Assembly (NCBI GenBank): GCA_040754495.1 | Contig: JBFMCO010000042.1 | Location: 1 to 47,274, forward strand | Length of the DNA: 47,274 nt | Direction of reading: 5' to 3' | From: Candidatus Micrarchaeota archaeon | Lineage (GTDB): Archaea > Micrarchaeota > Micrarchaeia > Anstonellales > Bilamarchaeaceae | In this document: positions 1-47,274 of the stretch, piece after piece | Layout of the letters: each line of letters starts with the position of its first letter | Position numbering within the stretch: position 1 is the first letter of the stretch | The notes under the pieces: generated by a model | The model's database searches: none | Seen by the model: the letters and a program-made list of their open reading frames with translations, nothing else | Told to the model about the DNA's origin: nothing | Position numbers and translations under genes: made by a program

Positions 1-65
1 TGCCTTAACTCTTCAACGGATATTTTGGGGAGGAATTCATCTCCTTTTGGTAGATGCCAGACCAT
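1..65 (-). CDS. 5' end of a gene running off the left edge (MVWHLPKGDEFLPKISVEELR...), product unknown
   Basis: Manual translation: ATG at 65 and 21 open codons to the window edge. A TATA-like run (atttataaaa, 87-96) lies ~22 nt upstream on the minus strand. Too short to assign. Confidence 0.5.
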   Translation of the reverse strand, partial: MVWHLPKGDEFLPKISVEELR

Positions 66-121
66 AGATAGTATCTACGGAGGACAATTTATAAAAGTTC
101 GTCTAATTTTGTCCTAGACTA

Positions 122-1006
122 TCAATAAGTGTTTCTAATTGGGCAGGTTTCAGCGTCATCGACCTCGAGCCTTTTTTGTTGCGGATCGGTCTTGGAGGCT
201 TTTTCAACATTTGCACGGGCAATGGAGTGGTATTCCTCCAGAATTTCTATCCCGATATAGTTCCGTTTTAACTTGCGAGCGACAACTGCCGTGGTACCAG
301 AGCCCAAAAAGGGGTCTAAAACGATGTCTCCTGGCTTAGAGAACAGTTTGATAAACCAAGCTGGGAGGTCTTCGGGGTATGGAGCGGAGTGGTTTTTGTT
401 AGCACACTCCGTAGGGAGGTGAAGAACATTGGTTGGATAGACTGTATCTTTACCGACCCAATTAGCAATTCTCTTGCCAAAACCACTCTTGGATTTTGAC
501 TCGTCACGGATTTTATCGACTTCACTCAGTTTTGAGAGACGCTTCTCCGCCCATGAACCCATGGGAACTTTTACTGCCTCTTGGTACATTTTGAATTTCT
601 TGGTTTTCGTGAAATGAAGGCAACGCTCCCAGGCGTCCCTAAAACGATTGGGCCACTTGCCAGGGTAACAGTTCTTTTTATGCCAGATATACTCTTCCGT
701 CCACAGCCACCCCTGGTTTCTCATTTCCAAGATTAGTTCAAGGACGTAAGTGTGACGTTCCCCCTTGGCGACCCGTTCTTTGATGTTTAATACGAAAGAG
801 CCGTCGGGTTTGAGCACCCTCAGTAGCTCCTTCGAGAGGGGTAAGAACCACGCTACATACTCGTCCATGGGAATGCCGCCGTAGGTTCCTTTGCGGTTGT
901 CTGCGTAAGGCGGCGAGGTTACGACTAAATCGATACTGTTGTCGGGGAATTTCTTGAGCACCTCGAAGCTGTCCCCCAAGATTATCTTGTTCACGTCCAT
1001 CTTCAA
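122..1006 (-). CDS. site-specific DNA methyltransferase, beta class (N4-cytosine/N6-adenine)
   Basis: Catalytic TSPPY near the N-terminus and SAM-binding DPFLGSGTT near the C-terminus (beta order). Also GDSFEVL, LKPDGS, YIWHK and HSAPYP motifs. Start is TTG 1006 or ATG 1000. Confidence 0.95.
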   Translation of the reverse strand: MKMDVNKIILGDSFEVLKKFPDNSIDLVVTSPPYADNRKGTYGGIPMDEYVAWFLPLSKELLRVLKPDGSFVLNIKERVAKGERHTYVLELILEMRNQGWLWTEEYIWHKKNCYPGKWPNRFRDAWERCLHFTKTKKFKMYQEAVKVPMGSWAEKRLSKLSEVDKIRDESKSKSGFGKRIANWVGKDTVYPTNVLHLPTECANKNHSAPYPEDLPAWFIKLFSKPGDIVLDPFLGSGTTAVVARKLKRNYIGIEILEEYHSIARANVEKASKTDPQQKRLEVDDAETCPIRNTY

Positions 1007-1137
1007 ATGTACACCTGCAGGGATAACGAAGTTATTTATAAAAGCCTTTTCGGCAGCTCATTTCCGCAGAGCTATGACAAGGATGTCGCATTATCCCCAG
1101 CGGAAGTTGCAACTTTAGACTAGTGAAGAATAAGGGT

Positions 1138-1560
1138 TCAGGAAATCAAACGCAGCGCACTTTCAGCATCGATTATCTCAAATTTAATTGGTTTTGGCGG
1201 TTTGCTGATAAGAGCTTGCTTAAGGTATGTATCTAGCGTGATAAACTTAACGGGCCTGCTCTCTAAGGACTTGAGGGACGCCAAGGTCAATACCGAGATC
1301 AGATGGTCTTCTATTGAGAGGGGTTCTATCGTTGAGGCTTGCCAAAGAGTGTCTAAAGGTAGTGCCCTATCGGGGTATCTGCTTTTTGCTTGGTGGAACA
1401 CAGCATCGGTGGTAAATAGGACAGGTTTTCCTTCGAGCATGGGTTTTATCGACTTGAAGACCAGATCGTTAGTGTGCCTATTCTTAGTGGTTCTCTCGAA
1501 GAAGGTCTTGATATAATCGTCCACAAAGGACATGTCGTAGATGATTATCGGCGTATTCAT
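1138..1560 (-). CDS. PIN-fold-like protein (putative VapC-type nuclease, degenerate)
   Basis: 140 aa. N-terminal IIIYDMSF resembles the PIN 'hhhDTN' strand and late FITLDTYL resembles 'hhT-D--L'. SD-like ggaggt upstream. Confidence 0.5.
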   Translation of the reverse strand: MNTPIIIYDMSFVDDYIKTFFERTTKNRHTNDLVFKSIKPMLEGKPVLFTTDAVFHQAKSRYPDRALPLDTLWQASTIEPLSIEDHLISVLTLASLKSLESRPVKFITLDTYLKQALISKPPKPIKFEIIDAESALRLIS

Positions 1561-1588
1561 TGTGCACTACCTCCCGCTAACAGAGCGA

Positions 1589-1819
1589 TTACTCAACAAT
1601 CGCTCGGATGTTGTCTGGCGTTAATGGCAAAGCCTTTTCGATATACGCTGGCGAATTCACCGAGATTCGCAGGACGAGGATGTCTCCGGCCTTTGCACTG
1701 TTGATAACTTCTTTCGCTTGCGGAGACATACTTTCGTCTGAGTGTAGCGGCTGAATAGCCTCTTTCTTCATATATCGAATTGTGGTAAATCCACCCCCTA
1801 TATTTTTCTCTGTTGCCAT
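1589..1819 (-). CDS. small hypothetical protein (76 aa), possible antitoxin partner of the PIN-like gene
   Basis: The ORF track gives 1589-1849, but ATG 1819 (MATEKNI) has an SD-like gaggtga 4-5 nt upstream. It ends 28 nt before the PIN-like gene. Confidence 0.55.
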   Translation of the reverse strand: MATEKNIGGGFTTIRYMKKEAIQPLHSDESMSPQAKEVINSAKAGDILVLRISVNSPAYIEKALPLTPDNIRAIVE

Positions 1820-1974
1820 CTGTTCACCTCGGGAGGTCATCAAACCCATTTAGATAATGGAGGAGGGTTAATAAAAACCCTTAAGAAAGGGGGGGTGCGC
1901 ACCCGCCCGCGAATTCGCCCCCGCCCGCTCCGTTTTCGACGTGCGGGATAGGGGTTCGGGTCCGTTTTCCGGCC

Positions 1975-2144
1975 AAGGCGAATTTTCATAAGTTTACAGT
2001 TTTGGGTTCTGGGTTTCGACTCAGGAAAATTCGCCTGCCTTGCACGGAACGTAATTGTTCGGCGAGCCGAACAATTTGCGCCTTGAACAAGTTCAAGTGC
2101 GCGCCGTGCAAGCAAAGGCGAATTTTCATAAGTTTTTAGTTTTG
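1975..2144. repeat. structured repeat element: 30-bp direct repeat plus nested inverted repeats
   Basis: aaggcgaattttcataagttt(ac/tt)agttttg at 1975-2004 and 2115-2144 (28/30 identical). An inverted 12-bp core at 2025-2036 forms a long stem with 2104-2127, enclosing hairpins at 2053-2076 and 2082-2097. Confidence 0.85.
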
Positions 2145-2972
2145 AATTCGCAGTCTCCCCAACCCAAGAGCCCCGCGCAGCTCATCCGCGACATTCGGCC
2201 CGTCGCGCACGGTAACATCATAGAGCCGCAGGCCGTACGTAATCCTCTCCAGCGTGTTCGGCTCATCCTGCACAAGGAGGATTCCCCGCGCGGAGCGCAG
2301 CATCTCAAGCGCATCGAGCAAATCGTTGGAAAACACAGCGGTCCGCTCAGGCGCGAGCGTCCTTCCCGCGGCCTTCATCAGCTCGGATGCCGCACTCATC
2401 TTCGTCAGCACCCTGGTCCCGTTCACCGGCGAATCGGCCGCGCCAATCATCAGCGAGAAGCCCCCGAAAACGCCGTTGGAAGAGTTCTCCACGCTGCCCA
2501 CCGCGAAGGGGAACCCGAACCTTCTTGCAAGCCACTCCGCGCCATCGCGCGAGGAGCGCGTCGCGAGCACCGTGCTCAATCCGGCCTCGGAAGCGACTCT
2601 GGTCAGCGAGTCTATGAGCCTGAAGCGGAGCCCTCCCCTGCGCTCGAGTTCCTGCATGATGAGCACCCAGTCGCTCCTTTTGAAGCCGCGGCGGTAGAGC
2701 TCCCCGAAGACTTCGGAATGTATCTGGTCGAGCTTCAGCTCGCCCTTTATCGCCCTCTTGACGAAGCCGTCGAAGACCTTCTTCGCCTCGTCCTTCCCGC
2801 ACATCCTCTCGAGCGCCACCTTGGGGGAATCCTCCGATGTTATCGTGCGGTCCACGTCCACAATGAGCGTATCGAGGAGGGGTGGCTCGCGGAACCTGGC
2901 GGCGGCCCGCCTCCCGGCGAACCTGACGCTGGACAGGGCTGCTGCAAGCAGGGGCTGCGGGGCCTTTGTCAT
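2136..2972 (-). CDS. HAD-superfamily hydrolase (phosphoserine-phosphatase-like, HAD-IB type)
   Basis: Motif I VDVDRT, motif II LATRS, motif III TK, atypical motif IV FSNDLLD. TATA-like box ~25 nt upstream. Confidence 0.8.
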   Translation of the reverse strand: MTKAPQPLLAAALSSVRFAGRRAAARFREPPLLDTLIVDVDRTITSEDSPKVALERMCGKDEAKKVFDGFVKRAIKGELKLDQIHSEVFGELYRRGFKRSDWVLIMQELERRGGLRFRLIDSLTRVASEAGLSTVLATRSSRDGAEWLARRFGFPFAVGSVENSSNGVFGGFSLMIGAADSPVNGTRVLTKMSAASELMKAAGRTLAPERTAVFSNDLLDALEMLRSARGILLVQDEPNTLERITYGLRLYDVTVRDGPNVADELRGALGLGRLRIQN

Positions 2973-2995
2973 AAAGATTCTTTAAGGCACACAAC

Positions 2996-3060
2996 AAATT
3001 ATAAACCATCGGCCCGTCCCGGGCCGCCGTCCGAACGCGCGCGCGTTAGGTATTATAAAA
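2996..3060. promoter_or_regulatory. divergent archaeal-type promoter region between the HAD gene and cassette 1
   Basis: AT boxes aaattataaa (2996-3005) and tattataaaa (3051-3060) flank a GC-rich spacer with a 6-bp inverted repeat (3011-3025) and a 14-bp palindrome aacgcgcgcgcgtt (3034-3047). Confidence 0.5.
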
Positions 3061-3117
3061 GCGAACCAATATCTCTTAACTGAGCCAAGGTGCTCGCCCC
3101 GATAAAGGTGGTCTGGC

Positions 3118-3459
3118 ATGGTCAGAGCCAATATCCCTTCGAAAATCACGCCTGGCGGCGGCGCGAAGCCGCCTGAGCACGACGAGTCGGACATAGACGA
3201 ATTGGAGAAGGTCGCCCTCGAGAGGGCGAACAAGGCGCTATCCGCCATAGAGAACGCCATCGCGGTGTGGGAGCAATCGGCTGAGAAGCCGGACGAGCTG
3301 CGGCCGAGGATAAACCGGCTCAAGGCGATACACGACGCCCTGGCCAACTGGGAGAAGAAGGTGCTGAAGAGCATGGGAAAACCGGACATGGCATCCAGGA
3401 TAGAGAACCTGCGGGAGTTCAGCGACATCTGCTTCACGTACTCCCGCGTCCATGGGTAG
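3118..3459 (+). CDS. small alpha-helical partner protein 1 (paralog of 26404-26742)
   Basis: 113 aa. About 34/76 identities to 26404-26742 over the core (W..EKPD.LR, HDAL..WE.K.L.SMG, R.E.LREF). Stop is 6 nt before the G1 ATG. Confidence 0.9.
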   Translation: MVRANIPSKITPGGGAKPPEHDESDIDELEKVALERANKALSAIENAIAVWEQSAEKPDELRPRINRLKAIHDALANWEKKVLKSMGKPDMASRIENLREFSDICFTYSRVHG

Positions 3460-3465
3460 TCGTAT

Positions 3466-6400
3466 ATGGCACAAACCCAGAGAGGCGGAGCGCCGGGAAG
3501 ACGCGTCGAGACGGCAGAGCAGGAAGTCCTCAGGGAGCTTGCGCTGCCGCTTCCGACCGTCAGGGCGCCGCCTCCGGACGTGCTCAGGCCGCTGCAGACA
3601 GCAATCAGCGCCGCGGAAGGGAGGGTTAACGACTTATTCAGGCTCGGGCCGGAAGTGGACCGGCGGGTCGGCGTTAGCCCGGACAGGGAAAGGAGGCGCG
3701 AGGGGGAGCAGGAGAGGGCGAGGGCAGAGGAGAGGGCTGCCGAAGTGCCGCGCGTCAAGGGCTATCTGGATGTCATAAGGGGGCAGCAGCTCGGGGGCCT
3801 CGAGCAGCATGCCGAGCGGATTTACCAGACGGTCACCGAAGCGGACAGGCTGATACGGGCGGGAAGGAGGGAGGAGGGCCTCAGGCTCTACGAAACCGTC
3901 CGCCCGCAGGTCGGGCGGCTGTACCAGCTGCTTCCGATTGCCAGGGACATCGCCACGTCGGGCCTGCCCGAGGAGCAGCAGCGGACGCTCATCGGCGGGG
4001 CGAATGCGGCCATGTATTTCTATTCGCAGGGGCAGGCCGCGCGGGGCGACATCATCATGCAGAACCTCGAGACCTTCTCGAGGCACAGGGACACTCTCAT
4101 GCGGCCCGAGGCCCGGCTCGCAAGGATGACGATAGTGGCGACCGTCGAGAACCTGTCCGACAGGAGAAGGAGCATCACCGAGGAGAACCTTGGGCGCGCG
4201 CAGAGGGACGCGACCCAGATGGAGACCACCCTCACCCAGGCAGAGAGCGAGAGGAGGGAGCTCGCGGCCCAGGCGTTCGCCCACCAGTCCGAATCGCTCT
4301 ACACGTTCTACGGCACGGCTTCCCCGGAGATGAGGCAGCGCATCGACCAGGCGAGGGAGTACCTGGACGGCCTCGCTACGAGGCTCCGCGCAGGCGAGAC
4401 GGTTACGGACGAGGAGCTGCGCAGGGGCGCGATGCTGACGCAGGCCATGCATCTTGGCATCGGCGTGCTGGACGGCATCGAGTCCACGACGGAAAAAAGG
4501 CAGGTGGAGAGCGTCTATCTGGCCGCGTTCGACGTCCTGCTCACTGGCGGGAATATCGACACCCACAGCTCGATAATGCTGGCCGCGCAGGACATCACCG
4601 GCCCGCGGGGAAACGCGGCGCTCCGCCGCTCCCTTTCCACGGCCGCGACTGCATACAGCACGGCGCTCCGCAGCCCGGATGCGACCGCCGACAGGAAGCA
4701 GGCTGCGGAAGGCGCGCTCATCGGCGTTTATGCAAGGCACGTTTCAGGGAGGCTCGGGACTGCATCGTCAAGCCTGACCGGGGACATGAGGACGAGGGCG
4801 GATGCTCTCGCGGCGCCGCTCACCGAGCACCCGGAGACCGCGACGCTCGACCAGCTCCGGTTCGCGAGGGCCGGGACCGAGGTGCTGGAGAGCAGAACGA
4901 GGCATTTCGGAAGGGCGTTCAACCCGTCAGCGCCCGTGCGCACCGGCGCCGACGCCATATACGGGCGCGCGCTCGATTCGCTCCAGAGCGGCGGCAGCGT
5001 GGACATCGCCATGGCGCAAAGCAGCCTCGCCGAGAGGTACGTCCAGACAGGGGACGAGACGAGGAGGACGAGGCTGGAGGGGCTCTCGGGACGCCTTGCG
5101 CAGAACCCGCGGGAGCTGAGCAGCGTCATGTTCTACATCGACGCGGATGCGCGTTCGCAGGAAATCAGGGACGCCCTGCCCTCGCTTCCTGCTGCGGCGA
5201 GGGCGCAGGGACAGCGGCTGCTGGAGGGCCTGGATGCCATGATGGCTACGATAGCCAGCGGGCAGCCGCTCGTCGATGACGGCAGGGTCCTCCAGGCGAA
5301 GACGGAAATGCTTGCAAGGATGGAGAGGGACGCGGGATTCTCCCAGCAGATAGAGCAGACCGCGAGGGTCCTCATGATGCAGACGCCCGGCATGACGAGG
5401 GACCAGGCGCTGACCGAGATAGCGAGGGCCCAGGCGACAGAGGCCGAGATGCGCAGGGGGGAGGAGATGCTCACCACGCTCTCGACCATGACCGACCTCG
5501 TGCGGTCCGCGCGCGGAAACCCGGCGAGGCAGGCAGAGATTGCGGAGATATTCTCGGTCGGCGTTGACGCGCTGCTTGCAAGGAACACGGCGAGGGCCGC
5601 CACCATACGGCAGACGGCTGCGCTTTATCCGCGCTTCGCGACCGACGCCGACCGGCGCTCGGTGCTCGCTGCGGTGCGCGGCCTCAGGGACGGCACGGTG
5701 CAGGAGGAGAATTTCGGCGCTTACATGCAGGTCCAGAGCCAGAGGGCCGAGTTCGAAAGCAGCATTACCGACCCGGCCCTGAAGAGGAACTTCCGCGCTT
5801 ACATGGACCTTGCAGCGCTTGCTGCGCTCCGCGGCGACAGGCTCGAGAGGGAATCCGTACTTGACCTGGCCGTCATGTACGCAAGGTGGGCCTCGGTTCC
5901 CGCGAACCAGGGGGGCGTCGCGCTCATGGAGGCGCGGAGCCGCGGGATGGAATTCGTGCAGCAGAGGCTGGGCGACTACCGGCGCAACCCGGACATACTT
6001 GCAGGAAGGAGGCTCATAGACGCCGGCCAGGCAAGGAGCTGGACGCCGCGCGCCGGGACGATTACCGCTGAGAATGCGCCGCTCACCGCAGCCATACTCG
6101 GCGAGGGGAGCATCAGCGAGGCCGTTGGAGGCGGGGACCGCGTCGCCGGCGTGAGCGCACTTACGGCCCTTCGCAGGGACACTTACACCCATCTTGCCGC
6201 GTCCGAGGACGCGGACTGGGAGAGGAGCCTCGCGCGGCTGGAAGGCCGCACGCCGGCGGAGCAGAGCGCGGTGGAAAGGAGGTGGACGCGTGAGGCAGCG
6301 CGGCTGCGCCGCGAGGCCGCGAGCGCGCGGGCGAGGGGCCAGGAGGCGCTCGCGGTGCATTACGAGCGCCAGGCCGAGCTGGTGGACCCGCAGTTCATGC

Positions 6401-9400
6401 ACGAGGCATTCACCGTCGCGCGCAGCGCATACGCTGAATACCGCACCGAAGAGAGGGCGGCAATCGCGTTCAGCGACGAGGCCGACAGGGCCAGGGACGC
6501 GGATATAACGAACGTGACGACGCTCGCGACGCGCACCCGGGAGATGATAGGGGAGATGCCCGAGGCCCAGCGGGCGGAGTACGAGGCCAGGCTGAGGCAG
6601 GCCGGGACCGACCAGGCGGCGCTGAGGACTCTGTACCTGGACGTGATGAGGGTCCGCTCGGAGCAGCTTATCAACGGCCTGCCAGAGGGCCTGCAGGCGA
6701 CTGCAAGGCAGAGGCTGCGGGATGCCGGAAGCGACGAGGCGGGCATGAGGAACGTTTATGTCTCGCTGCTGCGCACGCATGCCGGGATGCACGCGGCGAG
6801 GGGAGAGGAGCTTCGGACCGCGGCTATGAGGATACGCGACGACATGGCCTCCCTGGACAGGGGCGTGAGGCTGACCACGGTCCATCGCACGTCCGGCAGG
6901 TTCCAGCTCGCAGTCAGCATCCGGACCTCGATGGCAGTCGCGGGCGGCTACGACTGCGACTTCCTCGGGCGCCCCATCGAGAGGGAAGAAACCACGCCGG
7001 GCGGCGAGACGCGCAGGGTGAGGGTGCCGCTCACGAGGCCGAGGGCGGCCCAGCTCACCGCACAGGCGTCCGCGGCATCGCGCGTGGGCCGCGGCGCCGT
7101 GGACTTCCAGGTGGCCATAGAGAGGCGCCGCGACCGTGCAAACGCGGTGGAGAGGGCACAGCTCACGCAGGACATAGGCCGCTTCAAGACGCTGCTCACG
7201 ACCATGATAGACTCGCTCCCGGAAGGGAACCGGCAGCAGTACCGGGACCTCATGACGCAGGCAGGCGACGACCCGGCCATGCTCCAGGAGATATTCCGCC
7301 GCCTCGGCAACGAAGGAGTCAGGACCCAGGACGACCAGGGCCACGAGTATGCTGACATAGAGGACAGGGCCGGGGACGCCCGCAGGGCTATCGGCCTGCG
7401 CTACGCGGAGAGGTTCGGCGCGGCGGACGCGCTCTCGAGCAGCTCGCGGTCCGACTTCCGCGGCGGCGTGCTCCAGGCCCGCAACTGGCTGAGCGACCAG
7501 GCCGTAGCAAGGCTGTACAACAGCTCGACCGGGACGCAGATAATAGGCGTGGGTACCCTCGACCTGAGCTACACTTCGGCCGAAACCGGCCAGCCGGTTA
7601 CTGTGCAGGTAACGAACATCACGCCGAGCTCCGAACTCATAGACAACATGATACAAAAGCTTCCGCCTTCCTCCGAGAGGGAAGCGCTGAGGCAGAGGCT
7701 GCTGGCCATGCCGGCAGGGCCGGCCGGAAACGACCAGAGGCAGGCGCTGTTCAGTTCCCTCCTCGACAGGGAGGTGTACGACCCACGGCGGGCGCCCGGC
7801 ACCGGTGTCACGTTCAGGGCGGTCATCGAGAGGGGGGACAGTTTCTATTATCATGCCAGCGAGTACGACCAGCAGATTGCCGAGGCCAGGGCTCTCGGGC
7901 GCAGCGGCAGGGGAAGCGAGGCCCAGGCAGCGCTAGACCGCATCGAAGGGGACATGGGGCGCTCCGAAATCGCATCCCGCTCGGACGCGAGGGAGCTCGG
8001 GGCGCGGCACACCGCATGGGAGACGCGCAGGAGGGAGGAGGGGCTGCGGGGCAGGTACACCGAGGGCCTGCCAAACCAGGAGGAGCATCCCCGCAGCTAC
8101 GGGGAGGCGCAGGACCGCAACGATGCCGTCACGGGCGACCATGTGAGGCTGAGAGATGGCAGCAGGACGAGCCTGTTGGGGCTTTACGAGGGCAGCATGG
8201 AGCGCGGCGCTGCGGACATGGACAGGCTCGCCGACAGGCATGGAGGTGTCCGCGACACCATCCTCGCCGGAGGGCAGATGCTCCAGCCCACCGTGGAGGT
8301 GGCTGTAGCCTTGGCCGCTGCTCTCGCTGACAGCCCCCGCGACCATACGCTTGCCAACGGAAGGACGTATGCCCAGATGCTGAACGACCTCACCCTGCCG
8401 GGCTCCCCCCAGGAGCAGGCGCAGAGGGCCGCGGCGCTCTACCAGGCAATCATGGACAACCCGCAGGATTTCGCGGCGGCAGCTCGGATAATCAGGGAGG
8501 GCCATGACGACCGCGGATATACATATGTTTCCGGGCTGAGCAGTGACCTCGTCACCCAGCTCGACGTAACAGCAGACGAGATGGCGACTTACGGCAGGCA
8601 GCGCGAGAGGGAGAGGACCTGGGCGTTCGCCGATACCCACCTCAGGAGGGGGCAGAGCGAGCACAGGCTGGGGGACAGCTCTCATCGGTACAGGCGCGCG
8701 ACGAGCGAGAGGCACAGGGAGGACGAGGCGCGCCTTGGCTGGGCCCCGCACTACCAGACCGCGGAAACGCACTGGGAGAACGCAGCGCGCGAGTATGAGA
8801 TGGCCGCGACCATGCTCCTTGAGGGAAATGATACCCGGTTCACCGACATCGTGGTAAGGAACGAGCCGGTGACCGCGCCCATGTTCGAGTTCCGCGGCAG
8901 GGCTGCCCGCGAATGGCATTATGACGGGCCTGCTTACGTGACCGTGTATTCCGAGAACCGAGGGACCTTCGGGACTCTTGGAAGGCTCCAGCCGAGAGTG
9001 CTGAACATACCCGAGGAGATGTACAGCCTGACAAGGCGCGAGGCCAGGGAGATGGCCTCTTACACCGATGACGACATCCGGGGCGAGGCGAGGCAGAAAT
9101 ACGACCAGATGGGGATAAGCCGCGTCAGGCTGGAGCTGGCCACATACGGCATCGGCACAAGATGGCACGAAGAGGAGGGCGGAGGATACTGGGGCCTTTA
9201 CCGGACGAACATGACCCCCGAGGCGCAAAGGCTGGCGAACGAGGCCTTCCAGCACGGCGAGGCGCTCTGGGACCAGGTGTCTGGAAGGATTTTCGCGCAC
9301 TCCTCGGACTGGGGCGACGACTATGTCATGGGATTCCTGAATAGGACCGCAGACAGGTTCGCGTCCGACCTGAGCGCGATGGCGGCGGCCGAGGGCGAGA

Positions 9401-12400
9401 ATCTTGCAGGCGCAAGAGAGGATTTGCGGCTCTCCGTGCCATTCGAAGTCAGGAGCGGCCGGCTCTACGACCCTGATACAATCACGCGCTCCAACCTCTC
9501 GGACATGCAGTACTGGCAGGGAGTCCAGGAAACGGTGGAGATAGGCGGGAGGATAATCGTCGGCGGGCTGAGCATAGCCCTCGCGCCGGTCACGGGTGGA
9601 GCCTCGCTGGTCGGCGTCGTGCTGCTCGGAGCCGAGCAGGTGGGGCAGGGCTTCGAGATGCGCGCGCAGGAGGGAAGATGGACCGGCCGCGCGGTCTTCA
9701 CTGTCGTCATGGGCGGCGTGTCAATGGTATTGCCGTTCACGGTTTATCTTGCGGAAGCGAGCCAGGTGGCCCAGGCGGTGAACCTTGTCGCGCGCGGGGC
9801 GACCGAGGCCGAAATCGCGCTTGCCGGGGCGACCATGACCTCGAGGCTTGTCCAGGCCGGCGGCCTCTTATACATGGGCGTCGGCATGGGGGATTACCTC
9901 ATCAACCAGCTGCCGGGCGAAATCGACGCCGTGCAGCGCGGGGACAGGCTCTGGTGGCAGGCCGCGGCCGGCGGTCTCTTCCAGACAATCCAGCTTGCGC
10001 AGGTGGGCATCTCCACCTACCGGGGGGCCCAGGTGCAGAGGCAGGGCGGCATACCGGTCTACCGCTCCTGGGGACGGCAGGTGTTCGAGGCGCTCACGAT
10101 GGGCGAGGCGTTCTACACGCGCGAGCAGATGTCGGCCGCGCGCGCGTACCGGACGATGACGACGGAACTCGGCGCGCTTCCCGCCCCTGCGCGTGCATCA
10201 TACGAGGCTTACAGGACCGCACTCGGCGAGCGCGGAATACAGCTTCCCCCCGCGGACCAGGCGCGGCTTCTGACCGGATACCGCGAGGCCGTCGGCCGCG
10301 ACTCGACCATGACCTTCGAGCGCTACGTGCAGACGCCGGAGTACAGGGCAGGAGTGCATGAGCAGGCTTACAACGCTTTCGGCGAGGGAAGGGTTGGCGC
10401 TCATCAGCTCAACGACGAGGAATTCACGTACATGTGGGAGCGCTCGCACGGCTCGCGCGACTCGGCCCAGGCCGAGGCGAACGTTGCCACCGTGAGAGGG
10501 AACGAGCGGATGCAGGCCGGCGAGGCCGCCCTGCGCGACGTGTTCCAGGGGAACAGGACGCGCGCGAGCTTAGACCCGCACGAGCGTGCGTATGTCGAAT
10601 CAAGGCTGCAGGGCCGCCCGCCTACCGAGGCGCTGGCTGCTGCGGACGCCGCAGCCCCGCCGACCAGGGCCGGGGACATGCGCGCCCGCGGCGAGGAGGC
10701 CGCGAGGACGCGCGAGTTCACGCAGGCCAAGGATTTATACGAAGGCGAGATGATCCCCATAATCCCCGGGGGCGCCGAAGAGACGACGTACAGCCACCCG
10801 TCCGAGCCGGGCGTCCAGTATCCGCGCGACCAGATGCAGGCCGCGCGCGACATAGCCGCGACAGCGGAATTCATGATACGGAACGGGAACAGGCTTCCGC
10901 CAGGCATAGCCGCGGACAGCCCGGTTGCTGCACGGGCGCGCGAGCTTGCAGGCACTCCGGAATCGCCGACAGCGTTCAGGCAGTTTGCTGAGCGGCCGGC
11001 AGAGCAGGGGGGGCCGAACCGCGGCGCGCAGATGAGGCTCGCGCTCGAGCAGAGCGACAGGATGCCGCAGTTTGCAGAGAATGCAGTTGACCATGGCATA
11101 GCCTCGACGATGGAAGGGGCGGCAAGCGCGCGCGACCTGAATCAGGCAGAGAGCGGCTCAGCGACGGTCAGGGCGCTTTCGCTTGGGGAAGGATATGGCG
11201 AATTCACGCGCGGCACCCTCACAGAGCAGAGGGCGCGCGAGCTGGGCATAGGCCCGGATGAGATGGCTCTCTTCCAGAGGATGAGGGGCGAGAACGCGTC
11301 GCCGCGCCAGGCCGGCGCGGAGTTCGCAAGGAGGGCGGCTGCCGAGACCAGCGAGAGGGCGCTCGGCGATGCGGTGCATACGGAGTTCAACCAGAGGGCA
11401 GGAACCTTGGCCGAGCCGGCACGCGGCGCTGCGGCGGTAAGGGCCGAGAGGCTCACGGAAGCGTATCATGATTATAATGAGATTAACCTTTCCAATCTCG
11501 GCGCGCCCGAGAGGGCCGCGAGGATTAACGAGGTGCGGACTAGGCTCGGCCTCAGCGACGCCGAGCACGGGTTCCTGACGGCCCGGCTGGGGCTCGAGCG
11601 CGCCGAGGTCGGGCAGGACATCGCAAGGGCGGCCCTCGGGGAGATTCCGCTCGAGAGGCCTGCTGCAGCGCCGCGCGGCGAGGAGGGAAGGACCGGGCCG
11701 AGACCCGAGGAGGCCCCGCCCGTATCGCGGACAGCTGCGATGGAGGCCGAGGTCGGCAACATACGCGGGAGCGAGGCGCTCGAAGCCGGGCTGCGCGGCG
11801 CCTCCGCGGAGGTCGTACGCATAGCGCGCGTGCTCGAGGCGATGGCGCCCGGCGACACGGTGCTCAGCCAGCAGAGGCTGGGGGAGCTTGCAGCCGAGCA
11901 TCCGGAGTACGCGAGTCACATCGAGGCTTACAACAACGCGAGGCCTGAGGAAAGGCCTTTCCTGGCCCGGAGATATGCGGAGGAAATCGCGTTCGGGAGG
12001 AGCTCGCGGGCATTCGAATCCGTGGCCGGACAGCGCGTCACCGGACGGCAGGCGAGCGTCGAGATTGTCGAGGACGCAAGGCTGTTCCACAGGGCCCTGA
12101 ACGGCAGGGACATGACGCCGGCAGAGATGAGCCGCATAACCACCGAGCACTTTGACAGGTTTGAGCGGCTGAGGAGGGCGGGAATGGGCGAAGCCGATGC
12201 CATCCTCCAGGTCGGCCGCGAGATGAGGACCGAGCGCCTGATGAGCGAGCGCGGGATGAACCGCGACCAGGCGACAAGGTTCGTCAATGACGAGGCCGCG
12301 AGGCCGCACGACGTGCCGCTGCGGCCGGAGGAGGGCCTCGGCGAGCAGGACTTCAGGGCCATGCCGTCCGAATACAACACGAGGACCATCACGCTGCCCG

Positions 12401-15400
12401 ACGGCTCGACCACCACGCTAGCCGACGCGCAGAGGGCCAGGCTCATCCGCAGGATTGACAACACCGAGGACTCGGTCGGCTCCACGGCAGGCGTCTGGGT
12501 CGCAGAGATAATGGTGAACGGCCAGCCGAGGACCGTGGCCGTCAAGGTGTTCAAGGACCCGTACGTTCCTGGCGGACAGCAGAGGACGGCCCAGCACTGG
12601 GAGAACCTTTTTGAATTCGTCACGGGCCACCCGGCAAGGGCAGGCGAGCATGCGGAGATGGGCGAGGCCGGAAACCTCTCGGCAATTTCCGGCATGACGT
12701 TCAGGTCAGGCGACGGGAGGGAGCTTCCTGTCGGCCCCGGATTCTACGGCTTCGTGAACGTGGATGGCAACATCGCGGTCGCGATGGACCTGCTGCCGGG
12801 CATGTACATCGGAGACATGAGCCCGACGCAGATACGCGAGTTCGTCCGGCCTGACACTTACGCACAGATACAAAGAATCGGAGAGACGCTCCAGGCGAAC
12901 GGATACGGGATGCATGACTTCCAATTCATAGTCATGTTCCCGCCCGAGTCCGCGATACCGACCGGGCTTACCGGGGCCGCGCGCAGGCAGTTCATAGAGA
13001 ACTGGCGCACGACAATAAACGGCAGGGAGGTCCGCGCAGGGGACGTCGTGCTCATGGATGCCGGCGGGCTTTACCGCGCGGCAGACGAGCCTATGTCCAC
13101 GTTCAGCCCCATAAGGGAGGCGGAAAGGGCGCGCAGCACCGCGGACCAGGTGCTCGTCAACGACGCGCTTGCGAGGACAACCGCGACGGCAGCGGACGCG
13201 AACGCGCCGGGCAGGGCCCAGGCGCAGGCAGACCTGCAGGTCATGGAAGGGTTCATGAGGGAAGTCGAACCGATGGTGAACGCCAGGGACCCCATGGCCG
13301 AAGTTACGCGCCGCTACATGATAAAGAGCGACAGGGCGGACGCCGCTGCTGCAAGGCTCGAGCAGATTCGCGCGAGCGACCCGGCACGGGCCGAGGCAAT
13401 CGAAGGGGCATTCAGGAGATTCGAAAGGGAAGCAGGGCTGCCGGAAGGAAGCATGCTGCCGATGAGGGCTGAGGAAGCTGCCACCGTGCCGCGCCGCGCT
13501 GCGGTTGGCGCTGAAGAGACTACTGTAATAGAGCCCACGAGGCCGTCAAGGGCCCCGACGCCCCCGCCTGGCGAGGGGACGGTCCCGGGAAGGGGCAGGA
13601 GAGGGCCGCCGCCAACCGAAGAAAGGACTACCGCTCCGACAAGGAGGCAGCCTCCGCCAGAGGAAAGGACTGGCACTCCGACCAGGAGGGAGCAGCCGCC
13701 TGGCGAAGGGACAAGGCCGGAACGCAGGGGAGCGCCGGGCGAGAGGCCCGCGGAAGGACCTCCTGCGGCGGAGGTCACCGCTGCTCCGAGGTCGCTCCTT
13801 GACGACATCAGGGGCGGCGCGGGATTGCGCGATGCCATTGACAACCTGTTCGGAGTGGACTCCAACCTCGCAAGGAGGCTCGAGCGCAGGCTCGAGGTGC
13901 TTGAGCAGGACCCGATGTTCGCCGAGCGGTTCAGGGTGGCGACGCCGGAGGAGCGCGCGATAATCGTGGAGTCCCTGGCGAGCGGCATGTCGCCGGCCGA
14001 GGCGTTCCGGAGGATGGCAGCCGAAGGCGCCCCGAGGACAGCCGCGGAATTCACTGCATATGCGGACAGGCTCGCCGGAATGAGCGAGCCCGAGCGCCTC
14101 CTCAGGATACAGGACATAGCCAATTCTGACCCGAGGCTCGGGGAGGCCCTGCTCAGGATGAACCGCGAGACCAACCCGGCAAGAAGGGCGAGGCTCGCTA
14201 CAGAATGGGAAGGGGCGGTGCACGAGCGTGCGCGCGTGCAGGAGGCCCAGGAAGCAAGGGCCGCGCGGACGGCCGATGACCTCCGCACCCAGGAGCTGGA
14301 CATGGTGACGCGGGCCGCGCAGGCGAGGGGTCTTGATACGAGCATCATGACCGAGCTGTACTCGAACGGCGGCACCGAAGGCAGGATGGCCGTGCTCGAA
14401 GGGCTCGGCGTGGACATGTCCCGGTTCAATGCGGAGAGGACAAGGATAGAGGCCATGCCTCCGGGCGATGCCAGGAACACGGCGCAGCAGCGCCTCGACA
14501 CGATGGTGCATGGATTCTTCGAGCTCATGACAAGGGGCGGGCTCGAGGGGCACATAGCTGCCATGCCCGGATACGAGGGCGCGACTGTTACCGGCGTCGA
14601 ATTCCGCGGCGGCATGAGGGGCGTCTATGAGGTAACGCTTTCCAACGGGAGGAGGGTATTCGTAAAGAGCGAGGACGTCGCGCCGGCGCGGTTAGGGCGC
14701 GACCTTGCTGTGGCCGAGGGAATGTGGACATCCCGCATACACGAGGGATACTCATACGACACCGGCCTGACTTACCGCGACGGCACTCCCGTGAGGCAGG
14801 AGTTCGGCATACTCGAGGATATACACGACGTCCGGGGCACCCAGATAACGATAAGGCTGCCTGACGGCTCGACAGAGCAGGTGCGTGTCGTCGGAGTCTC
14901 GATGCTGAGGGACGAGGTGCTAAACGTGCCGCAGCCCCCGCCGCCGGACGCTTCTCCAGAGGTGGTGCGCGCATACGAGCAGAGGCTCGCGGCATTCCTC
15001 GCAGACCCGGTCGTGCAGGAGTTCTACAGGCTCTCCGGGAGCGAAGGGGGGAGGGACAGCATATTCCAGGCCTGGAGGGCGTACCAGGAGATGTCCAGGC
15101 GCGCGGTGCTCGGCGACAGGTTCGCGAGGAACACCGCTGCAGTCATCGTTGAGCGCGCAGACGGCAGCAGGGTTCTTACATTCCAGCCAATAGACATGGA
15201 CGCTGTCGGCTGGAGGGTCGGCTCGAGGCCGGACGGGACGCCGGGCTTCACCGGGCTGAGGACTGATTTCGCCGAGGCGAACGTAGACTTCCTCACCAAG
15301 TTCTCGAGCGCCACGGCGGCCGCGTCGGGCCACGGCCTTATCGGCGGCCGCGTGGACGGGGGGACTCTGCTTGGCAACATGTACAGCCCCACGGCAGAGC

Positions 15401-18400
15401 GCGGGGCCGCGATACCGCCAGACTCGCCCGCAACAAGGCAGAGAGTCGGCGAGATACTTGATGGCCATGACGGCAGGTACTTCGGCGCGGGCTTCGACAC
15501 GACATCCCCGGACATGCCGGCAGTCGGCGAATTCATATCACACGGCGGCAGCGACAGGCCGATAGGAAGGAGCGACGGCCGTGTCGTGCTGCATGCTGAT
15601 GACATGCGCGGCGTTACGGACGCAGCGGCGACGCCGGCCGAGCGCCAGGCGTTCGACCAGGCAGTGCGCGACGAGCTGACGCGCAGGTTTGGCGGAGGCG
15701 GGCGGCCGCCTGGAGGCGGAGGGGGCGAGCCACCGCCCGGTCCGCGAACGACGCCCGAGCGCAGGGGGGGAAGGCCTCCAGGCGAAGGGCAGCCGCCTGG
15801 CGAGAGGACTACCCCCGGAAGGCGCGGGGCGGCCCAACAGGAGCAGCGCGCTGAAGAGAGGACGATGACCGTCCGCGACAGCGACATAGTGGAGGAGAGG
15901 ACCGCTACAGGGGCAAGGCGCGGCCGGGCGGCGGAAGAGAGGACAATCCCTGTCACGACGGACATGATTGTGGAGGAGCGGACAGTCCCGAGGGCGCCGC
16001 CCGTTGAAGAGAGGACCACTCCGCAGAGAGGAGGAGCAGAGCAGCCGCAAGAAGCCACAGTCCCGCGGCCTGCAGAGGCGCAGCCTGCCGTGGCGCCCGC
16101 TCCGGTCACGCGGATGTCACCGGTGGACCTTGTCCAGCCTGACAACCTCGGCGCATTCGCAGGCAGGCTGAACGCAGGCGATGCTACGGCAGCCGCGGAC
16201 CTTGCCGCGATGCCGCCTCAGGTGCGCGAGCAGGTGGGCATTTTCCAGGAAAGGTATGCAGCCGCGGCAGGGAACGCACAGGAGCAGACGCGCATCGCAA
16301 CCGAATACGCGGGCAGGATTCTCGCAAGCAGCCTCGCATCGAGCCCCGAAACGCTCTGGCGGTTCGCGTCGAACTTCAGGTTCGGCCTTGAGAGCAGCCA
16401 GGTCACGCCGCAGGCAAGGGCCATGCTTGACAGCCTCCCGCCCGCAGTGCGCGACCTGGTGATTGAATTCGGCGGCAGGCTTTACAGAGAGTGGAGCCAC
16501 AGGGACGCCCTCGCGCCCGGATATGCCGACAGGATGACGCGCGCGGTCGATGCCGCGGCAGTCGCTGACATGTACGCGCTCCACACGCAGGGCCGCCCGC
16601 CAGCCAATCCGGCGGACAGGGCGGCGATGGAGTTCATCACCGCTGGCGGCACGAGGACGATAGACCCATCTACGCCGGCCGGAGCAAGGGAGATAGACGC
16701 GGCCGTGCAGTTCAGGAGGAGCGCCTCGCGGCTCGTCGAGAGGGACGGAGCCGCGGCGCTGGAGTCCGCGAGGACGCTCGGGGAGAGCGTCAGGACCGGC
16801 GCCAGGCCGGCCGATTTCCAGGGCGCGCTTGCGTACGATGCCGTGCAGGATTTGGCGCGGGCGAGCGCGCAGCAGGCCGGCAGGGCGGTTCCCGGCGCGC
16901 AGGACTACTTCAATGCGGCGGCGACATTCAGGCTTTTCGAGCAGGGCGGGCTTCCCGACACGGCCACGGTGAGGACTCCGCACTTTTCCGGAGGCAACGA
17001 AGCCCTGGAGCAGCACGGCACCGCGTATATAGACTGGGGAGGCCTGCAGGTCGAAGTCCACATTTTCCGGGACAGGGTGAACGTGTTCAGCGTGGAGCCC
17101 GCGGCCATCGGCGAGATGGGCTGGCCTACGAGCGGGATGAGGGAGGCGCTCGCCCGGTACGCGCAGAGGCGTCTTCGGGGGCCGCTCGAGCGCGCCTTCA
17201 GGGGGACGATGCGCCAGATTCCGAGGGAGACCGGAGGCGGGTACGACGTCTGGAGGCCGGTGATGGATTCCATCCAGGCCACAACGCTCGACCTGACGCA
17301 GGGGAGGCTCGCTACGGCACCGCCGGCCGTTGCAAGATACACGCCCGAGGAGATTGTGCGCGTTCACAGAACCGCTGATGTCGCCGCGAGGGGCGAGGCC
17401 GCGGCGGCGTTCCTTGAGATGTCCCCGCAGGACCAGCAGAGGACGCTCGGCCTGCTGCGCGAGAGGGCGAGGCCGCTTGAAGAAAGGGCGGCCGCGCTGG
17501 AGGCAGAAGCCAGGAGGCTCGAGGCCCAGGTCATGCCGGAATATAATAGTATACTTGAGAGGAAGGCAGCCGCGGAGGCCGAGGCAACGAATTATCAAGA
17601 GCAGGTGAGGGCGCTCGACCCGCAGATAAGGGCGGCAGAGCAGAGGGGAGACATGGCAGAGGTCTCCAGGCTGCGGGCCGAGAGGGGCAGGCTGGACGGC
17701 CTCGCGGATGAGAGAAGCACCGCGGCCAGGATGCTGGAGGGCGAGGCCGGGCGGCTGATGCGGCGCGCGAACGACCTGCGCGAGCAGGCGGGCGAGCTGC
17801 GCGCAATGGCCGGCTACTGGAACGAGCAGGGGATGTACTTCAGGGAGCTTGCAGGCCTCGGAGGAGAGATTGGCACTTACCTTTCACAGAGATACGGGGT
17901 GCCGCGGGAGGAGCTCGCGCGCGCATATTCCGCCCAGCCGACCACGGCGGAGGCGAGGCGGGCGCTTTATGACGCGCTCGGCATAAGGCTCGGCGAACTC
18001 CCGGACGCCGCGGTGAGGAGCGACGCCTACAGAAGTTTCACCAGCCTCGCTGATGACCCGTACATCGCAGGCATGATACTCACCGGGGACCTGCTTCGCA
18101 ATGTCGAGGGGATAGTGAGGCCGGACATAGACCCAACAAGCCTCCAGCCCGGAGACCGGGTCGTGGTGCGCGGAATAGACTTCCAGAACGGCCTCGTCGG
18201 GGCGTACCGGCTCACCATTGAAGTCGTTGACAGCCAGGGCAGGCCGCGCACCTTCAGGGACGTGAGCGGGAGGGAGCGCACCTCGATGACCCTCTTCGCC
18301 AAGAGGCAGGGCCTCAGCCCCGATGCCACGGGAAGCGAGGGCGGCAGGCTCACCGGAGCGCCCTCGCCGGACATACTTACAAGAGGCGCGGACGGAAGGG

Positions 18401-21400
18401 CGCTCGTCTATGTCTCGCCCGAAGGGCAGAGAATAGAGTACGGCCTCATGCGCGACATCCGGGACTTCCACGGCCAGATAGATGCCGGAAGGGCACTCAC
18501 CGACTCGCAGGGAAGGCCTGCCAGGGTGGATGTAAGCGTGGATGCCGCCGAAGACCTGTACTCCATAGTATTCTCCTCCGGCAACCCGAGGACGACCGAG
18601 GCGCGGGACCAGCTTTTCGGCGAGTTCCGCGACCATCCGGAGCAGTTCCTCGAGGCCCTCGGCTATGCACAGACAGGCTTCACTGCCGCTGGATTCTACG
18701 ACAGGCACGAAGGCAACGTGTGGGCGATGTGGCTGCGGATAAGGAACCAGCCGGCAGCCGAGGCTGCGCACATCGCGCACCAGCTCGAAAGCCAGGGCTA
18801 CCGCGTGAGGGACAACGGGGATGGCACATGGAGCTTCCTTCGCTTTGGCGCCATAGACTCGGACACGTTCGGCCAGTATCGGGCATTCAGCATGCCCGAC
18901 GGGCAGATTTCCCTCGCCCCGATGAGGGACCAGCTGGTGACGGACCTGCACAGGGTGTTCGTGCACCTGACATACGAAATGAACCAGGCCGAGATAGCCC
19001 GGGCGCACGCCGAAGGAAGGCCGCCAAGGCTTCGGACCGTGGAGGAAGTCACCACCATGGCCTTCGGCGAGAATATGGACGGCCCGTGGATGCGGGGCAT
19101 GAGGCGCTGGGTTTCGGAATTCGCCCCGGACACCCCTGCAGGGGCGCGCTTCAGGGCGGACATGCATTCCCTTTTTGACGGCTACAACGGACAGCGTTCA
19201 GGCATGGGCTTTGCGATGGAGGGGGCGCAGCTCGGCCGCTTCGAGGCGCAGGGCTATGAAGAGATACCATCGGCGCTCAACGGCATGCCGACCACCCACC
19301 TGGACGGCATAGACGGCCGCACGAGCTTCATGGCGAACGGGCGGATGGCGACCAACCCGAGCATAAGCGAGGCCGCAAGCCCGCGCGTCCGGGCCGCCCT
19401 GCCTGACGGACAGGACAGATATCTTGTGCGTATTGACGACATGGGCCGCTCAGAGCGCAGGCAGTTCCTGAGCAGCCTCGAAGCGAGCGGAGTGAGCACC
19501 GCGAGGCTGAGGACCTCGGCCGTCGGCGGAAGGGAATACATAGTCTTCTCAGACTCTGCGGCGATACCGCAGGCGATGTACGGAAGGACTGTCGCGGTGA
19601 GGCGCGATGGAGACCGGGTGTTCGTCAATAATTATGGCGCTCTGCTCACCGCTATTCCGGAGGGAAGGGCCGCGTACGTAGTGCCGCTTGCAGGCATGGG
19701 CAGAGTCGAGGCCCGCAGGCTCAGCAGCGCGCCCGGCGCCAGGGTTCTCGAGCTCAGCATCGGAGGCGAGCAGAGGTTCGTGGTGTTCGACAGCCCGCAG
19801 GCCGTGCCGGAGAGGCACAGGGACAGCGCCATGCAGGTCCGGAGAAGCGGGAGCACCATACTAGGAGATGCCAGGATGCGGGAGAGTATGGGCATAATCA
19901 ATACCAGGGACATCGGAGCAGCCCCGATGTTCGACGGCATGATGAACATGGGAGATGCCGGATGGACCGGGCTCTGGCAGGGAGTCAGGGACGGGGTGCT
20001 GAGGGCAGAGGCAGGCGCCAGGGCGGCTCCGGATGCCGGCTTCCTGCAGAGGAGAGTGCCGAACCCTGGCGACACGCAGGCGCTTCCTCCGGAATACGGA
20101 GGGCCCGGCCGGACGATTCCTGTTTCTGAAAGCGACCTCATCCCGCAGGGCAGCCCCCCGAGGCCGCCCCCTCAGCCGCCCGCAGGGGGCGGCGGGACCA
20201 GGAGGGGAGTCGCCCCGCCGGCAGAAGAGGGCCAACCCCAGCCGGCCAGGAGACAGCCCCCACCACCGCCGCAGCCGAGTGAAGGCAGGGGGACCGTGAG
20301 GATGGCTCCGCTCCCTCCTGCGGACCAGATGGCCATGCCCGGGCCGGCGCAGGTCCCGCGCGAGGGGGGAACACCTGGCGAACGCGCGGATGCGGCACAG
20401 ATGGCAGGACGGCTCATCGCCGGCGACCCGAACGCCCGGACGCAATTCACCGGGAGCTCCCAGGGAATGCAGGATGCCGTAGGCTTTGAGCTGGCGCAGC
20501 AGCTCAACCTGACAAGGCCGGGAGACATTGCCAATTTTGCAAGGGACGTCGCCCTCTACGAGCTCCACAGGACCGGGGAGAGACCCATCACCGACCCTGC
20601 CGTGCTTGCGCGCGTCGAGAGGAACGCAAGCCTGCACGCGCTCCTTCCCGAGAGGGTGAGGACGGCTGTGAGCGGCCTTGCCGGGAACAGCGCGTTCATA
20701 CTCAGCGCGAGGGGCACCGACAGGGCATTCGAAAGATATGTGGGCAACCGGAGGCTGGGCGGCGCGCTCGTAGGCGGGGCGCAGCGGGAGATTGCCGGGG
20801 CGGTCAATGCGCACTTTGCGGCCGGCCAGGGAGCTGGGCCCAGGATTCAGATTCCCCAGCAGGAGCTTGCACGCATCTCCGCAGACCTTGATGCCGCAGT
20901 GAGGACGGGCCAGCCGACGGGCTCTGTTGTGGCGATAACCGCATTCGCCGAGCAGGGCGTCTATCGGGTGATAATCGAGCGCGCGGACGGGACCCGCACG
21001 CCTTTCATATACAGGGAGCGCCCCTTCAGGCAGGAAGCTTTCGGCTCGGAGCTTTATGCCGCGGCCGGGCAGCAGGCACCGCATTTCATACGCCTGGGCG
21101 AAGGGCCCGACGCGAGGGCGCTGCAGGAGGTCGTCGGCGAGATGGACTTCCGCACGGCGCTGGCGCAGGGCAACCTGACCGAAGCAGAGAGGCAGTCGCT
21201 ATTCCGCGAGGCCGGGAGGCTCGGCATGATTGATTATGCGCTCGGCCTGCCTGATTCCCATGCTGGGAATTATGTCGTCGTGAGGGGGGAGGGAGGCACC
21301 CTCAGCCTCATGAGGATTGATTTCGAGAATGCCGGCATCGGGTGGGGGAGGGGCATACGCCCGGATGGCAGCGTAGGGAACAGGGACCACGTGATTTTCT

Positions 21401-21909
21401 TCAAAATGATAACGCGCGAGATAAAGCGCGGCACCTATACGCCCGGGGACATCGCGGCGTTTTTCGAGGGGATAAGGGAGGGGGCCGCAGAGGTCGGGAG
21501 GATGGATGCCGACGCTCTGACCGCGGTTGCCGGAAGATACGCAGGCACCGTGCTGAGCAGGGACGCGCAGGGCACGGCCACTTTCACCGTGGACCAGGCC
21601 CTGATAGACGCGATGGGGGCAAGGATAAGGGGCATCCAGGGCGACCCGGTCGCAGCGCGCGTCCAGATGCTGGAGTACATCTTCGTCCCGCTCAGGGAGG
21701 CGCTCGGCCGCGGGAACGCAGAGGCGATTGCGGAGATAGTAGGGGTGCTGCGGACGGAAATCCATGACGTGCCCACCGACGTGCTCCAAAGATGGAAAAT
21801 CAACTTCCAGGGGCTCCTTCAGAGCGCAAGGACCGAAGAGATAAGGACCGGGCTGAGAGGCGTGCTGGGAGTCGTGGATGAAGAACTAGGAAGAAGGGGA
21901 CCCACCTGA
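3466..21909 (+). CDS. giant protein G1 (6147 aa): helical scaffold, hydrophobic translocation-like region, four kinase-fold domains
   Basis: Uninterrupted 18.4-kb ORF, collinear with G2. Kinase motifs: VAVK/HDFQF/DAG (12535-13059), VFVK/DRFARN/IDMD (14656-15200), LFAK/DRHEGN/IDSD (18292-18864), DSHAGN/IDFE (21253-21327). Hydrophobic segments at 9514-10020. Confidence 0.92.
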   Translation: MAQTQRGGAPGRRVETAEQEVLRELALPLPTVRAPPPDVLRPLQTAISAAEGRVNDLFRLGPEVDRRVGVSPDRERRREGEQERARAEERAAEVPRVKGYLDVIRGQQLGGLEQHAERIYQTVTEADRLIRAGRREEGLRLYETVRPQVGRLYQLLPIARDIATSGLPEEQQRTLIGGANAAMYFYSQGQAARGDIIMQNLETFSRHRDTLMRPEARLARMTIVATVENLSDRRRSITEENLGRAQRDATQMETTLTQAESERRELAAQAFAHQSESLYTFYGTASPEMRQRIDQAREYLDGLATRLRAGETVTDEELRRGAMLTQAMHLGIGVLDGIESTTEKRQVESVYLAAFDVLLTGGNIDTHSSIMLAAQDITGPRGNAALRRSLSTAATAYSTALRSPDATADRKQAAEGALIGVYARHVSGRLGTASSSLTGDMRTRADALAAPLTEHPETATLDQLRFARAGTEVLESRTRHFGRAFNPSAPVRTGADAIYGRALDSLQSGGSVDIAMAQSSLAERYVQTGDETRRTRLEGLSGRLAQNPRELSSVMFYIDADARSQEIRDALPSLPAAARAQGQRLLEGLDAMMATIASGQPLVDDGRVLQAKTEMLARMERDAGFSQQIEQTARVLMMQTPGMTRDQALTEIARAQATEAEMRRGEEMLTTLSTMTDLVRSARGNPARQAEIAEIFSVGVDALLARNTARAATIRQTAALYPRFATDADRRSVLAAVRGLRDGTVQEENFGAYMQVQSQRAEFESSITDPALKRNFRAYMDLAALAALRGDRLERESVLDLAVMYARWASVPANQGGVALMEARSRGMEFVQQRLGDYRRNPDILAGRRLIDAGQARSWTPRAGTITAENAPLTAAILGEGSISEAVGGGDRVAGVSALTALRRDTYTHLAASEDADWERSLARLEGRTPAEQSAVERRWTREAARLRREAASARARGQEALAVHYERQAELVDPQFMHEAFTVARSAYAEYRTEERAAIAFSDEADRARDADITNVTTLATRTREMIGEMPEAQRAEYEARLRQAGTDQAALRTLYLDVMRVRSEQLINGLPEGLQATARQRLRDAGSDEAGMRNVYVSLLRTHAGMHAARGEELRTAAMRIRDDMASLDRGVRLTTVHRTSGRFQLAVSIRTSMAVAGGYDCDFLGRPIEREETTPGGETRRVRVPLTRPRAAQLTAQASAASRVGRGAVDFQVAIERRRDRANAVERAQLTQDIGRFKTLLTTMIDSLPEGNRQQYRDLMTQAGDDPAMLQEIFRRLGNEGVRTQDDQGHEYADIEDRAGDARRAIGLRYAERFGAADALSSSSRSDFRGGVLQARNWLSDQAVARLYNSSTGTQIIGVGTLDLSYTSAETGQPVTVQVTNITPSSELIDNMIQKLPPSSEREALRQRLLAMPAGPAGNDQRQALFSSLLDREVYDPRRAPGTGVTFRAVIERGDSFYYHASEYDQQIAEARALGRSGRGSEAQAALDRIEGDMGRSEIASRSDARELGARHTAWETRRREEGLRGRYTEGLPNQEEHPRSYGEAQDRNDAVTGDHVRLRDGSRTSLLGLYEGSMERGAADMDRLADRHGGVRDTILAGGQMLQPTVEVAVALAAALADSPRDHTLANGRTYAQMLNDLTLPGSPQEQAQRAAALYQAIMDNPQDFAAAARIIREGHDDRGYTYVSGLSSDLVTQLDVTADEMATYGRQRERERTWAFADTHLRRGQSEHRLGDSSHRYRRATSERHREDEARLGWAPHYQTAETHWENAAREYEMAATMLLEGNDTRFTDIVVRNEPVTAPMFEFRGRAAREWHYDGPAYVTVYSENRGTFGTLGRLQPRVLNIPEEMYSLTRREAREMASYTDDDIRGEARQKYDQMGISRVRLELATYGIGTRWHEEEGGGYWGLYRTNMTPEAQRLANEAFQHGEALWDQVSGRIFAHSSDWGDDYVMGFLNRTADRFASDLSAMAAAEGENLAGAREDLRLSVPFEVRSGRLYDPDTITRSNLSDMQYWQGVQETVEIGGRIIVGGLSIALAPVTGGASLVGVVLLGAEQVGQGFEMRAQEGRWTGRAVFTVVMGGVSMVLPFTVYLAEASQVAQAVNLVARGATEAEIALAGATMTSRLVQAGGLLYMGVGMGDYLINQLPGEIDAVQRGDRLWWQAAAGGLFQTIQLAQVGISTYRGAQVQRQGGIPVYRSWGRQVFEALTMGEAFYTREQMSAARAYRTMTTELGALPAPARASYEAYRTALGERGIQLPPADQARLLTGYREAVGRDSTMTFERYVQTPEYRAGVHEQAYNAFGEGRVGAHQLNDEEFTYMWERSHGSRDSAQAEANVATVRGNERMQAGEAALRDVFQGNRTRASLDPHERAYVESRLQGRPPTEALAAADAAAPPTRAGDMRARGEEAARTREFTQAKDLYEGEMIPIIPGGAEETTYSHPSEPGVQYPRDQMQAARDIAATAEFMIRNGNRLPPGIAADSPVAARARELAGTPESPTAFRQFAERPAEQGGPNRGAQMRLALEQSDRMPQFAENAVDHGIASTMEGAASARDLNQAESGSATVRALSLGEGYGEFTRGTLTEQRARELGIGPDEMALFQRMRGENASPRQAGAEFARRAAAETSERALGDAVHTEFNQRAGTLAEPARGAAAVRAERLTEAYHDYNEINLSNLGAPERAARINEVRTRLGLSDAEHGFLTARLGLERAEVGQDIARAALGEIPLERPAAAPRGEEGRTGPRPEEAPPVSRTAAMEAEVGNIRGSEALEAGLRGASAEVVRIARVLEAMAPGDTVLSQQRLGELAAEHPEYASHIEAYNNARPEERPFLARRYAEEIAFGRSSRAFESVAGQRVTGRQASVEIVEDARLFHRALNGRDMTPAEMSRITTEHFDRFERLRRAGMGEADAILQVGREMRTERLMSERGMNRDQATRFVNDEAARPHDVPLRPEEGLGEQDFRAMPSEYNTRTITLPDGSTTTLADAQRARLIRRIDNTEDSVGSTAGVWVAEIMVNGQPRTVAVKVFKDPYVPGGQQRTAQHWENLFEFVTGHPARAGEHAEMGEAGNLSAISGMTFRSGDGRELPVGPGFYGFVNVDGNIAVAMDLLPGMYIGDMSPTQIREFVRPDTYAQIQRIGETLQANGYGMHDFQFIVMFPPESAIPTGLTGAARRQFIENWRTTINGREVRAGDVVLMDAGGLYRAADEPMSTFSPIREAERARSTADQVLVNDALARTTATAADANAPGRAQAQADLQVMEGFMREVEPMVNARDPMAEVTRRYMIKSDRADAAAARLEQIRASDPARAEAIEGAFRRFEREAGLPEGSMLPMRAEEAATVPRRAAVGAEETTVIEPTRPSRAPTPPPGEGTVPGRGRRGPPPTEERTTAPTRRQPPPEERTGTPTRREQPPGEGTRPERRGAPGERPAEGPPAAEVTAAPRSLLDDIRGGAGLRDAIDNLFGVDSNLARRLERRLEVLEQDPMFAERFRVATPEERAIIVESLASGMSPAEAFRRMAAEGAPRTAAEFTAYADRLAGMSEPERLLRIQDIANSDPRLGEALLRMNRETNPARRARLATEWEGAVHERARVQEAQEARAARTADDLRTQELDMVTRAAQARGLDTSIMTELYSNGGTEGRMAVLEGLGVDMSRFNAERTRIEAMPPGDARNTAQQRLDTMVHGFFELMTRGGLEGHIAAMPGYEGATVTGVEFRGGMRGVYEVTLSNGRRVFVKSEDVAPARLGRDLAVAEGMWTSRIHEGYSYDTGLTYRDGTPVRQEFGILEDIHDVRGTQITIRLPDGSTEQVRVVGVSMLRDEVLNVPQPPPPDASPEVVRAYEQRLAAFLADPVVQEFYRLSGSEGGRDSIFQAWRAYQEMSRRAVLGDRFARNTAAVIVERADGSRVLTFQPIDMDAVGWRVGSRPDGTPGFTGLRTDFAEANVDFLTKFSSATAAASGHGLIGGRVDGGTLLGNMYSPTAERGAAIPPDSPATRQRVGEILDGHDGRYFGAGFDTTSPDMPAVGEFISHGGSDRPIGRSDGRVVLHADDMRGVTDAAATPAERQAFDQAVRDELTRRFGGGGRPPGGGGGEPPPGPRTTPERRGGRPPGEGQPPGERTTPGRRGAAQQEQRAEERTMTVRDSDIVEERTATGARRGRAAEERTIPVTTDMIVEERTVPRAPPVEERTTPQRGGAEQPQEATVPRPAEAQPAVAPAPVTRMSPVDLVQPDNLGAFAGRLNAGDATAAADLAAMPPQVREQVGIFQERYAAAAGNAQEQTRIATEYAGRILASSLASSPETLWRFASNFRFGLESSQVTPQARAMLDSLPPAVRDLVIEFGGRLYREWSHRDALAPGYADRMTRAVDAAAVADMYALHTQGRPPANPADRAAMEFITAGGTRTIDPSTPAGAREIDAAVQFRRSASRLVERDGAAALESARTLGESVRTGARPADFQGALAYDAVQDLARASAQQAGRAVPGAQDYFNAAATFRLFEQGGLPDTATVRTPHFSGGNEALEQHGTAYIDWGGLQVEVHIFRDRVNVFSVEPAAIGEMGWPTSGMREALARYAQRRLRGPLERAFRGTMRQIPRETGGGYDVWRPVMDSIQATTLDLTQGRLATAPPAVARYTPEEIVRVHRTADVAARGEAAAAFLEMSPQDQQRTLGLLRERARPLEERAAALEAEARRLEAQVMPEYNSILERKAAAEAEATNYQEQVRALDPQIRAAEQRGDMAEVSRLRAERGRLDGLADERSTAARMLEGEAGRLMRRANDLREQAGELRAMAGYWNEQGMYFRELAGLGGEIGTYLSQRYGVPREELARAYSAQPTTAEARRALYDALGIRLGELPDAAVRSDAYRSFTSLADDPYIAGMILTGDLLRNVEGIVRPDIDPTSLQPGDRVVVRGIDFQNGLVGAYRLTIEVVDSQGRPRTFRDVSGRERTSMTLFAKRQGLSPDATGSEGGRLTGAPSPDILTRGADGRALVYVSPEGQRIEYGLMRDIRDFHGQIDAGRALTDSQGRPARVDVSVDAAEDLYSIVFSSGNPRTTEARDQLFGEFRDHPEQFLEALGYAQTGFTAAGFYDRHEGNVWAMWLRIRNQPAAEAAHIAHQLESQGYRVRDNGDGTWSFLRFGAIDSDTFGQYRAFSMPDGQISLAPMRDQLVTDLHRVFVHLTYEMNQAEIARAHAEGRPPRLRTVEEVTTMAFGENMDGPWMRGMRRWVSEFAPDTPAGARFRADMHSLFDGYNGQRSGMGFAMEGAQLGRFEAQGYEEIPSALNGMPTTHLDGIDGRTSFMANGRMATNPSISEAASPRVRAALPDGQDRYLVRIDDMGRSERRQFLSSLEASGVSTARLRTSAVGGREYIVFSDSAAIPQAMYGRTVAVRRDGDRVFVNNYGALLTAIPEGRAAYVVPLAGMGRVEARRLSSAPGARVLELSIGGEQRFVVFDSPQAVPERHRDSAMQVRRSGSTILGDARMRESMGIINTRDIGAAPMFDGMMNMGDAGWTGLWQGVRDGVLRAEAGARAAPDAGFLQRRVPNPGDTQALPPEYGGPGRTIPVSESDLIPQGSPPRPPPQPPAGGGGTRRGVAPPAEEGQPQPARRQPPPPPQPSEGRGTVRMAPLPPADQMAMPGPAQVPREGGTPGERADAAQMAGRLIAGDPNARTQFTGSSQGMQDAVGFELAQQLNLTRPGDIANFARDVALYELHRTGERPITDPAVLARVERNASLHALLPERVRTAVSGLAGNSAFILSARGTDRAFERYVGNRRLGGALVGGAQREIAGAVNAHFAAGQGAGPRIQIPQQELARISADLDAAVRTGQPTGSVVAITAFAEQGVYRVIIERADGTRTPFIYRERPFRQEAFGSELYAAAGQQAPHFIRLGEGPDARALQEVVGEMDFRTALAQGNLTEAERQSLFREAGRLGMIDYALGLPDSHAGNYVVVRGEGGTLSLMRIDFENAGIGWGRGIRPDGSVGNRDHVIFFKMITREIKRGTYTPGDIAAFFEGIREGAAEVGRMDADALTAVAGRYAGTVLSRDAQGTATFTVDQALIDAMGARIRGIQGDPVAARVQMLEYIFVPLREALGRGNAEAIAEIVGVLRTEIHDVPTDVLQRWKINFQGLLQSARTEEIRTGLRGVLGVVDEELGRRGPT
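12233..13465 (+). repeat. ~1.2-kb intergene duplication (kinase-1 module), second copy at 38374-39595
   Basis: Protein about 80% identical by eye, including a 53-aa identical run. Identical DNA tracts 12976-13031 = 39117-39172 (56 bp) and 13048-13121 = 39189-39262 (74 bp). Confidence 0.95.
13465..13790 (+). repeat. Pro/Arg/Thr-rich low-complexity linker with PPGEG and EERT repeats (within G1)
   Basis: Translation shows PPPGEGT, TEERTT, PEERTG and QPPGEGT. Confidence 0.75.
15690..16110 (+). repeat. Gly/Pro-rich linker with five EERT-x repeats (within G1)
   Basis: Translation shows AEERTM, VEERTA, AEERTI, VEERTV, VEERTT, plus GERTT and PPGEG. Confidence 0.8.
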
Positions 21910-23205
21910 CCAGGAGTTCTCGTCGCCTGCGCTGATGACGTCGGAGTCGCCCATCACGACCCGGACGTGGTCCGCATCCTTGTTCTTGGAGGCGAGCCGC
22001 AGGGCGCTCCTGATCGCGTCCTCGAACTTCTTCCAGTCCACTTTCGAATCGGTGTATGTATTCACTACCACTTCTTCCACCGCGATGCGCCTTTCCTTGT
22101 CGATGAGGATGGCGACCATCGAGTTGCCGTCCCTCCTGATTCCGAAAACGTAGTCCGCCCAGCTTATGCGGTCACTCTCGCCGGTGAGGATGAAGTGGGG
22201 GTCTATGTGCCTCGCTGAATACGATTTGGTGGGGACGACGAAATAGGCATAATCCGCCGCCTCCTCCACCACGCCTTCGGCCGGGATGTCGAGGAGCTTC
22301 GATATCGCCGGGGGTATGCTTGAGAGCCTCTGCGGAAGCTTGTCGCTACTGACACGCTTTACGTCGTCCGGCATGCTGATACTAGCGCCCTGCGGCTTTA
22401 AATCCTTTTCATCGCAGCCGTAGTAGCGGCAGGCGGATGAAACGGTGTCGCTGAGAAGGTCCTTCGAGTTCCGCAGCTCTATGACTGCCATTCCCCCATA
22501 GCCAATGACATCGAGCGAGACTGCGAAGCGCTCCCAGTCCACCATCCCCGAGCCGATGGGGATGTGCTTGACTGACCTGCCATCCGCCACCGCGCGGTCG
22601 GAAAGATGCAGGTGCTTCAGCCTCGGGAGGGCCGCCTCCATGTGCCCCACCACGAGCCCGGTGTATGTCCCGCCCTGCATTCCCGGCAGGATGGCCGGAT
22701 GGGTGGTGTCGATGCAGAAGCCGAGGTTGGGCGGCGAGTCCTCTATCAGGCTCCTGAACGCTTTAATCGTCTCGGGCGAGTGCAGGACGGACGATTCGCT
22801 CGTCATGTTCTCCACTGCAAGGACGAGGCCGGGCGGTATCCTCTCGGCAATCCGCCGCAGCGTGTCCGCAAGGGCCGCCATCTGCCCGTTGCCGGGGTGG
22901 ATGACGGCAACCTTCGGCTCGAGTATATCGTGGACATCGCGGCAGAAATTCGCCACCCGGGAGACGGTTACCTTGTCGGCGGTCGTCAGATTGAAGCCGC
23001 GGAGATGGACCGAGTAGGTGCTGATGCCGGCCTCGAGCAGCATGAGGCGCGAGGAGGCGAGCCTTGCGCGCTCGTCGCGGTCAAGGACCTGCTTAAGGCC
23101 GTAAAGGTCCAGCTCTACTGCGGAGAAAAACCTGCCAAATTCCTTGATGCGCGAGGTTTCGGTGAACTTGATGCTGGGAATGAGCAGTTTTCGGGGTTCG
23201 TGCAT
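21886..23205 (-). CDS. sugar-phosphate isomerase/AP endonuclease 2 (EndoIV-like) TIM-barrel protein fused to a C-terminal family-X domain
   Basis: Metal-ligand motifs SVH, IHPG, AVEN, IDTTH, HLHLSD, KHIPIGSG and VIE are present. The track ORF starts at 23319, but ATG 23205 (MHEPRK) lies ~25 nt below TATA 23229-23238. The last ~160 aa match family X. Confidence 0.85.
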   Translation of the reverse strand: MHEPRKLLIPSIKFTETSRIKEFGRFFSAVELDLYGLKQVLDRDERARLASSRLMLLEAGISTYSVHLRGFNLTTADKVTVSRVANFCRDVHDILEPKVAVIHPGNGQMAALADTLRRIAERIPPGLVLAVENMTSESSVLHSPETIKAFRSLIEDSPPNLGFCIDTTHPAILPGMQGGTYTGLVVGHMEAALPRLKHLHLSDRAVADGRSVKHIPIGSGMVDWERFAVSLDVIGYGGMAVIELRNSKDLLSDTVSSACRYYGCDEKDLKPQGASISMPDDVKRVSSDKLPQRLSSIPPAISKLLDIPAEGVVEEAADYAYFVVPTKSYSARHIDPHFILTGESDRISWADYVFGIRRDGNSMVAILIDKERRIAVEEVVVNTYTDSKVDWKKFEDAIRSALRLASKNKDADHVRVVMGDSDVISAGDENSWSGGSPSS

Positions 23206-23228
23206 ATCCTTGTTTATGGCAGGAAGCG

Positions 23229-23238
23229 TATATAAATA
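23229..23238 (-). promoter_or_regulatory. TATA-like box for the TIM-barrel gene
   Basis: tatttatata on the minus strand with an A-rich upstream stretch, ~25 nt before ATG 23205. Confidence 0.5.
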
Positions 23239-23272
23239 GTGTGGTTTTTTGTTAAAAAAATTGTAAGTATGT

Positions 23273-23878
23273 TCAGACCGGCTTCCCCGGGGACCACGCC
23301 GTGATCCCTTCGAGGCCAACAGGAGCCTTCGGCTCTGCCATCCTCATCGTCCTGAGGCTGCTGTCATAGACCGCGACGAGCCCCTCCTTCTTCGCGTCCT
23401 CCTGCCCGGCGCGGGCGAGAGCAGACTTGAGCTCCGACTTGACCTCGGCCCAGTCGAGCGAGGCCTCGGCCTGGATTGACATCAGCCTTTTCTTCACTAT
23501 GACGCGGCGCTTCATGTCAGCGATGACGATGTAAGTGTTGTTGGCGGTCTCCATCAGCGCGATGCCGAACGCTTCCGTGTTCCGGGGGAGCGGGGCGTTG
23601 TGCACCAGGCTCAAAACGATACTGCTGATTGAAAAATCGGCGTCACTCGAATAATATTGCGCGGCCCCCCCGCTGCTCACAAGCATCATGGGGGGGATGC
23701 CAAGCAGGCGCTCGAGCTCGGCGTCCCAGTTCTTTCCGAGGGCAGACAGGCGCCTTACCAGCTCGGATGAAGTGACGTGCCCGGTCTGCCTGGATTGGAC
23801 GAGCGGCTCGGCCGCCTTATCGAAAGGCCTTTTCGGCCCGTCCGCCTCCTTCTTCCGCTTCGAGCGCTCCCCTGCCAT
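23273..23878 (-). CDS. family-X hypothetical protein (copy X2)
   Basis: 201 aa. Aligns over its whole length with 46721->47272 (LG[KR]NWD.E.E.LL..PP, YYS.D..F.I, [FY]GIA, AD..R..IV, DW..[VF]K..LK.A, VAV[YH]D..LR). Confidence 0.85.
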   Translation of the reverse strand: MAGERSKRKKEADGPKRPFDKAAEPLVQSRQTGHVTSSELVRRLSALGKNWDAELERLLGIPPMMLVSSGGAAQYYSSDADFSISSIVLSLVHNAPLPRNTEAFGIALMETANNTYIVIADMKRRVIVKKRLMSIQAEASLDWAEVKSELKSALARAGQEDAKKEGLVAVYDSSLRTMRMAEPKAPVGLEGITAWSPGKPV

Positions 23879-23887
23879 AAGACGTCC

Positions 23888-24502
23888 CTATATTGTGCTT
23901 ATCGAGCTCTCCTTGCTGATGATGAAATCGAACTTTTCGCCGGTAGCCTCGCGCCTGCGGACGGCCTGGAGCGCGGCCCGGACGGAATCGCCGAACATGT
24001 TCCAGGAGTCGCCCTCGGCGAACGCGTTGCCTACGCTGTCATGGACTATGATTTTCCTCCTGCGGTCCAAGAGCGTGCAGAATGTGCTGCTGCCCCGCGA
24101 ACTGATGTAGATGCCGTAATCAGGCAGGAGCATAGGCATCGAAGAGTTGAACGTGAGATACGCGACGACCTTTCCTATCCCGTTCGATGGGTCGGATGAA
24201 ATCGATGGCCCAGGACCGACCGAATAGAGCCTCTCGGGAAGCTCGAGGAGAGATACGACATCCTCTGGGATGCGCCCGACGGTTTCCAGCAGGGCAACCG
24301 CGCCTTCCCTGTCCATGCCCGCAGGAGCACGCTCAGCCATAACACCACCTCTCTGGAATCGCCTCTGTGCGGCGTCCCGTCCGGCCGGGAAGGGTATGAC
24401 CACACCGGTTCTTCCTGCCATGACCTTATTAGGAGCTCCGAACGTCTTTAAAAGAGGACTGTCGCCTCTGCCGCCGTCTGTGCCGTTCCCATGAAAAACC
24501 AT
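23888..24502 (-). CDS. family-X hypothetical protein (copy X3)
   Basis: Contains YGIYI...LLDRRRKIIV...SWNMFGDSVRAAL. Start is either ATG 24502 (TATA-like box ~25 nt upstream) or ATG 24340 (SD-like gaggtg, 150 aa). Confidence 0.8.
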   Translation of the reverse strand: MVFHGNGTDGGRGDSPLLKTFGAPNKVMAGRTGVVIPFPAGRDAAQRRFQRGGVMAERAPAGMDREGAVALLETVGRIPEDVVSLLELPERLYSVGPGPSISSDPSNGIGKVVAYLTFNSSMPMLLPDYGIYISSRGSSTFCTLLDRRRKIIVHDSVGNAFAEGDSWNMFGDSVRAALQAVRRREATGEKFDFIISKESSISTI

Positions 24503-24676
24503 GACAAACCTTTATTTGCAACAATTTATAATGGCTATGCGCGCGCATTGCGTGAAAAAGCCACCACCGGAGTGCAGGAACAGTCACATTCTTGGGAAGA
24601 TTTATATATTTTATGGAGCTAAGATATTCTGGTTCATGCTCGTTTTGAAGTGCATGGGAGGATAACTGGTCGCCTT

Positions 24677-24698
24677 GCCAGCGGGTCAACCCGCTGGC
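24677..24698. other. perfect 9-bp GC-rich hairpin in an AT-rich intergenic region
   Basis: gccagcggg-tcaa-cccgctggc. Function (operator or terminator) cannot be determined from sequence. Confidence 0.4.
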
Positions 24699-24882
24699 CT
24701 ATTTCTATTCAAGAATCTTTCCTCCAGTGGAACCCCGGTTAAAGATTCATCAAACTTCAGCCGTATAGACTTAGCACTATCGTATTATACGCCTTTCACT
24801 TGGCAGAAGACGAAATAAAGCTCCGATTTGACTGCGGGGCACCCGGCCACACTTCTATAAATTTTATTGCAGTGTCTCTGAT

Positions 24883-25350
24883 ATGGACGGATATGAGGCC
24901 AAGATGGTCAGGTTCATTGCCGACAACCGGATAAAGGCCGAGCACCTTGTTTTCGAGACTTCCTGCCACAGTGTGGAAGAAGCGGCCGATTCAGCGAATG
25001 CGAAGCCACAGGACTTTGTAAAGAATGTGTGCATAATTGACGAAACGACGGATGAATTGGTCGTCGCGATAGTCCCAGGCCACAAGCGACTCGACACGAA
25101 GAAGCTCACGCCATTAATCGGCACGAGGAGATTCAGATTTGCAACGGCGCAGGAGATACTTGAAAAGACGGGCTACCCGATGGGAGGGACCCCCTCTTTT
25201 GGATACAAAGCGCGATTTTTCATCGATAGCGAAGTGCTTGCAAAGGACGTTGTTTACAGTGGCGGCGGGTCGCAAAACTCGCTTACAAAAATCTCGCCTT
25301 CGGAGATGCTCCGCATAAACAATGCGACAAAAGCGGATTTGACGAAGTGA
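24883..25350 (+). CDS. ybaK: YbaK/EbsC (aminoacyl-tRNA deacylase/editing) family protein
   Basis: FVKNV catalytic-Lys motif, VAIVPG..RLD.KKL, TGYPMGGTPSFG and YSGGG. TATA-like ctataaatttta ~22 nt upstream. The symbol is family-level only. Confidence 0.88.
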   Translation: MDGYEAKMVRFIADNRIKAEHLVFETSCHSVEEAADSANAKPQDFVKNVCIIDETTDELVVAIVPGHKRLDTKKLTPLIGTRRFRFATAQEILEKTGYPMGGTPSFGYKARFFIDSEVLAKDVVYSGGGSQNSLTKISPSEMLRINNATKADLTK

Positions 25351-25354
25351 ATAA

Positions 25355-26317
25355 ATGATTGAAATCGACGGTTCCTACGGGGAGGGGGGCGGCCAGGTCA
25401 TCCGGACTTCCATGACGCTCTCGTCCATAACACAAAACCCTGTACGCATAACCAACATCAGGGCGAACCGCCCGAACCCCGGCCTGCAGCCCCAGCATCT
25501 CACCGCGTGCAGGGCGGTCCGGAGCGTGTGCCGCGGCACGCTTGCCGGGGCGGAAATCGGCAGCAGGGAGCTTTCCTTCGAGCCGGGCCCCATCGTCGGG
25601 GGGAGGTATGAGTTCGACATCGGGACCGCCGGCTCGGCAACGCTTGTCGCGCAGACGCTGATGCCCATTCTCCTTTCCGCATCCAAGGAGAGCGAGCTCC
25701 GGATAAAGGGCGGGACGCATGTCATGAAATCCCCGGGCTACGACTATTTCGAGAACGTGTTTTTGCCGGCGATAAAGCTCTTCGGGGTGGATGCCGGATG
25801 CCGGCTGCTGAAGGCTGGATACTATCCGCGGGGCGGGGGGGAAATCGAGGTCAGCGTGGAGCCCTCATCCCTTCACGGCTGCGCATCGTGGCCGCATGAT
25901 GAGCGGGCGCGGGTGCTCATCAGGCTCGGCGCCCTCCCGGAGCACATCGCGGTCCGGGAAAAGAAGGTGTTCGTGCAGAACGGCATCGAGGAGGTGCGCG
26001 TGCGGCGGGATGAGACGCTCTCGCCGGGAAACGCGGTCACCGCATGGAGGGGCTTCCGCGGAGCCTATGCGCTTGGCGAGAGGGGGAAGAGGGCAGAGGC
26101 GGTCGCGCAGGAAGCGCTGGATGCCCTCAATGCCGGGAGCGGGGACGTGGACGTTCACCTCGCGGACCAGCTTCTCGCGTATGCCGCCCTTGCGGAGGGG
26201 CCGACCGCGTACGGGACGAGCGCGATAAGCGAGCACCTGCGGACGAACGCATATGTCATATCCCGGTTCCTGGACAGGAAAATAAGCCTGGATGGCGGCC
26301 GGGTGCTGGTCGGATAG
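25355..26317 (+). CDS. rtcA: RNA 3'-terminal phosphate cyclase
   Basis: N-terminal IDGSYGEGGGQVIRTS, IRANRPNPGLQPQH, TAGS..L..Q, GYYPRGGGE, and catalytic-His motif DVHLADQLL. Confidence 0.97.
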   Translation: MIEIDGSYGEGGGQVIRTSMTLSSITQNPVRITNIRANRPNPGLQPQHLTACRAVRSVCRGTLAGAEIGSRELSFEPGPIVGGRYEFDIGTAGSATLVAQTLMPILLSASKESELRIKGGTHVMKSPGYDYFENVFLPAIKLFGVDAGCRLLKAGYYPRGGGEIEVSVEPSSLHGCASWPHDERARVLIRLGALPEHIAVREKKVFVQNGIEEVRVRRDETLSPGNAVTAWRGFRGAYALGERGKRAEAVAQEALDALNAGSGDVDVHLADQLLAYAALAEGPTAYGTSAISEHLRTNAYVISRFLDRKISLDGGRVLVG

Positions 26318-26358
26318 GCGCGGGGGGGCGGAAAAACGGAAAGGGTGAAATCGGATTC

Positions 26359-26374
26359 ATTAATATATATTTAA
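26359..26374 (+). promoter_or_regulatory. TATA-like box upstream of cassette 2
   Basis: attaatatatatttaa ~30-40 nt before ATG 26404 in an otherwise GC-rich context. Confidence 0.5.
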
Positions 26375-26403
26375 CGTATTACTCCTAGAAGCAGGGTGTT
26401 AGC

Positions 26404-26742
26404 ATGGATTCGCCCGACTCGAGGCGGGATAATGGCCCGGCGCAGGAGCCTGTTCCGGAGTTCGAACTGGTCACGGAGAATAACATAGAACGGACTGAGA
26501 GGGACATACTGGTCAGGGTGAACAGGAGCATCTCGAGCTTGGAGTCCGCCCTGGCTGGCTGGGATGCCGCAAAAGAAAAGCCCGATGATTTGCGGGAGGA
26601 GTACGAGAGGTCCAGGCTCCTCCATGACGCGCTCGTGGACTGGGAAACGAAGATGCTCCGGTCCATGGGCGAGAGGATGGGTTTTTTCGAGAGGGTCGAG
26701 AGGCTCAGGGAATTCATCAGAATAGTTGAAAGATACGCATAG
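26404..26742 (+). CDS. small alpha-helical partner protein 2 (paralog of 3118-3459)
   Basis: 112 aa, ~45% identical core with 3118-3459. Stop is 8 nt before the G2 start. Confidence 0.9.
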   Translation: MDSPDSRRDNGPAQEPVPEFELVTENNIERTERDILVRVNRSISSLESALAGWDAAKEKPDDLREEYERSRLLHDALVDWETKMLRSMGERMGFFERVERLREFIRIVERYA

Positions 26743-26750
26743 GCGAGAAT

Positions 26751-29700
26751 TTGGGTCCACCAGCCCAGAAGGAAACCCCCCAAGCCGGGGCTGCCGAAGC
26801 CCTCAGGACTGATGCTGCCGCCCTGCAGCCGAGGCTGCCCTCGCCTTTCCAGGCCGGCCAGCCGTCCCAGGTCGACCTCAACCGGGGCGCGGAGCAGATA
26901 CGGAAAACCAGCGGCTTCCTGAAAAACACCTCGCTCGGACTAAGCAGGGCCCTGCCGCCCGCCACGACAGGAGACATCAAGGAATTGGAGAACAGGGGCA
27001 ACGCGGCATTCGGGGGGCATCCTGAGGCGCGGACATTCCTCCAGAAGTTAGCGGGTTACAGGGAGCAGGCGGACGCCGCGAGCCGCGAGGGAAGGTACGA
27101 CGCCGAATCCATGGGGAAAGCGCAGCGTCTTGGCTCGGCTCTGAACGCCATTCTGGACGCGAACAACAGGACCGGCAGCGCAGCCCAGCAGGCAGCCGAG
27201 AGAGGCGACGAGACCTCCAGGCACGCCGCCACGGAGATGAAGATACGCCTTCCCCGCCTCTTCAGGATTTTGTCCGGGGAGACGCCGGAGAGCATCGAGA
27301 GGGCGCACGCAGCAGCCGACGTGACGATACATGCCGTGGAGAACCGCGATATCTACCGCCACGAGGGCAACAAGGGCCTTCTCTCAAGGGTCCTTCAGGT
27401 CCAGGAGCGGCTCACCAACGACCAGGTGCAGATGTCCCATGACGACATCCAGAGGGATATGAACGAGGTCTCCGGAAATTTCTATACTGCCGCGGTGAGG
27501 GCTCTTGGTCCGGCAGGCGGGGCGGCAGCGGCCATGATGGCCCAGGTCCAGTCCATGATGGCGTTCCAGACGGTCCGCGACATGATGAGGGGCGAGGCGG
27601 ACAAGCTGGAGAAGCAGCTGAAGGAGCTCCTCAAGGTCCTCGGCGACCCTGAGAAGACTGACGAGGAGAAGAAGAAGGCGCTCGCGGAGGCGGAGGAGGC
27701 GGTCCAGAAATTCGTCCTCAAGGCCCTTGACGCGCTGCTCAAGGAAATCGGAGCGCCGCCGGAGCTTGCCTCGGCGATAGGGAAGGCGGCGAAGTTCATA
27801 GGCACCGCGAGGGCTGGAATGCTCCTGCAGGCCGGCATGATGTACGTCCGGTACAAGGAGGCGTTCGACGAGAAGAAAGAGCTCCTTGACAAGCTGGTGC
27901 AGAACGTGAAGCAGCTGGCCGACGAGAAATTCAAGCCCGCTGCAGAGAAGATGAAGGAGATCGTAGGGGCCCTGCAGGACATCCACAGGGAGGCCGCCCA
28001 GCTCCACCAGAAGATAATGCAGGCGCGCATGCGGATGGCTGCCGCGCTCGGCCAGGCGCTCGGCGAGCTGAGGAAGATGGCTGAGAAGGAGGCCAGCAGG
28101 CCCCTCCGCGAGGCGATGGAAAAGCTCGGCGAATCCCTGCGTGACATGCTCCGCAGGCTGCAGAATCCGAAGACCGCGAAGGAGGTAGACGGGAATAAAT
28201 TCAAAAACGCGCTTGAGACCTTCGGATGGCTCAAGGCGATGACGAACCAGCTCGGCAAGATGCCATCCGACAAGCCCGAGCAGAAGAAGGACAAGGAGAA
28301 CGCCGCCCAGCTAGTCGCAAACGCAGTGAAATCGTCCATCAGGGACGCGCGGTCGGAGATGTCGCGGATGCTACAGTTCGTGGCAGGGGACTACCTGAAG
28401 ACTGCGGACACCGCTTACAAGGCCGCCCTTTTCTCGCTCGGGAACGCGCTCAACGAGGGAAAGAAGACGCTCGATGAGGCGAAGAAGGAAGTCGCTGGCA
28501 GGCTGCTGCAGGAAGGCAACGCCCTGCTTTCAGGGCTTGCAAAGCTCGGCGACGCCAGGCTAATCGAGCTTGTGAAAGGGCTTCTCCCCGGCAAGGAGAA
28601 GCCCGAGCAGGAAACCATGGAGAGCATATTCAAGGCCCGGCAGGCCATCGACATGGGCTCGTTCGCCCTCAAGGAGGTCGCAGGGCAGAAGGCGGAGCAC
28701 GTGAAGACGACCGCGCTCGGCTTCGTCAAGGGCGCGCTCGGCCTCCTTGGCAAGGGGAACTTCGCCGACGCCTCTGCGCTTTATGCGACCGCCCAGCAGT
28801 ACATAAGCTCGCCCGAGACACGGAATGAGATTGACAAGAAGCTGACCGGGCTCCGCAAAGCCGTCCAGGAATTCGAGAAAAGCCCAGCGGCTATGCGGAA
28901 CACGATAGACATAGGAGGCGCGCTGAAAGAGTCGCTCCGCAAGCTGCACCTCGATGCGAAGTCGCTCGGCGAACGGCTCTCCTCAGGCGAGCTCGTCTCT
29001 CCCGAGGAAGTGGCCGCAGTCGAGAAGAGGTTCAAGTTCGCGGAGCAGGCAATAGCAAGCCTCAGGGCGGGCGCGGAGGGCGCGGTGAGGAAGGCGGCAG
29101 GCGAGATTTTCGCGCGCGGCCTGGACGCGCTAGCGTCCGGCAATCCGGCCGTTGCTGCCCTCCATAGGTTCCTCGGCGCTGAATGCATGAAGGGCAACGC
29201 CGCCTACAGGAAGCAGCTCGAACAATGGAGCGCGGGCGTGGCAAGCGGCGAGATGAAGATGGAGGACGCCGTGAAGCAGGCCGCATCGCGCCTTGCAGGC
29301 GAGCTGGGAAAGATTCCCGCATGGAAGAGCCTTACCGAATCCGGCATCACGGATTCCATCAAGGCGCTGATTCAGAGGGGCAGCGCGCCCGATGCCACGC
29401 TCGCGGACTGCGAGAACATGCGCAGCGCCCTCGACCTTGCCGGGGAGTATCGCGCGGGCATAAGGAAGGCGACGGACAAGGCCGGGCTTGCGAAAGTGTT
29501 CGCCAGGGCATTCGCCGGCCTGGCGAGGGGCTTGTCCCCGGAATACGTCGATGCCCAGGCAAAGCTCGCACGCTCTTATATGGACCCGCCGGCCTCGGCG
29601 TTCGTGAAGGCGGAGGCGAGGCGCGCCCAGATTGAAGCCGTTTCCGCCAGGATGGAGGACGTCGGCCTTCTGAATGCCGTGCATGGCTTATTCACCAGGG

Positions 29701-32700
29701 AGCCCCCTCTTGACGAGGCTACGGTAAAGAAAGGTCTGGAGGCGCTGTTCGGTACCGGCCCTGAAGGCGCGGCGATGGCTGCCAGGTACCTCCAGAGGTA
29801 CAAGGAGCTGGGGCCCGATGCGGAAGCCAAAGGCAAGGCTATGGCCGAACTCGCCAAGGTCCCGAACACTTACGTCAAGCTGCTCGGAGCCGCGCAGGAG
29901 ATGGCGAAGAAGCGCAAGGAGACCGAAAGGCAGCTGGACACGCTCAGCTTCCAGTATACGCGGGGCATCACCCGCATGGACAAGGCCCTTGCCGCACTTG
30001 CAAAGGGCGAGAAGCCTGCCGATGCCGATTTGAAGGCAGCCGAAGCGGCACGCGCCGTGCTTCTTGGCTCGGCCGACGATATAGCCGCGCTGTTCGCGGC
30101 ATCGGAAGAGGACTTGCCGAGGCTGAGGACCCAGTTTGCCGGGGTGCTGAACGTCGGCGACGCAGTGAAGGGCAGGAGGGACACGAGAGAACAAATCCTC
30201 GGCATCGCGGCTTCCGCGCTGGAGGCCATAAAGGATGGCGACTATGACAAGGTCGCAGCCTTCGTGATGGGCTACAGCGCATACAGCAAGGCCCAGAGCG
30301 AGGACGACAGAGGGAGGATACTCGGGGTAACTGAAGGCCTTTCCGCTGAAGCCAAGAAAAAATACACCCCGGACCAGGCGCGGTGGATGCTGAGGCTCCA
30401 GTTCGACCGCGCAACAGCGCTGGACAAGACCCGGGACGCTGGCGCCAAAAAGAACCTGCAGGCATATTTCGACATGTCCCTGGTCCTGTTCGAGCGGAGG
30501 GACCTTGCCGGGGCCGAGATGGCAAGGATGCTTGCCGCTGATTATGCGACCGCTTCCCGGATGGAGAAGAGCGACCCGACAGCAAAAGCCGCGATTGAAC
30601 TCGCCCACAGGATTTTGGGGGACCACCGGAAGGACAAAGGACTGGATAGGCGCCGGGTCCAGGACGCGACGAGGCCGGAGGACGACAAGAGGAGATGGGA
30701 GCCGAAGAGCCTGGACGGCATCGCGGGAAAGGCGCTCGTATCAAATACTACATTAGAGGAGCAGCTGAAGGCCGCTGAGGCTGGCGAGAAGGACAAGGGG
30801 ACCGTGCTCGGCGAGGTCCTTTCGCTGCCAGCAGGCCAGAGGATGCAGGCCCTCGGCATCAGGATGGGCGGGCTTTCGGCCGATTTGGGGAAGCTGGAAT
30901 TTGAAAGGGGCAACAGGGAGGTCGTCCCTTCAGGCGCGGCCGCAAGGAGGAAGATTGAGGCGGTCTACAAGACAGAAAACGCATGGCATTCAGCCAGGGC
31001 GGCGGCGGCCGAGAAAAGCGGGGATGCCACAGAGGCCGAGCGGCAGAGGGAGGAGGCCGGCGCGGTGGACCCGAAGTGGATGGAATCGCAGCTCCAGAGG
31101 GCGGCGGCCATTTACGGCAAGGGCCTTGCACTGCTCAAGGAGGCCGGGGGGCTCAGGATGCGCGCGCTCACCGAAGAGCCCGGGCAGGCGAAGAAAACCA
31201 ATGCCGAGGCTGCCGAGTTATCGAAGCGCGGGCTCCAGATAATCCAGTTCGCCGAGGCCGCGCAGAAATCGCTCAAGACGCATGACGAGAGCGTCAGGAA
31301 AATCAGGCACGACAACAGGGACGAGGGGAGGTGGAGGCTGCGCGATGCGGCCGAATCGTTCCTGAAAGTCGGGGAGGAGATGGCCGAGGCAAAGAGCGAG
31401 AAGCCGGACGGCAGGCAGACCGCCCTCCTCGGGAGCGGCGCACGGGCCATGGGAAAGGGGATGCAGGAGGTCGAGACGCAGAAGCGCCTGTGGGAAACGC
31501 ACCTGACGAACCAGTCAAAGATACAGCAGGAGAGGAAGAAAGCGAAGGCGAACGACAATGCGTATGGAAACGAGAGGGTTGTCAAGGACCAGCAAAGCGG
31601 CGTGGAGAGGAAGGAGCCCCTGAAGATGAGCAGGGACGTCACATACAAAGGCAAGACTTACAAGAAAGGGACAGCAGTCGTCGATACCGAACAGAGGCTG
31701 AAAGACCTGAACTACGCTGAGGGAGCTTCTAGAAAGCTTAGGTTCAGGGGAGCGGCGCATTTCCTTTCCAAGGCGCAGTCGGGCATCCTGCTCGACCAGC
31801 GCAGGGCGGCTACCGAATTGAACTACCAGGAGCTCCTGCCTGGAGCCACCGCGGAGGAGCAGAAAAGCGGGGACTTCAAGCCGGTCGAGTGGCCGGTGAC
31901 AGATGCGAGCGGAAATCCCACGGGCAAGACGAAAACAGTGGGCTTCAACTACAACGACCTGATGGGCACGCTCCTGGAAGCCAACGACACACTCTCGGCA
32001 GGCAGGGTGGGCGAGGCGAACAGGGCGATGGCCGGCTATGAGGGCAGGCTGAACTTCGCGTACCAGACGCAGAAGAAGCTGAACGACATCCACCGCGACG
32101 AGCGCGCGATGGCCGAGCTTACCAGGCTAGCGGAAGACGCGCGGAAATGGGGGGACATGTCCCCTGAGGACAGGGCGGACCTGAAGAAAAGGCTCGACGC
32201 GCTCGCTGCCAAGGGCATAATCACATCGCTTGGCGAGAAGCCCTACCGCGAGGTCATCGAGGAGGAAATCAAGAAGCGCAACGACGCGCTCAAGGCGCAG
32301 GGCAAGCCGCCGAATTTCACCGCTGCCGATTACAGGAAGGAGACCGACAAGGCCCTGGCGTATTTGGAAAAGAAGAGGCAGGCAGGGACTCTAACAAAAG
32401 ATGAAGCGGCGAGTTTGGATGGAATCAAAAAGCTGAGGAACGTCGCCGAGGAGATGGAGAAGGACCCGGTCGGCCTGGCGCAGAGGCAGCAGGTCGCGGA
32501 CGCAATCCGCAGGACCGGCGGGCCGGAGGCGCTCGCGAAGGCCGGCGAGGCGCTGAGAGGGGATGTCAGCAAAGACAAGGACAAGGCAACGGCGCAGCTC
32601 CAGGACCTCGTGAACAACGGCCCGGTCTCCAAGGTGCTCGGCCCGCAGGACGTGACGCAGTTCCTTAACGCGGTATTCATGGCGCGGGGATGGGACCCCA

Positions 32701-35700
32701 AGTACTACAGCAATCTTGTCCAGCAGGGAAAGGCCGGCCAGGCATGGCAGGAGTTCATGCAGAAACATCCTGAGGCCGCCATAAAGGCCATCGAGTACAT
32801 GCGCGACAACGGCCAGCTTGGCGCGGACAAGAACGAGGCGGCGCGCATCGCTGCTTTCACCATAACAGACATCCAGGGCGGGCAGATAGCAAAAAGGACC
32901 GAAGGATACGCAAGAGGGCACGCCATCGCGATGGGCACGCTGACGCTGAGCCTCGAGACGGCGAGCGCGGTGGACACGCAGGAGCGCATGAGCGGGGTCG
33001 GCGGCGGGAACGGAAGCTGGTATATCGGGCTGAGGGGCGACGCCGCGAGCATTCTCCAGTTCGGCCTTGCCGCCTGCGGCAGTCCGGAGACCATCGCGGA
33101 CAGCATCGCGAAAGGCGAGGAGATACGGCTTTCTGGGCTCCAGATAAAGCTACGCGAGGGGGGCGGCATCACGGAGCCGAGCGAGGCATGGCTCAGGGCC
33201 GGCGAGAACCAGGTCAATGCATCGGGCTTCCTGCAGGAGAGGCTCGGTAACTTCCTCAACCAGATACAGAAATTCTCGGTCGGCTCGCCAATGAGCACGA
33301 GCGACATCTATGCGCGCATGGAAAAGATGGACCCCAAGGACCCGCCCCGCTTCACGCATGATTCGGCGGACAACCTGGCCTCCATGATAACGAGGGGCAT
33401 CTTCGCATCCGGAGGGCTCGCCTACGACAAGCAGACCGGCGATTACGTAAAGACAGCTTTCTCCATGGATGAACAGGAGGCTAACCGCAAGCTGCTCTAC
33501 GGGGATACTGCAACGCAGAAAGGCGGGTACTTCGAGCTGATGCAGAGGTTCTTCAACGTAGGATTCTCCTTCCAGAGCACGTGGTCCTACGGCTACCGGA
33601 AGGACCTCTTCAACAACATAGGGACACAGGCCGCGAAGGTGAACGAGAAGCTCGACACAATCGCGCAGAACAGGATATACGGTGCAGGAACCTCCAAGGC
33701 CGAGCTTGACACGCTCGTTTCGGACGTGATGAAGTCGAGAGACAGCAACATCAGCGCGTACGACGAGAACGTCAAGAGCGCGAAGACCTGGGAGAGTGTA
33801 GGCCGCGCCGTCAGCGGCATAGGCAAGCTCGCCCTGGCCGGCGTCCTCATAGCATCGGGATACGGCTCCGCGGTCGGCGTTGGCTTCGGCGTTGAGGCCC
33901 TGCATGATCTGGCCGAGAACTCGCGCAAGGCCGGAGGCTACCAGTACCTTTCGCCGGAGCATGCAGCCATGGGCTGGGCTGCGGTGGCGCTCTCTTTCGG
34001 GGGCGCGGTGCTGGGCGAGGCGACGGCAATCGCCAACGAGACCATCCAGATTACCAGGGCAGGCACCCAGCAGGTCATTACGGGCACGCAGATGGCTGTA
34101 AGGGGCGGACAGATGACTGTCACCGAAGCCAACGCCATCGTGAACGCTGCGATGTCCGGCACCAGGGTGAGCTGGCTGACCAGCACGTTCGCGACAGGCG
34201 GGCGTACCTCGACCGTGCTCGGCTACGGCATGATGGGCGCGGGCATCGGCATGGCCGGCTACGGCATGCGCGAGGCATGGCACGCCTACCAGATGGGCGA
34301 ATCCTCGCTCTTCGAGTTCATCGTATCCGGGCCGGTCGGCCTTGCGCAGGCCGGCGTCCCGGTCCTCGGCGCGAAGATGCTGCCCACAAGCAGGCTGATA
34401 CCGAACCTGTGGGTAAGCGAGAGCTTCGGGGCGAAGTTCTTCCGCGGCTCCATGCTGTTCCTTACCGGAGAGACGAAATCCGCGGTCGATGCTGCGCATT
34501 TCTCCGGAATCCGAGACCAGTCATTCCACGAGTTCCGCGCGCTGCCGCCTGAGCACAGGAATGCCATTCTCGCAATGGAGCGGGGCATGAGCCGGATGAT
34601 GAGCCCGGAGGAGCAGCTGACCGCGATGAGAATGCTCCCCCTGGAGAGGAAGGCGAATGGCGAGCTCGTGCTCGGGAAGGCAGGGGAGGGCATCCAGACC
34701 GGGCCTTTCGACGCGGCGGCGCAGTCAGGATTCATCGGCCAGGCTCTTGCGCGCCTGGAGGCGGCGCCGAGAATCGAGGCGCTCAACCAGGCATATGCTG
34801 AATTCAAGGCGACGGGCAAGATTGATGCGGAAAGAGCCAGGCAGCTCGGCCTCGGCGCGGGCGACCTCGCCCTATTTGCCAAGGACGGCCCGCTTGCAGG
34901 GGCGAAGAACGCGGAAGAAGCCGCGGCCATGATGTCCAATCTCGCAATCAGCCAGACGCGCATGAGGCAGATGGACAAGGCTGCTGCAGATGCCCCCCAG
35001 GGCGCGAACGCGCAGTCGCAGGAGCGGGCGAAGCAGCTCGCGCTGGGCTTCCGCAGGTTCCTGCGGAACCAGCTCGACGAGGCCACGGCCAAGAGCCTGG
35101 GCATAGAAAAGCCCCAGGTGGACCTTTTCCAGCGGCTCTCGAAGATGGCTCCCGAGGACATTTCTTCCGGCATTGCCAGGCAGGCCGAAGGGGAAACCGT
35201 CCAGAAGACGCGCATGGACACCATGAGGGAGAAGGCCGATGCCGCGCGCGCGGTCGGCGTGCACCGGGAGATGGCCGGGAGCTTCTCGGTCGAGCATGTG
35301 CCGGGAGTTGGATTCTACAAAAAATTCGGCGGAAGGAACTATAGCGACGAGCATGCAGGAGCAGCGGCGGACGTCGGGGCGGCGGCGCAGGCGCTATACA
35401 CGCGCTCGAAGAAGCAGCCCATAACGAGGGATGCGGCAGCCGCGGAACTGGCGCGGCTCGGCGAGGCTGGCGCGAAGGTGCCGGACGCGAAAATAGACGC
35501 GACCCTCAAGCTGCTGGCCGACGCGAGGTTCCTCAAGGCCGTGGACGGGGGGGACAAGGCCGGCGCGCTCCAGAGGGCGCTTGACATATCGTATGACATG
35601 CCAGGCCTGAGCGTTTCCAAGGATGCGGCGGCGGCAAGGGTCGCACCCGAGGCCCAGTCATACATACAGAATGCCAATTACCCGCTCTCGGGCATCACGA

Positions 35701-38700
35701 GAAAGGGTGGCGAGCAGGCGAAAAGAGGGCAGGGCCTCAGGGCGCAGGCCAAAGAAAACCAGGCAAGGGCGGACGCCCTCCCGTCCGGCCATGCCGATAA
35801 GAGCAGGCTCGAGGCGCTTGCCAGGAAACAGGGTCTCGAGGCAGATGCGCATGAAGCCAACGCATCCGCGCTCACCCTGGAGCTGACGCGGAGGGCCACC
35901 GCACTGGAGAAAGACGCGGGGAACGAAGCCAGGACGGAGGCGAAAGCGCGGAGGCTGGACGAGCAGGCCGTGGTAGCGAGGACGGACCAGGTTATGGAGG
36001 CCATGAAGCTGCATCTTGCCGGCAAGCTCACGGAGAAGGAGGCGACGAGGCTCGGCTTCCCTTCGCTTGAGGAGGCGAGGTCAGTCCTGACCGAGATAGA
36101 CAGCAATCCCGCTACTGCGGCCAAGAAGATGGCGAAGTTCGCGGCAGAGGATGTCCAAGCGCTCGCGCAGCAGCAGCGCATGAAGCTCGCCGCCGGGGCC
36201 GAGCGCCAGGCCGCGGATGCTGCTTTCGCTCCGGCGCCGTCGAAGGCCGCGCCTGCGCCGAGGCCAGGGGAGAGGGCGGCAGAGGGCGTCCCTGCGGCAA
36301 AGGCAAGGCTTCCTGCCAGGGCGCGCACGGTCCCGGCCGAGACGCAGCAGGTCATAGGCAACATAATCGCGAGGTTCGGCGAAGCCGGGTTCGCGCTGAG
36401 CCGCGAGCAGAAGGGGGATTTGGCCCGCAACGTCCTCCGGCTGCGCAGCGGCCAGCTCACGCTCGGCGAGTTCTGGAGGAGGATAAACGAGATGATGCCT
36501 CCGTCTGCGCTCCCCGAGAGCCTGCGCATGCAGAGGCCGTTCCCTTCGTTCCCTGAGATGGGCCTGACCATACAGAGCCCGGAGGCCCTCAATTTCTTCG
36601 TGAAGATAACTGCGGAGGCGCTTCCTGCCGCCTTCAAGCCGGACGTGGCCGGCGGCCTGCCTGCGGACGCTTCCATACAGATGGGGTTCGTCTCTCTGGA
36701 TTTGCGGAGACAGAACCTGCTGAACGCCATAGCGAGCAACCCGCAGCTCAGGGTCGTCGGCGACATCAACATATACGAGTATTTCACGAAGGTCGTGCGC
36801 GACGTCGCGCCGGCTGTCAACCCGAAGCTCAGGGCGCAGGGGATTGACGCGACCGTGACCTCGGCGGCATTCGGCACAAGCTCGGACGAAGCAGGGTTCC
36901 TCATAGTCGCGAGGACGGCCGGGGACAGGGAGCGCGCGCGTGCCATACTGGGAGATACGCTCTCCAATAATTTCAAGTTCGAAGGCAGCATCCTCGACCA
37001 GATGACGAAGGGGTCCGCGATGCGGCCCTATATCGAGGAGGTGTTCCAGACCAAGGGGAGGGTCGGGAGCGGGGCGGCGTTCGTGGAACTCGGCGCGAAA
37101 GACATGGCCGCGATAGCCAAGGACCCTGCCGGCTTCATAGACAGGATGAGGCGCATATCGGACGCCCGCATCGGCGAGGGCGACTGGGTGAGGACGCAGA
37201 AGGGGGCGCCGACCGACGCCGACCTGCCGGCCACGGCGATGCACTTCATGTCCGGCAAGGCACTCGGCAGCGACTACATGGCGCGGAACGAGAAGCTGAA
37301 GGCCGAGTTCACGGGTAAGCTCGAGGGCATAAACAGGGAGATATTCGGTCCCGGCAACGAGAAGGTGAAGGCCGGGGACTCGGTGGTGGTCGTGACAGGC
37401 GAGCTTGCCGTGGACCGCACCAGCGCGGCATATGCCAACCTGCGCACGCTCGCATCCAAGAAAGGCAAGATGTACGGCACGGTCGAGGAGGGCAGGGTGG
37501 GACTCAGCGTCTCGAACATGCCGTCCCAGGCATCGGGCGACGAGTTCCTTTTCATCCACCGGGCGGCTGCGGGATACGCACGCGACAAGTTCGCAAAGGC
37601 GCACGGCATCGACCCTGCGAACATTGACGTAGTGCAGACCGGCAACGGGCCGGACTTCTATTTCAGGGTGAAGGGAAAGAAGCTGAGTTCGCAGGAAGCC
37701 TCCGAGCTGCTCGGGTATTACCGGGAAGGGGGCAAGCAGCACACGGCCGAGGGGTTTGACGTCTCGGCCAGGGGGACGCTGCTTACGGGCGACAACATAA
37801 CCATGGATAATTTCAGGAACGGCATAAGGTACATCAAGGACGGAATCTCGCACGGCGATTTGCGCGCCCCGCGCGAGGGCGGCCTCGTGGAATTCAACAG
37901 CATACCGAAGGACTACACGACCAGGGACATGCGGCTCAACCGCGCGGGCCAGATAATGGGGATGTTCTTCTCCTCCGAGAGGCTCATGGCGGCCGATTCG
38001 CCCATGGCCGCCAAGCTGGCCGAGGTGGCCGGGAAGGAGTTCGTGGAGACGTTCAGGAAATTCCTTGAAGAGGGCCACATAACCGCGAGGACGTGGGAGG
38101 ACGTCCGCTCCATACTGGAGAACGGAATCGAGGTCGTGAGGGACGGCAAGCGCACGACGCTCGACTTCCCGCAGGGAAAGGAAATCGCGAGGAGGCTCTC
38201 CGGTGACGACTTCCTCGGCTGGGTAGGCGGCAGGTACAAGGACGTGGATGTCAATGACGCCCTTGCAGTCATCAAGACCAGGCGCGAGGCCGAAGGGAAG
38301 GCGCCTCCTGTTCCCAAGCCATCAGAGAAGGCCGCACCGGGCCCGCAGGCAAGGGAGCGCGAGGCGGGAATCCAGCGCCTTATGAGCGAGCGCGGAATGA
38401 ACCGCGACCAGGCGACGAAATTCGTCAATGACGAGGCCGCGAGGCCGAACGCGGTTCCGCTGCGGCCCGAGGAGCATCTCGGCGAGGAGGGCTTCGGGGG
38501 CATGCCGGTCGATTATCAGAAAAGGACAATCACGCTGCCGGATGGCTCGACCACGACGCTTGCGGAAGCGCCGCGCGCAAGGCTTCTCCGCAGGATTGAC
38601 AACACCGAGGACTCGGTCGGGTCCACCGCGGGCGTGTGGGAAGCCGAGATAATGGTGAACGGCCAGCCAAGAAGGGTGGCCGTAAAGGTGTTCAAGGACC

Positions 38701-41700
38701 CTTATGTAAGGGAAGGCCAGCAGAGGACGGCCCAGCACTGGAACAACCTGTTCGAATTCGTCACGGGCCGGCCTGCAAGGGGCGACCAGCCCGCGACCAT
38801 GGGCGAGGCAGGGAACCTCTCAACAATAGCGGGGATGACATTCAGATCATCTGACGGGAGGGAGCTGCCGGTAGGGCCCGGCTTCTACAAATTCGTGAAT
38901 GTGGACGGCAACATTGCTATTGCGATGGACCTCCTGCCCGGCATGTACATCAGCGACATGAGCCCGACCCAGATAAGGGAGTTCGTCAAGCCGGATACGT
39001 ATACTCAGATTCAGAAGATAGGAGAAACCCTCCAGGCTAAAGGTTACGGAATGCATGACTTCCAGTTCATCGTCATGTTCCCGCCCGAGTCCGCGATACC
39101 GGCCGGCCTCACGGGAGCCGCGCGCAGGCAGTTCATAGAGAACTGGCGCACGACAATAAACGGCAGGGAGGTGCGGGCTGGAGACGTGGTGCTCATGGAT
39201 GCCGGCGGGCTTTACCGCGCGGCAGACGAGCCTATGTCCACGTTCAGCCCCATAAGGGAGGCCGCAAGAGCCCGCAGCAGCGCCGACCATGTTCTCATAA
39301 ACGACGCACTCTCAAGGACCACAGCAGACGCGAGCGCGCCGCAAGCGGCAAGGGCGCAGGCTGACCTCCGCGTGATGGAATCGTTCATGCGGGAAGTCGA
39401 GACGATGGTCAGTCCGGATGCAAATATGGCCGAGGTCACGCGCCGCTACATGATAAAGAACAACCGCGCTGATGCCGCCGCGGCGAGACTGGAGAGGATA
39501 CGGGCGAGCGACCCGGCGCGGGCGAATGCAATCGAAGGGGCGTTCAGGCGCTTCGAAAAGGCGGCAGGGTTGCAGGAAGGAGCTATGCTGCCTGTGAAGA
39601 TGGGCGAGGCGGCAAAGCCGGCGGAGGCGAAGGTGCCGCCCGCCGCGAAACCGCAAGAATCACGGGAGGAGATAAGCGTATCCATATCGCTCTCAGAGAC
39701 GACCCCGGTAGCGAAGGTAGCCCCGGAAGCCGTTGTAGTAGATGAAAAAGCTGCAAGTCAAAATTACAAGAACGCGATAGACGAGCTGGCGCGGATGACG
39801 CCGGACGAGAGGAAAGCCAAGCTCGAAGAGATAAGGAGGACTGATTCCGAGCTGGCGACCTCCTACCAGTTCACGCTCCTCATGCCCGAGGGGATACGGG
39901 CGAGGATTGCGCAGGACTACAGCAGGGCCATGGCGGAAAGGGCGCGGATTGGAAGGGCGAGGGCGGCCAGGGCCGCAATGACGCCGGAACAGGTATCAAA
40001 GCAGGAGCGCGCGCTCATCCTCGGCTCAGAAGCCGAACGCGCGGCAGGGAGAATACCTCCGGCCGTGGAAGCGATGGCGAAGGCGCGCGGCCAGAAGCCG
40101 GCGGATTTCCAGCAGGATTTGGCGAATGACCACGGCATTGGCGGCATAACGGCCACGCTCGACCGCATGGTCCCGCTGGACAGGATAAAGGTGCCGAAGG
40201 ACACTGCCCGCCCCGAGGTTGCAGAGGGCCATTACCGGCAGATTGCGGACCTGCTCCTTCGCGGGAATCTCGAGGGCCACATCGGCGCGCTAGAAGGATT
40301 CGGGGGGGCGAGGATAACCGGCATCACGCATGCCAGCGGCCTGAGCGGCCTCTATATAATAGAGGCGCAGACGCCGGGCGGGGCGAAAAGGAGGGTCCTC
40401 GTGAAAGTGGAGGACCAGTCCCCCTCGGTCCTCGGAGTGAACATTGCCAGGGCCAACGGGCTCGTGACCTCTGATATCCGCGCCGGCTTTTCATATGACA
40501 CCGGAGTCATCGACCCTGCCACGAAAAGGCCGGTCATGCAGGAATTCGGCATCCTCTCGGACATACACGATTTCGCGCTCGGCAACGAGACCTCGATAAC
40601 GCTTGCCGACGGGAGGAGCGTGAAGGCGAACGAGGGGCAGATGGTCAGGGCGAGGATGCCGGACGGCAAGGCGGAAGACGTCCGCGTGATGGGCGTCGCA
40701 ATGATGTTCGACGAGGTGCTCGTGAATCCCGGCGCCGCTGTATCGGACCCGAAGAAAGCGGCAGCTGTCCAGGAGTTCTACAGGCTGCTCTCTACTTCAG
40801 AAGGAAGGCAAAGGTTGTTCGCGGCATGGAACGCGTACCATGAGATGTCGAGGAGGTCGCTGCTCATGGACCGCTTCTCGAGGAACACTGCGGTCATGCT
40901 CGTTGACCGCGGAGCGCAGCACCCGGCGAGCGAGAGATACCAGATACTTTTCCAGCCTATAGACATGGACGGCGTGGGCCACCGGGTAGGTGCGAAGCTG
41001 GATGGCACGCCACGGTTCGACAACTTCAACGGAGACTTCGCGAAGGCCACGGCCGACCTCATGACCAAGCTCGTGCGGTTCTCTGCCGCCAACATGATGG
41101 CGGAGGTGGAGGGGGCGCCCGGCGTGAAAAGGCCGCTTTATGAAGGCGGGCCCCTCACGATGGAGACGTTATACGCAGATTACCTCAGTGACAGGGCTTC
41201 CGGCGGAAGCCGCATGGCTCCTGAAACCCCTGCTGCCAGGAAGGCGGTCGCTGATAATATATTAGCGCCTCATGACGGAAAGCCGTTCGGCCTCGGTTTC
41301 GACACCTCGAAACCTGACAAGCCAAAGCTCGGGAGCATCATGGAGTCCGGGGGGAGGCCTAGGATAATAGAAAGGGGGGACGGCCGGGCGAGGATGGACG
41401 CAGGCGAGATGGTAACCATTTATGAGGCGGCGGCCAAGGGCCAGGCTGAGTTCGCGGGGCGCGACGCTGCCCGCATCGCAGACATCGCTTCCATCGAGGC
41501 AGCGAAGAAGAAGCCCGGCTTAAAGAGGGAGGAACTACGCGCGCTCGATGCGCGCCTCGCCCAGCACGGGGCGAACGAGCTGGAGCTTAAGCTCGCCGGG
41601 CGCCTCGCAGCGAACCCTGAGTTCGGCGGGGCGGATTTGCAGAAGCGCGTGCGCATAGCGCAGGACGAGCTTGCAAAGCTGAAGGCTCCGGCCAAACCGC

Positions 41701-44700
41701 CGCCTCTTCCGGCCGCCGCGAAGAAGGCAGCCGAGACACGGGCCCTTTCACCAGCGGAATACAAGAAGGCAGCTGACGAGGCAAAACTGGCCCCCAACCT
41801 GCGTGGATTCCTTGACGAGCATTATGCCGGCGGTGCCAAGGATGCTGGTGTAGTGGAGAATTCCATCAGGATATTCGGTAACAGGGACGGGGAGAGGTCC
41901 GGGATAATCGGTGATTTCTACGGGCTCATGGGTGCCGAATCCATGGGAGGGAACGCCGGGAAGGACCGCATCGCGATTGGCACGGCCTTCGACCCCGTAT
42001 CTGGAAAAATTACTGCGTTCTCGAACGACCCCAAGGACTGGGGAGGGACTGACCGCATTTACCTGCATATTAACATGGTGACTGGAAGGATAGAAAGCGT
42101 CATGCGCCAGTCCGGCATGAACGTAGTTGAACTCACCGGCCCGCCGCAGATAACAGGGCTAAAGGGGCTCAGGGTATTTGAGCCAAGGGGAGGGGATGTT
42201 GCCAAGCGGCTTGCCGAGGCCAGGGCGCAGGCCAAAGCGGAACAGGAGGCTAAAGTGCCGCCAGCGCCTGCTCTCGGCTCCGCAGACCAGCTCGCAAAGT
42301 TTGCAGGAAGGCTCGGAGCGCAGGACACCGAGGCCCGGGCGCAGCTTGAGCGGCTCCCGGCAGCGGTGAAGGAGCTTGTGCAGAAGTTCAGGCAGGAGCA
42401 CGAGGCCGCAAAAGGGAATGCGGCCAGGCAGACGGAGCTTGCCGAACGGTACTCAGCGGACATCCTGCACGAGGGCGAGAAATCCAGGATTGGAAAGCTC
42501 TACGAGCTTTCATTGAAAGGGGAGGCACCAAAAGACCAGCTTGATGCAAGGACACTCGAGGCCCTGAAGGACGGCGTCGCGGCAGGCCGGCCCGTGGCCA
42601 TCGCTCTCGATAACGCGCTTGAGATGAGGGCGCAGGCAAAGGCCTACGCCGAGATGTCAGGAGCCTCCAAGCCGCTGCCCGGGGGATGGGCAGACGCTTC
42701 TATGGTGAAGCTCGTACGGAATGCGATGGCTGCGAGGAAGAAGGATGCGCCCGAGGTAGTCGCGCTCGACGTGCTGCGCTCGGTGAACGCGCTTGCGGAC
42801 GCTGCCGGGAGCGGGAAAGAGATTGATTCGAAAGCTGCACGGGCGCTCGGCTACAGGAGCGTTGCGGAGGCCAACGCAGCGGTCGAACTTGCGCGCTCGT
42901 GGGCGAAGATGGGGGGTACGCCCGGCAGGGAGGAGCTCGCGACCGCGGCGCTCGCGGTCCGGAGCATGGAGGCGCAGACGCCGCTGATAAAATTTGCTGA
43001 CACGACCGGGTACTCGAGGGCCGAGGTTCCCGGCGACCCGCCTCCATTCGTGGGCGTCAAGATGAGATGGGGCGAAGTGGATTTCACGGTGATGGTGTTC
43101 AAGGACCGGGTTGTCGTGGAATCGGTGTATCCCGAAAGCATAATAGGGCAGAAGGCATGGCCGAACGACAAGGCACAGGTGGCGGCCATGAGGTATCTGC
43201 AGGAGAGGTTCAGGGGTGCCCTCACGAAAGGCCTCGAGCCGGCCATGCGCGCAATCCCGCAGGCAGGCGCCGGCATTGACGCATGGCGGCCGGCCTTCAA
43301 GGCTGTCGAGAAGGCGGCAGTGGATCTGACGAAGGCGCCGCCCCCGCTCCCCGCGAAGGCGATGACGCCACTGGATGTAGTGGGCGTTTTCAGGACTATG
43401 GATTATACTTCAGCGCCGGCGGCTGCGGAGGCCTTCCGCTCGATGAACGCTGGCGACCGGCAGAAAGTTGTAAGCGGCCTGCGTGAGCTGGCCAGGCCGG
43501 GTGAGAGGAGGATTGTGGAGCTTATTGCGGAAGCGGGAAAACTGGAGGTCCGCGCAGGGGAGCTCGAGCAGGCCGGGAAGAGCGCAGAGGCCGGGGCGGC
43601 GCGCTCGCAGGCGAAGACAATGCGCGAAAGCGCGGAATTCACCCGGAAGAACATTGCAAAGTGGCACGAGCGGGCAGGGTACTTCAGCGAACTCGATGCC
43701 ATAGCTGGCGCCGCAGGGGACCACATCGCGTCCAGATACGGCGTAAAGCGCGAGCGGCTCGAGGCCGCATATGCAGGCGCGCTGACTTCTGCCGAGGGCA
43801 GGAAGGCGGTCTTCGACCTGCTCGGAATCAAGCTCGATGCCCTGCCGGATGCCGAGATAAGGCATGACTTATACAAGGGATTCGACACGCTTGCGGACGA
43901 CCCCTATCTTAACGGTATGGTGTTCACCGGGAACCTGTTCAGGGAGCTGGAAGCGGCCATTCCGGGAGGCAAGGTGAAATCCATAAAATTCCAGAACGGC
44001 CTCGTGGGCGCCTACCAGCTCACGGTCGAGGCCCCTAACGGGCAGCGCTCCCGCATCTTCGCCAAGCGCCAGGACCTGAACCCTGACCGCACCGGCAGCC
44101 ATGGCTCGGCGCTCCTCGGCCTCATCTCGCCGCATGTAATCGTGAAGAGCGGCGATAAGGCAGACGGCGCGCCGCTGTCGTTCATCTCTCCGGACGGAGT
44201 GAGTACCGGCTATGGCATCATGCGCGACATCCGCGATTTCAGCGGGAAGGTGCTGATTGGCGGCAGGGAAGTGGGCCTGAGAGTATTGTCGGCTGAAAGC
44301 TATTTCGACATCCCCCTCCCGGCAAAGAGCGCAGAGGGGAAGGCCGCGCGCGATATCCACATGCGCGACCTGATGCAGGACCCAACCGGCATGATGGAGG
44401 AGCTCGGGCACTTCCACACCGGGGCCGCAATCGGCGGATACTACGACAGGCATGAGCTGAACGCCTGGAGGGCCGTCGCGAAGATTGAGGAGGCGCCGGC
44501 GAAGGCGAGAGAGACGGCGGAGTTCCTGAGGAGCCGCGGCTTCAAGGTGTCGCAGGAGCAGGATGGCACATATACGGTGAGGGGGCCGGCGCAGATAGAC
44601 ATAGATACGTTCGGCTCGTATCGAGCCATCGTGGGCGGCTGGAAGGTCATCGAAGGCACGGTCACTCCGGCGCGGGCCAGCGAGCTCGAGGGGCAGGGAT

Positions 44701-46709
44701 TCATAATCCGGCAAAATGGCGACGGCACGTACAGCTGGTTCGAAGCGGGCGGCGGCAACGAGGTCACCTTCAAGCCGATGGTAGGGCAGTTCGTGTCAGA
44801 CCTGCACCGGTTCTTCGCGCGCTTCGCATACGCGATGAACGAGGCGGAGGTGCGCAATGCCAGGGGGCAGGGAAGGCCGCCGAAGCTGATGGCAGTCGAG
44901 GACGTCGTCAGGATGGCCTTCGGCGAGAACATGGACGGCCCCTTCATCAAGGGCATGCAGAGAAGGCTGCGCGAGATGGACCCGAACACGCCGCAGGGCA
45001 GGGAATTCGTGCGGCGGATGCAGCAGGACGTAATGAAGCCTTTCGACGGCAAGCCGAGCGGCATGGGAAGCCCCCTGACAGGAAGGCTGGGGCACGACTT
45101 CGAGAGCAACGGCATCGCGTGGGCCGGCGGCGCGTTCAACGGCGAGCTCAACACGCCGATAACGAACAAGGATGGCAGGGCCACGTTCAGGATGCGCTAT
45201 GAGATTTCAGCCAATCCGACCGTATCCGAGGCCGCCGGGAAGAGAATGGCAGCGGCCCTTCCGGACAACGTGGAGGTCAGGCTCGTCCGGCTGGACAACC
45301 TCCCGAGGGCGGTCAGGAAGCAGGTTGTCGAGGCAGTGCAGGGAGCAGAGCCCCAGGCGCAGGAGTTCAAGACGGCGGCGATTGGAGGACGGCAGTACCT
45401 CGTTGTCCGCAGCATTGACAGCGTACCCGATAGCATCGGCGGCATACCGCTCCGCGACAACAGCATGAGCGTCATGCGCTCCGGCGACAGGGTATATACA
45501 TATGACCAGAAGGCGCTCGCCGAGGCGCTTCCGCAGGGGAAGGATGCGTACGTAGTCCCTGCCCAAGGCCTCGGTCGCCAACAGATGCGCAGCCTCTCAA
45601 AAAGCGGCAGGGTCCTCGAGCTCGGGCTGACCGGAGAAAACAGGTATGTCATATTCGACAACCTGGACAAGGTTCCAAAGGCCCTGCGGGAGAAGGCGGT
45701 TCAGGTGACGCGGGACCAGAATGCCCTGAGGGGCGATGTTGGGATGGGGAAGAAGCTCGGCATCAACTACTCGGAACTTGGGGCCGGGCGCATGCTTGAG
45801 GAAATCCTGAAGATGGACGAAGGCGAATGGAAGGGCATATGGCGCGGCGTCAGGGACGGGATAGTCGAGGAGGAGGGAAGGCAGTGGGCCCTTGTCTTCA
45901 AGCCCGAGGCCGGCAAAACTGCAGAGCCCCGCGCTGATTTCCTTGCCGGGAGGGTCCCGGGTAACTTCAACGACCAGCAGCAGAAGAACATGCTGCCGGA
46001 GAGGTATGGAGGCCTGCCGAAGAAGACCGAACCCCCCGCCCCACCGCCCGCACCTGGCCCCGCAGCGGGCCCGGCAAGGAAGGAGCCACCGCCAATGCCT
46101 CAGTTCGGGCCTGGCGGTACGAAGATAATCGGTGGCGCTCCGCAGAAGCCCGCCCCGCCCGCTGCGGGGCCGCAGAAAATTGCGCCCGCCGACACGGCAG
46201 CCGTGCGCCCTGCTGTGCCGCCCGGGAGGAAGACGGAACCAGTGCCGGAGCCGCAGGGTGTTAAAGAGCCTCCGCCCCAGCTCGGGCCGGGCGGAACCAA
46301 GCTGATTGGCGGAGCGCAGCCGGCCGAGCAGGCGAAGGTCATCAAGCCCGCGCCGAAGCCGGTTGATGAGGCTGTGAGGGCGAAGCTGCTCGAGCAGAAC
46401 AAGGCCGCGCAGAGGCTGGCCGAGACCCCGGCAGAGTTGCTCCAGCTTCTTCAGAAGGTCGCGGCAGGCGAGAGAGGCGCTCTCGATGCGCTCGGGGACC
46501 ACCCGGCCGCCGCTGTGATAAAGGATTTCGCGGAGAGGAGGAACGTGAAACGGGCGGCAGGCCTGAATTCGAAAAAGGAATGGGATGCAATCGCGAGCAG
46601 GGACATCCCGATACTTGCAAGGAGGCTGAGGGACGAGACCGTGAGGATAGTGAAGGGGATATCATCGGCCCAGAAGCCCCCCGAGAGGACGCCGCCCGGA
46701 GAGCAATAA
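26751..46709 (+). CDS. giant protein G2 (6652 aa): helical scaffold, hydrophobic translocation-like region, GGDEF-like palm domains, three kinase-fold domains
   Basis: Uninterrupted 20-kb ORF with a TTG start. Hydrophobic segments 33789-34380; palm-like motifs 36675-38213. Kinase motifs: VAVK/HDFQF/DAG (38676-39206), VLVK/DRFSRN/IDMD (40395-40970), IFAK/DRHELN/IDID (44055-44606). Confidence 0.92.
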   Translation: MGPPAQKETPQAGAAEALRTDAAALQPRLPSPFQAGQPSQVDLNRGAEQIRKTSGFLKNTSLGLSRALPPATTGDIKELENRGNAAFGGHPEARTFLQKLAGYREQADAASREGRYDAESMGKAQRLGSALNAILDANNRTGSAAQQAAERGDETSRHAATEMKIRLPRLFRILSGETPESIERAHAAADVTIHAVENRDIYRHEGNKGLLSRVLQVQERLTNDQVQMSHDDIQRDMNEVSGNFYTAAVRALGPAGGAAAAMMAQVQSMMAFQTVRDMMRGEADKLEKQLKELLKVLGDPEKTDEEKKKALAEAEEAVQKFVLKALDALLKEIGAPPELASAIGKAAKFIGTARAGMLLQAGMMYVRYKEAFDEKKELLDKLVQNVKQLADEKFKPAAEKMKEIVGALQDIHREAAQLHQKIMQARMRMAAALGQALGELRKMAEKEASRPLREAMEKLGESLRDMLRRLQNPKTAKEVDGNKFKNALETFGWLKAMTNQLGKMPSDKPEQKKDKENAAQLVANAVKSSIRDARSEMSRMLQFVAGDYLKTADTAYKAALFSLGNALNEGKKTLDEAKKEVAGRLLQEGNALLSGLAKLGDARLIELVKGLLPGKEKPEQETMESIFKARQAIDMGSFALKEVAGQKAEHVKTTALGFVKGALGLLGKGNFADASALYATAQQYISSPETRNEIDKKLTGLRKAVQEFEKSPAAMRNTIDIGGALKESLRKLHLDAKSLGERLSSGELVSPEEVAAVEKRFKFAEQAIASLRAGAEGAVRKAAGEIFARGLDALASGNPAVAALHRFLGAECMKGNAAYRKQLEQWSAGVASGEMKMEDAVKQAASRLAGELGKIPAWKSLTESGITDSIKALIQRGSAPDATLADCENMRSALDLAGEYRAGIRKATDKAGLAKVFARAFAGLARGLSPEYVDAQAKLARSYMDPPASAFVKAEARRAQIEAVSARMEDVGLLNAVHGLFTREPPLDEATVKKGLEALFGTGPEGAAMAARYLQRYKELGPDAEAKGKAMAELAKVPNTYVKLLGAAQEMAKKRKETERQLDTLSFQYTRGITRMDKALAALAKGEKPADADLKAAEAARAVLLGSADDIAALFAASEEDLPRLRTQFAGVLNVGDAVKGRRDTREQILGIAASALEAIKDGDYDKVAAFVMGYSAYSKAQSEDDRGRILGVTEGLSAEAKKKYTPDQARWMLRLQFDRATALDKTRDAGAKKNLQAYFDMSLVLFERRDLAGAEMARMLAADYATASRMEKSDPTAKAAIELAHRILGDHRKDKGLDRRRVQDATRPEDDKRRWEPKSLDGIAGKALVSNTTLEEQLKAAEAGEKDKGTVLGEVLSLPAGQRMQALGIRMGGLSADLGKLEFERGNREVVPSGAAARRKIEAVYKTENAWHSARAAAAEKSGDATEAERQREEAGAVDPKWMESQLQRAAAIYGKGLALLKEAGGLRMRALTEEPGQAKKTNAEAAELSKRGLQIIQFAEAAQKSLKTHDESVRKIRHDNRDEGRWRLRDAAESFLKVGEEMAEAKSEKPDGRQTALLGSGARAMGKGMQEVETQKRLWETHLTNQSKIQQERKKAKANDNAYGNERVVKDQQSGVERKEPLKMSRDVTYKGKTYKKGTAVVDTEQRLKDLNYAEGASRKLRFRGAAHFLSKAQSGILLDQRRAATELNYQELLPGATAEEQKSGDFKPVEWPVTDASGNPTGKTKTVGFNYNDLMGTLLEANDTLSAGRVGEANRAMAGYEGRLNFAYQTQKKLNDIHRDERAMAELTRLAEDARKWGDMSPEDRADLKKRLDALAAKGIITSLGEKPYREVIEEEIKKRNDALKAQGKPPNFTAADYRKETDKALAYLEKKRQAGTLTKDEAASLDGIKKLRNVAEEMEKDPVGLAQRQQVADAIRRTGGPEALAKAGEALRGDVSKDKDKATAQLQDLVNNGPVSKVLGPQDVTQFLNAVFMARGWDPKYYSNLVQQGKAGQAWQEFMQKHPEAAIKAIEYMRDNGQLGADKNEAARIAAFTITDIQGGQIAKRTEGYARGHAIAMGTLTLSLETASAVDTQERMSGVGGGNGSWYIGLRGDAASILQFGLAACGSPETIADSIAKGEEIRLSGLQIKLREGGGITEPSEAWLRAGENQVNASGFLQERLGNFLNQIQKFSVGSPMSTSDIYARMEKMDPKDPPRFTHDSADNLASMITRGIFASGGLAYDKQTGDYVKTAFSMDEQEANRKLLYGDTATQKGGYFELMQRFFNVGFSFQSTWSYGYRKDLFNNIGTQAAKVNEKLDTIAQNRIYGAGTSKAELDTLVSDVMKSRDSNISAYDENVKSAKTWESVGRAVSGIGKLALAGVLIASGYGSAVGVGFGVEALHDLAENSRKAGGYQYLSPEHAAMGWAAVALSFGGAVLGEATAIANETIQITRAGTQQVITGTQMAVRGGQMTVTEANAIVNAAMSGTRVSWLTSTFATGGRTSTVLGYGMMGAGIGMAGYGMREAWHAYQMGESSLFEFIVSGPVGLAQAGVPVLGAKMLPTSRLIPNLWVSESFGAKFFRGSMLFLTGETKSAVDAAHFSGIRDQSFHEFRALPPEHRNAILAMERGMSRMMSPEEQLTAMRMLPLERKANGELVLGKAGEGIQTGPFDAAAQSGFIGQALARLEAAPRIEALNQAYAEFKATGKIDAERARQLGLGAGDLALFAKDGPLAGAKNAEEAAAMMSNLAISQTRMRQMDKAAADAPQGANAQSQERAKQLALGFRRFLRNQLDEATAKSLGIEKPQVDLFQRLSKMAPEDISSGIARQAEGETVQKTRMDTMREKADAARAVGVHREMAGSFSVEHVPGVGFYKKFGGRNYSDEHAGAAADVGAAAQALYTRSKKQPITRDAAAAELARLGEAGAKVPDAKIDATLKLLADARFLKAVDGGDKAGALQRALDISYDMPGLSVSKDAAAARVAPEAQSYIQNANYPLSGITRKGGEQAKRGQGLRAQAKENQARADALPSGHADKSRLEALARKQGLEADAHEANASALTLELTRRATALEKDAGNEARTEAKARRLDEQAVVARTDQVMEAMKLHLAGKLTEKEATRLGFPSLEEARSVLTEIDSNPATAAKKMAKFAAEDVQALAQQQRMKLAAGAERQAADAAFAPAPSKAAPAPRPGERAAEGVPAAKARLPARARTVPAETQQVIGNIIARFGEAGFALSREQKGDLARNVLRLRSGQLTLGEFWRRINEMMPPSALPESLRMQRPFPSFPEMGLTIQSPEALNFFVKITAEALPAAFKPDVAGGLPADASIQMGFVSLDLRRQNLLNAIASNPQLRVVGDINIYEYFTKVVRDVAPAVNPKLRAQGIDATVTSAAFGTSSDEAGFLIVARTAGDRERARAILGDTLSNNFKFEGSILDQMTKGSAMRPYIEEVFQTKGRVGSGAAFVELGAKDMAAIAKDPAGFIDRMRRISDARIGEGDWVRTQKGAPTDADLPATAMHFMSGKALGSDYMARNEKLKAEFTGKLEGINREIFGPGNEKVKAGDSVVVVTGELAVDRTSAAYANLRTLASKKGKMYGTVEEGRVGLSVSNMPSQASGDEFLFIHRAAAGYARDKFAKAHGIDPANIDVVQTGNGPDFYFRVKGKKLSSQEASELLGYYREGGKQHTAEGFDVSARGTLLTGDNITMDNFRNGIRYIKDGISHGDLRAPREGGLVEFNSIPKDYTTRDMRLNRAGQIMGMFFSSERLMAADSPMAAKLAEVAGKEFVETFRKFLEEGHITARTWEDVRSILENGIEVVRDGKRTTLDFPQGKEIARRLSGDDFLGWVGGRYKDVDVNDALAVIKTRREAEGKAPPVPKPSEKAAPGPQAREREAGIQRLMSERGMNRDQATKFVNDEAARPNAVPLRPEEHLGEEGFGGMPVDYQKRTITLPDGSTTTLAEAPRARLLRRIDNTEDSVGSTAGVWEAEIMVNGQPRRVAVKVFKDPYVREGQQRTAQHWNNLFEFVTGRPARGDQPATMGEAGNLSTIAGMTFRSSDGRELPVGPGFYKFVNVDGNIAIAMDLLPGMYISDMSPTQIREFVKPDTYTQIQKIGETLQAKGYGMHDFQFIVMFPPESAIPAGLTGAARRQFIENWRTTINGREVRAGDVVLMDAGGLYRAADEPMSTFSPIREAARARSSADHVLINDALSRTTADASAPQAARAQADLRVMESFMREVETMVSPDANMAEVTRRYMIKNNRADAAAARLERIRASDPARANAIEGAFRRFEKAAGLQEGAMLPVKMGEAAKPAEAKVPPAAKPQESREEISVSISLSETTPVAKVAPEAVVVDEKAASQNYKNAIDELARMTPDERKAKLEEIRRTDSELATSYQFTLLMPEGIRARIAQDYSRAMAERARIGRARAARAAMTPEQVSKQERALILGSEAERAAGRIPPAVEAMAKARGQKPADFQQDLANDHGIGGITATLDRMVPLDRIKVPKDTARPEVAEGHYRQIADLLLRGNLEGHIGALEGFGGARITGITHASGLSGLYIIEAQTPGGAKRRVLVKVEDQSPSVLGVNIARANGLVTSDIRAGFSYDTGVIDPATKRPVMQEFGILSDIHDFALGNETSITLADGRSVKANEGQMVRARMPDGKAEDVRVMGVAMMFDEVLVNPGAAVSDPKKAAAVQEFYRLLSTSEGRQRLFAAWNAYHEMSRRSLLMDRFSRNTAVMLVDRGAQHPASERYQILFQPIDMDGVGHRVGAKLDGTPRFDNFNGDFAKATADLMTKLVRFSAANMMAEVEGAPGVKRPLYEGGPLTMETLYADYLSDRASGGSRMAPETPAARKAVADNILAPHDGKPFGLGFDTSKPDKPKLGSIMESGGRPRIIERGDGRARMDAGEMVTIYEAAAKGQAEFAGRDAARIADIASIEAAKKKPGLKREELRALDARLAQHGANELELKLAGRLAANPEFGGADLQKRVRIAQDELAKLKAPAKPPPLPAAAKKAAETRALSPAEYKKAADEAKLAPNLRGFLDEHYAGGAKDAGVVENSIRIFGNRDGERSGIIGDFYGLMGAESMGGNAGKDRIAIGTAFDPVSGKITAFSNDPKDWGGTDRIYLHINMVTGRIESVMRQSGMNVVELTGPPQITGLKGLRVFEPRGGDVAKRLAEARAQAKAEQEAKVPPAPALGSADQLAKFAGRLGAQDTEARAQLERLPAAVKELVQKFRQEHEAAKGNAARQTELAERYSADILHEGEKSRIGKLYELSLKGEAPKDQLDARTLEALKDGVAAGRPVAIALDNALEMRAQAKAYAEMSGASKPLPGGWADASMVKLVRNAMAARKKDAPEVVALDVLRSVNALADAAGSGKEIDSKAARALGYRSVAEANAAVELARSWAKMGGTPGREELATAALAVRSMEAQTPLIKFADTTGYSRAEVPGDPPPFVGVKMRWGEVDFTVMVFKDRVVVESVYPESIIGQKAWPNDKAQVAAMRYLQERFRGALTKGLEPAMRAIPQAGAGIDAWRPAFKAVEKAAVDLTKAPPPLPAKAMTPLDVVGVFRTMDYTSAPAAAEAFRSMNAGDRQKVVSGLRELARPGERRIVELIAEAGKLEVRAGELEQAGKSAEAGAARSQAKTMRESAEFTRKNIAKWHERAGYFSELDAIAGAAGDHIASRYGVKRERLEAAYAGALTSAEGRKAVFDLLGIKLDALPDAEIRHDLYKGFDTLADDPYLNGMVFTGNLFRELEAAIPGGKVKSIKFQNGLVGAYQLTVEAPNGQRSRIFAKRQDLNPDRTGSHGSALLGLISPHVIVKSGDKADGAPLSFISPDGVSTGYGIMRDIRDFSGKVLIGGREVGLRVLSAESYFDIPLPAKSAEGKAARDIHMRDLMQDPTGMMEELGHFHTGAAIGGYYDRHELNAWRAVAKIEEAPAKARETAEFLRSRGFKVSQEQDGTYTVRGPAQIDIDTFGSYRAIVGGWKVIEGTVTPARASELEGQGFIIRQNGDGTYSWFEAGGGNEVTFKPMVGQFVSDLHRFFARFAYAMNEAEVRNARGQGRPPKLMAVEDVVRMAFGENMDGPFIKGMQRRLREMDPNTPQGREFVRRMQQDVMKPFDGKPSGMGSPLTGRLGHDFESNGIAWAGGAFNGELNTPITNKDGRATFRMRYEISANPTVSEAAGKRMAAALPDNVEVRLVRLDNLPRAVRKQVVEAVQGAEPQAQEFKTAAIGGRQYLVVRSIDSVPDSIGGIPLRDNSMSVMRSGDRVYTYDQKALAEALPQGKDAYVVPAQGLGRQQMRSLSKSGRVLELGLTGENRYVIFDNLDKVPKALREKAVQVTRDQNALRGDVGMGKKLGINYSELGAGRMLEEILKMDEGEWKGIWRGVRDGIVEEEGRQWALVFKPEAGKTAEPRADFLAGRVPGNFNDQQQKNMLPERYGGLPKKTEPPAPPPAPGPAAGPARKEPPPMPQFGPGGTKIIGGAPQKPAPPAAGPQKIAPADTAAVRPAVPPGRKTEPVPEPQGVKEPPPQLGPGGTKLIGGAQPAEQAKVIKPAPKPVDEAVRAKLLEQNKAAQRLAETPAELLQLLQKVAAGERGALDALGDHPAAAVIKDFAERRNVKRAAGLNSKKEWDAIASRDIPILARRLRDETVRIVKGISSAQKPPERTPPGEQ
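38374..39595 (+). repeat. second copy of the kinase-1 module (first copy at 12233-13465)
   Basis: Begins with the same RLMSERGMNRDQAT and ends AIEGAFRRFE..AGL.EG.MLP. Contains the 56-bp and 74-bp identical tracts. Confidence 0.95.
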
Positions 46710-46720
46710 AGGGCACGGGC

Positions 46721-47272
46721 TCATTTGGCACCGGACAAGTTCAGGGAGCGGCTGGTCGGGGAGCGCAGCAGCCCGGAGGATTTCGATTGCGGCATGAGCC
46801 TGAGGATGCCGTCGTGGACTGCGACCATGCCGTTTTTCGCTTCTTCGCTGGCCCCGAGCGCGACCGCGGCCTTCAGCGCTTCCTTGAAATCATTCCAGTC
46901 GCGCTGTGGCGGCTCCTCGCCGTATAGCACCATGCGCATGCGCACGATTATGTTGCGTCCGCTGTCAGCGAGCGTGAGATAGACGCTGCCGGCCTTTTCC
47001 TGGATAGCAATGCCGTAAGTTGATGGGGGGAGGGATACGGAAGCCGCCTCGAGGCCTTTTGCGGTCTGGATAATGCCGAAGGTATTATCGCCCGAATAGT
47101 ACGAGGATGAGCCGGAGCCGCTGCGAACTAGGGTGGGCGGCGATGAGAGCAGCGCCTCGCACTCATCGTCCCAGTTGCGGCCGAGTCCCTTTATCGAAGA
47201 GAAAAGTTCTTTCGGCGGGAGGCTGGAGACCTGCGCAAGCGGCGGCTCCGGGAGGGGCGGGGATTCAATGCG
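46721..47272 (-). CDS. family-X hypothetical protein (copy X4), 5'-truncated by the window edge
   Basis: The track shows only 46721-46945. Manual translation keeps the frame open to the edge (at least 183 aa: ...ELFSSIKGLGRNWDDECEALLSSPP...YYSGDNTFGI...YGIAIQEKAGSVYLTLADSGRNIIVRMRM...DWNDFKEALKAAV...). Clearly homologous to 23273-23878. Confidence 0.88.
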   Translation of the reverse strand, partial: RIESPPLPEPPLAQVSSLPPKELFSSIKGLGRNWDDECEALLSSPPTLVRSGSGSSSYYSGDNTFGIIQTAKGLEAASVSLPPSTYGIAIQEKAGSVYLTLADSGRNIIVRMRMVLYGEEPPQRDWNDFKEALKAAVALGASEEAKNGMVAVHDGILRLMPQSKSSGLLRSPTSRSLNLSGAK

Positions 47273-47274
47273 CG

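Follow-up and report, generated by a model that had tools for sequence, protein, structure and literature searches.

A previously undescribed family of small helical proteins encoded directly upstream of giant and zincin-like proteins in Micrarchaeota, with a putative chaperone or targeting role

Genes encoding very large proteins in a Micrarchaeota archaeon are preceded by small genes that make up a previously undescribed protein family, and this association is a real and robust feature. We refer to the small protein as the partner and to the product of the gene that follows it as the cargo. One conserved partner family precedes unrelated types of cargo, namely multi-domain giants and HExxH zincin-like proteins, and our best reading, held with moderate confidence, is that the partner is a putative cytoplasmic chaperone or targeting factor for effector-like cargos. 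Micrarchaeota are tiny, host-dependent DPANN archaea, and we know of no account of how they act on their hosts. Being small and easily detected, the partner gene offers a convenient way to list candidate host-directed effectors in metagenome assemblies that are fragmented and in which giant genes are often broken.

Partner and giant genes of the window

The window, which is the whole stretch of 47,274 nucleotides that was analyzed, belongs to a Micrarchaeota genome of 1.63 Mb in 72 contigs with a G+C content of 59.5% and a completeness of 80%. Both of the small + strand ORFs that had been predicted are present upon ORF analysis and translation. Partner gene 1 (3118..3459, + strand) encodes a protein of 113 aa, recognized by the family profile (E 5e-62) and modeled by AlphaFold2 (AF2) as a three-helix bundle, and is the cognate of giant 1 (3466..21909, +), a lysine-purged protein of 6,147 aa with a class G2 N-terminus. 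Partner gene 2 (26404..26742, +), which encodes 112 aa and is supported by its ORF, by BLASTP and by the family profile, is the cognate of giant 2 (26751..46709, +), a protein of 6,652 aa with normal lysine content and a class G4 N-terminus. The short spacers that had been noted are also correct, with the TAG of partner 1 ending at 3459 and the ATG of giant 1 located at 3466 (6 nt), and the TAG of partner 2 ending at 26742 followed by a TTG at 26751 (8 nt). This TTG is probably the start of giant 2, which fits the collinear alignment of its closest homologue from residue ~25. Since gaps of 6 to 8 nt are too short for a promoter, each partner-giant pair looks like one operon.

Reading of the sequence indicates that Shine-Dalgarno (SD)-like motifs and TATA-like AT-rich boxes are located upstream of both partner genes in the window. 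For partner 1 there is a putative promoter box, ttataaaa, at 3053..3060 (+) and an SD-like aaggtgg at 3105..3111 (+), 6 nt before the ATG, which gives a duplex of -12.3 kcal/mol with an assumed anti-SD sequence. For partner 2 the TATA-like AT-rich box ttaatatatatttaa at 26360..26374 (+) may likewise serve as a promoter, and no comparable AT-rich stretch fits into the 6 nt gap before giant 1. As for the flanking genes, the sequence suggests a DNA methyltransferase-like gene at 122-1006 (-), a YbaK-like deacylase at 24883-25350 (+) and an RtcA-like RNA 3'-phosphate cyclase at 25355-26317 (+).

The two giants are related in a very uneven manner. They share a mid-region of 422 residues at 83% identity (window 12217-13482 versus 38358-39614), which its motifs suggest is protein-kinase-like, while their C-terminal thirds are about 33% identical (over the last 1,500 residues) and their N-terminal halves give one weak non-collinear match (24% over 628 residues, E 3e-5). 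The occurrence of a module at 83% identity versus no more than 33% elsewhere suggests that the giant genes recently exchanged a module or underwent gene conversion. Giant 1 has a helical-repeat N-terminal domain, hydrophobic segments near residues 2030-2096 and C-terminal modules that are kinase-like by our reading of their motifs. At E<=0.01 no Pfam family, LXG included, matched either giant, apart from a sub-threshold M24 match. The original prediction gave ~45% identity over 76 residues for the two partners; BLASTP instead aligns them over 88 residues with 42% identity and 67% positives (E 8e-24), so the figures change and the paralogy stands. It is also correct that the partners, at 42%, are better conserved than the N-terminal halves of the giants.

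Family membership, predicted fold and distribution

Searches of known families place the partners outside of all of them. A Pfam scan of both window partners at E<=1 returned just two unrelated sub-threshold matches, a sequence profile of the family found no relative in NCBIfam or the PDB, and across Pfam, NCBIfam and the PDB there was no match to DUF3130, DUF3958, WXG100, PE or LXG. Literature searches likewise found no description of the family. The three helices that had been predicted are present in the AF2 model of partner 1 at residues 23-53, 62-85 and 91-112, following a disordered N-terminal tail. The mean pLDDT of this model is 79.9 with 16 sequences, and partner blocks reach 94-98 with 78 sequences. 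The fold class is a generic one of three antiparallel helices of about 22-31 residues, and a fold search with the model found only designed or unrelated bundles (Foldseek against the PDB, E>=0.16; VIA Z<=10, which is common for helical bundles), with only matches below 0.9 in the ESM Atlas.

Alignment of the family defines a signature that, in partner 1 numbering, consists of E30, E45, A49, W51, K57-P58, L75, W78, L83, R94, L98, F101, I104-C105 and Y108, with E30, E45, K57 and R94 as its invariant polar residues. Both of the tryptophans that had been called conserved are indeed so, as W78 is invariant and W51 occurs in 76 of 78 partner sequences. The HDAL motif fared less well, since an exact HDAL is shared by the two window copies only; across the family the consensus reads F-H/Y-x-A-L, in which L75 is strongly conserved. 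Near the C-terminus there is a conserved motif L-R-E-F-x-D-I-C (L98-x-E-F101-x-D-I104-C105), and there is no FxxxD and no YxxxD/E-type motif. Y108 lies at most five residues from the C-terminus, nearer in most members, with no conserved acidic residue at +4. The net charge of the partner core averages about +1.7 with a range of -7 to +8.

The family is sizeable and narrowly distributed. A profile search against 1.84 billion representative proteins gave 217 clusters at E<=1e-3, of which 176 reach E<=1e-10, so the similarity among partners is far beyond chance. Among the best 150 of the 217 clusters every representative is 72-184 aa in length, with no fusion to a larger protein. A survey of the phylum found matches in 39 of 401 genomes. 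The window's own family accounts for 37 of them (76 genomes sampled) and its genus for 27 (28 sampled), and a single matching genome lies outside the family. Among sampled genomes the partner is thus nearly confined to one Micrarchaeota family. The proposal that the partner is a good marker gene is borne out, as a single profile recovers 10 paralogs in the window genome, and 51 of the 99 genomes searched from its family contain at least one copy.

Gene adjacency, cargo range and co-diversification

Analysis of gene neighborhoods involved 53 distinct pairs from about 40 genomes, drawn from the 10 copies in the window genome, 21 in near-complete relatives and the best copy in each of 29 further genomes. 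For 50 of the 53 distinct copies the next ORF on the same strand starts between -32 and +18 nt from the partner stop codon; 17 of the 53 cargo ORFs overlap the partner and 32 are at a distance of 0-12 nt. Among 31 cargos of readable length, 21 have at least 1,500 residues, 13 exceed 4,000 and the longest reaches 6,841, three have 585-690 residues (including one truncated at the end of a contig), and seven have 359-450 residues. Six of these seven short cargos belong to a single family, in which HExxH is conserved and which gives a weak SprT/zincin signal. The original prediction described a dedicated partner of giant genes and named homologs without an adjacent giant ORF as evidence against it. 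The standing of the partner as a conserved and dedicated neighbor of giant genes is upheld, but the restriction to giants is not, given the 7 of 31 cargos with just 359-450 residues. The partner is thus a marker of effector-like cargos in a broader sense, and not of giants as such. As a separate observation, contig 55 of the window genome (G000) carries at 16101-19017 (-) two tandem cassettes of a partner and a lysine-poor HExxH protein; these proteins have 373-399 aa and appear gluzincin-like (HExxH...NEGxTE), and genome G378 contains this pair of cassettes as well.

The converse analysis used a profile of the giants' N-terminal 400 residues to search 99 genomes of the window's family. This cargo N-domain was found in 38 of the 99 genomes, all 38 of which carry the partner, and in none of the 48 partner-less genomes. 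Genera with patchy occurrence agree genome by genome, with partner and N-domain present in the same 2 of 8 genomes of one genus (g4) and the same 1 of 3 of another (g15). When coordinates were matched by hand across the 99 genomes, about 69 of 72 N-domain starts had a partner match directly upstream. One of the remaining three starts is situated at the end of a contig, and the other two truly lack a partner. For example, a class G1 cargo of 2,827 residues (G157:C2:25101-26321) has no upstream partner and is located 9 kb from a partnered paralogous cassette, whose partner may act on it in trans. The window genome also contains other big lysine-poor proteins without a partner (e.g. C16, 2,828 residues), and these have signal peptides or belong to other families. 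On contigs 15, 16 and 67 there are giant ORFs of 3,427, 2,847 and 2,657 aa with about 0.5% lysine that are unrelated to the partnered cargos and have no partner gene.

Such tight spacing could also mean that the small ORF mainly loads ribosomes for the long downstream gene or autoregulates its translation or transcription, with the protein itself being secondary. This explanation draws on the very short or overlapping gaps (17/53 overlapping, 32/53 at 0-12 nt) and on the window, where the partner genes have stronger SD duplexes (-12.3 and -6.5 kcal/mol) than the giants (-7.1 and -4.4 kcal/mol). Over 31 pairs, however, the SD-like sites of the cargo genes are at least as good as those of the partners (mean duplex -6.9 versus -5.3 kcal/mol), and most cargo genes have an SD-like site of their own, located inside or just after the partner gene. 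Translational coupling as originally predicted therefore remains plausible from the spacing but is not obligatory. The partner protein itself, moreover, shows strong sequence conservation, including polar residues that are invariant, and a confidently predicted fold, and in the AF2 model its helices of 22-31 residues are unlike those of a helix-turn-helix DNA binder. We consider a role that is mainly one of expression control to be distinctly improbable. Partner 1 and giant 1 share a reading frame, with only the TAG and two codons between them (window 3457-3468). Programmed read-through or fusion was considered and rejected, as in-frame arrangement occurs in 16 of 53 pairs, which equals chance, and no fused form exists among the best 150 of 217 clusters.

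Partners and cargos diversify together, and it is the N-terminus of the cargo that the partner follows. Comparison by hhalign shows homology of the giants' N-terminal regions (residues of about 60-390) among classes G1-G3, with probabilities of 84-98%, and no clear relation of these to class G4, represented by giant 2, or to the zincin class. In the partner tree, classes S, G1 and G2 form one clade each, and the tree requires 7 changes of label versus 20.1 for shuffled labels, with 0 of 200 shuffles as low. Within the window, the partners likewise diverge with the N-termini and not with the 83%-identical central module, which has been retained or homogenized. This pattern of divergence fits a cognate relation of the partner to the cargo N-terminus. 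Co-diversification and co-occurrence would also follow from inheritance of partner and cargo genes as one cassette.

These results bear upon whether the partner could be an inhibitor, antitoxin or immunity protein by which the producing cell holds its own cargo in an inactive state. A small gene that is tightly linked to a potentially harmful enzyme-bearing protein, and that is made before it, would give protection first. Against such a role, one family precedes both kinase-like giants and zincins, and because the catalytic parts of these cargos are unrelated the partner cannot plug a common active site. The partner also tracks the N-terminal class and not the shared 83%-identical module, and separate paralogous convergent genes downstream of the kinase-bearing giants are better immunity candidates. 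We therefore regard an inhibitory partner as quite unlikely; a general escort fits better than a toxin-specific antidote when one family accompanies unrelated cargo types. The convergent paralogs lie 3' of giant 1 at 21886-23319, 23273-23878 and 23888-24502 (all -) and 3' of giant 2 at 46721-47272 (-), with relatives after a third giant on contig 22. The 477-aa product of one of these convergent genes has the shared domain at its C-terminus, and the paralogs are candidate antidotes for the kinase modules.

The manner in which a partner might recognize its cargo was addressed by comparing N-termini and by modeling. By eye, giant and zincin N-termini have in common a charged helix, a hydrophobic-Pro-x-R stretch and a second helix, and hhalign gives at most a weak N-terminal similarity between the zincin class and the giants (38 columns, E 0.0036). 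A universal N-terminal docking motif was considered but is not established, as a profile built on cargo N-termini of other genomes recovered just 1 of the 10 cargos in the window genome. Charge complementarity between the partner and the first 40 cargo residues was not found (rho -0.01). Residue P30 of giant 1 (window about 3553-3555) is conserved without exception in 24 giant N-termini and is seen again in the zincin class; the hydrophobic-Pro-x-Arg-type motif around it, which is not statistically established, could be a short docking or processing motif. We also modeled a fusion of partner 1, its TAG read as Gly, the two intervening codons and residues 1-401 of giant 1, with an alignment of 12 other natural in-frame pairs and 65 partner-only rows. 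The partner and cargo domains of this model are confident, with a helical-repeat array in the cargo from residue ~37 (pLDDT 83-97), and giant residues of about 1-36 are at pLDDT 43-55. Foldseek searches with the fusion model returned generic helical repeats only.

Lysine content, putative role and known systems

Lysine content distinguishes partners from most of their cargos. Under 2% lysine is found in 21 of 31 cargos and under 0.4% in 12; giant 1 has 19 Lys and 735 Arg among its 6,147 residues, versus 437 Lys and 513 Arg in giant 2. Partner 1, in comparison, has 10 Lys, and partner cores contain 3-21% lysine, mostly 6-13%, versus a genome background of 4.3%. Lysine-rich partners next to mostly lysine-purged cargos indicate that different constraints act on the two. 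Most simply, the partner would remain cytoplasmic and the cargo would go to where lysine is a liability. Alternatively, lysine depletion could result from sparing lysine in very large proteins, and some Micrarchaeota orders have been reported to lack lysine biosynthesis (PMC12892359). Lysine depletion was also considered as a mark of proteins with signal peptides, and rejected; such proteins are lower in lysine (median 3.9% versus 6.0%), yet extreme depletion is rare in both groups.

This contrast weighs upon the view that the partner is a co-exported subunit, which would form a stable helical complex with the cargo N-terminus and leave the cell or enter the membrane together with it, as in PE-PPE and EsxA-EsxB. 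Partner and cargo genes have the same adjacency, the same 1:1-type arrangement and the same co-diversification as would be anticipated, and small all-helical partners of such size are typical of ESX substrate pairs. However, lysine-rich partners and mostly lysine-purged cargos argue against a shared fate, and the partners have no WXG100, PE or LXG signature and no C-terminal YxxxD/E- or FxxxD-type motif. Export of the two together is unlikely in our judgment.

The evidence as a whole leans toward a helper that is kept in the cell, and away from an inhibitor. As a putative chaperone or targeting factor, the partner would be made from the same transcript as the downstream cargo gene and would bind the N-terminal region of the cargo. 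Bound partner may keep a very long helical cargo soluble or competent for export and may hand it to a putative export or membrane-insertion route, without traveling with it. We infer the physical binding, the binding site and any role of the partner in export. Around the 9 cassettes of the window genome that were inspected there is no recurrent ATPase or machine gene adjoining them, and a search of the 80%-complete genome for a type VII secretion system gave two sub-threshold P-loop matches to PF01580 and none to PF06013. In a bolder version, which is possible but rather doubtful, there would be an undescribed archaeal route of effector delivery for which the partner serves as recognition or targeting factor, and the partner gene would flag the whole exported effector repertoire of these Micrarchaeota. 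If true, the effectors flagged in this manner would include multi-kinase giants purged of lysine, zincin-like proteases and other proteins directed at the host archaeon, and Archaea would gain their first known effector-chaperone system.

The closest functional analogues of the partner are Lap1 (DUF3130) and Lap2 (DUF3958), which are targeting factors of LXG toxins in type VIIb secretion (PMC9600955; PMC10801868). Both are small, helical and cytoplasmic, their genes precede that of the LXG toxin, and the toxin needs them for its export although they are not themselves exported (PMC9600955). The likeness is in size (about 100 residues), in an all-helical structure, and in a gene directly upstream of a polymorphic effector, which here holds for 50 of 53 copies within -32 to +18 nt. 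Lap1 and Lap2 act on the N-terminal helical domain of the effector, and the trait of not being exported would fit a lysine-rich partner and lysine-purged cargo. There are also clear differences, as the partner has no sequence relation to these factors, falls outside of DUF3130, DUF3958 and WXG100-like families and lacks the FxxxD export motif that is conserved in Lap1. Additionally, there is one partner here and not two, its three helices are not a WXG100-like hairpin, the cargo has no LXG domain, and the host is an archaeon whose 80%-complete genome has no EssC-type ATPase above threshold and no WXG100 protein.

Other systems share a common logic with the partner, but not its fold, motifs or context. 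PE and PPE of the mycobacterial ESX (type VIIa) systems resemble the arrangement here in that the gene for a small helical protein directly precedes that of a larger and at times very large partner, and in their expansion by paralogy within a genome, with 10 partner copies in the present case. PE is secreted with PPE and carries a YxxxD/E signal, whereas the partners have no YxxxD/E motif and no Pfam PE/PPE match, and their lysine composition speaks against a shared fate. Class I chaperones of type III secretion (T3SS) and the Eag/DUF1795 and DUF4123 proteins of type VI secretion (T6SS) are small cytoplasmic proteins that are encoded next to an effector, are specific for its N-terminus and are left behind upon export. 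As with the partner, one helper family serves effectors with different enzymatic parts. These chaperones have alpha/beta folds, with class I T3SS chaperones being acidic dimers, whereas the partner is all-helical in its model with a mean net charge of about +1.7; to our knowledge no T3SS or T6SS is known in archaea. Phage tape-measure chaperones (gpG/gpGT) are small proteins encoded just upstream of a very long helical protein that they are thought to coat, and partner genes similarly precede very long, largely helical proteins. The context here is not that of a phage, however, there is no sign of a programmed frameshift product (in-frame arrangement, at 16/53, occurs as by chance) and the cargos include enzymes of 360-450 residues. 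Toxin-specific immunity proteins differ as well, in that the partner family does not vary with the catalytic domain of the cargo.

If the helper role holds, then the logic of a small helical escort paired with a polymorphic effector would extend from bacterial secretion to archaea, where it would use an unrelated protein family. What is new here is a partner tree that tracks the N-terminal class of the cargo, the contrast in lysine content and the SD-like sites that the cargo genes have of their own. The arrangement is of a known kind, now found in a domain of life where none was known.

Follow-up and report, generated by a model that had tools for sequence, protein, structure and literature searches.

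Purging of lysine from a giant multi-kinase-like protein of Micrarchaeota and the alternation of lysine-free and lysine-rich states in its family

The window, which is the whole stretch of 47,274 bp analysed (Candidatus Micrarchaeota archaeon, assembly GCA_040754495.1, contig JBFMCO010000042.1), carries two giant genes, G1 and G2, each with a small gene 5' of it. All features described here are on the forward strand. G1 (3466 to 21909) encodes 6,147 aa, of which 19 are lysine (0.31%), 735 are arginine (12.0%) and one is cysteine, and the sequence-only reading of this locus, which had put the lysines at about 19 with a single cysteine, is exact in both. G1 is labelled cysteine-free here although this one cysteine is present. 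In homolog alignments three of the lysines are invariant and 16 are sporadic. The longest lysine-free runs are 1,033, 754, 604, 543, 479 and 467 aa, such that G1 contains several lysine deserts, defined as 150 or more uninterrupted residues without lysine; the longest run in G2 is 148 aa. Genes neighbouring G1 have 2.8–10.9% lysine. A protein of 6,147 aa with normal composition would need approximately 300 lysines. A hydropathy scan of G1 identified an internal hydrophobic hairpin (9553 to 9753; aa 2030–2096), probably a membrane anchor, with counterparts in G2 and in a third giant of the same cell, the C22 giant. No N-terminal signal-peptide-like segment was found in G1 by the same scan, and the giants generally lack signal peptides. 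Pfam searches of G1 and G2 returned no family at E ≤ 0.01, other than a sub-threshold match to M24 peptidase, and a search of PDB sequences with both proteins returned no match.

G2 (26751 to 46709) is a mosaic paralog of G1 with normal lysine, having 437 lysines (6.57%) and 3 cysteines in 6,652 aa. Lysine density is uneven along its length, at 8–12% in aa 250–2000 and 2–8% in the C-terminal half. A stretch of 55 aa with 11 lysines, pointed out in the sequence-only reading, is present and is the maximum for any window of this length in G2. Histidine content is equal in the two giants. Partner gene 1 (3118 to 3459) ends 6 nt upstream of G1 and encodes a helical protein of 113 aa with 10 lysines and 8 arginines. 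The earlier estimate of about 10 lysines is therefore correct and the depletion does not extend to the partner. Partner gene 2 (26404 to 26742) ends 8 nt upstream of G2 and encodes 112 aa with 3 lysines and 16 arginines. In every one of the 21 loci where a partner homolog was found, it is directly 5' of a giant. The partners of lysine-free giants have more lysine than arginine in 8 out of 8 loci, with 8–17 lysines each, which fits a component spared the same pressure. An inverse rule, in which lysine-rich partners accompany lysine-free giants and lysine-poor partners accompany lysine-rich giants, split 14 loci completely and broke when seven more were added, with the K/(K+R) of the partners of lysine-rich giants then ranging from 0.16 to 0.76. 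The statement that survives is that the partners of lysine-free giants are never lysine-depleted.

Three kinase-like modules are predicted in G1. Module 1 (12217 to 13482; aa 2918–3339) is 82% identical to aa 3870–4288 of G2 and keeps K3027 in a VAVK motif (12544 to 12546). The model of aa 2960–3260 has a pLDDT of 85, and its 50 top-scoring PDB folds are without exception protein kinases, led by RIO1 (Z 12.3, rmsd 3.0, 178 residues), with the bacterial effectors OspG and HopBF1 at Z 10.2–10.4. In the model K3027 falls on an N-lobe sheet strand (model residues 61–70), and all 7 aligned homologs retain the VA[VI]K lysine. Module 2 (14383 to 15735; aa 3640–4090) is PI3K/PI4K-like, with K3734 kept in VFVK (14665 to 14667) and the motifs DRFARN (15115 to 15132) and PIDMD (15187 to 15201). 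Its model has a pLDDT of 95.7 and PI3Kgamma, PI4KIIIbeta and Vps34 as the top Foldseek and VIA matches. The VIA match to PI3Kgamma has Z 12.6 and rmsd 5.4 over 260 residues, those to PI4KIIIbeta and Vps34 being similar. The PI3K/PI4K family sequence model (Pfam PF00454) was not matched in the search of G1 and G2. In the module 2 alignment (A1) K95 is nearly invariant and D245, R246, N250 and D271 are invariant; the strand-3 column is lysine in 15 out of 15 lysine-free copies and 27 out of 32 lysine-rich copies. The lysine-free copies have the same single lysine each time, plus 0–5 sporadic others. Module 3 (18103 to 19515; about aa 4880–5350) is read from the translation, with K4946 in LFAK (18301 to 18303), DRHEGN (18700 to 18717) and IDSDTFG (18853 to 18873); K4946 is invariant in 13 out of 13 aligned homologs. 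The C-terminal domain (20533 to 21906; aa 5690–6147) has the kinase-like motif order DSHAGN, RIDFEN with an arginine (FIYRE) at the expected strand-3 lysine position. P0012, its sole full-length homolog, is lysine-free and likewise has arginine there.

The proposal that the lysines in VAVK, VFVK and LFAK are retained kinase beta-3 lysines is thus upheld, as K3027, K3734 and K4946 are the sole invariant lysines of G1. The fold models of modules 1 and 2 place them as strand-3 lysines, and the motifs of module 3 suggest the same for K4946. The lysines spared by the purge therefore appear to be only those needed for the predicted catalysis. The modules resemble the PI3K/PI4K/PIKK and RIO-type atypical kinases, which include OspG and HopBF1, in predicted fold (modules 1 and 2), strand-3 lysine, DRxxxN-type catalytic loop and metal-binding aspartate. 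Unlike known atypical kinases, G1 has no Pfam match, the modelled modules are only 9–17% identical in sequence to solved kinases, and three to four modules are predicted in one 6,000-aa chain with a putative membrane anchor.

Base composition and chance do not account for the lack of lysine. The depletion is neither shared by the proteome, which has a mean of 4.9% lysine (920 GC3-filtered ORFs; binomial P = 2e-104, z = -16.7 for G1), nor predicted by codon-position GC, two outcomes that the sequence-only reading had named as contrary to it. The overall GC of G1, at 66.7%, is the highest among the large genes, against 59.5% for the genome, and lysine fraction falls with GC across genes (r = -0.38). 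Both would be expected if the lack of lysine were a by-product of high GC, of mutation bias or of descent from a lysine-poor donor, with no selection involved. However, the GC3 of G1 is 0.81, which is typical for the genome, and much of the GC excess results from the lysine to arginine change itself. Regression on GC3 predicts 5.4% lysine for G1 and regression on GC predicts 3.0%. From the codon-position base frequencies of G1 itself 207 AAR codons are expected and 19 are observed, a ratio of 0.09. In the same model the ratios are 0.75 for asparagine, 0.91 for threonine and 2.09 for AGR, with the other A-initial codons at 0.75–1.25. Synonymous codon use in G1 is that of G2 and of the genome, AGR making up 58% and 56% of arginine codons and AAG 79% and 79% of lysine codons in G1 and G2, respectively. 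The purge is also present in a relative of 55% GC where the adjoining genes have 5–14% lysine, the catalytic lysines are retained, and a foreign donor is opposed by the family having been found in Micrarchaeota only. An explanation without selection is therefore scarcely credible. The sum of lysine and arginine is 123 per 1000 residues in G1 and 124.5 genome-wide. Ongoing purifying selection that acts on the protein has removed lysine from the G1 class, mostly in exchange for arginine so that the positive charge is kept. Selection against lysine in G1 is well supported, as had been proposed, since composition is insufficient, the purge passes over the catalytic lysines and the partner next to G1 is unaffected; the cause of this selection is a matter of inference.

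Homologs of G1 were found solely in one family of Micrarchaeota. The 41 giants, counted as family members at least 2,400 aa long, have either 0.08–0.43% or 3.8–10.6% lysine, with one between these at 1.06%. Nineteen are lysine-free (18 at 0.43% or below, plus the one at 1.06%) and the remainder have normal lysine; the purged giants are 2,800–7,300 aa long. All five foreign full-length relatives found with the G1 query are lysine-free (0.16–0.36%), and among giants with the kinase-2 module about half are. Lysine-free and lysine-rich members are intermingled on the tree; parsimony needs 10 changes of state, and well-supported branches force no fewer than 4 of these. The genome of G1 (G000) and another, G157, each hold both states. 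The lysine state is thus all-or-nothing and toggles repeatedly between paralogs and orthologs. The sequence-only reading, which had treated G1 and G2 as paralogs under two regimes, is borne out in the sharpness of the two states, but G1 is not an exception since about half of the family is lysine-free, and the states do not separate into clades. The lysine-rich paralogs share the architecture, hydrophobic hairpin and kinase modules of the lysine-free giants. No domain was found in all lysine-free giants and in no lysine-rich giant, a pattern to be expected if the giants protected themselves against a lysine-modifying enzyme of their own. Segments that match lysine-free giants only (aa 2400–2850 and 5700–6147) are present in at most 1–7 relatives. 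A GNAT-like reading of the P0006 C-terminus was not confirmed by Pfam.

The direction of change can be read in the module shared by G1 and G2. The G2 copy (38358 to 39614; aa 3870–4288) has 11 lysines in 419 aa (2.6%) and is the most lysine-poor part of G2. As the sequence-only reading described for a module about 80% identical, lysines of G2 are replaced in G1: identity is 82%, and of 13 lysines counted for G2 in the comparison with G1, 3 are common to both and 10 are R, T, G, N or A in G1. There are no lysines in G1 at positions where G2 lacks one. The implied direction, a loss of lysine in G1, is however reversed in this module, since the outgroup P0007 has lysine at none of 8 sites and matches G1 at 5 of them. 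At these five sites, all lysine in G2, both G1 and P0007 have R/R/N/R/R. The outgroup therefore sides with G1, and it is G2 that gained lysines through R to K and N to K changes. Where the constraint lapses, lysine returns through R to K changes.

A second, unrelated giant family behaves in the same way, with 20 lysine-free and 10 lysine-normal members, that of G000 included, and at least 4 forced changes. A small convergent gene beside this second family has 11–14.5% lysine. In a pair of syntenic loci, three consecutive genes have 0.25–0.32% lysine in locus L083 and 2.3–5.7% in the sister locus L082, with the housekeeping neighbours unchanged at 7.7–13.9%. P0070 has 65 lysines, 32 of which align to arginine in P0074. 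Linked genes thus switch lysine state together. Natural sister pairs that differ in state are G1/G2, P0067/P0072 and P0070/P0074. The lysine-free cohort of G000 comprises 29 genes and 7% of residues, has 0.3% cysteine and consists of orphan proteins; the Pfam cut-off was reached by none of 15 of its proteins (14 plus G1), against 8 of 10 random controls. GDSL-lipase-like and weakly M23-peptidase-like proteins are among the cohort. These are expected to act outside the cell, where the lysine amine could be open to carbonylation, glycation, carbamylation or a lysine-specific protease and arginine would keep the charge safely. The giants being cysteine-free as well, and K/(K+R) of only 0.13–0.17 in two surface proteins of G000 with a classical beta-helix, are consistent with such a hazard at the surface of the cell or in the medium around it. 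In two further beta-helix surface proteins from this genome, however, lysine and arginine are about equal (0.46 and 0.53), and the hydrophobic hairpin is present in lysine-rich giants too. Under a constant chemistry one would also not expect linked genes of a sister lineage to relax together while its housekeeping genes stay as they are, and extracellular exposure is rather improbable as the cause.

Selection could also act on the supply of lysine. Among 29 genomes of the genus, the lysine-synthesis markers DapA and LysW were found in none and a LysA-type decarboxylase in three, not including G000, and argininosuccinate synthase is above the cut-off in 15, including G000. It is therefore plausible that the lineage makes arginine and not lysine, and that bulk contact or attack proteins built before or without host supply dispense with lysine, a normal protein of this length costing about 300 residues, with the lysine-rich paralogs made when host lysine is available. 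Such sparing should, however, also hit the upstream partners, with their 8–17 lysines in all eight loci, and the lysine-rich convergent gene of the second family. A near-absolute purge demands strong selection per site, for which the saving of one residue in 300 is too weak, and the whole proteome stays at 4.9% lysine. The histidine-synthesis marker IGPD, present in 7 of the 29 genomes, was not found in G000, yet histidine is the same in G1 and G2. Lysine sparing is accordingly improbable. Matches to KARI_N in the genus, considered as branched-chain amino-acid synthesis, were rejected as weak and partial, to proteins of about 430 aa.

Lysine depletion is known from two other settings. The catalytic A chains of AB toxins that translocate from the ER, such as ricin A, cholera toxin A1 and pertussis S1, are lysine-poor (PMC13696103). 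These and G1 share an extreme bias to arginine over lysine that is not explained by GC, is limited to the enzymatic moiety with the companion protein spared, and leaves few or no lysines. A companion of normal composition is likewise found with the lysine-free giants, whose partners have more lysine than arginine. The A chains differ in being bacterial or plant domains of 20–30 kDa that reach the eukaryotic cytosol through ERAD, whereas the G1 class is archaeal and 2,800–7,300 aa. Every domain of the giants is purged, and lysine-free and lysine-rich states alternate among paralogs, which is unlike the toxins. Lysine deserts are described in San1, Slx5 and other ubiquitin-system proteins and in pupylating Actinobacteria and their phages (PMC10169902, PMC10665810, PMC13696103). 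G1 shares with them extended lysine-free runs (up to 1,033 aa in G1 against the 150-residue criterion), conservation of the depletion among homologs and a conceptual link to lysine-directed tagging. Known deserts lie mostly in disordered regions, and the proteins that carry them have lysine elsewhere, whereas in G1 the predicted folded enzymatic domains are purged as well, down to the catalytic lysine. Archaea do not feature in PMC10665810 and have one passing mention in PMC13696103. The SPEARE-type giant surface proteins of Nanohaloarchaeota (PMC10266531) are similar as giants of DPANN symbionts presumed to mediate host contact; their serine protease, adhesion and restriction endonuclease domains were not detected in G1 or G2 by Pfam search, and no lysine purge of SPEARE proteins is described in the literature searched. 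In the literature covered, no paper on lysine-free, lysine-poor or lysine-depleted proteins in DPANN was found.

Micrarchaeota depend on host archaea (PMC8975820), and targeting of proteins to the proteasome by ubiquitin-like modifiers through isopeptide bonds is established in archaea (PMC4895103, PMC4569737). It is suggested here that the G1 class are lysine-purged, cysteine-free, putatively membrane-anchored multi-kinase giants that act where an exposed lysine puts them at risk, most probably at the host surface or within the host cell after contact-dependent delivery; the probability of this reading is put at about 0.45, somewhat short of even. Lysine-directed covalent attack at that site, whether by ubiquitin-like or SAMP tagging followed by proteasomal degradation, by acylation or by cross-linking, would inactivate the giants, and evasion of such tagging or modification, which the sequence-only reading had proposed with acetylation and proteases of a target among the hazards, is the cause that we infer. 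The lysine-rich partner, presumably a chaperone, would stay in the producer. Lysine-rich paralogs such as G2 and the C22 giant would act where the pressure is absent or would have been released from it. A different compartment or target for these forms is ad hoc, because they share the architecture of the lysine-free giants. The 16 non-conserved lysines tolerated by G1 count against lysine as a liability, and the lack of a signal peptide in G1 counts against action outside the producer cell. We also know of no archaeal ubiquitin-like system that acts on foreign proteins, which counts against evasion of tagging.

The producer has its own candidate machinery. G000 encodes a ThiF-type E1 (135 bits), a ThiS-like protein and two proteasome subunits, such that insulation of huge, slow-folding giants from the SAMP- or ubiquitin-like-proteasome system or lysine-modifying enzymes of their own cell would account for the pattern just as well and would not require delivery. 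The lack of signal peptides and the lysine deserts documented in ubiquitin-system proteins (PMC10169902, PMC13696103) also agree with insulation, a protective role of this kind having been proposed for deserts in the eukaryotic ubiquitin system. Against this, G2 and the C22 giant are as large, alike in build and in the same cell, yet have 5–6.6% lysine. The lysine-rich partner would meet the same machinery, and no domain is common to all lysine-free giants and missing from all lysine-rich ones. Self-insulation is therefore unlikely, though it is to be taken seriously. Evasion at a site of action on or in the host, the preferred reading, has a more specific form, in which a lysine-free effector-like set of multi-kinase giants, a lipase-like protein and other orphans would enter the cytoplasm of the host archaeon, invisible to SAMP/Urm1-type tagging and the proteasome. 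The repeated, coordinated switches would then reflect changes of host, or a host defence being acquired and lost. This form is doubtful, if conceivable.

To our knowledge, little has been established about the ways in which DPANN archaea manipulate hosts, and none of their proteins is recognised as a delivered effector. A binary and strongly selected signature that is limited to orphan giants and switched jointly in linked genes could be used to nominate host-interaction proteins of uncultured organisms from sequence alone. The signature also makes it testable whether foreign proteins are targets of ubiquitin-like or other lysine-directed systems in archaea. The lysine desert, a concept so far applied to disordered regions of short length and to small toxin chains, is extended by it to whole folded proteins of at least 6,000 aa. 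If delivery into the host cytoplasm and escape from its tagging is the correct reading, archaea would be engaged with one another in an arms race over ubiquitin-like tagging of proteins.

The window is the whole of contig C42 (47 kb), which belongs to a metagenome-assembled genome of 1.63 Mb (G000; 80% complete, 59.5% GC). Most of the window is occupied by two giant paralogous genes on the forward strand, G1 (3466-21909, 6,147 aa) and G2 (26751-46709, 6,652 aa). Each is preceded by a partner gene of about 112 aa (3118-3459 and 26404-26742, forward strand) that ends 6-8 nt upstream of the giant. The final 24 nt of G1 are overlapped by a convergent gene (21886-23319, reverse strand) for a xylose-isomerase-like TIM barrel (AP_endonuc_2, E 1e-19); two more small ORFs, likewise convergent (23273-23878 and 23888-24502), match nothing in Pfam. 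At least 12 other contigs of the genome (C67, C33, C29, C41, C14, C56, C30, C62, C31, C71, C51 and C43) carry copies of positions 1-127, 97-100% identical, at their ends. This dispersed repeat breaks the assembly and may be one terminus of a mobile element. The N6/N4 DNA methylase gene at 122-1006 (reverse strand; PF01555, E 1e-49; 10.9% Lys) may be foreign or part of a repeat-bounded element, since its 48% GC is far under the 63% of the contig.

Recounting bears out the figures of the sequence-only reading, with 19 Lys (0.31%), 735 Arg and 1 Cys in G1, 437 Lys (6.57%, maximum 11 per 55-aa window) in G2 and 10 Lys in the G1 partner. The longest lysine-free run is 1,033 aa in G1 versus 148 aa in G2. 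Proteome-wide scarcity of lysine, raised in that reading as a possible refutation, is not found. The 920 ORFs of the genome used as reference, GC3-filtered against shadow frames, average 4.9% K, 6.7% R and 1.2% C, and the chance of 19 or fewer lysines in G1 is P = 2e-104.

That the depletion is a by-product of neutral base composition is scarcely credible. The GC3 of G1 (0.81) is usual for the genome, and regression predicts 5.4% K from GC3 and 3.0% from total GC. Using the codon-position base frequencies of G1 itself, 19 AAR codons are observed against 207 expected (0.09), with Asn, Thr and Met codons at 0.75-1.25 of expectation and AGR at 2.09; local GC is, as had been argued, no explanation. 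Synonymous codon use for Arg and Lys is alike in G1, G2 and the genome. Lysine has been replaced chiefly by arginine, with some Thr and Gln, and K+R per 1000 codons is 123 in G1 versus 124.5 in ordinary genes. Normal GC3, shared synonymous use and constant K+R together indicate that G1 is native to the genome and that the change is confined to one amino acid.

The module common to G1 and G2 is 82% identical (DNA identity 81.5%). It has 108 synonymous differences in 414 codons, too many for a very recent duplication or transfer. Within G1 residues 2918-3339, eight sites are Lys in G2 and non-Lys in G1. The outgroup P0007, a K-free (almost lysine-free) relative of 69% identity, has the G1 residue at five of the eight (R, R, N, R, R) and carries lysine at none of them. 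G2 therefore gained these lysines, reversing the loss in G1 that had been implied. The common module is the most lysine-poor part of G2.

Nor is G1 an exception in being lysine-poor, as all five full-length foreign relatives retrieved with it are K-free (0.16-0.36% K). Record titles of relatives name Candidatus Micrarchaeota, Micrarchaeia or Bilamarchaeum. Among 401 sampled genomes of the phylum, 21 of the 76 in the window's own family carry the kinase-like module and none of the 324 outside it does. An exhaustive search with the second kinase-like module of G1 (module 2) recovered no more than 52 representatives from 1.84 billion proteins. Lysine content of the whole protein is bimodal across the family: the 41 giants of at least 2,400 aa, a few of them near-duplicates, divide into 18 with 0.08-0.43% K, one with 1.06% and 22 with 3.8-10.6%. 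Both states occur within single genomes. G000 has G1 and three more K-free large proteins beside the K-rich (normal lysine) G2 and a further K-rich giant on contig C22, and in another genome one K-free giant occurs with three K-rich ones. Homologs fall into two sharp lysine classes, which are interspersed on the module tree. Parsimony gives 10 changes, at least 4 of them forced by well-supported branches, and compositional attraction would make this count too low.

Only three of the 19 lysines in G1 are invariant in homologs, K3027 (VAVK), K3734 (VFVK) and K4946 (LFAK), the kinase lysines previously noted as kept. The remaining 16 are sporadic and often opposite Arg in relatives. Across 47 aligned copies of module 2, the K3734 column is Lys in 15/15 from K-free and 27/32 from K-rich proteins, and in 12 of the 15 it is the sole lysine. 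Sequence models give no support for a kinase label in G1 or G2, while structure models of modules 1 and 2 have kinase folds. Module 2 (pLDDT 95.7) best matches PI3Kgamma, PI4KIIIbeta and Vps34 (Z 12.6, 260 residues), with an invariant D-R-x-x-R-N loop and one invariant Asp. Module 1 (pLDDT 85) matches RIO1 (Z 12.3, rmsd 3.0), and its best 50 structural entries are all protein kinases, including the effector kinases OspG and HopBF1. Module 3 appears kinase-like from its motifs (LFAK ... DRHEGN ... IDSD).

The C-terminal domain of G1 (aa 5690-6147; 20533-21906) shows its motifs in kinase-like order (DSHAGN, RIDFEN), with Arg (FIYRE) at the expected strand-3 lysine position. Its only full-length homolog, the K-free P0012, has Arg there also. 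Judged by these motifs, the domain would be either a pseudokinase or a case of lysine avoidance reaching the active site. A K-free relative of 6,174 aa, P0006, has a precomputed metallophosphatase hit (PF00149) absent from G1; the giants are thus mosaics that differ in the enzymatic domains they carry.

In G000, 29 genes are K-free and Arg-rich; together they encode 26,622 aa (7% of residues; Cys 0.3%). None of 15 tested proteins of this cohort (14 and G1) reached the Pfam cut-off, versus 8 of 10 lysine-normal controls drawn at random. A C16 protein of 2,828 aa, itself one of the 29, defines a second family unrelated to G1 and G2 that has, with this protein included, 20 K-free (0.07-0.42%) and 10 K-normal (2.3-5.8%) members and at least 4 forced switches. 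Its conserved neighbourhood adjoins Trm56, phosphoglucomutase (PGM) and PRPP synthase genes (loci L081, L082 and L083). At L083 three consecutive genes, whose products are a giant (2,503 aa or more), a GDSL-lipase-like protein of 794 aa and a protein of 2,867 aa, have 0.25-0.32% K; the same genes at the sister locus L082 have 2.9, 5.7 and 2.3%. Housekeeping orthologs at these two loci are nearly equal in lysine (7.7-13.9% overall). In the relaxed protein P0070, 32 of 65 lysines are opposite Arg in its K-free sister P0074, and ten of these 32 sites are Arg in 4/4 K-free relatives. G000 has the same three-gene set, all K-free; this set and the small convergent gene downstream of it are at C49:5900-11137 and at C16:1-1989, 2412-10895 and 11051-11440. 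In some genomes all genes of the set are K-free together, and in one sister genome all are lysine-normal together. As the three linked genes are coordinated in state and their neighbours unchanged, the purge characterises a functional set of genes.

Small genes beside the K-free giants keep their lysine. All 21 partner homologs located, two in the window and 19 at related loci, are directly upstream of a giant. Partners of K-free giants have 8-17 lysines, with K>R in 8/8 loci and K/(K+R) of 0.56-0.70, extending what had been seen for G1; partners of K-rich giants range from 0.16 to 0.76 (n=13). A strict inverse rule (K-rich giant with K-poor partner) was seen in the first 14 loci and broken by the next 7. 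The small convergent gene downstream of the second-family set has 11-14.5% K in every case. Lysine sparing could be proposed from the genus, where DapA and LysW are found in 0/29 genomes, a LysA-type enzyme in 3/29 and ArgG above cut-off in 15/29, including G000. It is quite improbable, given how near to absolute the purge is and how rich in lysine the partners just upstream are.

Protein-level selection against non-essential lysine, proposed for G1 by the sequence-only reading, is well supported by the composition tests, the spared invariant lysines and the lysine-keeping partners. Its favoured reason, which we infer, is that K-free proteins would act in a setting where an exposed lysine is open to covalent attack, the surface or interior of the host cell being the most plausible one. 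These are orphan, enzyme-bearing proteins of a symbiont dependent on its host (PMC8975820), and their companions are exempt. The nearest precedents, Lys-poor translocated toxin chains and lysine deserts (PMC13696103), point the same way, as does Ubl-proteasome targeting through lysine isopeptide bonds in archaea (PMC4895103, PMC4569737, PMC2948915). The host-side location is weakened by a hydropathy scan of G1 that found no signal peptide, and K-rich paralogs of the same architecture are plainly unexplained by attack at the site of action. Such paralogs in the same cell also make it unlikely that the proteins are insulated from a lysine-directed system of the producer, although the producer encodes an E1-like protein, a ThiS-like protein and proteasome subunits. 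A chemical or proteolytic hazard outside the cell is improbable, as K is about equal to R in two of four beta-helix surface proteins examined. The right-handed beta-helix/NosD/DUF11 proteins of G000 (1,348-3,413 aa; C15:3-10241, C67:13145-21055, C56:49727-56359 and C7:1854-5897) are probably classical surface proteins, and with Lys and Arg each at 0.5-3% and normal Cys they are a compositional class separate from the Arg-rich K-free cohort.

A literature search for DPANN and lysine depletion found no relevant paper, and the lysine-desert survey checked does not mention archaea. New here are the contrast between G1 and G2 within one contig, the polarity of the change, the two-peaked lysine content across the family and its repeated switching, and the switching of linked genes together. 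The purge is maintained by continuing selection, with fast reversal once selection lapses.

Follow-up and report, generated by a model that had tools for sequence, protein, structure and literature searches.

The means by which DPANN archaea such as the Micrarchaeota affect their hosts are an open question, and to our knowledge no archaeal effector-delivery or membrane-targeting device is known. The window analysed here, a stretch of 47,274 nucleotides from a member of the Micrarchaeota, a tiny symbiotic archaeon, holds two genes for proteins of about 6,000 residues: G1 (positions 3466-21909, forward strand; 6,147 aa with 0.3% Lys, 12% Arg and 0.02% Cys) and G2 (26751-46709, forward strand; 6,652 aa from a TTG start, with 6.6% Lys). 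Both giants contain Gly-rich hydrophobic segments, and the question that the locus raises is what these segments do, and in particular whether they insert into a membrane, as an earlier note on this DNA had proposed.

A helical module common to both giants

The six Gly-rich hydrophobic peptides that the earlier note quoted from the two giants are present once each, where it had placed them. They belong to a longer, predicted all-helical module that covers aa 1930-2330 of G1 (9253-10455, forward strand; AlphaFold2 pLDDT 81.3) and aa 2260-2690 of G2 (33528-34820, forward strand). Compared pairwise, the two modules match weakly; a profile of G1-type modules built without G2 matches aa 2269-2537 of G2 at 52 bits (E 2e-18), and the G2 module scores 356 bits after G2 joins the profile. 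G2 falls in a deeply separate clade (SH-aLRT support 100) without the P-TGG motif. Judged by these profile matches, the hydrophobic segments of G1 and G2 are one homologous module of about 400 aa, in line with the shared feature that the earlier note had seen in the two giants.

Hydrophobicity was scanned with a 19-aa Kyte-Doolittle window (KD19, cut at 1.6). In G1, h1 (aa 2030-2055; 9553-9630, forward strand) is a 26-aa charge-free Gly-rich stretch with a central LAPVTGGASL (family consensus GVxLAPxTGGxS) and a KD19 of 1.96; it is predicted to be a helix-turn-helix tip with the helix break at module positions 110-116 in both models, and AlphaFold2 places it at the tip of a long helical hairpin that breaks exactly at APVTGG. 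Loop 1 (9631-9690, forward strand; 20 aa), acidic on family average (mean K+R 1.8, D+E 3.3), carries a near-invariant Gly141 (at least 90% conserved in the family) in a GxWT turn and leads to h2 (aa 2076-2096; 9691-9753, forward strand), a 21-aa hydrophobic helix with a KD19 of 1.91. The Gly/Met-rich, charge-free h3 (aa 2128-2146; 9847-9903, forward strand; KD19 1.16) is too polar for a classical membrane helix, and its Gly204 and Gly211 (module numbering) are kept in 25 of 26 sequences (96%). The charge-free amphipathic h4 (aa 2162-2183; 9949-10014, forward strand), missing from the earlier note's list, bears a conserved Gln ladder at module positions 243, 247 and 250.

Column by column, these four helices match h1-h4 of G2 (33828-34373): h1 (aa 2360-2381; 33828-33893; KD19 1.62), h2 (aa 2405-2422; 33963-34016; KD19 1.56), h3 (aa 2489-2506; 34215-34268; KD19 0.93) and the fourth charge-free helix, h4 (aa 2520-2541; 34308-34373; KD19 1.47), all on the forward strand and the last again an addition to the list. 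The equal spacing described for the two giants holds from h1 to h2, whose starts lie 46 aa apart in G1 and 45 in G2, and is lost beyond h2, where G2 has about 32 extra residues before h3.

Family membership was defined as a profile match over h1-h4 and the flanking helices in an ORF of more than 1,200 aa, a definition that takes in G1 (the seed) and G2; conservation figures refer to 26 module sequences. A word-based homolog search with the G1 module region among candidates of 3,380-10,758 aa returned G1 itself alone. Exhaustive phmmer against 1.84 billion representative proteins gave 18 module matches, all in giants, and neither stand-alone nor mid-size forms turned up in profile searches at 102-473 and 474-2,000 aa. 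Of 99 genomes of one Micrarchaeota family, 20 have the module, in up to five copies per 1.4-Mb genome and in proteins of 2,700-7,700 aa, a giant-protein family that takes up several per cent of these small genomes. Pfam, PHROGs and the PDB yielded no family for the G1 module; with all 26 module sequences, Pfam, PHROGs and NCBIfam gave nothing significant beyond short MakE/MakA matches and weak Ssp4 and XopX rows, and no published description of the module was found. By these searches it is an undescribed family.

The module sits at the border between a conserved N-terminal region, 1,800-2,700 aa long in the family giants, and a mosaic C-terminal region of 440-4,970 aa with 4-59% coverage; the N-terminal 1,929 aa of G1 are homologous to 17 of 18 related giants. 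Searched in halves against Pfam, adhesin domains included, and against PDB sequences, G1 and G2 gave no match in either half. A small helper gene (3118-3459, forward strand; 113 aa) ends just ahead of the G1 start and its paralog (26404-26742, forward strand; 112 aa) precedes G2; with a profile of both, a helper homolog was found immediately 5' of the giant start for 18 of the 20 module-bearing giants in other genomes (E 4e-14 to 4e-40), and a Pfam search assigned the helper to no family. Signal peptides were not found in the giants of the family, nor were injectisome, T4SS or class II (TPR) chaperone genes in the window. Conserved N-terminal region, mosaic C-terminal region, helper gene, lack of signal peptides and multiple copies together make an effector-like layout.

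Hydrophobicity and charge of the four helices

KD19 reaches 1.6 in G1 at aa 2030-2055 and 2077-2095 only, and in G2 at aa 2360-2378 only. Among shuffles of G1 a single peak of 1.96 is common (261 of 1,000), but two such peaks within 120 aa are rare (2 of 1,000). The G2 peaks of 1.62 and 1.56 are not above chance alone (946 of 1,000 shuffles; 89 of 1,000 for the pair), so the G2 signal rests on homology, as given by the profile match. The segments (G1 aa 2030-2183, G2 aa 2360-2541) contain each giant's longest charge-free runs, and the three longest runs of G1 free of D, E, K and R (27, 24 and 21 aa) all fall within aa 2030-2185. Across the 26 homologs h1-h4 are nearly free of charge, with means per helix of 0.2-0.9 for K+R and 0.5-0.9 for D+E, against about 26-31% charged residues in the rest of the giants.

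A KD19 of at least 1.6 in h1 and/or h2 was found in 19 of the 26 members; clade II has a weak h1 (mean KD19 1.25), and three members (P0014, P0017 and P0018) have no peak of at least 1.4 anywhere in the module. When set against the multi-pass membrane-helix peaks of its own genome, the G1 pair lies at the 50th-54th percentile (h2 at the 50th), and the G2 helices lie at the 20th-29th percentile of their genome's membrane helices. The idea that the helices fall slightly short of the SRP threshold does not hold for G1, which matches the median membrane helix of its genome.

Both h3 and h4 are too polar for classical membrane helices, and the polar sites within them are conserved as Gln or His, not as charged residues; the 96% conserved Gly pair of h3 would fit tight helix packing. 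Net charges are +1.1 in the N-flank, -1.5 in loop 1, -0.6 in loop 3 and +3.3 in the C-flank, values that fit the positive-inside rule for a putative N-in/C-in topology.

Possible roles of the module

Since charge-free helices are conserved in the 26 relatives and stand ahead of a variable C-terminal region, a membrane-inserting role, which the earlier note had proposed, is the most reasonable reading of the segments. Taking the module, its conservation, its position and its charge pattern as observed, we infer insertion, topology and target membrane as follows. The explanation that we put forward tentatively, at somewhat less than an even chance, is that the segments form the centre of a conserved helical module, specific to this family, which enters the lipid bilayer as a hairpin anchor. 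The hydrophobic pair would consist of h1 (26 aa, bent at P-x-T-G-G) and h2 (21 aa), linked by the acidic 20-aa loop, with the charge-free Gly/Gln-rich h3 and h4 packed against it, and the module would form the joint of a polymorphic, effector-like giant with a conserved helical front plus helper gene and a swappable enzymatic rear. Both arms of the giant would stay on the same, presumably cytoplasmic, side, so that the rear enzyme modules would be held at the inner face of the membrane. As to timing, we lean slightly, by analogy with ClyA-type tongues, towards insertion after synthesis, with the hairpin hidden at first and then switched to the inserted state; this could take place in a host membrane after transfer through cell-cell contact, as opposed to co-translational anchoring in the producer's own membrane only. 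We caution that the polar h3 and h4, the G2 peaks within chance, the weak h1 of clade II and, as described below, the shortness of the MakE match and the generic fold matches cut against this explanation, and that we know of no export route for a 650-kDa protein in archaea.

An alternative interpretation, possible but on the whole unlikely, is that h1-h2, alone or together with h3-h4, enter the membrane of the archaeon itself during translation, by way of SRP/Sec or YidC, and that the giant stays inside the cell throughout; its kinase-like domains may then work, or be kept in store, on the inner side of that membrane, perhaps where it touches the host. The G1 pair, matching the organism's median membrane helix, would be recognisable as membrane segments, the positive-inside pattern fits N-in/C-in, and neither a secretion signal nor an export machine is apparent in the window. 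However, a polymorphic C-terminus, diverged paralogs and a helper gene are typical of delivered effectors and toxins rather than of housekeeping anchors, many relatives are marginally hydrophobic, and the tip motif is similar to a segment for which a change from the soluble to the membrane-inserted form is known.

We consider it improbable that no membrane is involved and that the apolar Gly-rich helices pack tightly as the interior of a long helical bundle, soluble throughout, which serves as a structural joint. AlphaFold2 does model long helices in a regular bundle (pLDDT 70-80), glycines are conserved best, as is typical of close helix packing, and the chance-level peaks of G2 and the three members without a peak of at least 1.4 are in keeping with a soluble fold; but charge depletion over four successive helices, with the long runs of G1 and persistence in 26 diverged homologs, would be unusual for such a core, G1 h1 and h2 equal real membrane helices in hydrophobicity, and the flank charges are asymmetric as in membrane proteins.

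The earlier note had gone further, proposing that the hairpins carry the C-terminal part of the giant into a target cell. Foldseek and VIA-align with the whole module and with the hairpin core returned generic helical bundles and hairpins among the matches listed (VIA-align Z at most 8.2), with no colicin, Bcl-2, diphtheria T, ClyA-family or translocator chain among the matches listed except YaxB (Foldseek E 5.9), and PDB sequence searches with profiles and single sequences gave chance-level rows only, such as sorbitol dehydrogenase, LacI and one diphtheria toxin chain (E 8.9), with nothing significant for colicin, Bcl-2 or diphtheria T. Passage of about 3,500-4,000 C-terminal aa through a pore that the hairpins would form in a target membrane, as with AB-toxin translocation domains or type III translocators, is very improbable in our view: the module does lie directly ahead of the variable region, its glycine content is high and its Gln ladder could line a channel, it has a tip motif in common with a pore-forming toxin component, and its three clades of differing hydrophobicity co-occur in single genomes in a way reminiscent of tripartite ClyA-type toxins, but SctE homology is lacking, the fold lists are generic, the charges point to both arms lying on one side, and the movement of folded enzyme domains of about 400 kDa by two to four short helices has no precedent.

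Whichever reading holds, the module is a concrete, conserved and testable handle of about 400 aa, and it offers a marker for finding such giants in metagenomes. If the hairpin inserts, kinase-like cargo works at the membrane face; if it does not, we are dealing with a family of soluble scaffolds and the case for effectors is weaker.

Comparison with known systems

With the SctE translocators of type III secretion (SipB/IpaB/YopB/PopB; SseC, PF04888), to which the earlier note had related the hairpins by a putatively shared TGGASL motif, the likeness extends to a helical protein, a hydrophobic hairpin and a small chaperone gene only. Pfam SseC and IpaB/SipB models found nothing at E ≤1 in the 26 module sequences, SseC had no match in the genome at E ≤0.01, and tblastn of G1 aa 2017-2114 against PLSDB (72,556 plasmids), which should contain the Shigella and Yersinia virulence plasmids, gave five chance matches, to a fimbrial protein or to unannotated sequence; these searches give that kinship no support. 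Kinship with the bacterial pre-toxin domains fared no better. These domains (PT-TG, PF14449, and DUF637; Zhang et al. 2012, PMC3482391) and the module are alike in lying between a conserved N-terminal region and polymorphic C-terminal modules, but PT-TG is 68 aa long compared with about 400 aa, and PF14449 found nothing at E ≤1 in the 26 members and nothing at E ≤10 in six-frame scans of five genomes, with a positive control in B. subtilis. Among named clusters, those closest to the hairpin core by language model are PT-TG (0.85-0.88), DUF637, LXG and TNT, all scoring below 0.9, and no T5/T6/T7 trafficking domain was found in the giants.

Transmembrane-domain effectors of T3SS and T4SS resemble the giants in being hydrophilic proteins with one hydrophobic helix pair and a small partner gene adjoining, and in such effectors the helix pair must be kept from entering the membrane of the producer (Krampen et al. 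2018, PMC6110835). Many family members, G2 among them, have intermediate hydrophobicity that may correspond to that of these effectors, although the G1 helices are not below the level of typical membrane helices, and these effectors are bacterial, with no sequence relation to the archaeal giants. The SPEARE-type giant surface proteins of Nanohaloarchaeota are, like G1 and G2, giants of DPANN archaea (4,000-9,400 aa) and have been proposed to act on the host; they combine a signal peptide and a VirB4-like ATPase with a very large, adhesin-rich ectodomain and a single membrane helix close to one terminus (PMC6642349, PMC10266531), whereas G1 and G2 have a central hairpin, no signal peptide, no Pfam-detectable domain and no sequence relation to them.

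[quoted passage not shown] Several Micrarchaeota members have the motif GVVLAPxTxGGSL...G.GVS in common with MakE residues 198-233, its GVVLAPxTxGGSL part lying in the MakE beta-tongue (NCBIfam MakE, E 6e-06 and 1e-04). The match concerns 4 of the 26 members and about 30 residues, and it scores 21-26 bits (best 25.7) where the family cut-off is 360; neither G1 nor G2 shows it. This match ranked first in whole-genome scans of two genomes (G313 and G157), and the real score was reached by none of 5,000 composition-preserving shuffles. The family profile did not reach MakE in the PDB, where chance LacI matches score 15 bits, no full-length ClyA-family match (MakA/B/E, AhlB/C, Nhe, Hbl) rose above its cut-off, and the five-helix tail bundle and head-domain fold of that family were not recovered among the listed fold matches. 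The similarity of the tips may reflect either common descent or convergence.

ClyA-type proteins are secreted toxins of about 350 aa, whereas the module lies inside archaeal proteins many times that length. Single genomes carry three module clades: a strongly hydrophobic clade, a Gly-rich clade of weak hydrophobicity and a third in which h1 is weakly hydrophobic. It is conceivable, though we think it highly doubtful, that the module is an archaeal relative of the ClyA-type tongue whose three clades cooperate like the A, B and C components of a tripartite toxin, open the host membrane or anchor in it, and so deliver kinase-like and cyclase-like cargo; if true, this would be the first archaeal effector-translocation device described. 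In MakE and MakA, and by prediction in the module, a charge-free stretch of 20-30 aa bent at a Pro/Gly turn forms the tip of two long antiparallel helices. Residues 202-224 of MakE are the segment that enters one membrane leaflet, and a long hairpin with such a tip, the geometry that the module model also has, is the extended, membrane-entering form of ClyA-family toxins (PMC8617504).

Charge-poor helices in two giant proteins

Both giant genes of the window, G1 (3466-21909, + strand; 6147 aa) and G2 (26751-46709, + strand; 6652 aa, TTG start), encode proteins in which a Pfam search finds no family. Every hydrophobic peptide that the earlier note quoted from them is present, at aa 2017-2185 in G1 and aa 2347-2544 in G2, and an additional charge-free helix that it did not list (h4) follows the third helix (h3) in both. 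Across the whole of G1, 19-aa Kyte-Doolittle windows of at least 1.6 occur only at aa 2030-2055 and 2077-2095, and its three longest charge-free runs (27, 24 and 21 aa) all lie inside aa 2030-2185; the sole such window in G2 is at aa 2360-2378. Shuffling G1 gave a single peak that high in 261 of 1,000 trials, not unusual for a protein of this length, and a pair of peaks within 120 aa in 2 of 1,000, which is rare; the peaks of G2 are within chance (946/1,000). Measured against the hydrophobic peaks of 145 ORFs in this genome that look multi-pass, h1 (1.96) and h2 (1.91) of G1 fall at the 54th and 50th percentiles and the G2 segments (1.62, 1.56 and 1.47) at the 20th-29th. The Gly fraction of h1 in the two proteins (0.23-0.31) is higher than the 90th percentile for real membrane helices.

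In an alignment of 26 sequences of the ~400-aa module that holds these helices (numbered as G1 residue minus 1929), four stretches are charge-poor throughout the family: h1 (module positions 101-126, consensus GVxLAPxTGGxS), h2 (147-167, FxxxMGxAxMVLPxAG), h3 (197-216, Gly204 and Gly211 kept in 25/26) and h4 (234-254, conserved Gln at 243, 247 and 250). Since h1 and/or h2 reach 1.6 in 19 of the 26 members and h3 or h4 a single time (h4 of one copy in genome G157, G157_c, 1.60), we recognize one credible membrane hairpin, h1-h2, and two semi-polar charge-free helices. The 20 residues of loop 1 are conserved, with a net acidic charge and a near-invariant Gly141, loop 2 is variable in length (~32 extra residues in G2), and a basic motif, GxPxYRSRxRQ, is conserved in the C-flank. 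Net charge runs from +1.1 in the N-flank through -1.5, 0.2 and -0.6 in loops 1 to 3 to +3.3 in the C-flank, a pattern that, by the positive-inside rule, fits a topology in which both arms of the giant would lie on the cis (cytoplasmic) side. AlphaFold2 on this alignment predicted an all-helical model (pLDDT 81.3, pTM 0.55) with long helices at module positions 76-109, 117-140, 145-180, 195-229 and 234-263 and a helix break that coincides exactly with APVTGG; the hairpin core modelled alone behaved in the same way (pLDDT 76.4). Foldseek and VIA-align returned generic helical bundles and hairpins only (best Z 7.4 and 8.2).

Distribution and architecture of the module family

Compared directly by BLASTP, the G1 and G2 modules resemble each other weakly (23% over 194 aa, E 0.035). 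When 1.84 billion representative proteins were searched exhaustively by phmmer, with G1 aa 1930-2330 as the query, 18 matched, G1 itself among them, and all are giants (1,615-7,279 aa). Because a profile built from these recovers G2 aa 2269-2537 (52 bits, E 2e-18) and the tree separates the two modules deeply (SH-aLRT 100), the regions are homologous yet belong to distant clades. A single-sequence search detected the module in 7 of the 301 genomes sampled from the phylum, all from one family, and a profile search in 20 of 99 genomes and 4 of 23 genera of that family. Every copy falls in an open frame of 1,262-7,702 aa, with at most five copies per genome; the profile searches found no stand-alone or mid-size module proteins. 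Three clades are seen: a G2-type without P-TGG (clade I), one whose h1 is weakly hydrophobic, and the G1-type, which is strongly hydrophobic (clade III). They tend to share single genomes, as in G157 (copies a, b and c) and G307 (contigs C27, C33 and C28); in the window's own genome G2 falls in clade I and G1 in clade III, and its third copy, which lies on contig C57, has no clade placement. These parallel clades are an old duplication kept side by side.

In the 12 kb upstream of the module, examined for 20 giants of other genomes, the open frame reaches 1,820-2,690 aa upstream in 18. In the window, paralogous helper genes of ~113 aa end just before the start of each giant, and a homolog of these helpers (E 4e-14 to 4e-40) likewise ends at the giant's start in 18 of the 20; two short forms, with 869 aa (L053, G311:C8) and 567 aa (L054, G313:C16) before the module, have none within 1.5 kb. 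None of the 20 N-termini looks like a signal peptide. The N-terminal 1,929 aa of G1 align with 17 of 18 relatives (coverage 23-100%), over its C-terminal 3,817 aa the alignments are patchy (4-59%) and include an 83% identical block common to G2, and the length behind the module ranges from ~440 to ~4,970 aa; the module thus forms a joint between conserved and polymorphic halves.

G1 combines 12% Arg with 0.3% Lys, and G2 has 6.6% Lys; the whole family divides in this way: P0004, P0005, P0007, P0008, P0010 and P0011 are Lys-poor (0.1-1.4%), the remaining members have 3.7-9.0% Lys, and Cys is almost absent from all. The giants have 62-68% G+C versus 47-60% in the flanking and intervening genes. 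Directly after G1 lies a 477-aa ORF (21886-23319, - strand) with a xylose-isomerase-like TIM barrel at aa 58-285 (AP_endonuc_2, E 1e-19), followed by two ORFs (23273-23878 and 23888-24502, - strand) in which Pfam finds no family and by YbaK-like and RtcA genes (24883-26317), RtcA standing between the two giants. This RtcA is 60-79% identical to genes of Candidatus Micrarchaeota/Micrarchaeia MAGs, which confirms that the window belongs to this group. RtcA also lies near module-bearing giants in at least four further genomes (G157:C2, G305:C3, G050:C5 and G311:C8), and with its neighbourhood conserved in this way the locus appears chromosomal, not mobile.

A tongue-like tip and the membrane readings

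In the ClyA-family toxin MakE, residues 202-224 form a hydrophobic beta-tongue that is hidden in the soluble form; in the extended form it lies where helices alpha3 and alpha4 meet at their tip and inserts into a single membrane leaflet (PMC8617504). The NCBIfam MakE model matches 4 of the 26 module sequences (best E 6e-06; the MakA model matches 2), a short match far under the family cut-off in which the h1 tip always pairs with profile positions ~201-230. By phmmer, the member from G313, the genome of one short form and the one with the strongest MakE-like tip motif, shares ~22 of 36 residues with MakE (6w08, 6tao) at 198-233. Six-frame scans place the h1-tip match as the top MakE match genome-wide in G313 and in G157 and give none in G1 and G2 themselves. 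Scored with the family profile, a MakE fragment reaches 13.5 bits, and 5,000 shuffles never rise above 8.3; against the PDB, that profile did not recover MakE, and unrelated LacI chains reach 15 bits. Because the match is short, missing in G1 and G2 and lost at profile level, the likeness is taken as a functional analogy, common descent being possible but unproven. Weak multi-stretch MakE matches (E 0.014-7) also occur in 590-750-aa ORFs of four genomes (the window's own, at C2:11218-11871, - strand, outside the window; G313:C15; G157:C3; G316:C2); their source may be helical proteins of ClyA type or, since control genomes match as well (12/14), coiled-coil noise.

The most economical reading is that a membrane-inserting hairpin would fasten the giant to the bilayer and leave its two arms on the same side, so that putative enzyme modules of the rear region would sit at the membrane face. 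The effector-like layout, together with the helper gene and the resemblance of the tip motif to a toxin tongue, leads us to favour slightly an insertion into the host's membrane once the protein has been transferred. A co-translational anchor in the archaeon's own membrane is a live rival, since the hydrophobicity of G1 is at full strength and the charge pattern of the module also speaks for it. A purely soluble bundle is disfavoured, though less so for the weakly hydrophobic members, because charge depletion runs family-wide, and nothing positive speaks for a pore that would translocate its own ~400 kDa of cargo.

Comparison with known systems

The earlier note had likened the hairpins to SctE translocators and pre-toxin segments. 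Kinship with SctE was not borne out: the SseC and IpaB/SipB families are absent at E ≤1 from all members, SseC was not found in the window's genome, and tblastn against 72,556 plasmids gave chance matches only. Nor did an HMM search for the pre-toxin domain PT-TG return a match; language-model look-alikes fall in PT-TG, DUF637, LXG and TNT clusters, all below 0.9 and leads only. Literature searches on giant proteins of Micrarchaeota and DPANN yielded nothing on the module family and turned up only SPEARE-type surface proteins of Nanohaloarchaeota, unrelated to the G1/G2 family. The layout matches that of polymorphic toxins, which join a conserved front to a polymorphic rear (PMC3482391), just as the Micrarchaeota giants do.

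Follow-up and report, generated by a model that had tools for sequence, protein, structure and literature searches.

A new kinase-fold family with predicted cleft-binding partners in giant proteins of a Micrarchaeota archaeon

Giant proteins and their kinase-like modules

The window analyzed here is a stretch of 47,274 nucleotides from contig JBFMCO010000042.1 of Candidatus Micrarchaeota archaeon (assembly GCA_040754495.1), a tiny symbiotic archaeon. Two giant open reading frames lie on its + strand, G1 (3466..21909, 6147 aa) and G2 (26751..46709, 6652 aa). A small gene, U1 (3118..3459, +), is located upstream of G1 in the same direction, and a paralogue of U1 is located upstream of G2 at about 26404-26739. 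G1 has hydrophobic segments at aa 2030-2097, and no signal peptide was found in it. The Pfam scan of the giants recognized neither a trafficking domain nor a secretion or processing domain.

Four candidate kinase-fold domains (K1-K4) were found in G1. Two of them, K2 and K3, are related to each other, and both giants carry this pair. The K2 module of G1 (aa 3690-4060; 14533..15645, +) has its G-loop at aa 3716-3721 (14611-14628), the Lys of VFVK at aa 3734 (14665), DIHD at aa 3785, DRFARN at aa 3884-3889 (15115-15132; Asp3884 and Asn3889) and IDMD at aa 3909-3912 (Asp3910 and Asp3912). The K3 module (aa 4881-5343; 18106..19494, +) has its G-loop at aa 4909-4914 (18190-18207), the Lys of LFAK at aa 4946 (18301), DIRD at aa 4997, DRHEGN at aa 5079-5084 (18700-18717; Asp5079, His5081 and Asn5084) and IDSD at aa 5130-5133 (Asp5131 and Asp5133). 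In G2, the K2 module spans aa 4504-4900 (40260-41450, +), with DRFSRN at 40869, and the K3 module spans aa 5726-6204 (43926-45362, +), with DRHELN at 44445. All the kinase motifs listed for both giants in the initial annotation were found where it had placed them.

Fold and structural neighbors

Confident AF2 models were obtained for K2 (pLDDT 90.3, pTM 0.89) and K3 (pLDDT 86.3, pTM 0.82) of G1. They have the features of the bilobal protein-kinase-like (PKL) fold: a G-loop, a β3 Lys, a catalytic Asp followed five positions later by an Asn, and an Asp for metal binding. Judging by the contacts of a predicted partner, the catalytic residues gather in one cleft. The best 50 rows of both wide VIA searches were all PKL enzymes, and so were the Foldseek and Atlas matches, so the proposal that these domains model as kinases held. 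The nearest folds were CotH and Vps34 for K2 (VIA Z 11.0-11.2) and actin-fragmin kinase (Z 9.8), PI4KIIIβ (9.7) and CotH (9.4) for K3. These scores are modest (Z 9.4-11.2, rmsd 4.2-6.0 Å), and no single family stands out; Vps34/PI4K, CotH and actin-fragmin kinase tie within 1 Z.

Neither K2 nor K3 matched any Pfam or NCBIfam family, even at E up to 1. This applies to PI3_PI4_kinase (PF00454), to the HipA families HipA_C (PF07804) and HipA_2 (PF20613), and to CotH kinase (PF08757) and actin-fragmin kinase (PF09192), whose likeness is structural only. There was also no PADLOC match and no PDB sequence match. An exhaustive profile search of 1.84 billion proteins returned only 70 members, comprising giant proteins and a stand-alone form of ~800 aa. 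The genome matches all fell within one Micrarchaeota family, and we found no published description in the literature. The two domains had been grouped with PI3/PI4K-, HipA- and CtkA-like kinases. With no Pfam or NCBIfam match and with CotH, Vps34/PI4K and actin-fragmin kinase structurally tied, this grouping could not be upheld. K2 and K3 form a new kinase-fold family whose membership in PI3/4K or HipA is not demonstrated, and the PKL superfamily gains a branch outside the coverage of any domain library.

The PI3K/PI4K/PIKK enzymes (PF00454; Vps34, 2x6f and 7rsp; PI4KIIα, 4pla; PI4KIIIβ, 8q6f) have a similar bilobal fold, and their G-loop, β3 Lys, D-R-H-x-x-N-type loop and I-D-x-type metal site follow in the same order. 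Their Z scores were 10.6-11.2 with K2 (about 235 aligned residues, rmsd about 4.8-5.1 Å) and 8.3-9.7 with K3. K2 and K3 might be lipid kinases of this kind, acting on lipids of the host or of the archaeon itself, e.g. archaetidylinositol, and we regard this as unlikely. Vps34, PI4KIIα, PI4KIIIβ and PIKKs were indeed among the top neighbors (Z 10-11.2 for K2), the K3 loop is D-R-H-x-x-N with an invariant His, and the giant has membrane-type hydrophobic segments. However, PF00454 gave no match, the protein kinases CotH and actin-fragmin kinase tied with or beat the lipid kinases, and the His of the loop varies in the K2 type. Unlike these enzymes, K2 and K3 have IDxD instead of IDFG, carry an extra Gly-rich β-hairpin extension of the C-lobe (DG...G.G and DGR motifs), lie in series within a giant archaeal protein and have a small partner of their own. 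A folded protein in the cleft, as predicted, is at least equally compatible with a protein-directed site.

The Bacillus spore-coat protein kinase CotH (5jda, 5jd9), an atypical PKL enzyme, was the top or tied neighbor. It gave the longest alignment with K2 (267-268 residues, Z 11.1-11.2), although at a high rmsd (6.0 Å), and Z 9.4 with K3; K2 and K3 differ from it in lacking a sequence match and in not belonging to a bacterial spore-coat context. The Physarum actin-fragmin kinase (1cja), a minimal PI3K-like protein kinase, was the best neighbor of K3 (Z 9.8, 226 aa, 5.2 Å) and near the top for K2 (Z 10.3-10.8, 220-234 aa, 4.2-5.0 Å). Unlike K2 and K3, it is eukaryotic, single-domain and without a partner. 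HipA and CtkA share the PKL fold and a D-x-H-x-x-N-type loop. CtkA reached Z 9.2-9.7 with K2 and 7.0 with K3. HipA was absent from the best 50 VIA rows, was a weak Foldseek match (ranks 15-20, E about 5e-3) and gave TM 0.42/0.56 in Atlas (HipA_C).

An ancient duplication

The similarity between K2 and K3 was not detected by BLASTP alone. With hhalign, two-sequence profiles matched at 97.2% (E 3.6e-11, 339 columns) and profiles of 10 and 8 sequences at 99.1% (E 1.3e-18, 307 columns). Motif order was the same along the whole alignment, which also took in the DGR motif and the Gly-rich C-lobe. Moreover, an HMM of 56 K2 sequences matched G1 K3 at positions 18-317 (1.8e-10). On these sequence comparisons, the resemblance is far above chance, and the copies appear to be old because BLASTP alone misses their similarity. 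In a tree, a single branch with 100% support parts the K2 type from the K3 type, and each G1 copy clusters with its counterpart in other giants. K2 and K3 had been described as internal duplicates. They are homologous, as this implies, but duplicates only in the sense of an ancient event.

Catalytic residues in lysine-poor proteins

Conservation was surveyed in 57 K2-type and 17 K3-type domains. Asp3884, Asn3889 and Asp3910 were present in 100% of the K2-type domains, Asp3912 in 93% and Lys3734 in 84%. In the K3 type, the G-loop, the Asp, His and Asn of the catalytic loop and both Asp of IDxD were all at 100%, and the Lys was found in 16 of 17. The catalytic motifs are thus kept across homologues. 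The third position of DRF was F in 15, R in 12, H in 10, Y in 10 and A in 4 of the 57 K2-type domains, whereas the same position in the K3 type (DRH) was His in 17 of 17. The initial annotation had read DRF in place of DRH as a sign of altered specificity; a position that varies so freely across the K2 type does not support this reading. As both types keep the full PKL catalytic set, they are most likely active, probably as ATP-dependent phosphotransferases.

Lysine makes up 0.31% of G1 against a background of 3.9%. G1 has only 19 Lys (and one Cys) in 6147 aa, and these include Lys3734, Lys4946 and two in the VAVKVFKD motif of K1. Among 18 lysine-purged giants (0.08-1.06% Lys), 26 of the 27 K2/K3 modules retain a Lys at the β3 column. 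The giant P0009 has four Lys in 4987 aa, two of which are at the β3 column of its K2/K3 modules. It is hard to account for the retention of the β3 Lys despite the purge without a chemical role. Catalytic residues are seldom marked out by nature in the way they are here, where a lysine purge spares the predicted ATP-binding Lys; the purge also hints that G1 works where lysines are a liability.

It is also conceivable that K2 and K3 are dead pseudokinase scaffolds that dock the small partners, or enzymes of AMPylation (SelO) or glutamylation (SidJ). SelO was a neighbor at Z 8.1-8.5, and the β3 Lys is missing from the ~800-aa stand-alone K2-type forms and from the family members P0017, P0054 and P0035. 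Considering the invariant Asp, Asn and Asp in the 57 and 17 domains and the β3 Lys kept in the lysine-purged giants, we consider this very unlikely.

Small partner proteins

Just downstream of the giants and convergent with them are genes for partner proteins of ~150-200 aa (X). The type-B partner X2 (23888..24502, −) is the predicted binder of the catalytic cleft of G1 K2, and the type-A partner X1 (23273..23878, −) would be the cognate of G1 K3. Another type-A partner, X3 (46721..47272, −), adjoins G2 and is cut by the end of the window. The type-B gene expected for G2 would fall past the contig end.

K2-type modules are paired with type-B genes and K3-type modules with type-A genes. G1 has one module and one gene of each type. 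In the same genome, the giant on contig C22 has two K2-type modules and one K3-type module with two type-B genes and one type-A gene, and C7 has one K2-type module with one type-B gene. In relatives, a convergent type-B gene was present on the contig in 18 of 23 sampled K2-type loci, and a convergent type-A gene in 18 of 22 K3-type matches.

The complex of K2 and X2 was predicted with an ipSAE of 0.84 (0.82, 0.84 and 0.85 in the runs), whereas no control scored above 0.00. Among solved complexes, 58 of 80 reach the mark of the K2-X2 pair, compared with 2 of 110 mismatched pairs. With a shallow custom partner alignment (6 rows), the runs had at least 37% of contacts in common and a partner pLDDT of at least 68. 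X2 was placed in the catalytic cleft. The predicted interface on K2 (domain numbering, add 3689) included 25-31 and 33 of the G-loop, 45 (Lys), 195, 197, 199 and 200 of the catalytic loop, and 220, 221 and 223 of IDxD. The model fits an inhibitor, a substrate or an activator alike.

The X proteins might be substrates or obligatory activators, such as phosphorylated carriers or adaptors, or targets of LanM-like phosphorylation and elimination. In the window copy, the hairpin that X2 inserts into the cleft in the model (aa 133-140) is Ser/Thr-rich, and LanM-type enzymes were among the neighbors (LicM2 at Z 9.0 and 8.5, CylM at 7.0, LanM in Atlas at TM 0.53). However, only a Gly of the hairpin is invariant among six type-B paralogues, with no invariant Ser or Thr, and type-A partners carry a hairpin of another sequence. 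In addition, contacts on the G-loop, the Lys and both the catalytic and the metal Asp would leave little room for ATP. A substrate or activator role seems improbable to us. With the hairpin predicted inside the cleft, the system would most likely be an enzyme head blocked by a cognate inhibitor.

HipA, a kinase toxin under the control of a small partner, offers a comparison. HipB neutralizes HipA and is not known to enter its active site, whereas the K2 partner is predicted inside the catalytic cleft.

Possible roles of the modules

On balance, we favor the interpretation that K2 and K3 belong to an undescribed, probably active PKL family with type-specific, cleft-blocking partner inhibitors in a multi-headed effector giant. 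K2 and K3 would be two anciently split types of one family within the PKL fold, and their heads would transfer phosphate from ATP. Type-B partners would serve the K2 type and type-A partners the K3 type, each with its hairpin entering the catalytic cleft. In the producing cell, a head might be held blocked by its cognate inhibitor, in an immunity-like or pseudosubstrate-like manner. The giant itself, in which Pro-rich linkers carry a series of enzyme heads and which also has hydrophobic hairpins, might then be an effector with several heads that works where symbiont and host meet.

More tentatively, G1 and G2 might be put into or through the host membrane, where the heads would be toxic or manipulative. 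The X proteins would be immunity plugs before delivery, and the near-total loss of lysine from G1 would help it persist in a foreign cytoplasm by evading lysine-directed tagging. We regard this extension as possible but doubtful. To our knowledge, no effector acting on the host has yet been defined for DPANN archaea such as Micrarchaeota. If true, DPANN archaea would thereby have their first described effector-immunity system, built on a new kinase family.

MARTX-type and polymorphic toxins resemble the giants in their very large size, in having a hydrophobic segment and in carrying several enzymatic heads in series, and in the G1/G2 system each head type likewise has its own small cognate protein. 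Kinase-fold toxin domains (Tox-Peptide Kinase) are known in polymorphic toxin systems, and immunity families were mostly missing from archaea in a survey of such systems (PMC3482391). Unlike those toxins, G1 and G2 are archaeal, and their heads are internal and conserved (orthologous across giants) rather than C-terminal and swapped. The lack of a recognized trafficking domain is another difference. In classical toxin-immunity pairs the two genes are co-directional; here the partner genes converge on the giant, which argues against effectors with inhibitors. The same is true of contig C65, which has three X-family genes and no K2/K3 module, and of the genomes G169 and G262, in which K2-type modules occur and no X gene was seen. 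The stand-alone K2-type forms lost the Lys, G2 is not lysine-poor (437 Lys in 6652 aa), and G1 shows hydrophobic segments but no signal peptide, all of which also fit the effector interpretation less well.

The locus supplies parts that lend themselves to separate study, namely two small kinase-fold domains (370 and 460 aa, approximately) whose catalytic residues are defined and, for each, a partner of ~150-200 aa with a predicted interface.

Other candidate kinase domains in G1

Three or four kinases on one chain had been proposed. This is plausible, as G1 has four candidates; on lead-level evidence, K1 and K4 would be families separate from K2/K3. K1 (aa 2940-3280; 12283..13305, +) is a candidate minimal kinase with GSxAGV, VAVK, DFQF and DAGG motifs, and it is 82.7% identical to its G2 copy. 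No similarity to the K2-type profile was found by hhalign (1.6%). As a lead, its language-model neighbors were APH, RIO1, ABC1, OspG and YrbL clusters.

K4 (aa 5800-6147; 20863..21906, +), which is unique to G1, contains the motifs DSHAGN and IDFEN and is a candidate domain of the PI3/4K/HipA-like type. It matched the K2 profile at 44% (E 2.3e-4, hhalign) and PF00454 below threshold (E 0.23, 11.8 bits, cut-off 27.1). In Atlas, its neighbors (0.91-0.95) were PI3_PI4_kinase, LepB_N, HipA_2 and Act-Frag_cataly. A Lys is missing from the β3 position of K4 where one would be expected, a point in favor of pseudokinases or non-kinase activities. A gene convergent with the end of G1 (21886..23319, −) encodes a protein of 477 aa. 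This protein combines a TIM barrel like that of xylose isomerase (PF01261) with a divergent C-terminal domain of the X family (about aa 324-469) and may be a third partner, for K4.

Kinase-fold modules of the giant proteins

The two giant ORFs of the contig, G1 (3466-21909, 6147 aa) and G2 (26751-46709, 6652 aa), both lie on the forward strand. The range 14590-19990 corresponds to G1 residues ~3709-5508 and comprises a kinase-fold module, K2 (aa 3690-4060), a Pro-rich linker, an uncharacterised stretch of ~800 aa and a second such module, K3 (aa 4881-5343). Over this K2-K3 part, G1 and G2 are collinear, with 33-36% protein identity; the two giants are old paralogues. Every motif listed in the initial annotation was found in its place in both of them. 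In the best-supported reading of our results, K2 and K3 represent two types of an undescribed family of kinase-fold phosphotransferases.

For K2, K3 and the X proteins, a family of small partner proteins, nothing was found in Pfam (searched with both whole giants and with isolated domains), NCBIfam or PADLOC. Searches of PDB sequences, by individual domain or by a profile of 56 sequences, brought up no kinase. A word-indexed search among 5.8 billion proteins revealed eight giants, and an exhaustive profile search among 1.84 billion representatives revealed 70 proteins. Pfam was run on the ten weakest matches of the exhaustive search and linked none of them to a named family. No published description of the K2/K3 family turned up in literature searches or in a paper on Micrarchaeota genomics. 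Judged by sequence, K2 and K3 appear to form a new, undescribed family. Among the 401 genomes of the phylum that were searched, K2-type matches were present in 22 of the 76 that belong to the same family as the window and were absent from all 325 of the other families. They were nearly always situated within ORFs of 3,000-8,600 aa, and a stand-alone form of ~810 aa was also recurrent.

Relationship between K2 and K3

Profile methods were needed to compare K2 with K3, because a BLASTP self-comparison gave no match between them. With two sequences per side, hhalign gave 97.2% (E = 3.6e-11); with 10 and 8 sequences, it gave 99.1% (E = 1.3e-18) over 307 columns. The aligned region begins at the G-loop and takes in the Gly-rich C-lobe and the DGR motif. 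Similarly, a K2 HMM built from 56 sequences matched K3 of G1 over almost its full length (iE = 1.8e-10).

We also constructed a quick maximum-likelihood tree (IQ-TREE) of 57 K2-type and 17 K3-type domains. A single branch with 100% SH-aLRT divides the two types, a split that is partly by construction, as HMM hits had been used to define the groups. Within the tree, the G1 copies cluster with those of the homologous giants P0003 and P0004, and the G2 copies with those of P0020 and P0061. Both the split and this grouping across giants indicate that the K2/K3 duplication is older than the radiation of the family. The initial annotation had described the two kinases as internal duplicates. Their homology is upheld by the profile comparison, whereas a recent tandem duplication inside G1 is ruled out by the tree.

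Predicted fold

AlphaFold2 gave confident models of both K2 (pLDDT 90.3, pTM 0.89; 10 aligned sequences) and K3 (pLDDT 86.3, pTM 0.82; 19 aligned sequences). In Foldseek searches against the PDB, the E-values were weak (best 6e-4 to 8e-4), yet all of the matches were kinase-fold proteins. Both domains do model as kinase-fold domains. In a wide VIA structural search, the best neighbours of K2 were CotH (Z = 11.1, 268 aa, 6.0 Å) and Vps34 (Z = 11.0, 235 aa, 4.8 Å), followed by PI4KIIalpha (10.9), PI4KIIIbeta (10.6), actin-fragmin kinase (10.3), Tel1/ATM (10.0-10.3) and CtkA (9.2), and then by Bud32, SelO, Fam20, RIO, APH and MavQ (8-9). The re-examined Foldseek list for K2 agreed with this search. 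K3 was closest to actin-fragmin kinase (9.8), PI4KIIIbeta (9.7), CotH (9.4), Bud32 (8.7) and LicM2 (8.5). A search of the ESM Atlas matched clusters of LanM dehydratase, HipA_C, fructosamine kinase/APH and Fam20C. The models firmly indicate a protein-kinase-like fold for K2 and K3, nearest to the atypical group of PI3K/PI4K, actin-fragmin kinase and CotH, with no single family prominent. HipA was not among the best structural neighbours.

Catalytic residues

Among the 57 K2-type domains, Asp3884, Asn3889 and Asp3910 are invariant; Asp3912 is conserved in 93%, the two G-loop glycines in 91-96% and Lys3734, the predicted beta3 lysine, in 84%. The losses of Lys3734 are mainly in the stand-alone form. 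Among the 17 K3-type domains, the G-loop, Asp5079, His5081, Asn5084, Asp5131 and Asp5133 are invariant, and Lys4946 is retained in 16. The catalytic Asp/Asn/Asp set is therefore conserved across homologues of both types. The 'H' position of the DRH motif varies in the K2 type (F 15, R 12, H 10, Y 10 and A 4 among the 57 domains). Because this position is free, DRF is not peculiar to the G1 copy, and the column counts rule it out as the mark of a dead or special copy. The altered specificity that had been read from DRF in kinase 2 is thus not supported.

Stand-alone K2-type proteins of ~810 aa are encoded at 15003-17441 of contig C7 in the window's own genome and as P0039, P0044, P0046, P0048 and P0049. 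Their beta3 lysine is replaced by Ser, Asn or His, and each is still adjoined by a partner gene of the X family (type B). These proteins may be pseudokinase forms.

Lysine purge

G1 contains only 19 lysines in 6147 aa (0.31%), one cysteine and 12% arginine. G2 contains 437 lysines (6.6%) and three cysteines, and mid-sized ORFs of the genome have 3.9% lysine. Five of the 19 lysines of G1 are in kinase motifs: 3027 and 3030 in K1 (a further kinase-like candidate), 3734 and 3945 in K2, and 4946 in K3. The lysine content of the giants is bimodal, with 18 at 0.08-1.06% and the rest at 3.8-10.6%. In the 18 low-lysine giants, the predicted beta3 lysine is kept in 26 of 27 K2/K3 modules; among the 4987 residues of P0009, four are lysine, and two of these are at this column. 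In kinases, the beta3 lysine binds the ATP phosphates. It seems from these sequences that selection purged lysine nearly everywhere except at the ATP-phosphate-binding position. The sparing of this residue is strong indirect evidence of activity, and the modules are probably catalytically active. This is a separate, independent argument for catalysis.

Partner genes

The X family divides into type A (X1 and X3) and type B (X2). X1 (23273-23878) and X2 (23888-24502) are encoded on the reverse strand past the 3′ end of G1, and X3 (46721-47272), truncated where the contig ends, comes after G2. A word-based homologue search with X2 returned only X2 itself, and our comparisons drew on paralogues in the same genome and on genome scans. 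G1, with one K2 and one K3 module, has one type-B and one type-A gene; the giant on contig C22, with two K2-type modules and one K3-type module, has two type-B genes and one type-A gene; and the stand-alone K2-type protein on C7 has one type-B gene. Within this genome, the numbers of modules and partners thus agree with one partner per module. In relatives, a convergent type-B gene was on the same contig at 18 of 23 sampled K2-type loci, and a convergent type-A gene accompanied 18 of 22 K3-type matches, mostly within a few kb. Where a locus had a single module type, solely the matching partner type was present. The exceptions were two genomes with modules and no detected X gene, and several cases cut by contig ends. 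Contig C65 (locus L020) is another exception, carrying two type-B genes and one type-A gene (824-1372, 5068-5616 and 5650-6183) with no K2- or K3-type module; a 1237-aa ORF with K1-like segments lies ~25 kb from them.

We predicted the K2-X2 complex with alignments of 56 rows for K2 and six rows for X2, together with three controls. The ipSAE was 0.84 (runs 0.82, 0.84 and 0.85), compared with 0.00 for the best of the controls; of 80 solved complexes, 58 attain the mark applied to this score, as do two of 110 mismatched pairs, counts that are only approximate with our own alignments. At least 37% of contacts are common to the runs, and the pLDDT of the partner is 68 or higher. The model supports binding of X2 to K2. 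On K2, the confident contacts involve the G-loop, beta3 lysine and DIH motif, residues Asp, Phe, Arg and Asn of the catalytic loop, and IDxD with the helix after it. X2 contributes its C-terminus, together with a hairpin at aa 133-140 and a helix at aa 156-176. As one small element of X2 contacts all of the catalytic motifs, these line a single cleft in the model. X2 might be either a substrate or a plug of K2. The hairpin glycine is the sole invariant hairpin residue among type-B paralogues, which makes a conserved phospho-acceptor in X2 unlikely, and the predicted plug is favoured over the substrate.

Each module type would then be gated by its cognate small protein filling the catalytic cleft, and the giant protein, with its hydrophobic hairpins, would carry kinase modules and other enzyme heads. 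In the searches made, the family is limited to host-dependent Micrarchaeota, most of its giants are purged of lysine and cysteine, and known kinase toxin domains offer an analogy (PMC3482391). On these grounds, an effector-with-inhibitor logic seems most likely, for which we infer delivery, substrate and inhibition alike.

Other kinase-like parts of G1

K1 (aa 2940-3280) has a kinase-like motif set, and its language-model neighbours are APH, RIO1, ABC1, OspG and YrbL clusters; it is a lead only. As a relative of K2 it was ruled out (hhalign 1.6%). Around K1 (12217-13460 vs 38358-39592), DNA identity between G1 and G2 is 81% and protein identity 82.7%, whereas the two genes are hardly alignable outside it (33-36% at the protein level). 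The P0008 version of K1, which comes from another genome, shows ~79% identity as well. Because K1 is far more alike than the rest of the giants, the sequences point either to a cassette that was recently exchanged or gene-converted, or to one under much stronger constraint.

K4, which is unique to G1 (aa 5800-6147), carries the motifs DSHAGN and IDFEN and matches PF00454 below threshold, but it lacks a lysine where that of beta3 would be expected. Clusters of PI3_PI4_kinase, LepB_N, HipA_2 and actin-fragmin kinase are its Atlas neighbours. Membership in the K2/K3 family was ruled out (HMM iE in the hundreds, no homologue in the set, hhalign only 44%), and K4 likewise stands as a lead only. The convergent gene at 21886-23319 (-), which overlaps the G1 end by 24 bases, encodes a 477-aa protein with a xylose-isomerase-like TIM barrel (PF01261, E = 1.3e-19) and a C-terminal divergent X-family domain. 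This fusion may be the partner of K4.

Source genome and neighbouring genes

The genome containing the window comprises 1.63 Mb in 72 contigs and is 80% complete. For the RtcA gene between G1 and G2, the closest named relatives (identity up to 77%) belong to Candidatus Micrarchaeota and Ca. Bilamarchaeum, and the annotation of one homologue of the giants gives a Micrarchaeota MAG as its source. The source organism is a DPANN archaeon of Micrarchaeota. Small co-directional paralogous genes of ~111-113 aa, with no significant family match, lie immediately 5′ of each giant, at 3118-3459 (+) and ~26404-26739 (+). Two similar beta-rich units of ~50 aa follow K3 (19500-20400, G1 aa ~5345-5650) and are kept in G2 and other giants. 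An N6/N4 DNA methylase gene (PF01555) is located at 122-1006 (-), and the stretch 1-2000 in general has 47% G+C, compared with 62-68% in the giants.

Follow-up and report, generated by a model that had tools for sequence, protein, structure and literature searches.

Two giant open reading frames lie on the plus strand of contig JBFMCO010000042.1 of a Candidatus Micrarchaeota archaeon (assembly GCA_040754495.1), and the larger of them raises the question of whether a stretch in its interior folds into paired palm domains of the GGDEF or Cas10 kind and, if so, what such a pair may do inside a giant protein. The window, i.e., the whole stretch of DNA analysed (47,274 nucleotides), holds G1 (3466..21909, 6147 aa) and G2 (26751..46709, 6652 aa), and the region under study, 36675-38213, corresponds to G2 aa 3309-3821.

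The limits of the unit were set by blastp against the closer homologues. A block of about 670 residues (G2 aa 3182-3848) is paired with different partner modules in different giants, which are kinase modules in four of them (P0005, P0007, P0008, and P0006), while the block lies at the C terminus of another (P0011). Pro/Ala-rich linkers, visible in the translation, flank both ends. Given the conserved block, these borders, and the varying partner modules, the unit is best described as a self-contained cassette, consisting of a helical lead-in, palm 1, a linker, palm 2, and a helical tail, in that order (Table 1).

The first-pass annotation held that G1 has no counterpart of the region, and this was borne out, as phmmer and blastp searches of the region against G1 were both empty; the blocks common to G1 and G2 begin only at G2 aa 3870, with 82% identity over 3870-4288. 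Its description of the region as cargo specific to G2 has to be given up, since a second giant of the same genome (contig C57; 3959-aa frame, 54% identity) and a stand-alone homologue carry the cassette as well. No small neighbour gene tied to the cassette-bearing giants was found, only a general upstream ORF of about 100 aa and 'family X' paralogues.

The motif strings that had drawn attention to the region are all present in G2 where they were said to be, namely, GFVSLDLRRQNLLN (aa 3312-3325), VVGDINI (aa 3335-3341), AAFGTSSDEAGFLIV (aa 3372-3386), SGDEF, and RLSGDDF. From composition, 0.04 occurrences of the pattern [GSA]GD[DE]F are expected in G2; two were found, both within the region, and there are none in G1. 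Conservation across the aligned homologues nevertheless appears to be a stronger case against chance than such motif counts.

Fold of the palms and fate of their motifs

An AlphaFold2 model built on a nine-sequence alignment (A2; homologues of 20-53% identity) reached a pLDDT of 83.4 and a pTM of 0.83. Tandem ferredoxin-like palms of the type found in GGDEF domains, class III cyclases, and Cas10 had been predicted, and the model together with fold comparison bears this out, since it contains two domains with such a palm. The palm is five-stranded and runs from a helix alpha0 through beta1-alpha1-alpha2-beta2-hairpin-beta3-alpha3-beta4-alpha4, which is the topology of GGDEF domains. When each palm was compared separately, GGDEF domains (known from structures such as PleD 1w25/2wb4, WspR 3bre/3i5c, DosC 4zvf, and DgcZ 3tvk) outscored every other family.

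These comparisons bear on the simplest alternative, that the motifs resemble GGDEF by chance in a domain of unrelated fold. Such a reading would sit well with a region recognised by no sequence database searched and with a third motif that is not conserved, but two independent models and two structure-comparison programs return the GGDEF fold for both domains over near full length, and a stepwise profile link to GGDEF, described below, also speaks against it. We regard chance resemblance as hardly credible.

A Foldseek search with the whole model placed Cas10 chains at the top (6xn7_A, E 1.6e-5, prob 0.99; about 40 Cas10 entries), followed by soluble adenylyl cyclase and then GTP cyclohydrolase III. 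The TM score of these whole-model matches is about 0.2 and their rmsd exceeds 20 Å, which means that the order of domains is common but the global pose is not. In the comparisons made, none of the solved enzymes with two palms (Cas10, soluble adenylyl cyclase) could be fitted to the pair as a whole. Neither the model nor the pattern of conservation supports the proposal that the SDE of palm 1 and the SGDEF of palm 2 form a shared active site.

Table 1. Features of the cassette in the window and in the structure model (model residue n is G2 aa 3249+n)
Feature	Window position	Strand	G2 residues	Remarks
Whole cassette	36294..38294	+	3182-3848	One blastp block against homologous giants
Helical lead-in	36294..36578	+	3182-3276	Model starts at aa 3250; modelled stretch to about aa 3283 has pLDDT <50
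Palm 1	36579..37163	+	3277-3471	GGDEF-fold domain with intact catalytic signature
SLDLRRQNLLN	36699..36725	+	D3317, N3325	D3317 at end of beta1, N3325 eight residues on; DxDxFKxxN position of GGDEF
GD of palm 1	36759..36764	+	G3337-D3338	N terminus of helix alpha2; equals GD of GHxxGD
S-S-D-E	36879..36890	+	S3377-S3378-D3379-E3380	beta2-beta3 hairpin; corresponds to GG(D/E)E; both acids invariant
Inter-palm linker	37164..37274	+	3472-3508	Without Cys
Palm 2	37275..37907	+	3509-3719	Conserved GGDEF-fold domain without conserved metal ligands
SGDEF	37533..37547	+	3595-3599	Start of helix alpha2; DSSP helix at model residues 344-368, pLDDT 83-98
TGNGPDF	37638..37658	+	3630-3636	beta2-beta3 hairpin of palm 2
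C-terminal helical domain	37914..38297	+	3722-3849	Contains RLSGDDF
RLSGDDF	38193-38213	+	3815-3821	Inside model helix 570-579
Palm 1 model, first half				beta1 59-69 (D68 at end), alpha1 72-77, alpha2 86-101, extra helix 103-113
Palm 1 model, second half				beta2 118-124, S-S-D-E hairpin, beta3 132-138, alpha3 141-158, beta4 189-199, alpha4 200-222
Palm 2 model, first half				helices 260-293, beta1 295-305, inserted helix 310-322, loop G323-K324, short helix 336-339
Palm 2 model, second half				alpha2 344-368 (SGDEF 346-350), beta2 376-380, hairpin T-G-N-G-P, beta3 386-391, alpha3 398-413, beta4 420-430, alpha4 436-448
Tail model				helical, 473-600

In palm 1, the spacing from D3317 to N3325 is that of DxDxFKxxN in the canonical GGDEF copies of this genome. 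The GD comes after a loop that is four residues longer than in canonical GGDEF domains, from which palm 1 also differs by an additional helix between alpha2 and beta2 that bears a conserved VN..L motif. Its hairpin reads S-S-D-E-A-G-F, so that GG has given way to S-S and two extra residues precede the Phe. Related cassettes have SGDE or GGGDE at this hairpin, and a second set of giants has LIRPSxSGDE or IRPPSGGGDE, near RxGGDEF.

Thirteen palm 1 residues are invariant in the nine-sequence alignment (D3317, N3325, R3334, G3337, D3338, Y3344, N3357, L3360, A3372, S3377, D3379, E3380, and A3387), and in 14 sequences from three subfamilies (20-50% identity) the D, N, G[DE], Y, and [SG][SG]DE positions are invariant throughout. 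Palm 1 has an Asp at the metal-binding position of beta1 as well as the Asn and the Asp (of GD) at the base-contact positions; judged from alignment and model, it thus appears to hold all that a GGDEF half-site needs bar two glycines. The motif-by-motif mapping of palm 1 onto GGDEF in the first-pass annotation is upheld both by the positions of the motifs in the model and by the stepwise profile link, which keeps the same register. Residue equivalences with PleD were assigned for both palms from motif order, spacing, and secondary structure.

Palm 2 presents a different picture. An insertion of about 37 residues after beta1, with an invariant Gly-Lys (G3572, K3573), sets it apart from GGDEF domains and is placed between beta1 and the hairpin by the alignment ranges against PleD (265..468 vs 292..455). 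Four residues are invariant in all nine homologues (G3572, K3573, N3589, and G3596), and K3696 is Lys in eight of the nine and Arg in one. By order, spacing, and secondary structure, N3589 and G3596-D3597 appear to occupy the N...GD positions, and Y3694..K3696 the alpha4 YxAK position.

SGDEF had been taken as the catalytic hairpin of palm 2. It instead opens helix alpha2, at the GHxxGD position, and hhalign likewise puts it on the GD motif; its Gly, G3596, does not vary, and D3597 is Asp in eight of nine sequences and Glu in one. The true hairpin is TGNGPDF, and its acid is variable: of the nine homologues, seven have D, E, or Q there, and two have no aligned residue. Palm 2 retains the N and the GD, and there is no conserved acid in beta1. 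Since neither the hairpin nor beta1 has a conserved acid, palm 2 is probably not catalytic, as far as alignment and model can tell. An hhalign comparison of palm 1 with palm 2 was not significant, and an internal duplication is therefore not demonstrable by sequence.

The third motif of the first-pass annotation, RLSGDDF, forms part of a helix in the helical domain at the C terminus. Just the three nearest sequences retain SGDDF, of which the Phe alone is shared by the first seven; being helical and unconserved, the motif does not mark a third palm. The residues of the tail that are invariant in the nine-sequence alignment are R3780, D3784, and Y3829, and an R..(E/D)D stretch of the tail aligns in hhalign with RTIRDTED of the stand-alone family.

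Remote homology to GGDEF domains and distribution of the family

Direct searches did not name the region. Pfam, NCBIfam, and PADLOC gave only sub-threshold noise for the region and its halves (Csa3_N, Ntox8, and Inhibitor_I78), and PF00990 had no match up to an E value of 10 in the region, its halves, or any of the nine homologues. There was nothing among PDB sequences by phmmer or hmmsearch, and no usable match for the region in the ESM Atlas. When palm 1, palm 2, and the tail of G2 were aligned by hhalign with the four canonical GGDEF domains of the same genome, the probability stayed below 1%, and the stand-alone family compared with canonical GGDEF domains in the same way was not significant.

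By profile comparison, homology to GGDEF is reached only stepwise through intermediates, with each step significant. First, the G2 cassette matches the alignment of the stand-alone family by hhalign (E 3.6e-5, prob 71.5%) over 401 co-linear columns that cover palm 1, the linker, palm 2 including the Lys-Gly insertion, and the tail. Second, the stand-alone profile matches the cassettes of other giants in HMMER with E values of 1e-11 to 1e-6. Third, hhalign joins those cassettes to 16 canonical GGDEF domains from the genus (E 2.2e-6, prob 89%) in a register that places D on D, N on N, GD on GD, and GDE on GEE. A pooled profile of 28 sequences against canonical GGDEF domains gave the same register without reaching significance (hhalign E 2.2e-3, prob 13%). 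It is through this chain of intermediates that G2 palm 1 can be recognised as a genuine, if very distant, homologue of GGDEF domains.

The relatives of the region are few. Among 1.84 billion representative proteins, phmmer with G2 aa 3250-3850 found only nine clusters, all of them giants (1521-6652 aa). Across the phylum, the region occurs in 6 of 401 genomes, five in the genus (including the genome studied here) and one in another genus of the same family. A palm 1 profile (A3) run over the phylum gave a weak match (E 1e-4) to a 577-aa frame in a genome of the same genus, and this protein bears D-KSRQT-LN, AGD, and SSDEG. Two other matches were spurious: an RND efflux pump of a Bacteroidota MAG, the sole match of a locus search with palm 1 only, and a DXP synthase, which a profile matched weakly.

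A stand-alone gene of about 570 aa is present in 24 of the 31 genomes of the genus and encodes 570 aa in the genome studied here (contig C19). Searched with its profile, 29 of 401 genomes of the phylum were positive (21 of the 28 genomes of the genus, 26 of the 76 of the family). The same profile matches both palms of the second set of giants (771-8609 aa), which the G2 query had missed, and word-index searches with the G2-type profile found no stand-alone or mid-length forms beyond P0011. In the genome studied here, the stand-alone gene adjoins genes for a Na+/H+ exchanger, Cbf5, an EMC3-like protein, and ribosomal proteins L3, L4, and L22.

Neighbours of related genes include an L18e-type ribosomal protein, a Cbf5-type TruB-PUA protein, and an EMC3/TMCO1-like protein, which fit the archaeal nature of the sequences.

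The cassette is a lineage-specific offshoot of the GGDEF family that occurs in two forms in this genus, one a protein on its own and the other a swappable module of giant modular proteins. Canonical GGDEF domains (PF00990) were said to be scarce in archaea; this does not hold here, as the assembly has four copies and one or more occur in 21 of the 31 genomes of the genus. Literature searches on giant proteins of Micrarchaeota or DPANN found no description of the cassette. Its fold and likely chemistry are already known, while the family, the fusion, and the context are without annotation in the sources searched.

Comparison with known palm enzymes and modular giants

Apart from the substitutions in the palms and the lack of a PF00990 match, the cassette departs from known GGDEF proteins in its architecture. 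Two domains are fused in one chain and followed by a dedicated helical tail, and the whole is found inside proteins of 1,500-6,650 residues or as a stand-alone protein of 570 aa without a sensor domain.

Cas10 likewise has two palms in one chain followed by a helical domain. Its GGDD motif is in the second palm and its first palm is degenerate, whereas the cassette has its invariant acids in palm 1 and none in palm 2. The cassette has no Cys (G2 aa 3250-3850), and since the inter-palm linker has none, there is no Cas10-type Cys-rich zinc finger between the palms. There is no match to an HD family either, and palm 1 is preceded by a Pro/Ala linker and then a short helical lead-in. An ORF of 6,652 aa encloses the cassette, and no neighbouring ORF read in the window resembles a Csm or Cmr subunit. 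A joint superposition of the palms on a Cas10 chain was not obtained (TM about 0.2; 129 residues aligned at best).

Soluble adenylyl cyclase and the class III pseudo-heterodimers (5d0r, 8co7; mammalian C1/C2) score below GGDEF domains in structure comparison. The comparison did not reproduce, for the pair of palms, the head-to-tail arrangement of class III dimers, and the motifs of the cassette fit the GGDEF pattern instead.

Polyvalent proteins of phages and plasmids carry GGDEF modules, and the polymorphic toxins of bacteria are comparable modular giants. By analogy with these, the cassette, bounded by low-complexity linkers, appears to be swapped among partner modules. Unlike them, it is also a housekeeping-looking stand-alone gene beside ribosomal protein genes.

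Candidate functions and significance

On balance, we think it probable that the cassette works as a cyclase or nucleotidyltransferase that combines an active with a degenerate palm in a single chain and makes one phosphodiester bond at a time. Palm 1 would be the catalytic half, in which D3317 and D3379/E3380 would hold two divalent metals and N3325 and D3338 would contact the base of the bound NTP. Palm 2, with its metal ligands lost, the positions on the base and phosphate side kept (N3589, G3596-D3597, and K3696), and the Lys-Gly loop added, may hold a second (acceptor) nucleotide or an allosteric one. From NTPs, the pair of palms would produce a linear or cyclic di- or oligonucleotide. The logic would be that of Cas10 and soluble adenylyl cyclase, with one live and one dead palm, except that here the live palm would come first and be of GGDEF ancestry.

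The main rival is a nucleotide sensor, in which a degenerate GGDEF pair binds c-di-GMP or another nucleotide and so switches neighbouring kinase modules or the giant protein's own conformation. Degenerate GGDEF domains serve in this way in LapD, FimX, and PelD. Known receptor GGDEF domains typically let their metal ligands decay, however, and palm 1 keeps its three putative metal ligands without exception in all three subfamilies. A sensor is further disfavoured by the sequence ahead of the two hairpins, as neither is preceded by an RxxD inhibitory-site motif. We therefore judge a sensor to be unlikely, yet plausible because canonical GGDEF genes are abundant in the genus and archaeal GGDEF proteins have recently been demonstrated to be active (PMC13725321).

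Palm 1 may also be catalytic with another palm-type chemistry, such as NTP hydrolysis or ring opening like that of GTP cyclohydrolase III, cyclisation to a cNMP, or the transfer of nucleotides to a protein or nucleic acid without a template. We consider this quite unlikely given that GGDEF outscores all other families for both palms, that the sole significant profile link is to GGDEF, and that the N and GD positions which GGDEF domains use for the base are retained.

The favoured reading, a cyclase or nucleotidyltransferase, can be extended to a more specific proposal, which we put forward as a speculation and hold to be more doubtful still. The cassette would be a lineage-specific single-chain synthase of cyclic (oligo)nucleotides that evolved from GGDEF independently of Cas10 and arrived at the same arrangement of a live and a dead palm. 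The copy in the giants would reach the host archaeon, or work where the symbiont touches it, and there make a signalling nucleotide that, for example, triggers or jams the cyclic-nucleotide signalling or defence of the host, while the symbiont would obtain the same molecule for its own use from the stand-alone copy.

The plausibility of GGDEF-type nucleotide second messengers in Archaea has only just been shown. The cassette represents a second, sequence-invisible branch of the GGDEF family in one family of tiny symbiotic archaea, fused as what is probably an active and a dead palm and repeatedly recruited into giant modular proteins beside kinase modules. If it is a sensor, it would tie signalling of the c-di-GMP type to the control of giant proteins. 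If it is active, Cas10 would have a convergent equivalent beyond CRISPR, domain databases would gain a family of so far unannotated enzymes from about 30 genomes, and the role of the giant proteins of DPANN archaea would become open to biochemical study.

Cassette copies inside and outside the giant genes

The cassette of the giant gene G2, which comprises two divergent GGDEF-type domains (palm 1 and palm 2), is bounded on both sides by low-complexity linkers rich in Pro, Ala, and Lys, and immediately after the downstream linker starts the kinase block, in which G1 and G2 are 82% identical. A third giant frame of the same genome (3959 aa, contig C57) contains a cassette 54% identical to that of G2, and outside this cassette the two giants have just one weak block in common. 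The whole cassette also has a stand-alone 570-aa homologue on contig C19, for which there was no Pfam match and which adjoins the genes for Cbf5, an EMC3/TMCO1-like protein, and L3-L4-L22 ribosomal proteins. Stand-alone cassette genes are carried by 24 of the 31 genomes of the genus. In one genome of the genus (G180), two of them lie ~1 kb apart.

Within palm 2, β1 is followed by an insertion of ~37 residues containing an invariant Gly-Lys, and the stand-alone family reads GT[RS]KG[YF] at this site. A possible role for the insertion is that of a phosphate-binding loop peculiar to the cassette family.

Positions of cassette-related features, small ORFs, and canonical GGDEF frames (C, contig; L, retrieved locus)
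Feature	Location	Strand
Linkers flanking the G2 cassette	window, 38298-38360 and about 36200-36293	
Palm 2 insertion	window 37413-37520	
Invariant Gly-Lys (G2 G3572-K3573)	window 37464-37469	
Cassette in third giant frame	C57:7011-8759 (L008)	
Stand-alone cassette homologue	C19:7163-8875 (L038)	-
Stand-alone cassette genes, G180	C47:19966-21573 and 22689-24209	same strand
Small ORF before giant gene	window 3118-3459	+
Small ORF before giant gene	window 26404-26742	+
Small ORF, same family	L010:2727-3014	
Small ORF, same family	L011:2741-3004	
Canonical GGDEF frames (PF00990), same genome as window	C45:28520-29707; C12:890-1408; C59:12322-12876	

Small ORFs upstream of the giant genes

Directly 5' of each giant gene in the window lies one small ORF, and the two are paralogues (42% identity). 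Two other genomes have homologues that occupy this same position before their giants; blastp gave E values of 1e-23 to 2e-5, with one weaker pair reaching only 0.002. These ORFs, of 87-113 aa, could encode a chaperone or other partner dedicated to the giant proteins.

Canonical GGDEF domains

Separate from the cassette, the assembly contains four canonical GGDEF domains (PF00990, 99-134 bits; L012-L015), two of which are in short neighbouring frames of 226 and 233 aa. At least one canonical domain occurs in 21 of the 31 genomes, which together with the four copies in this assembly indicates that canonical GGDEF is common in this archaeal genus.
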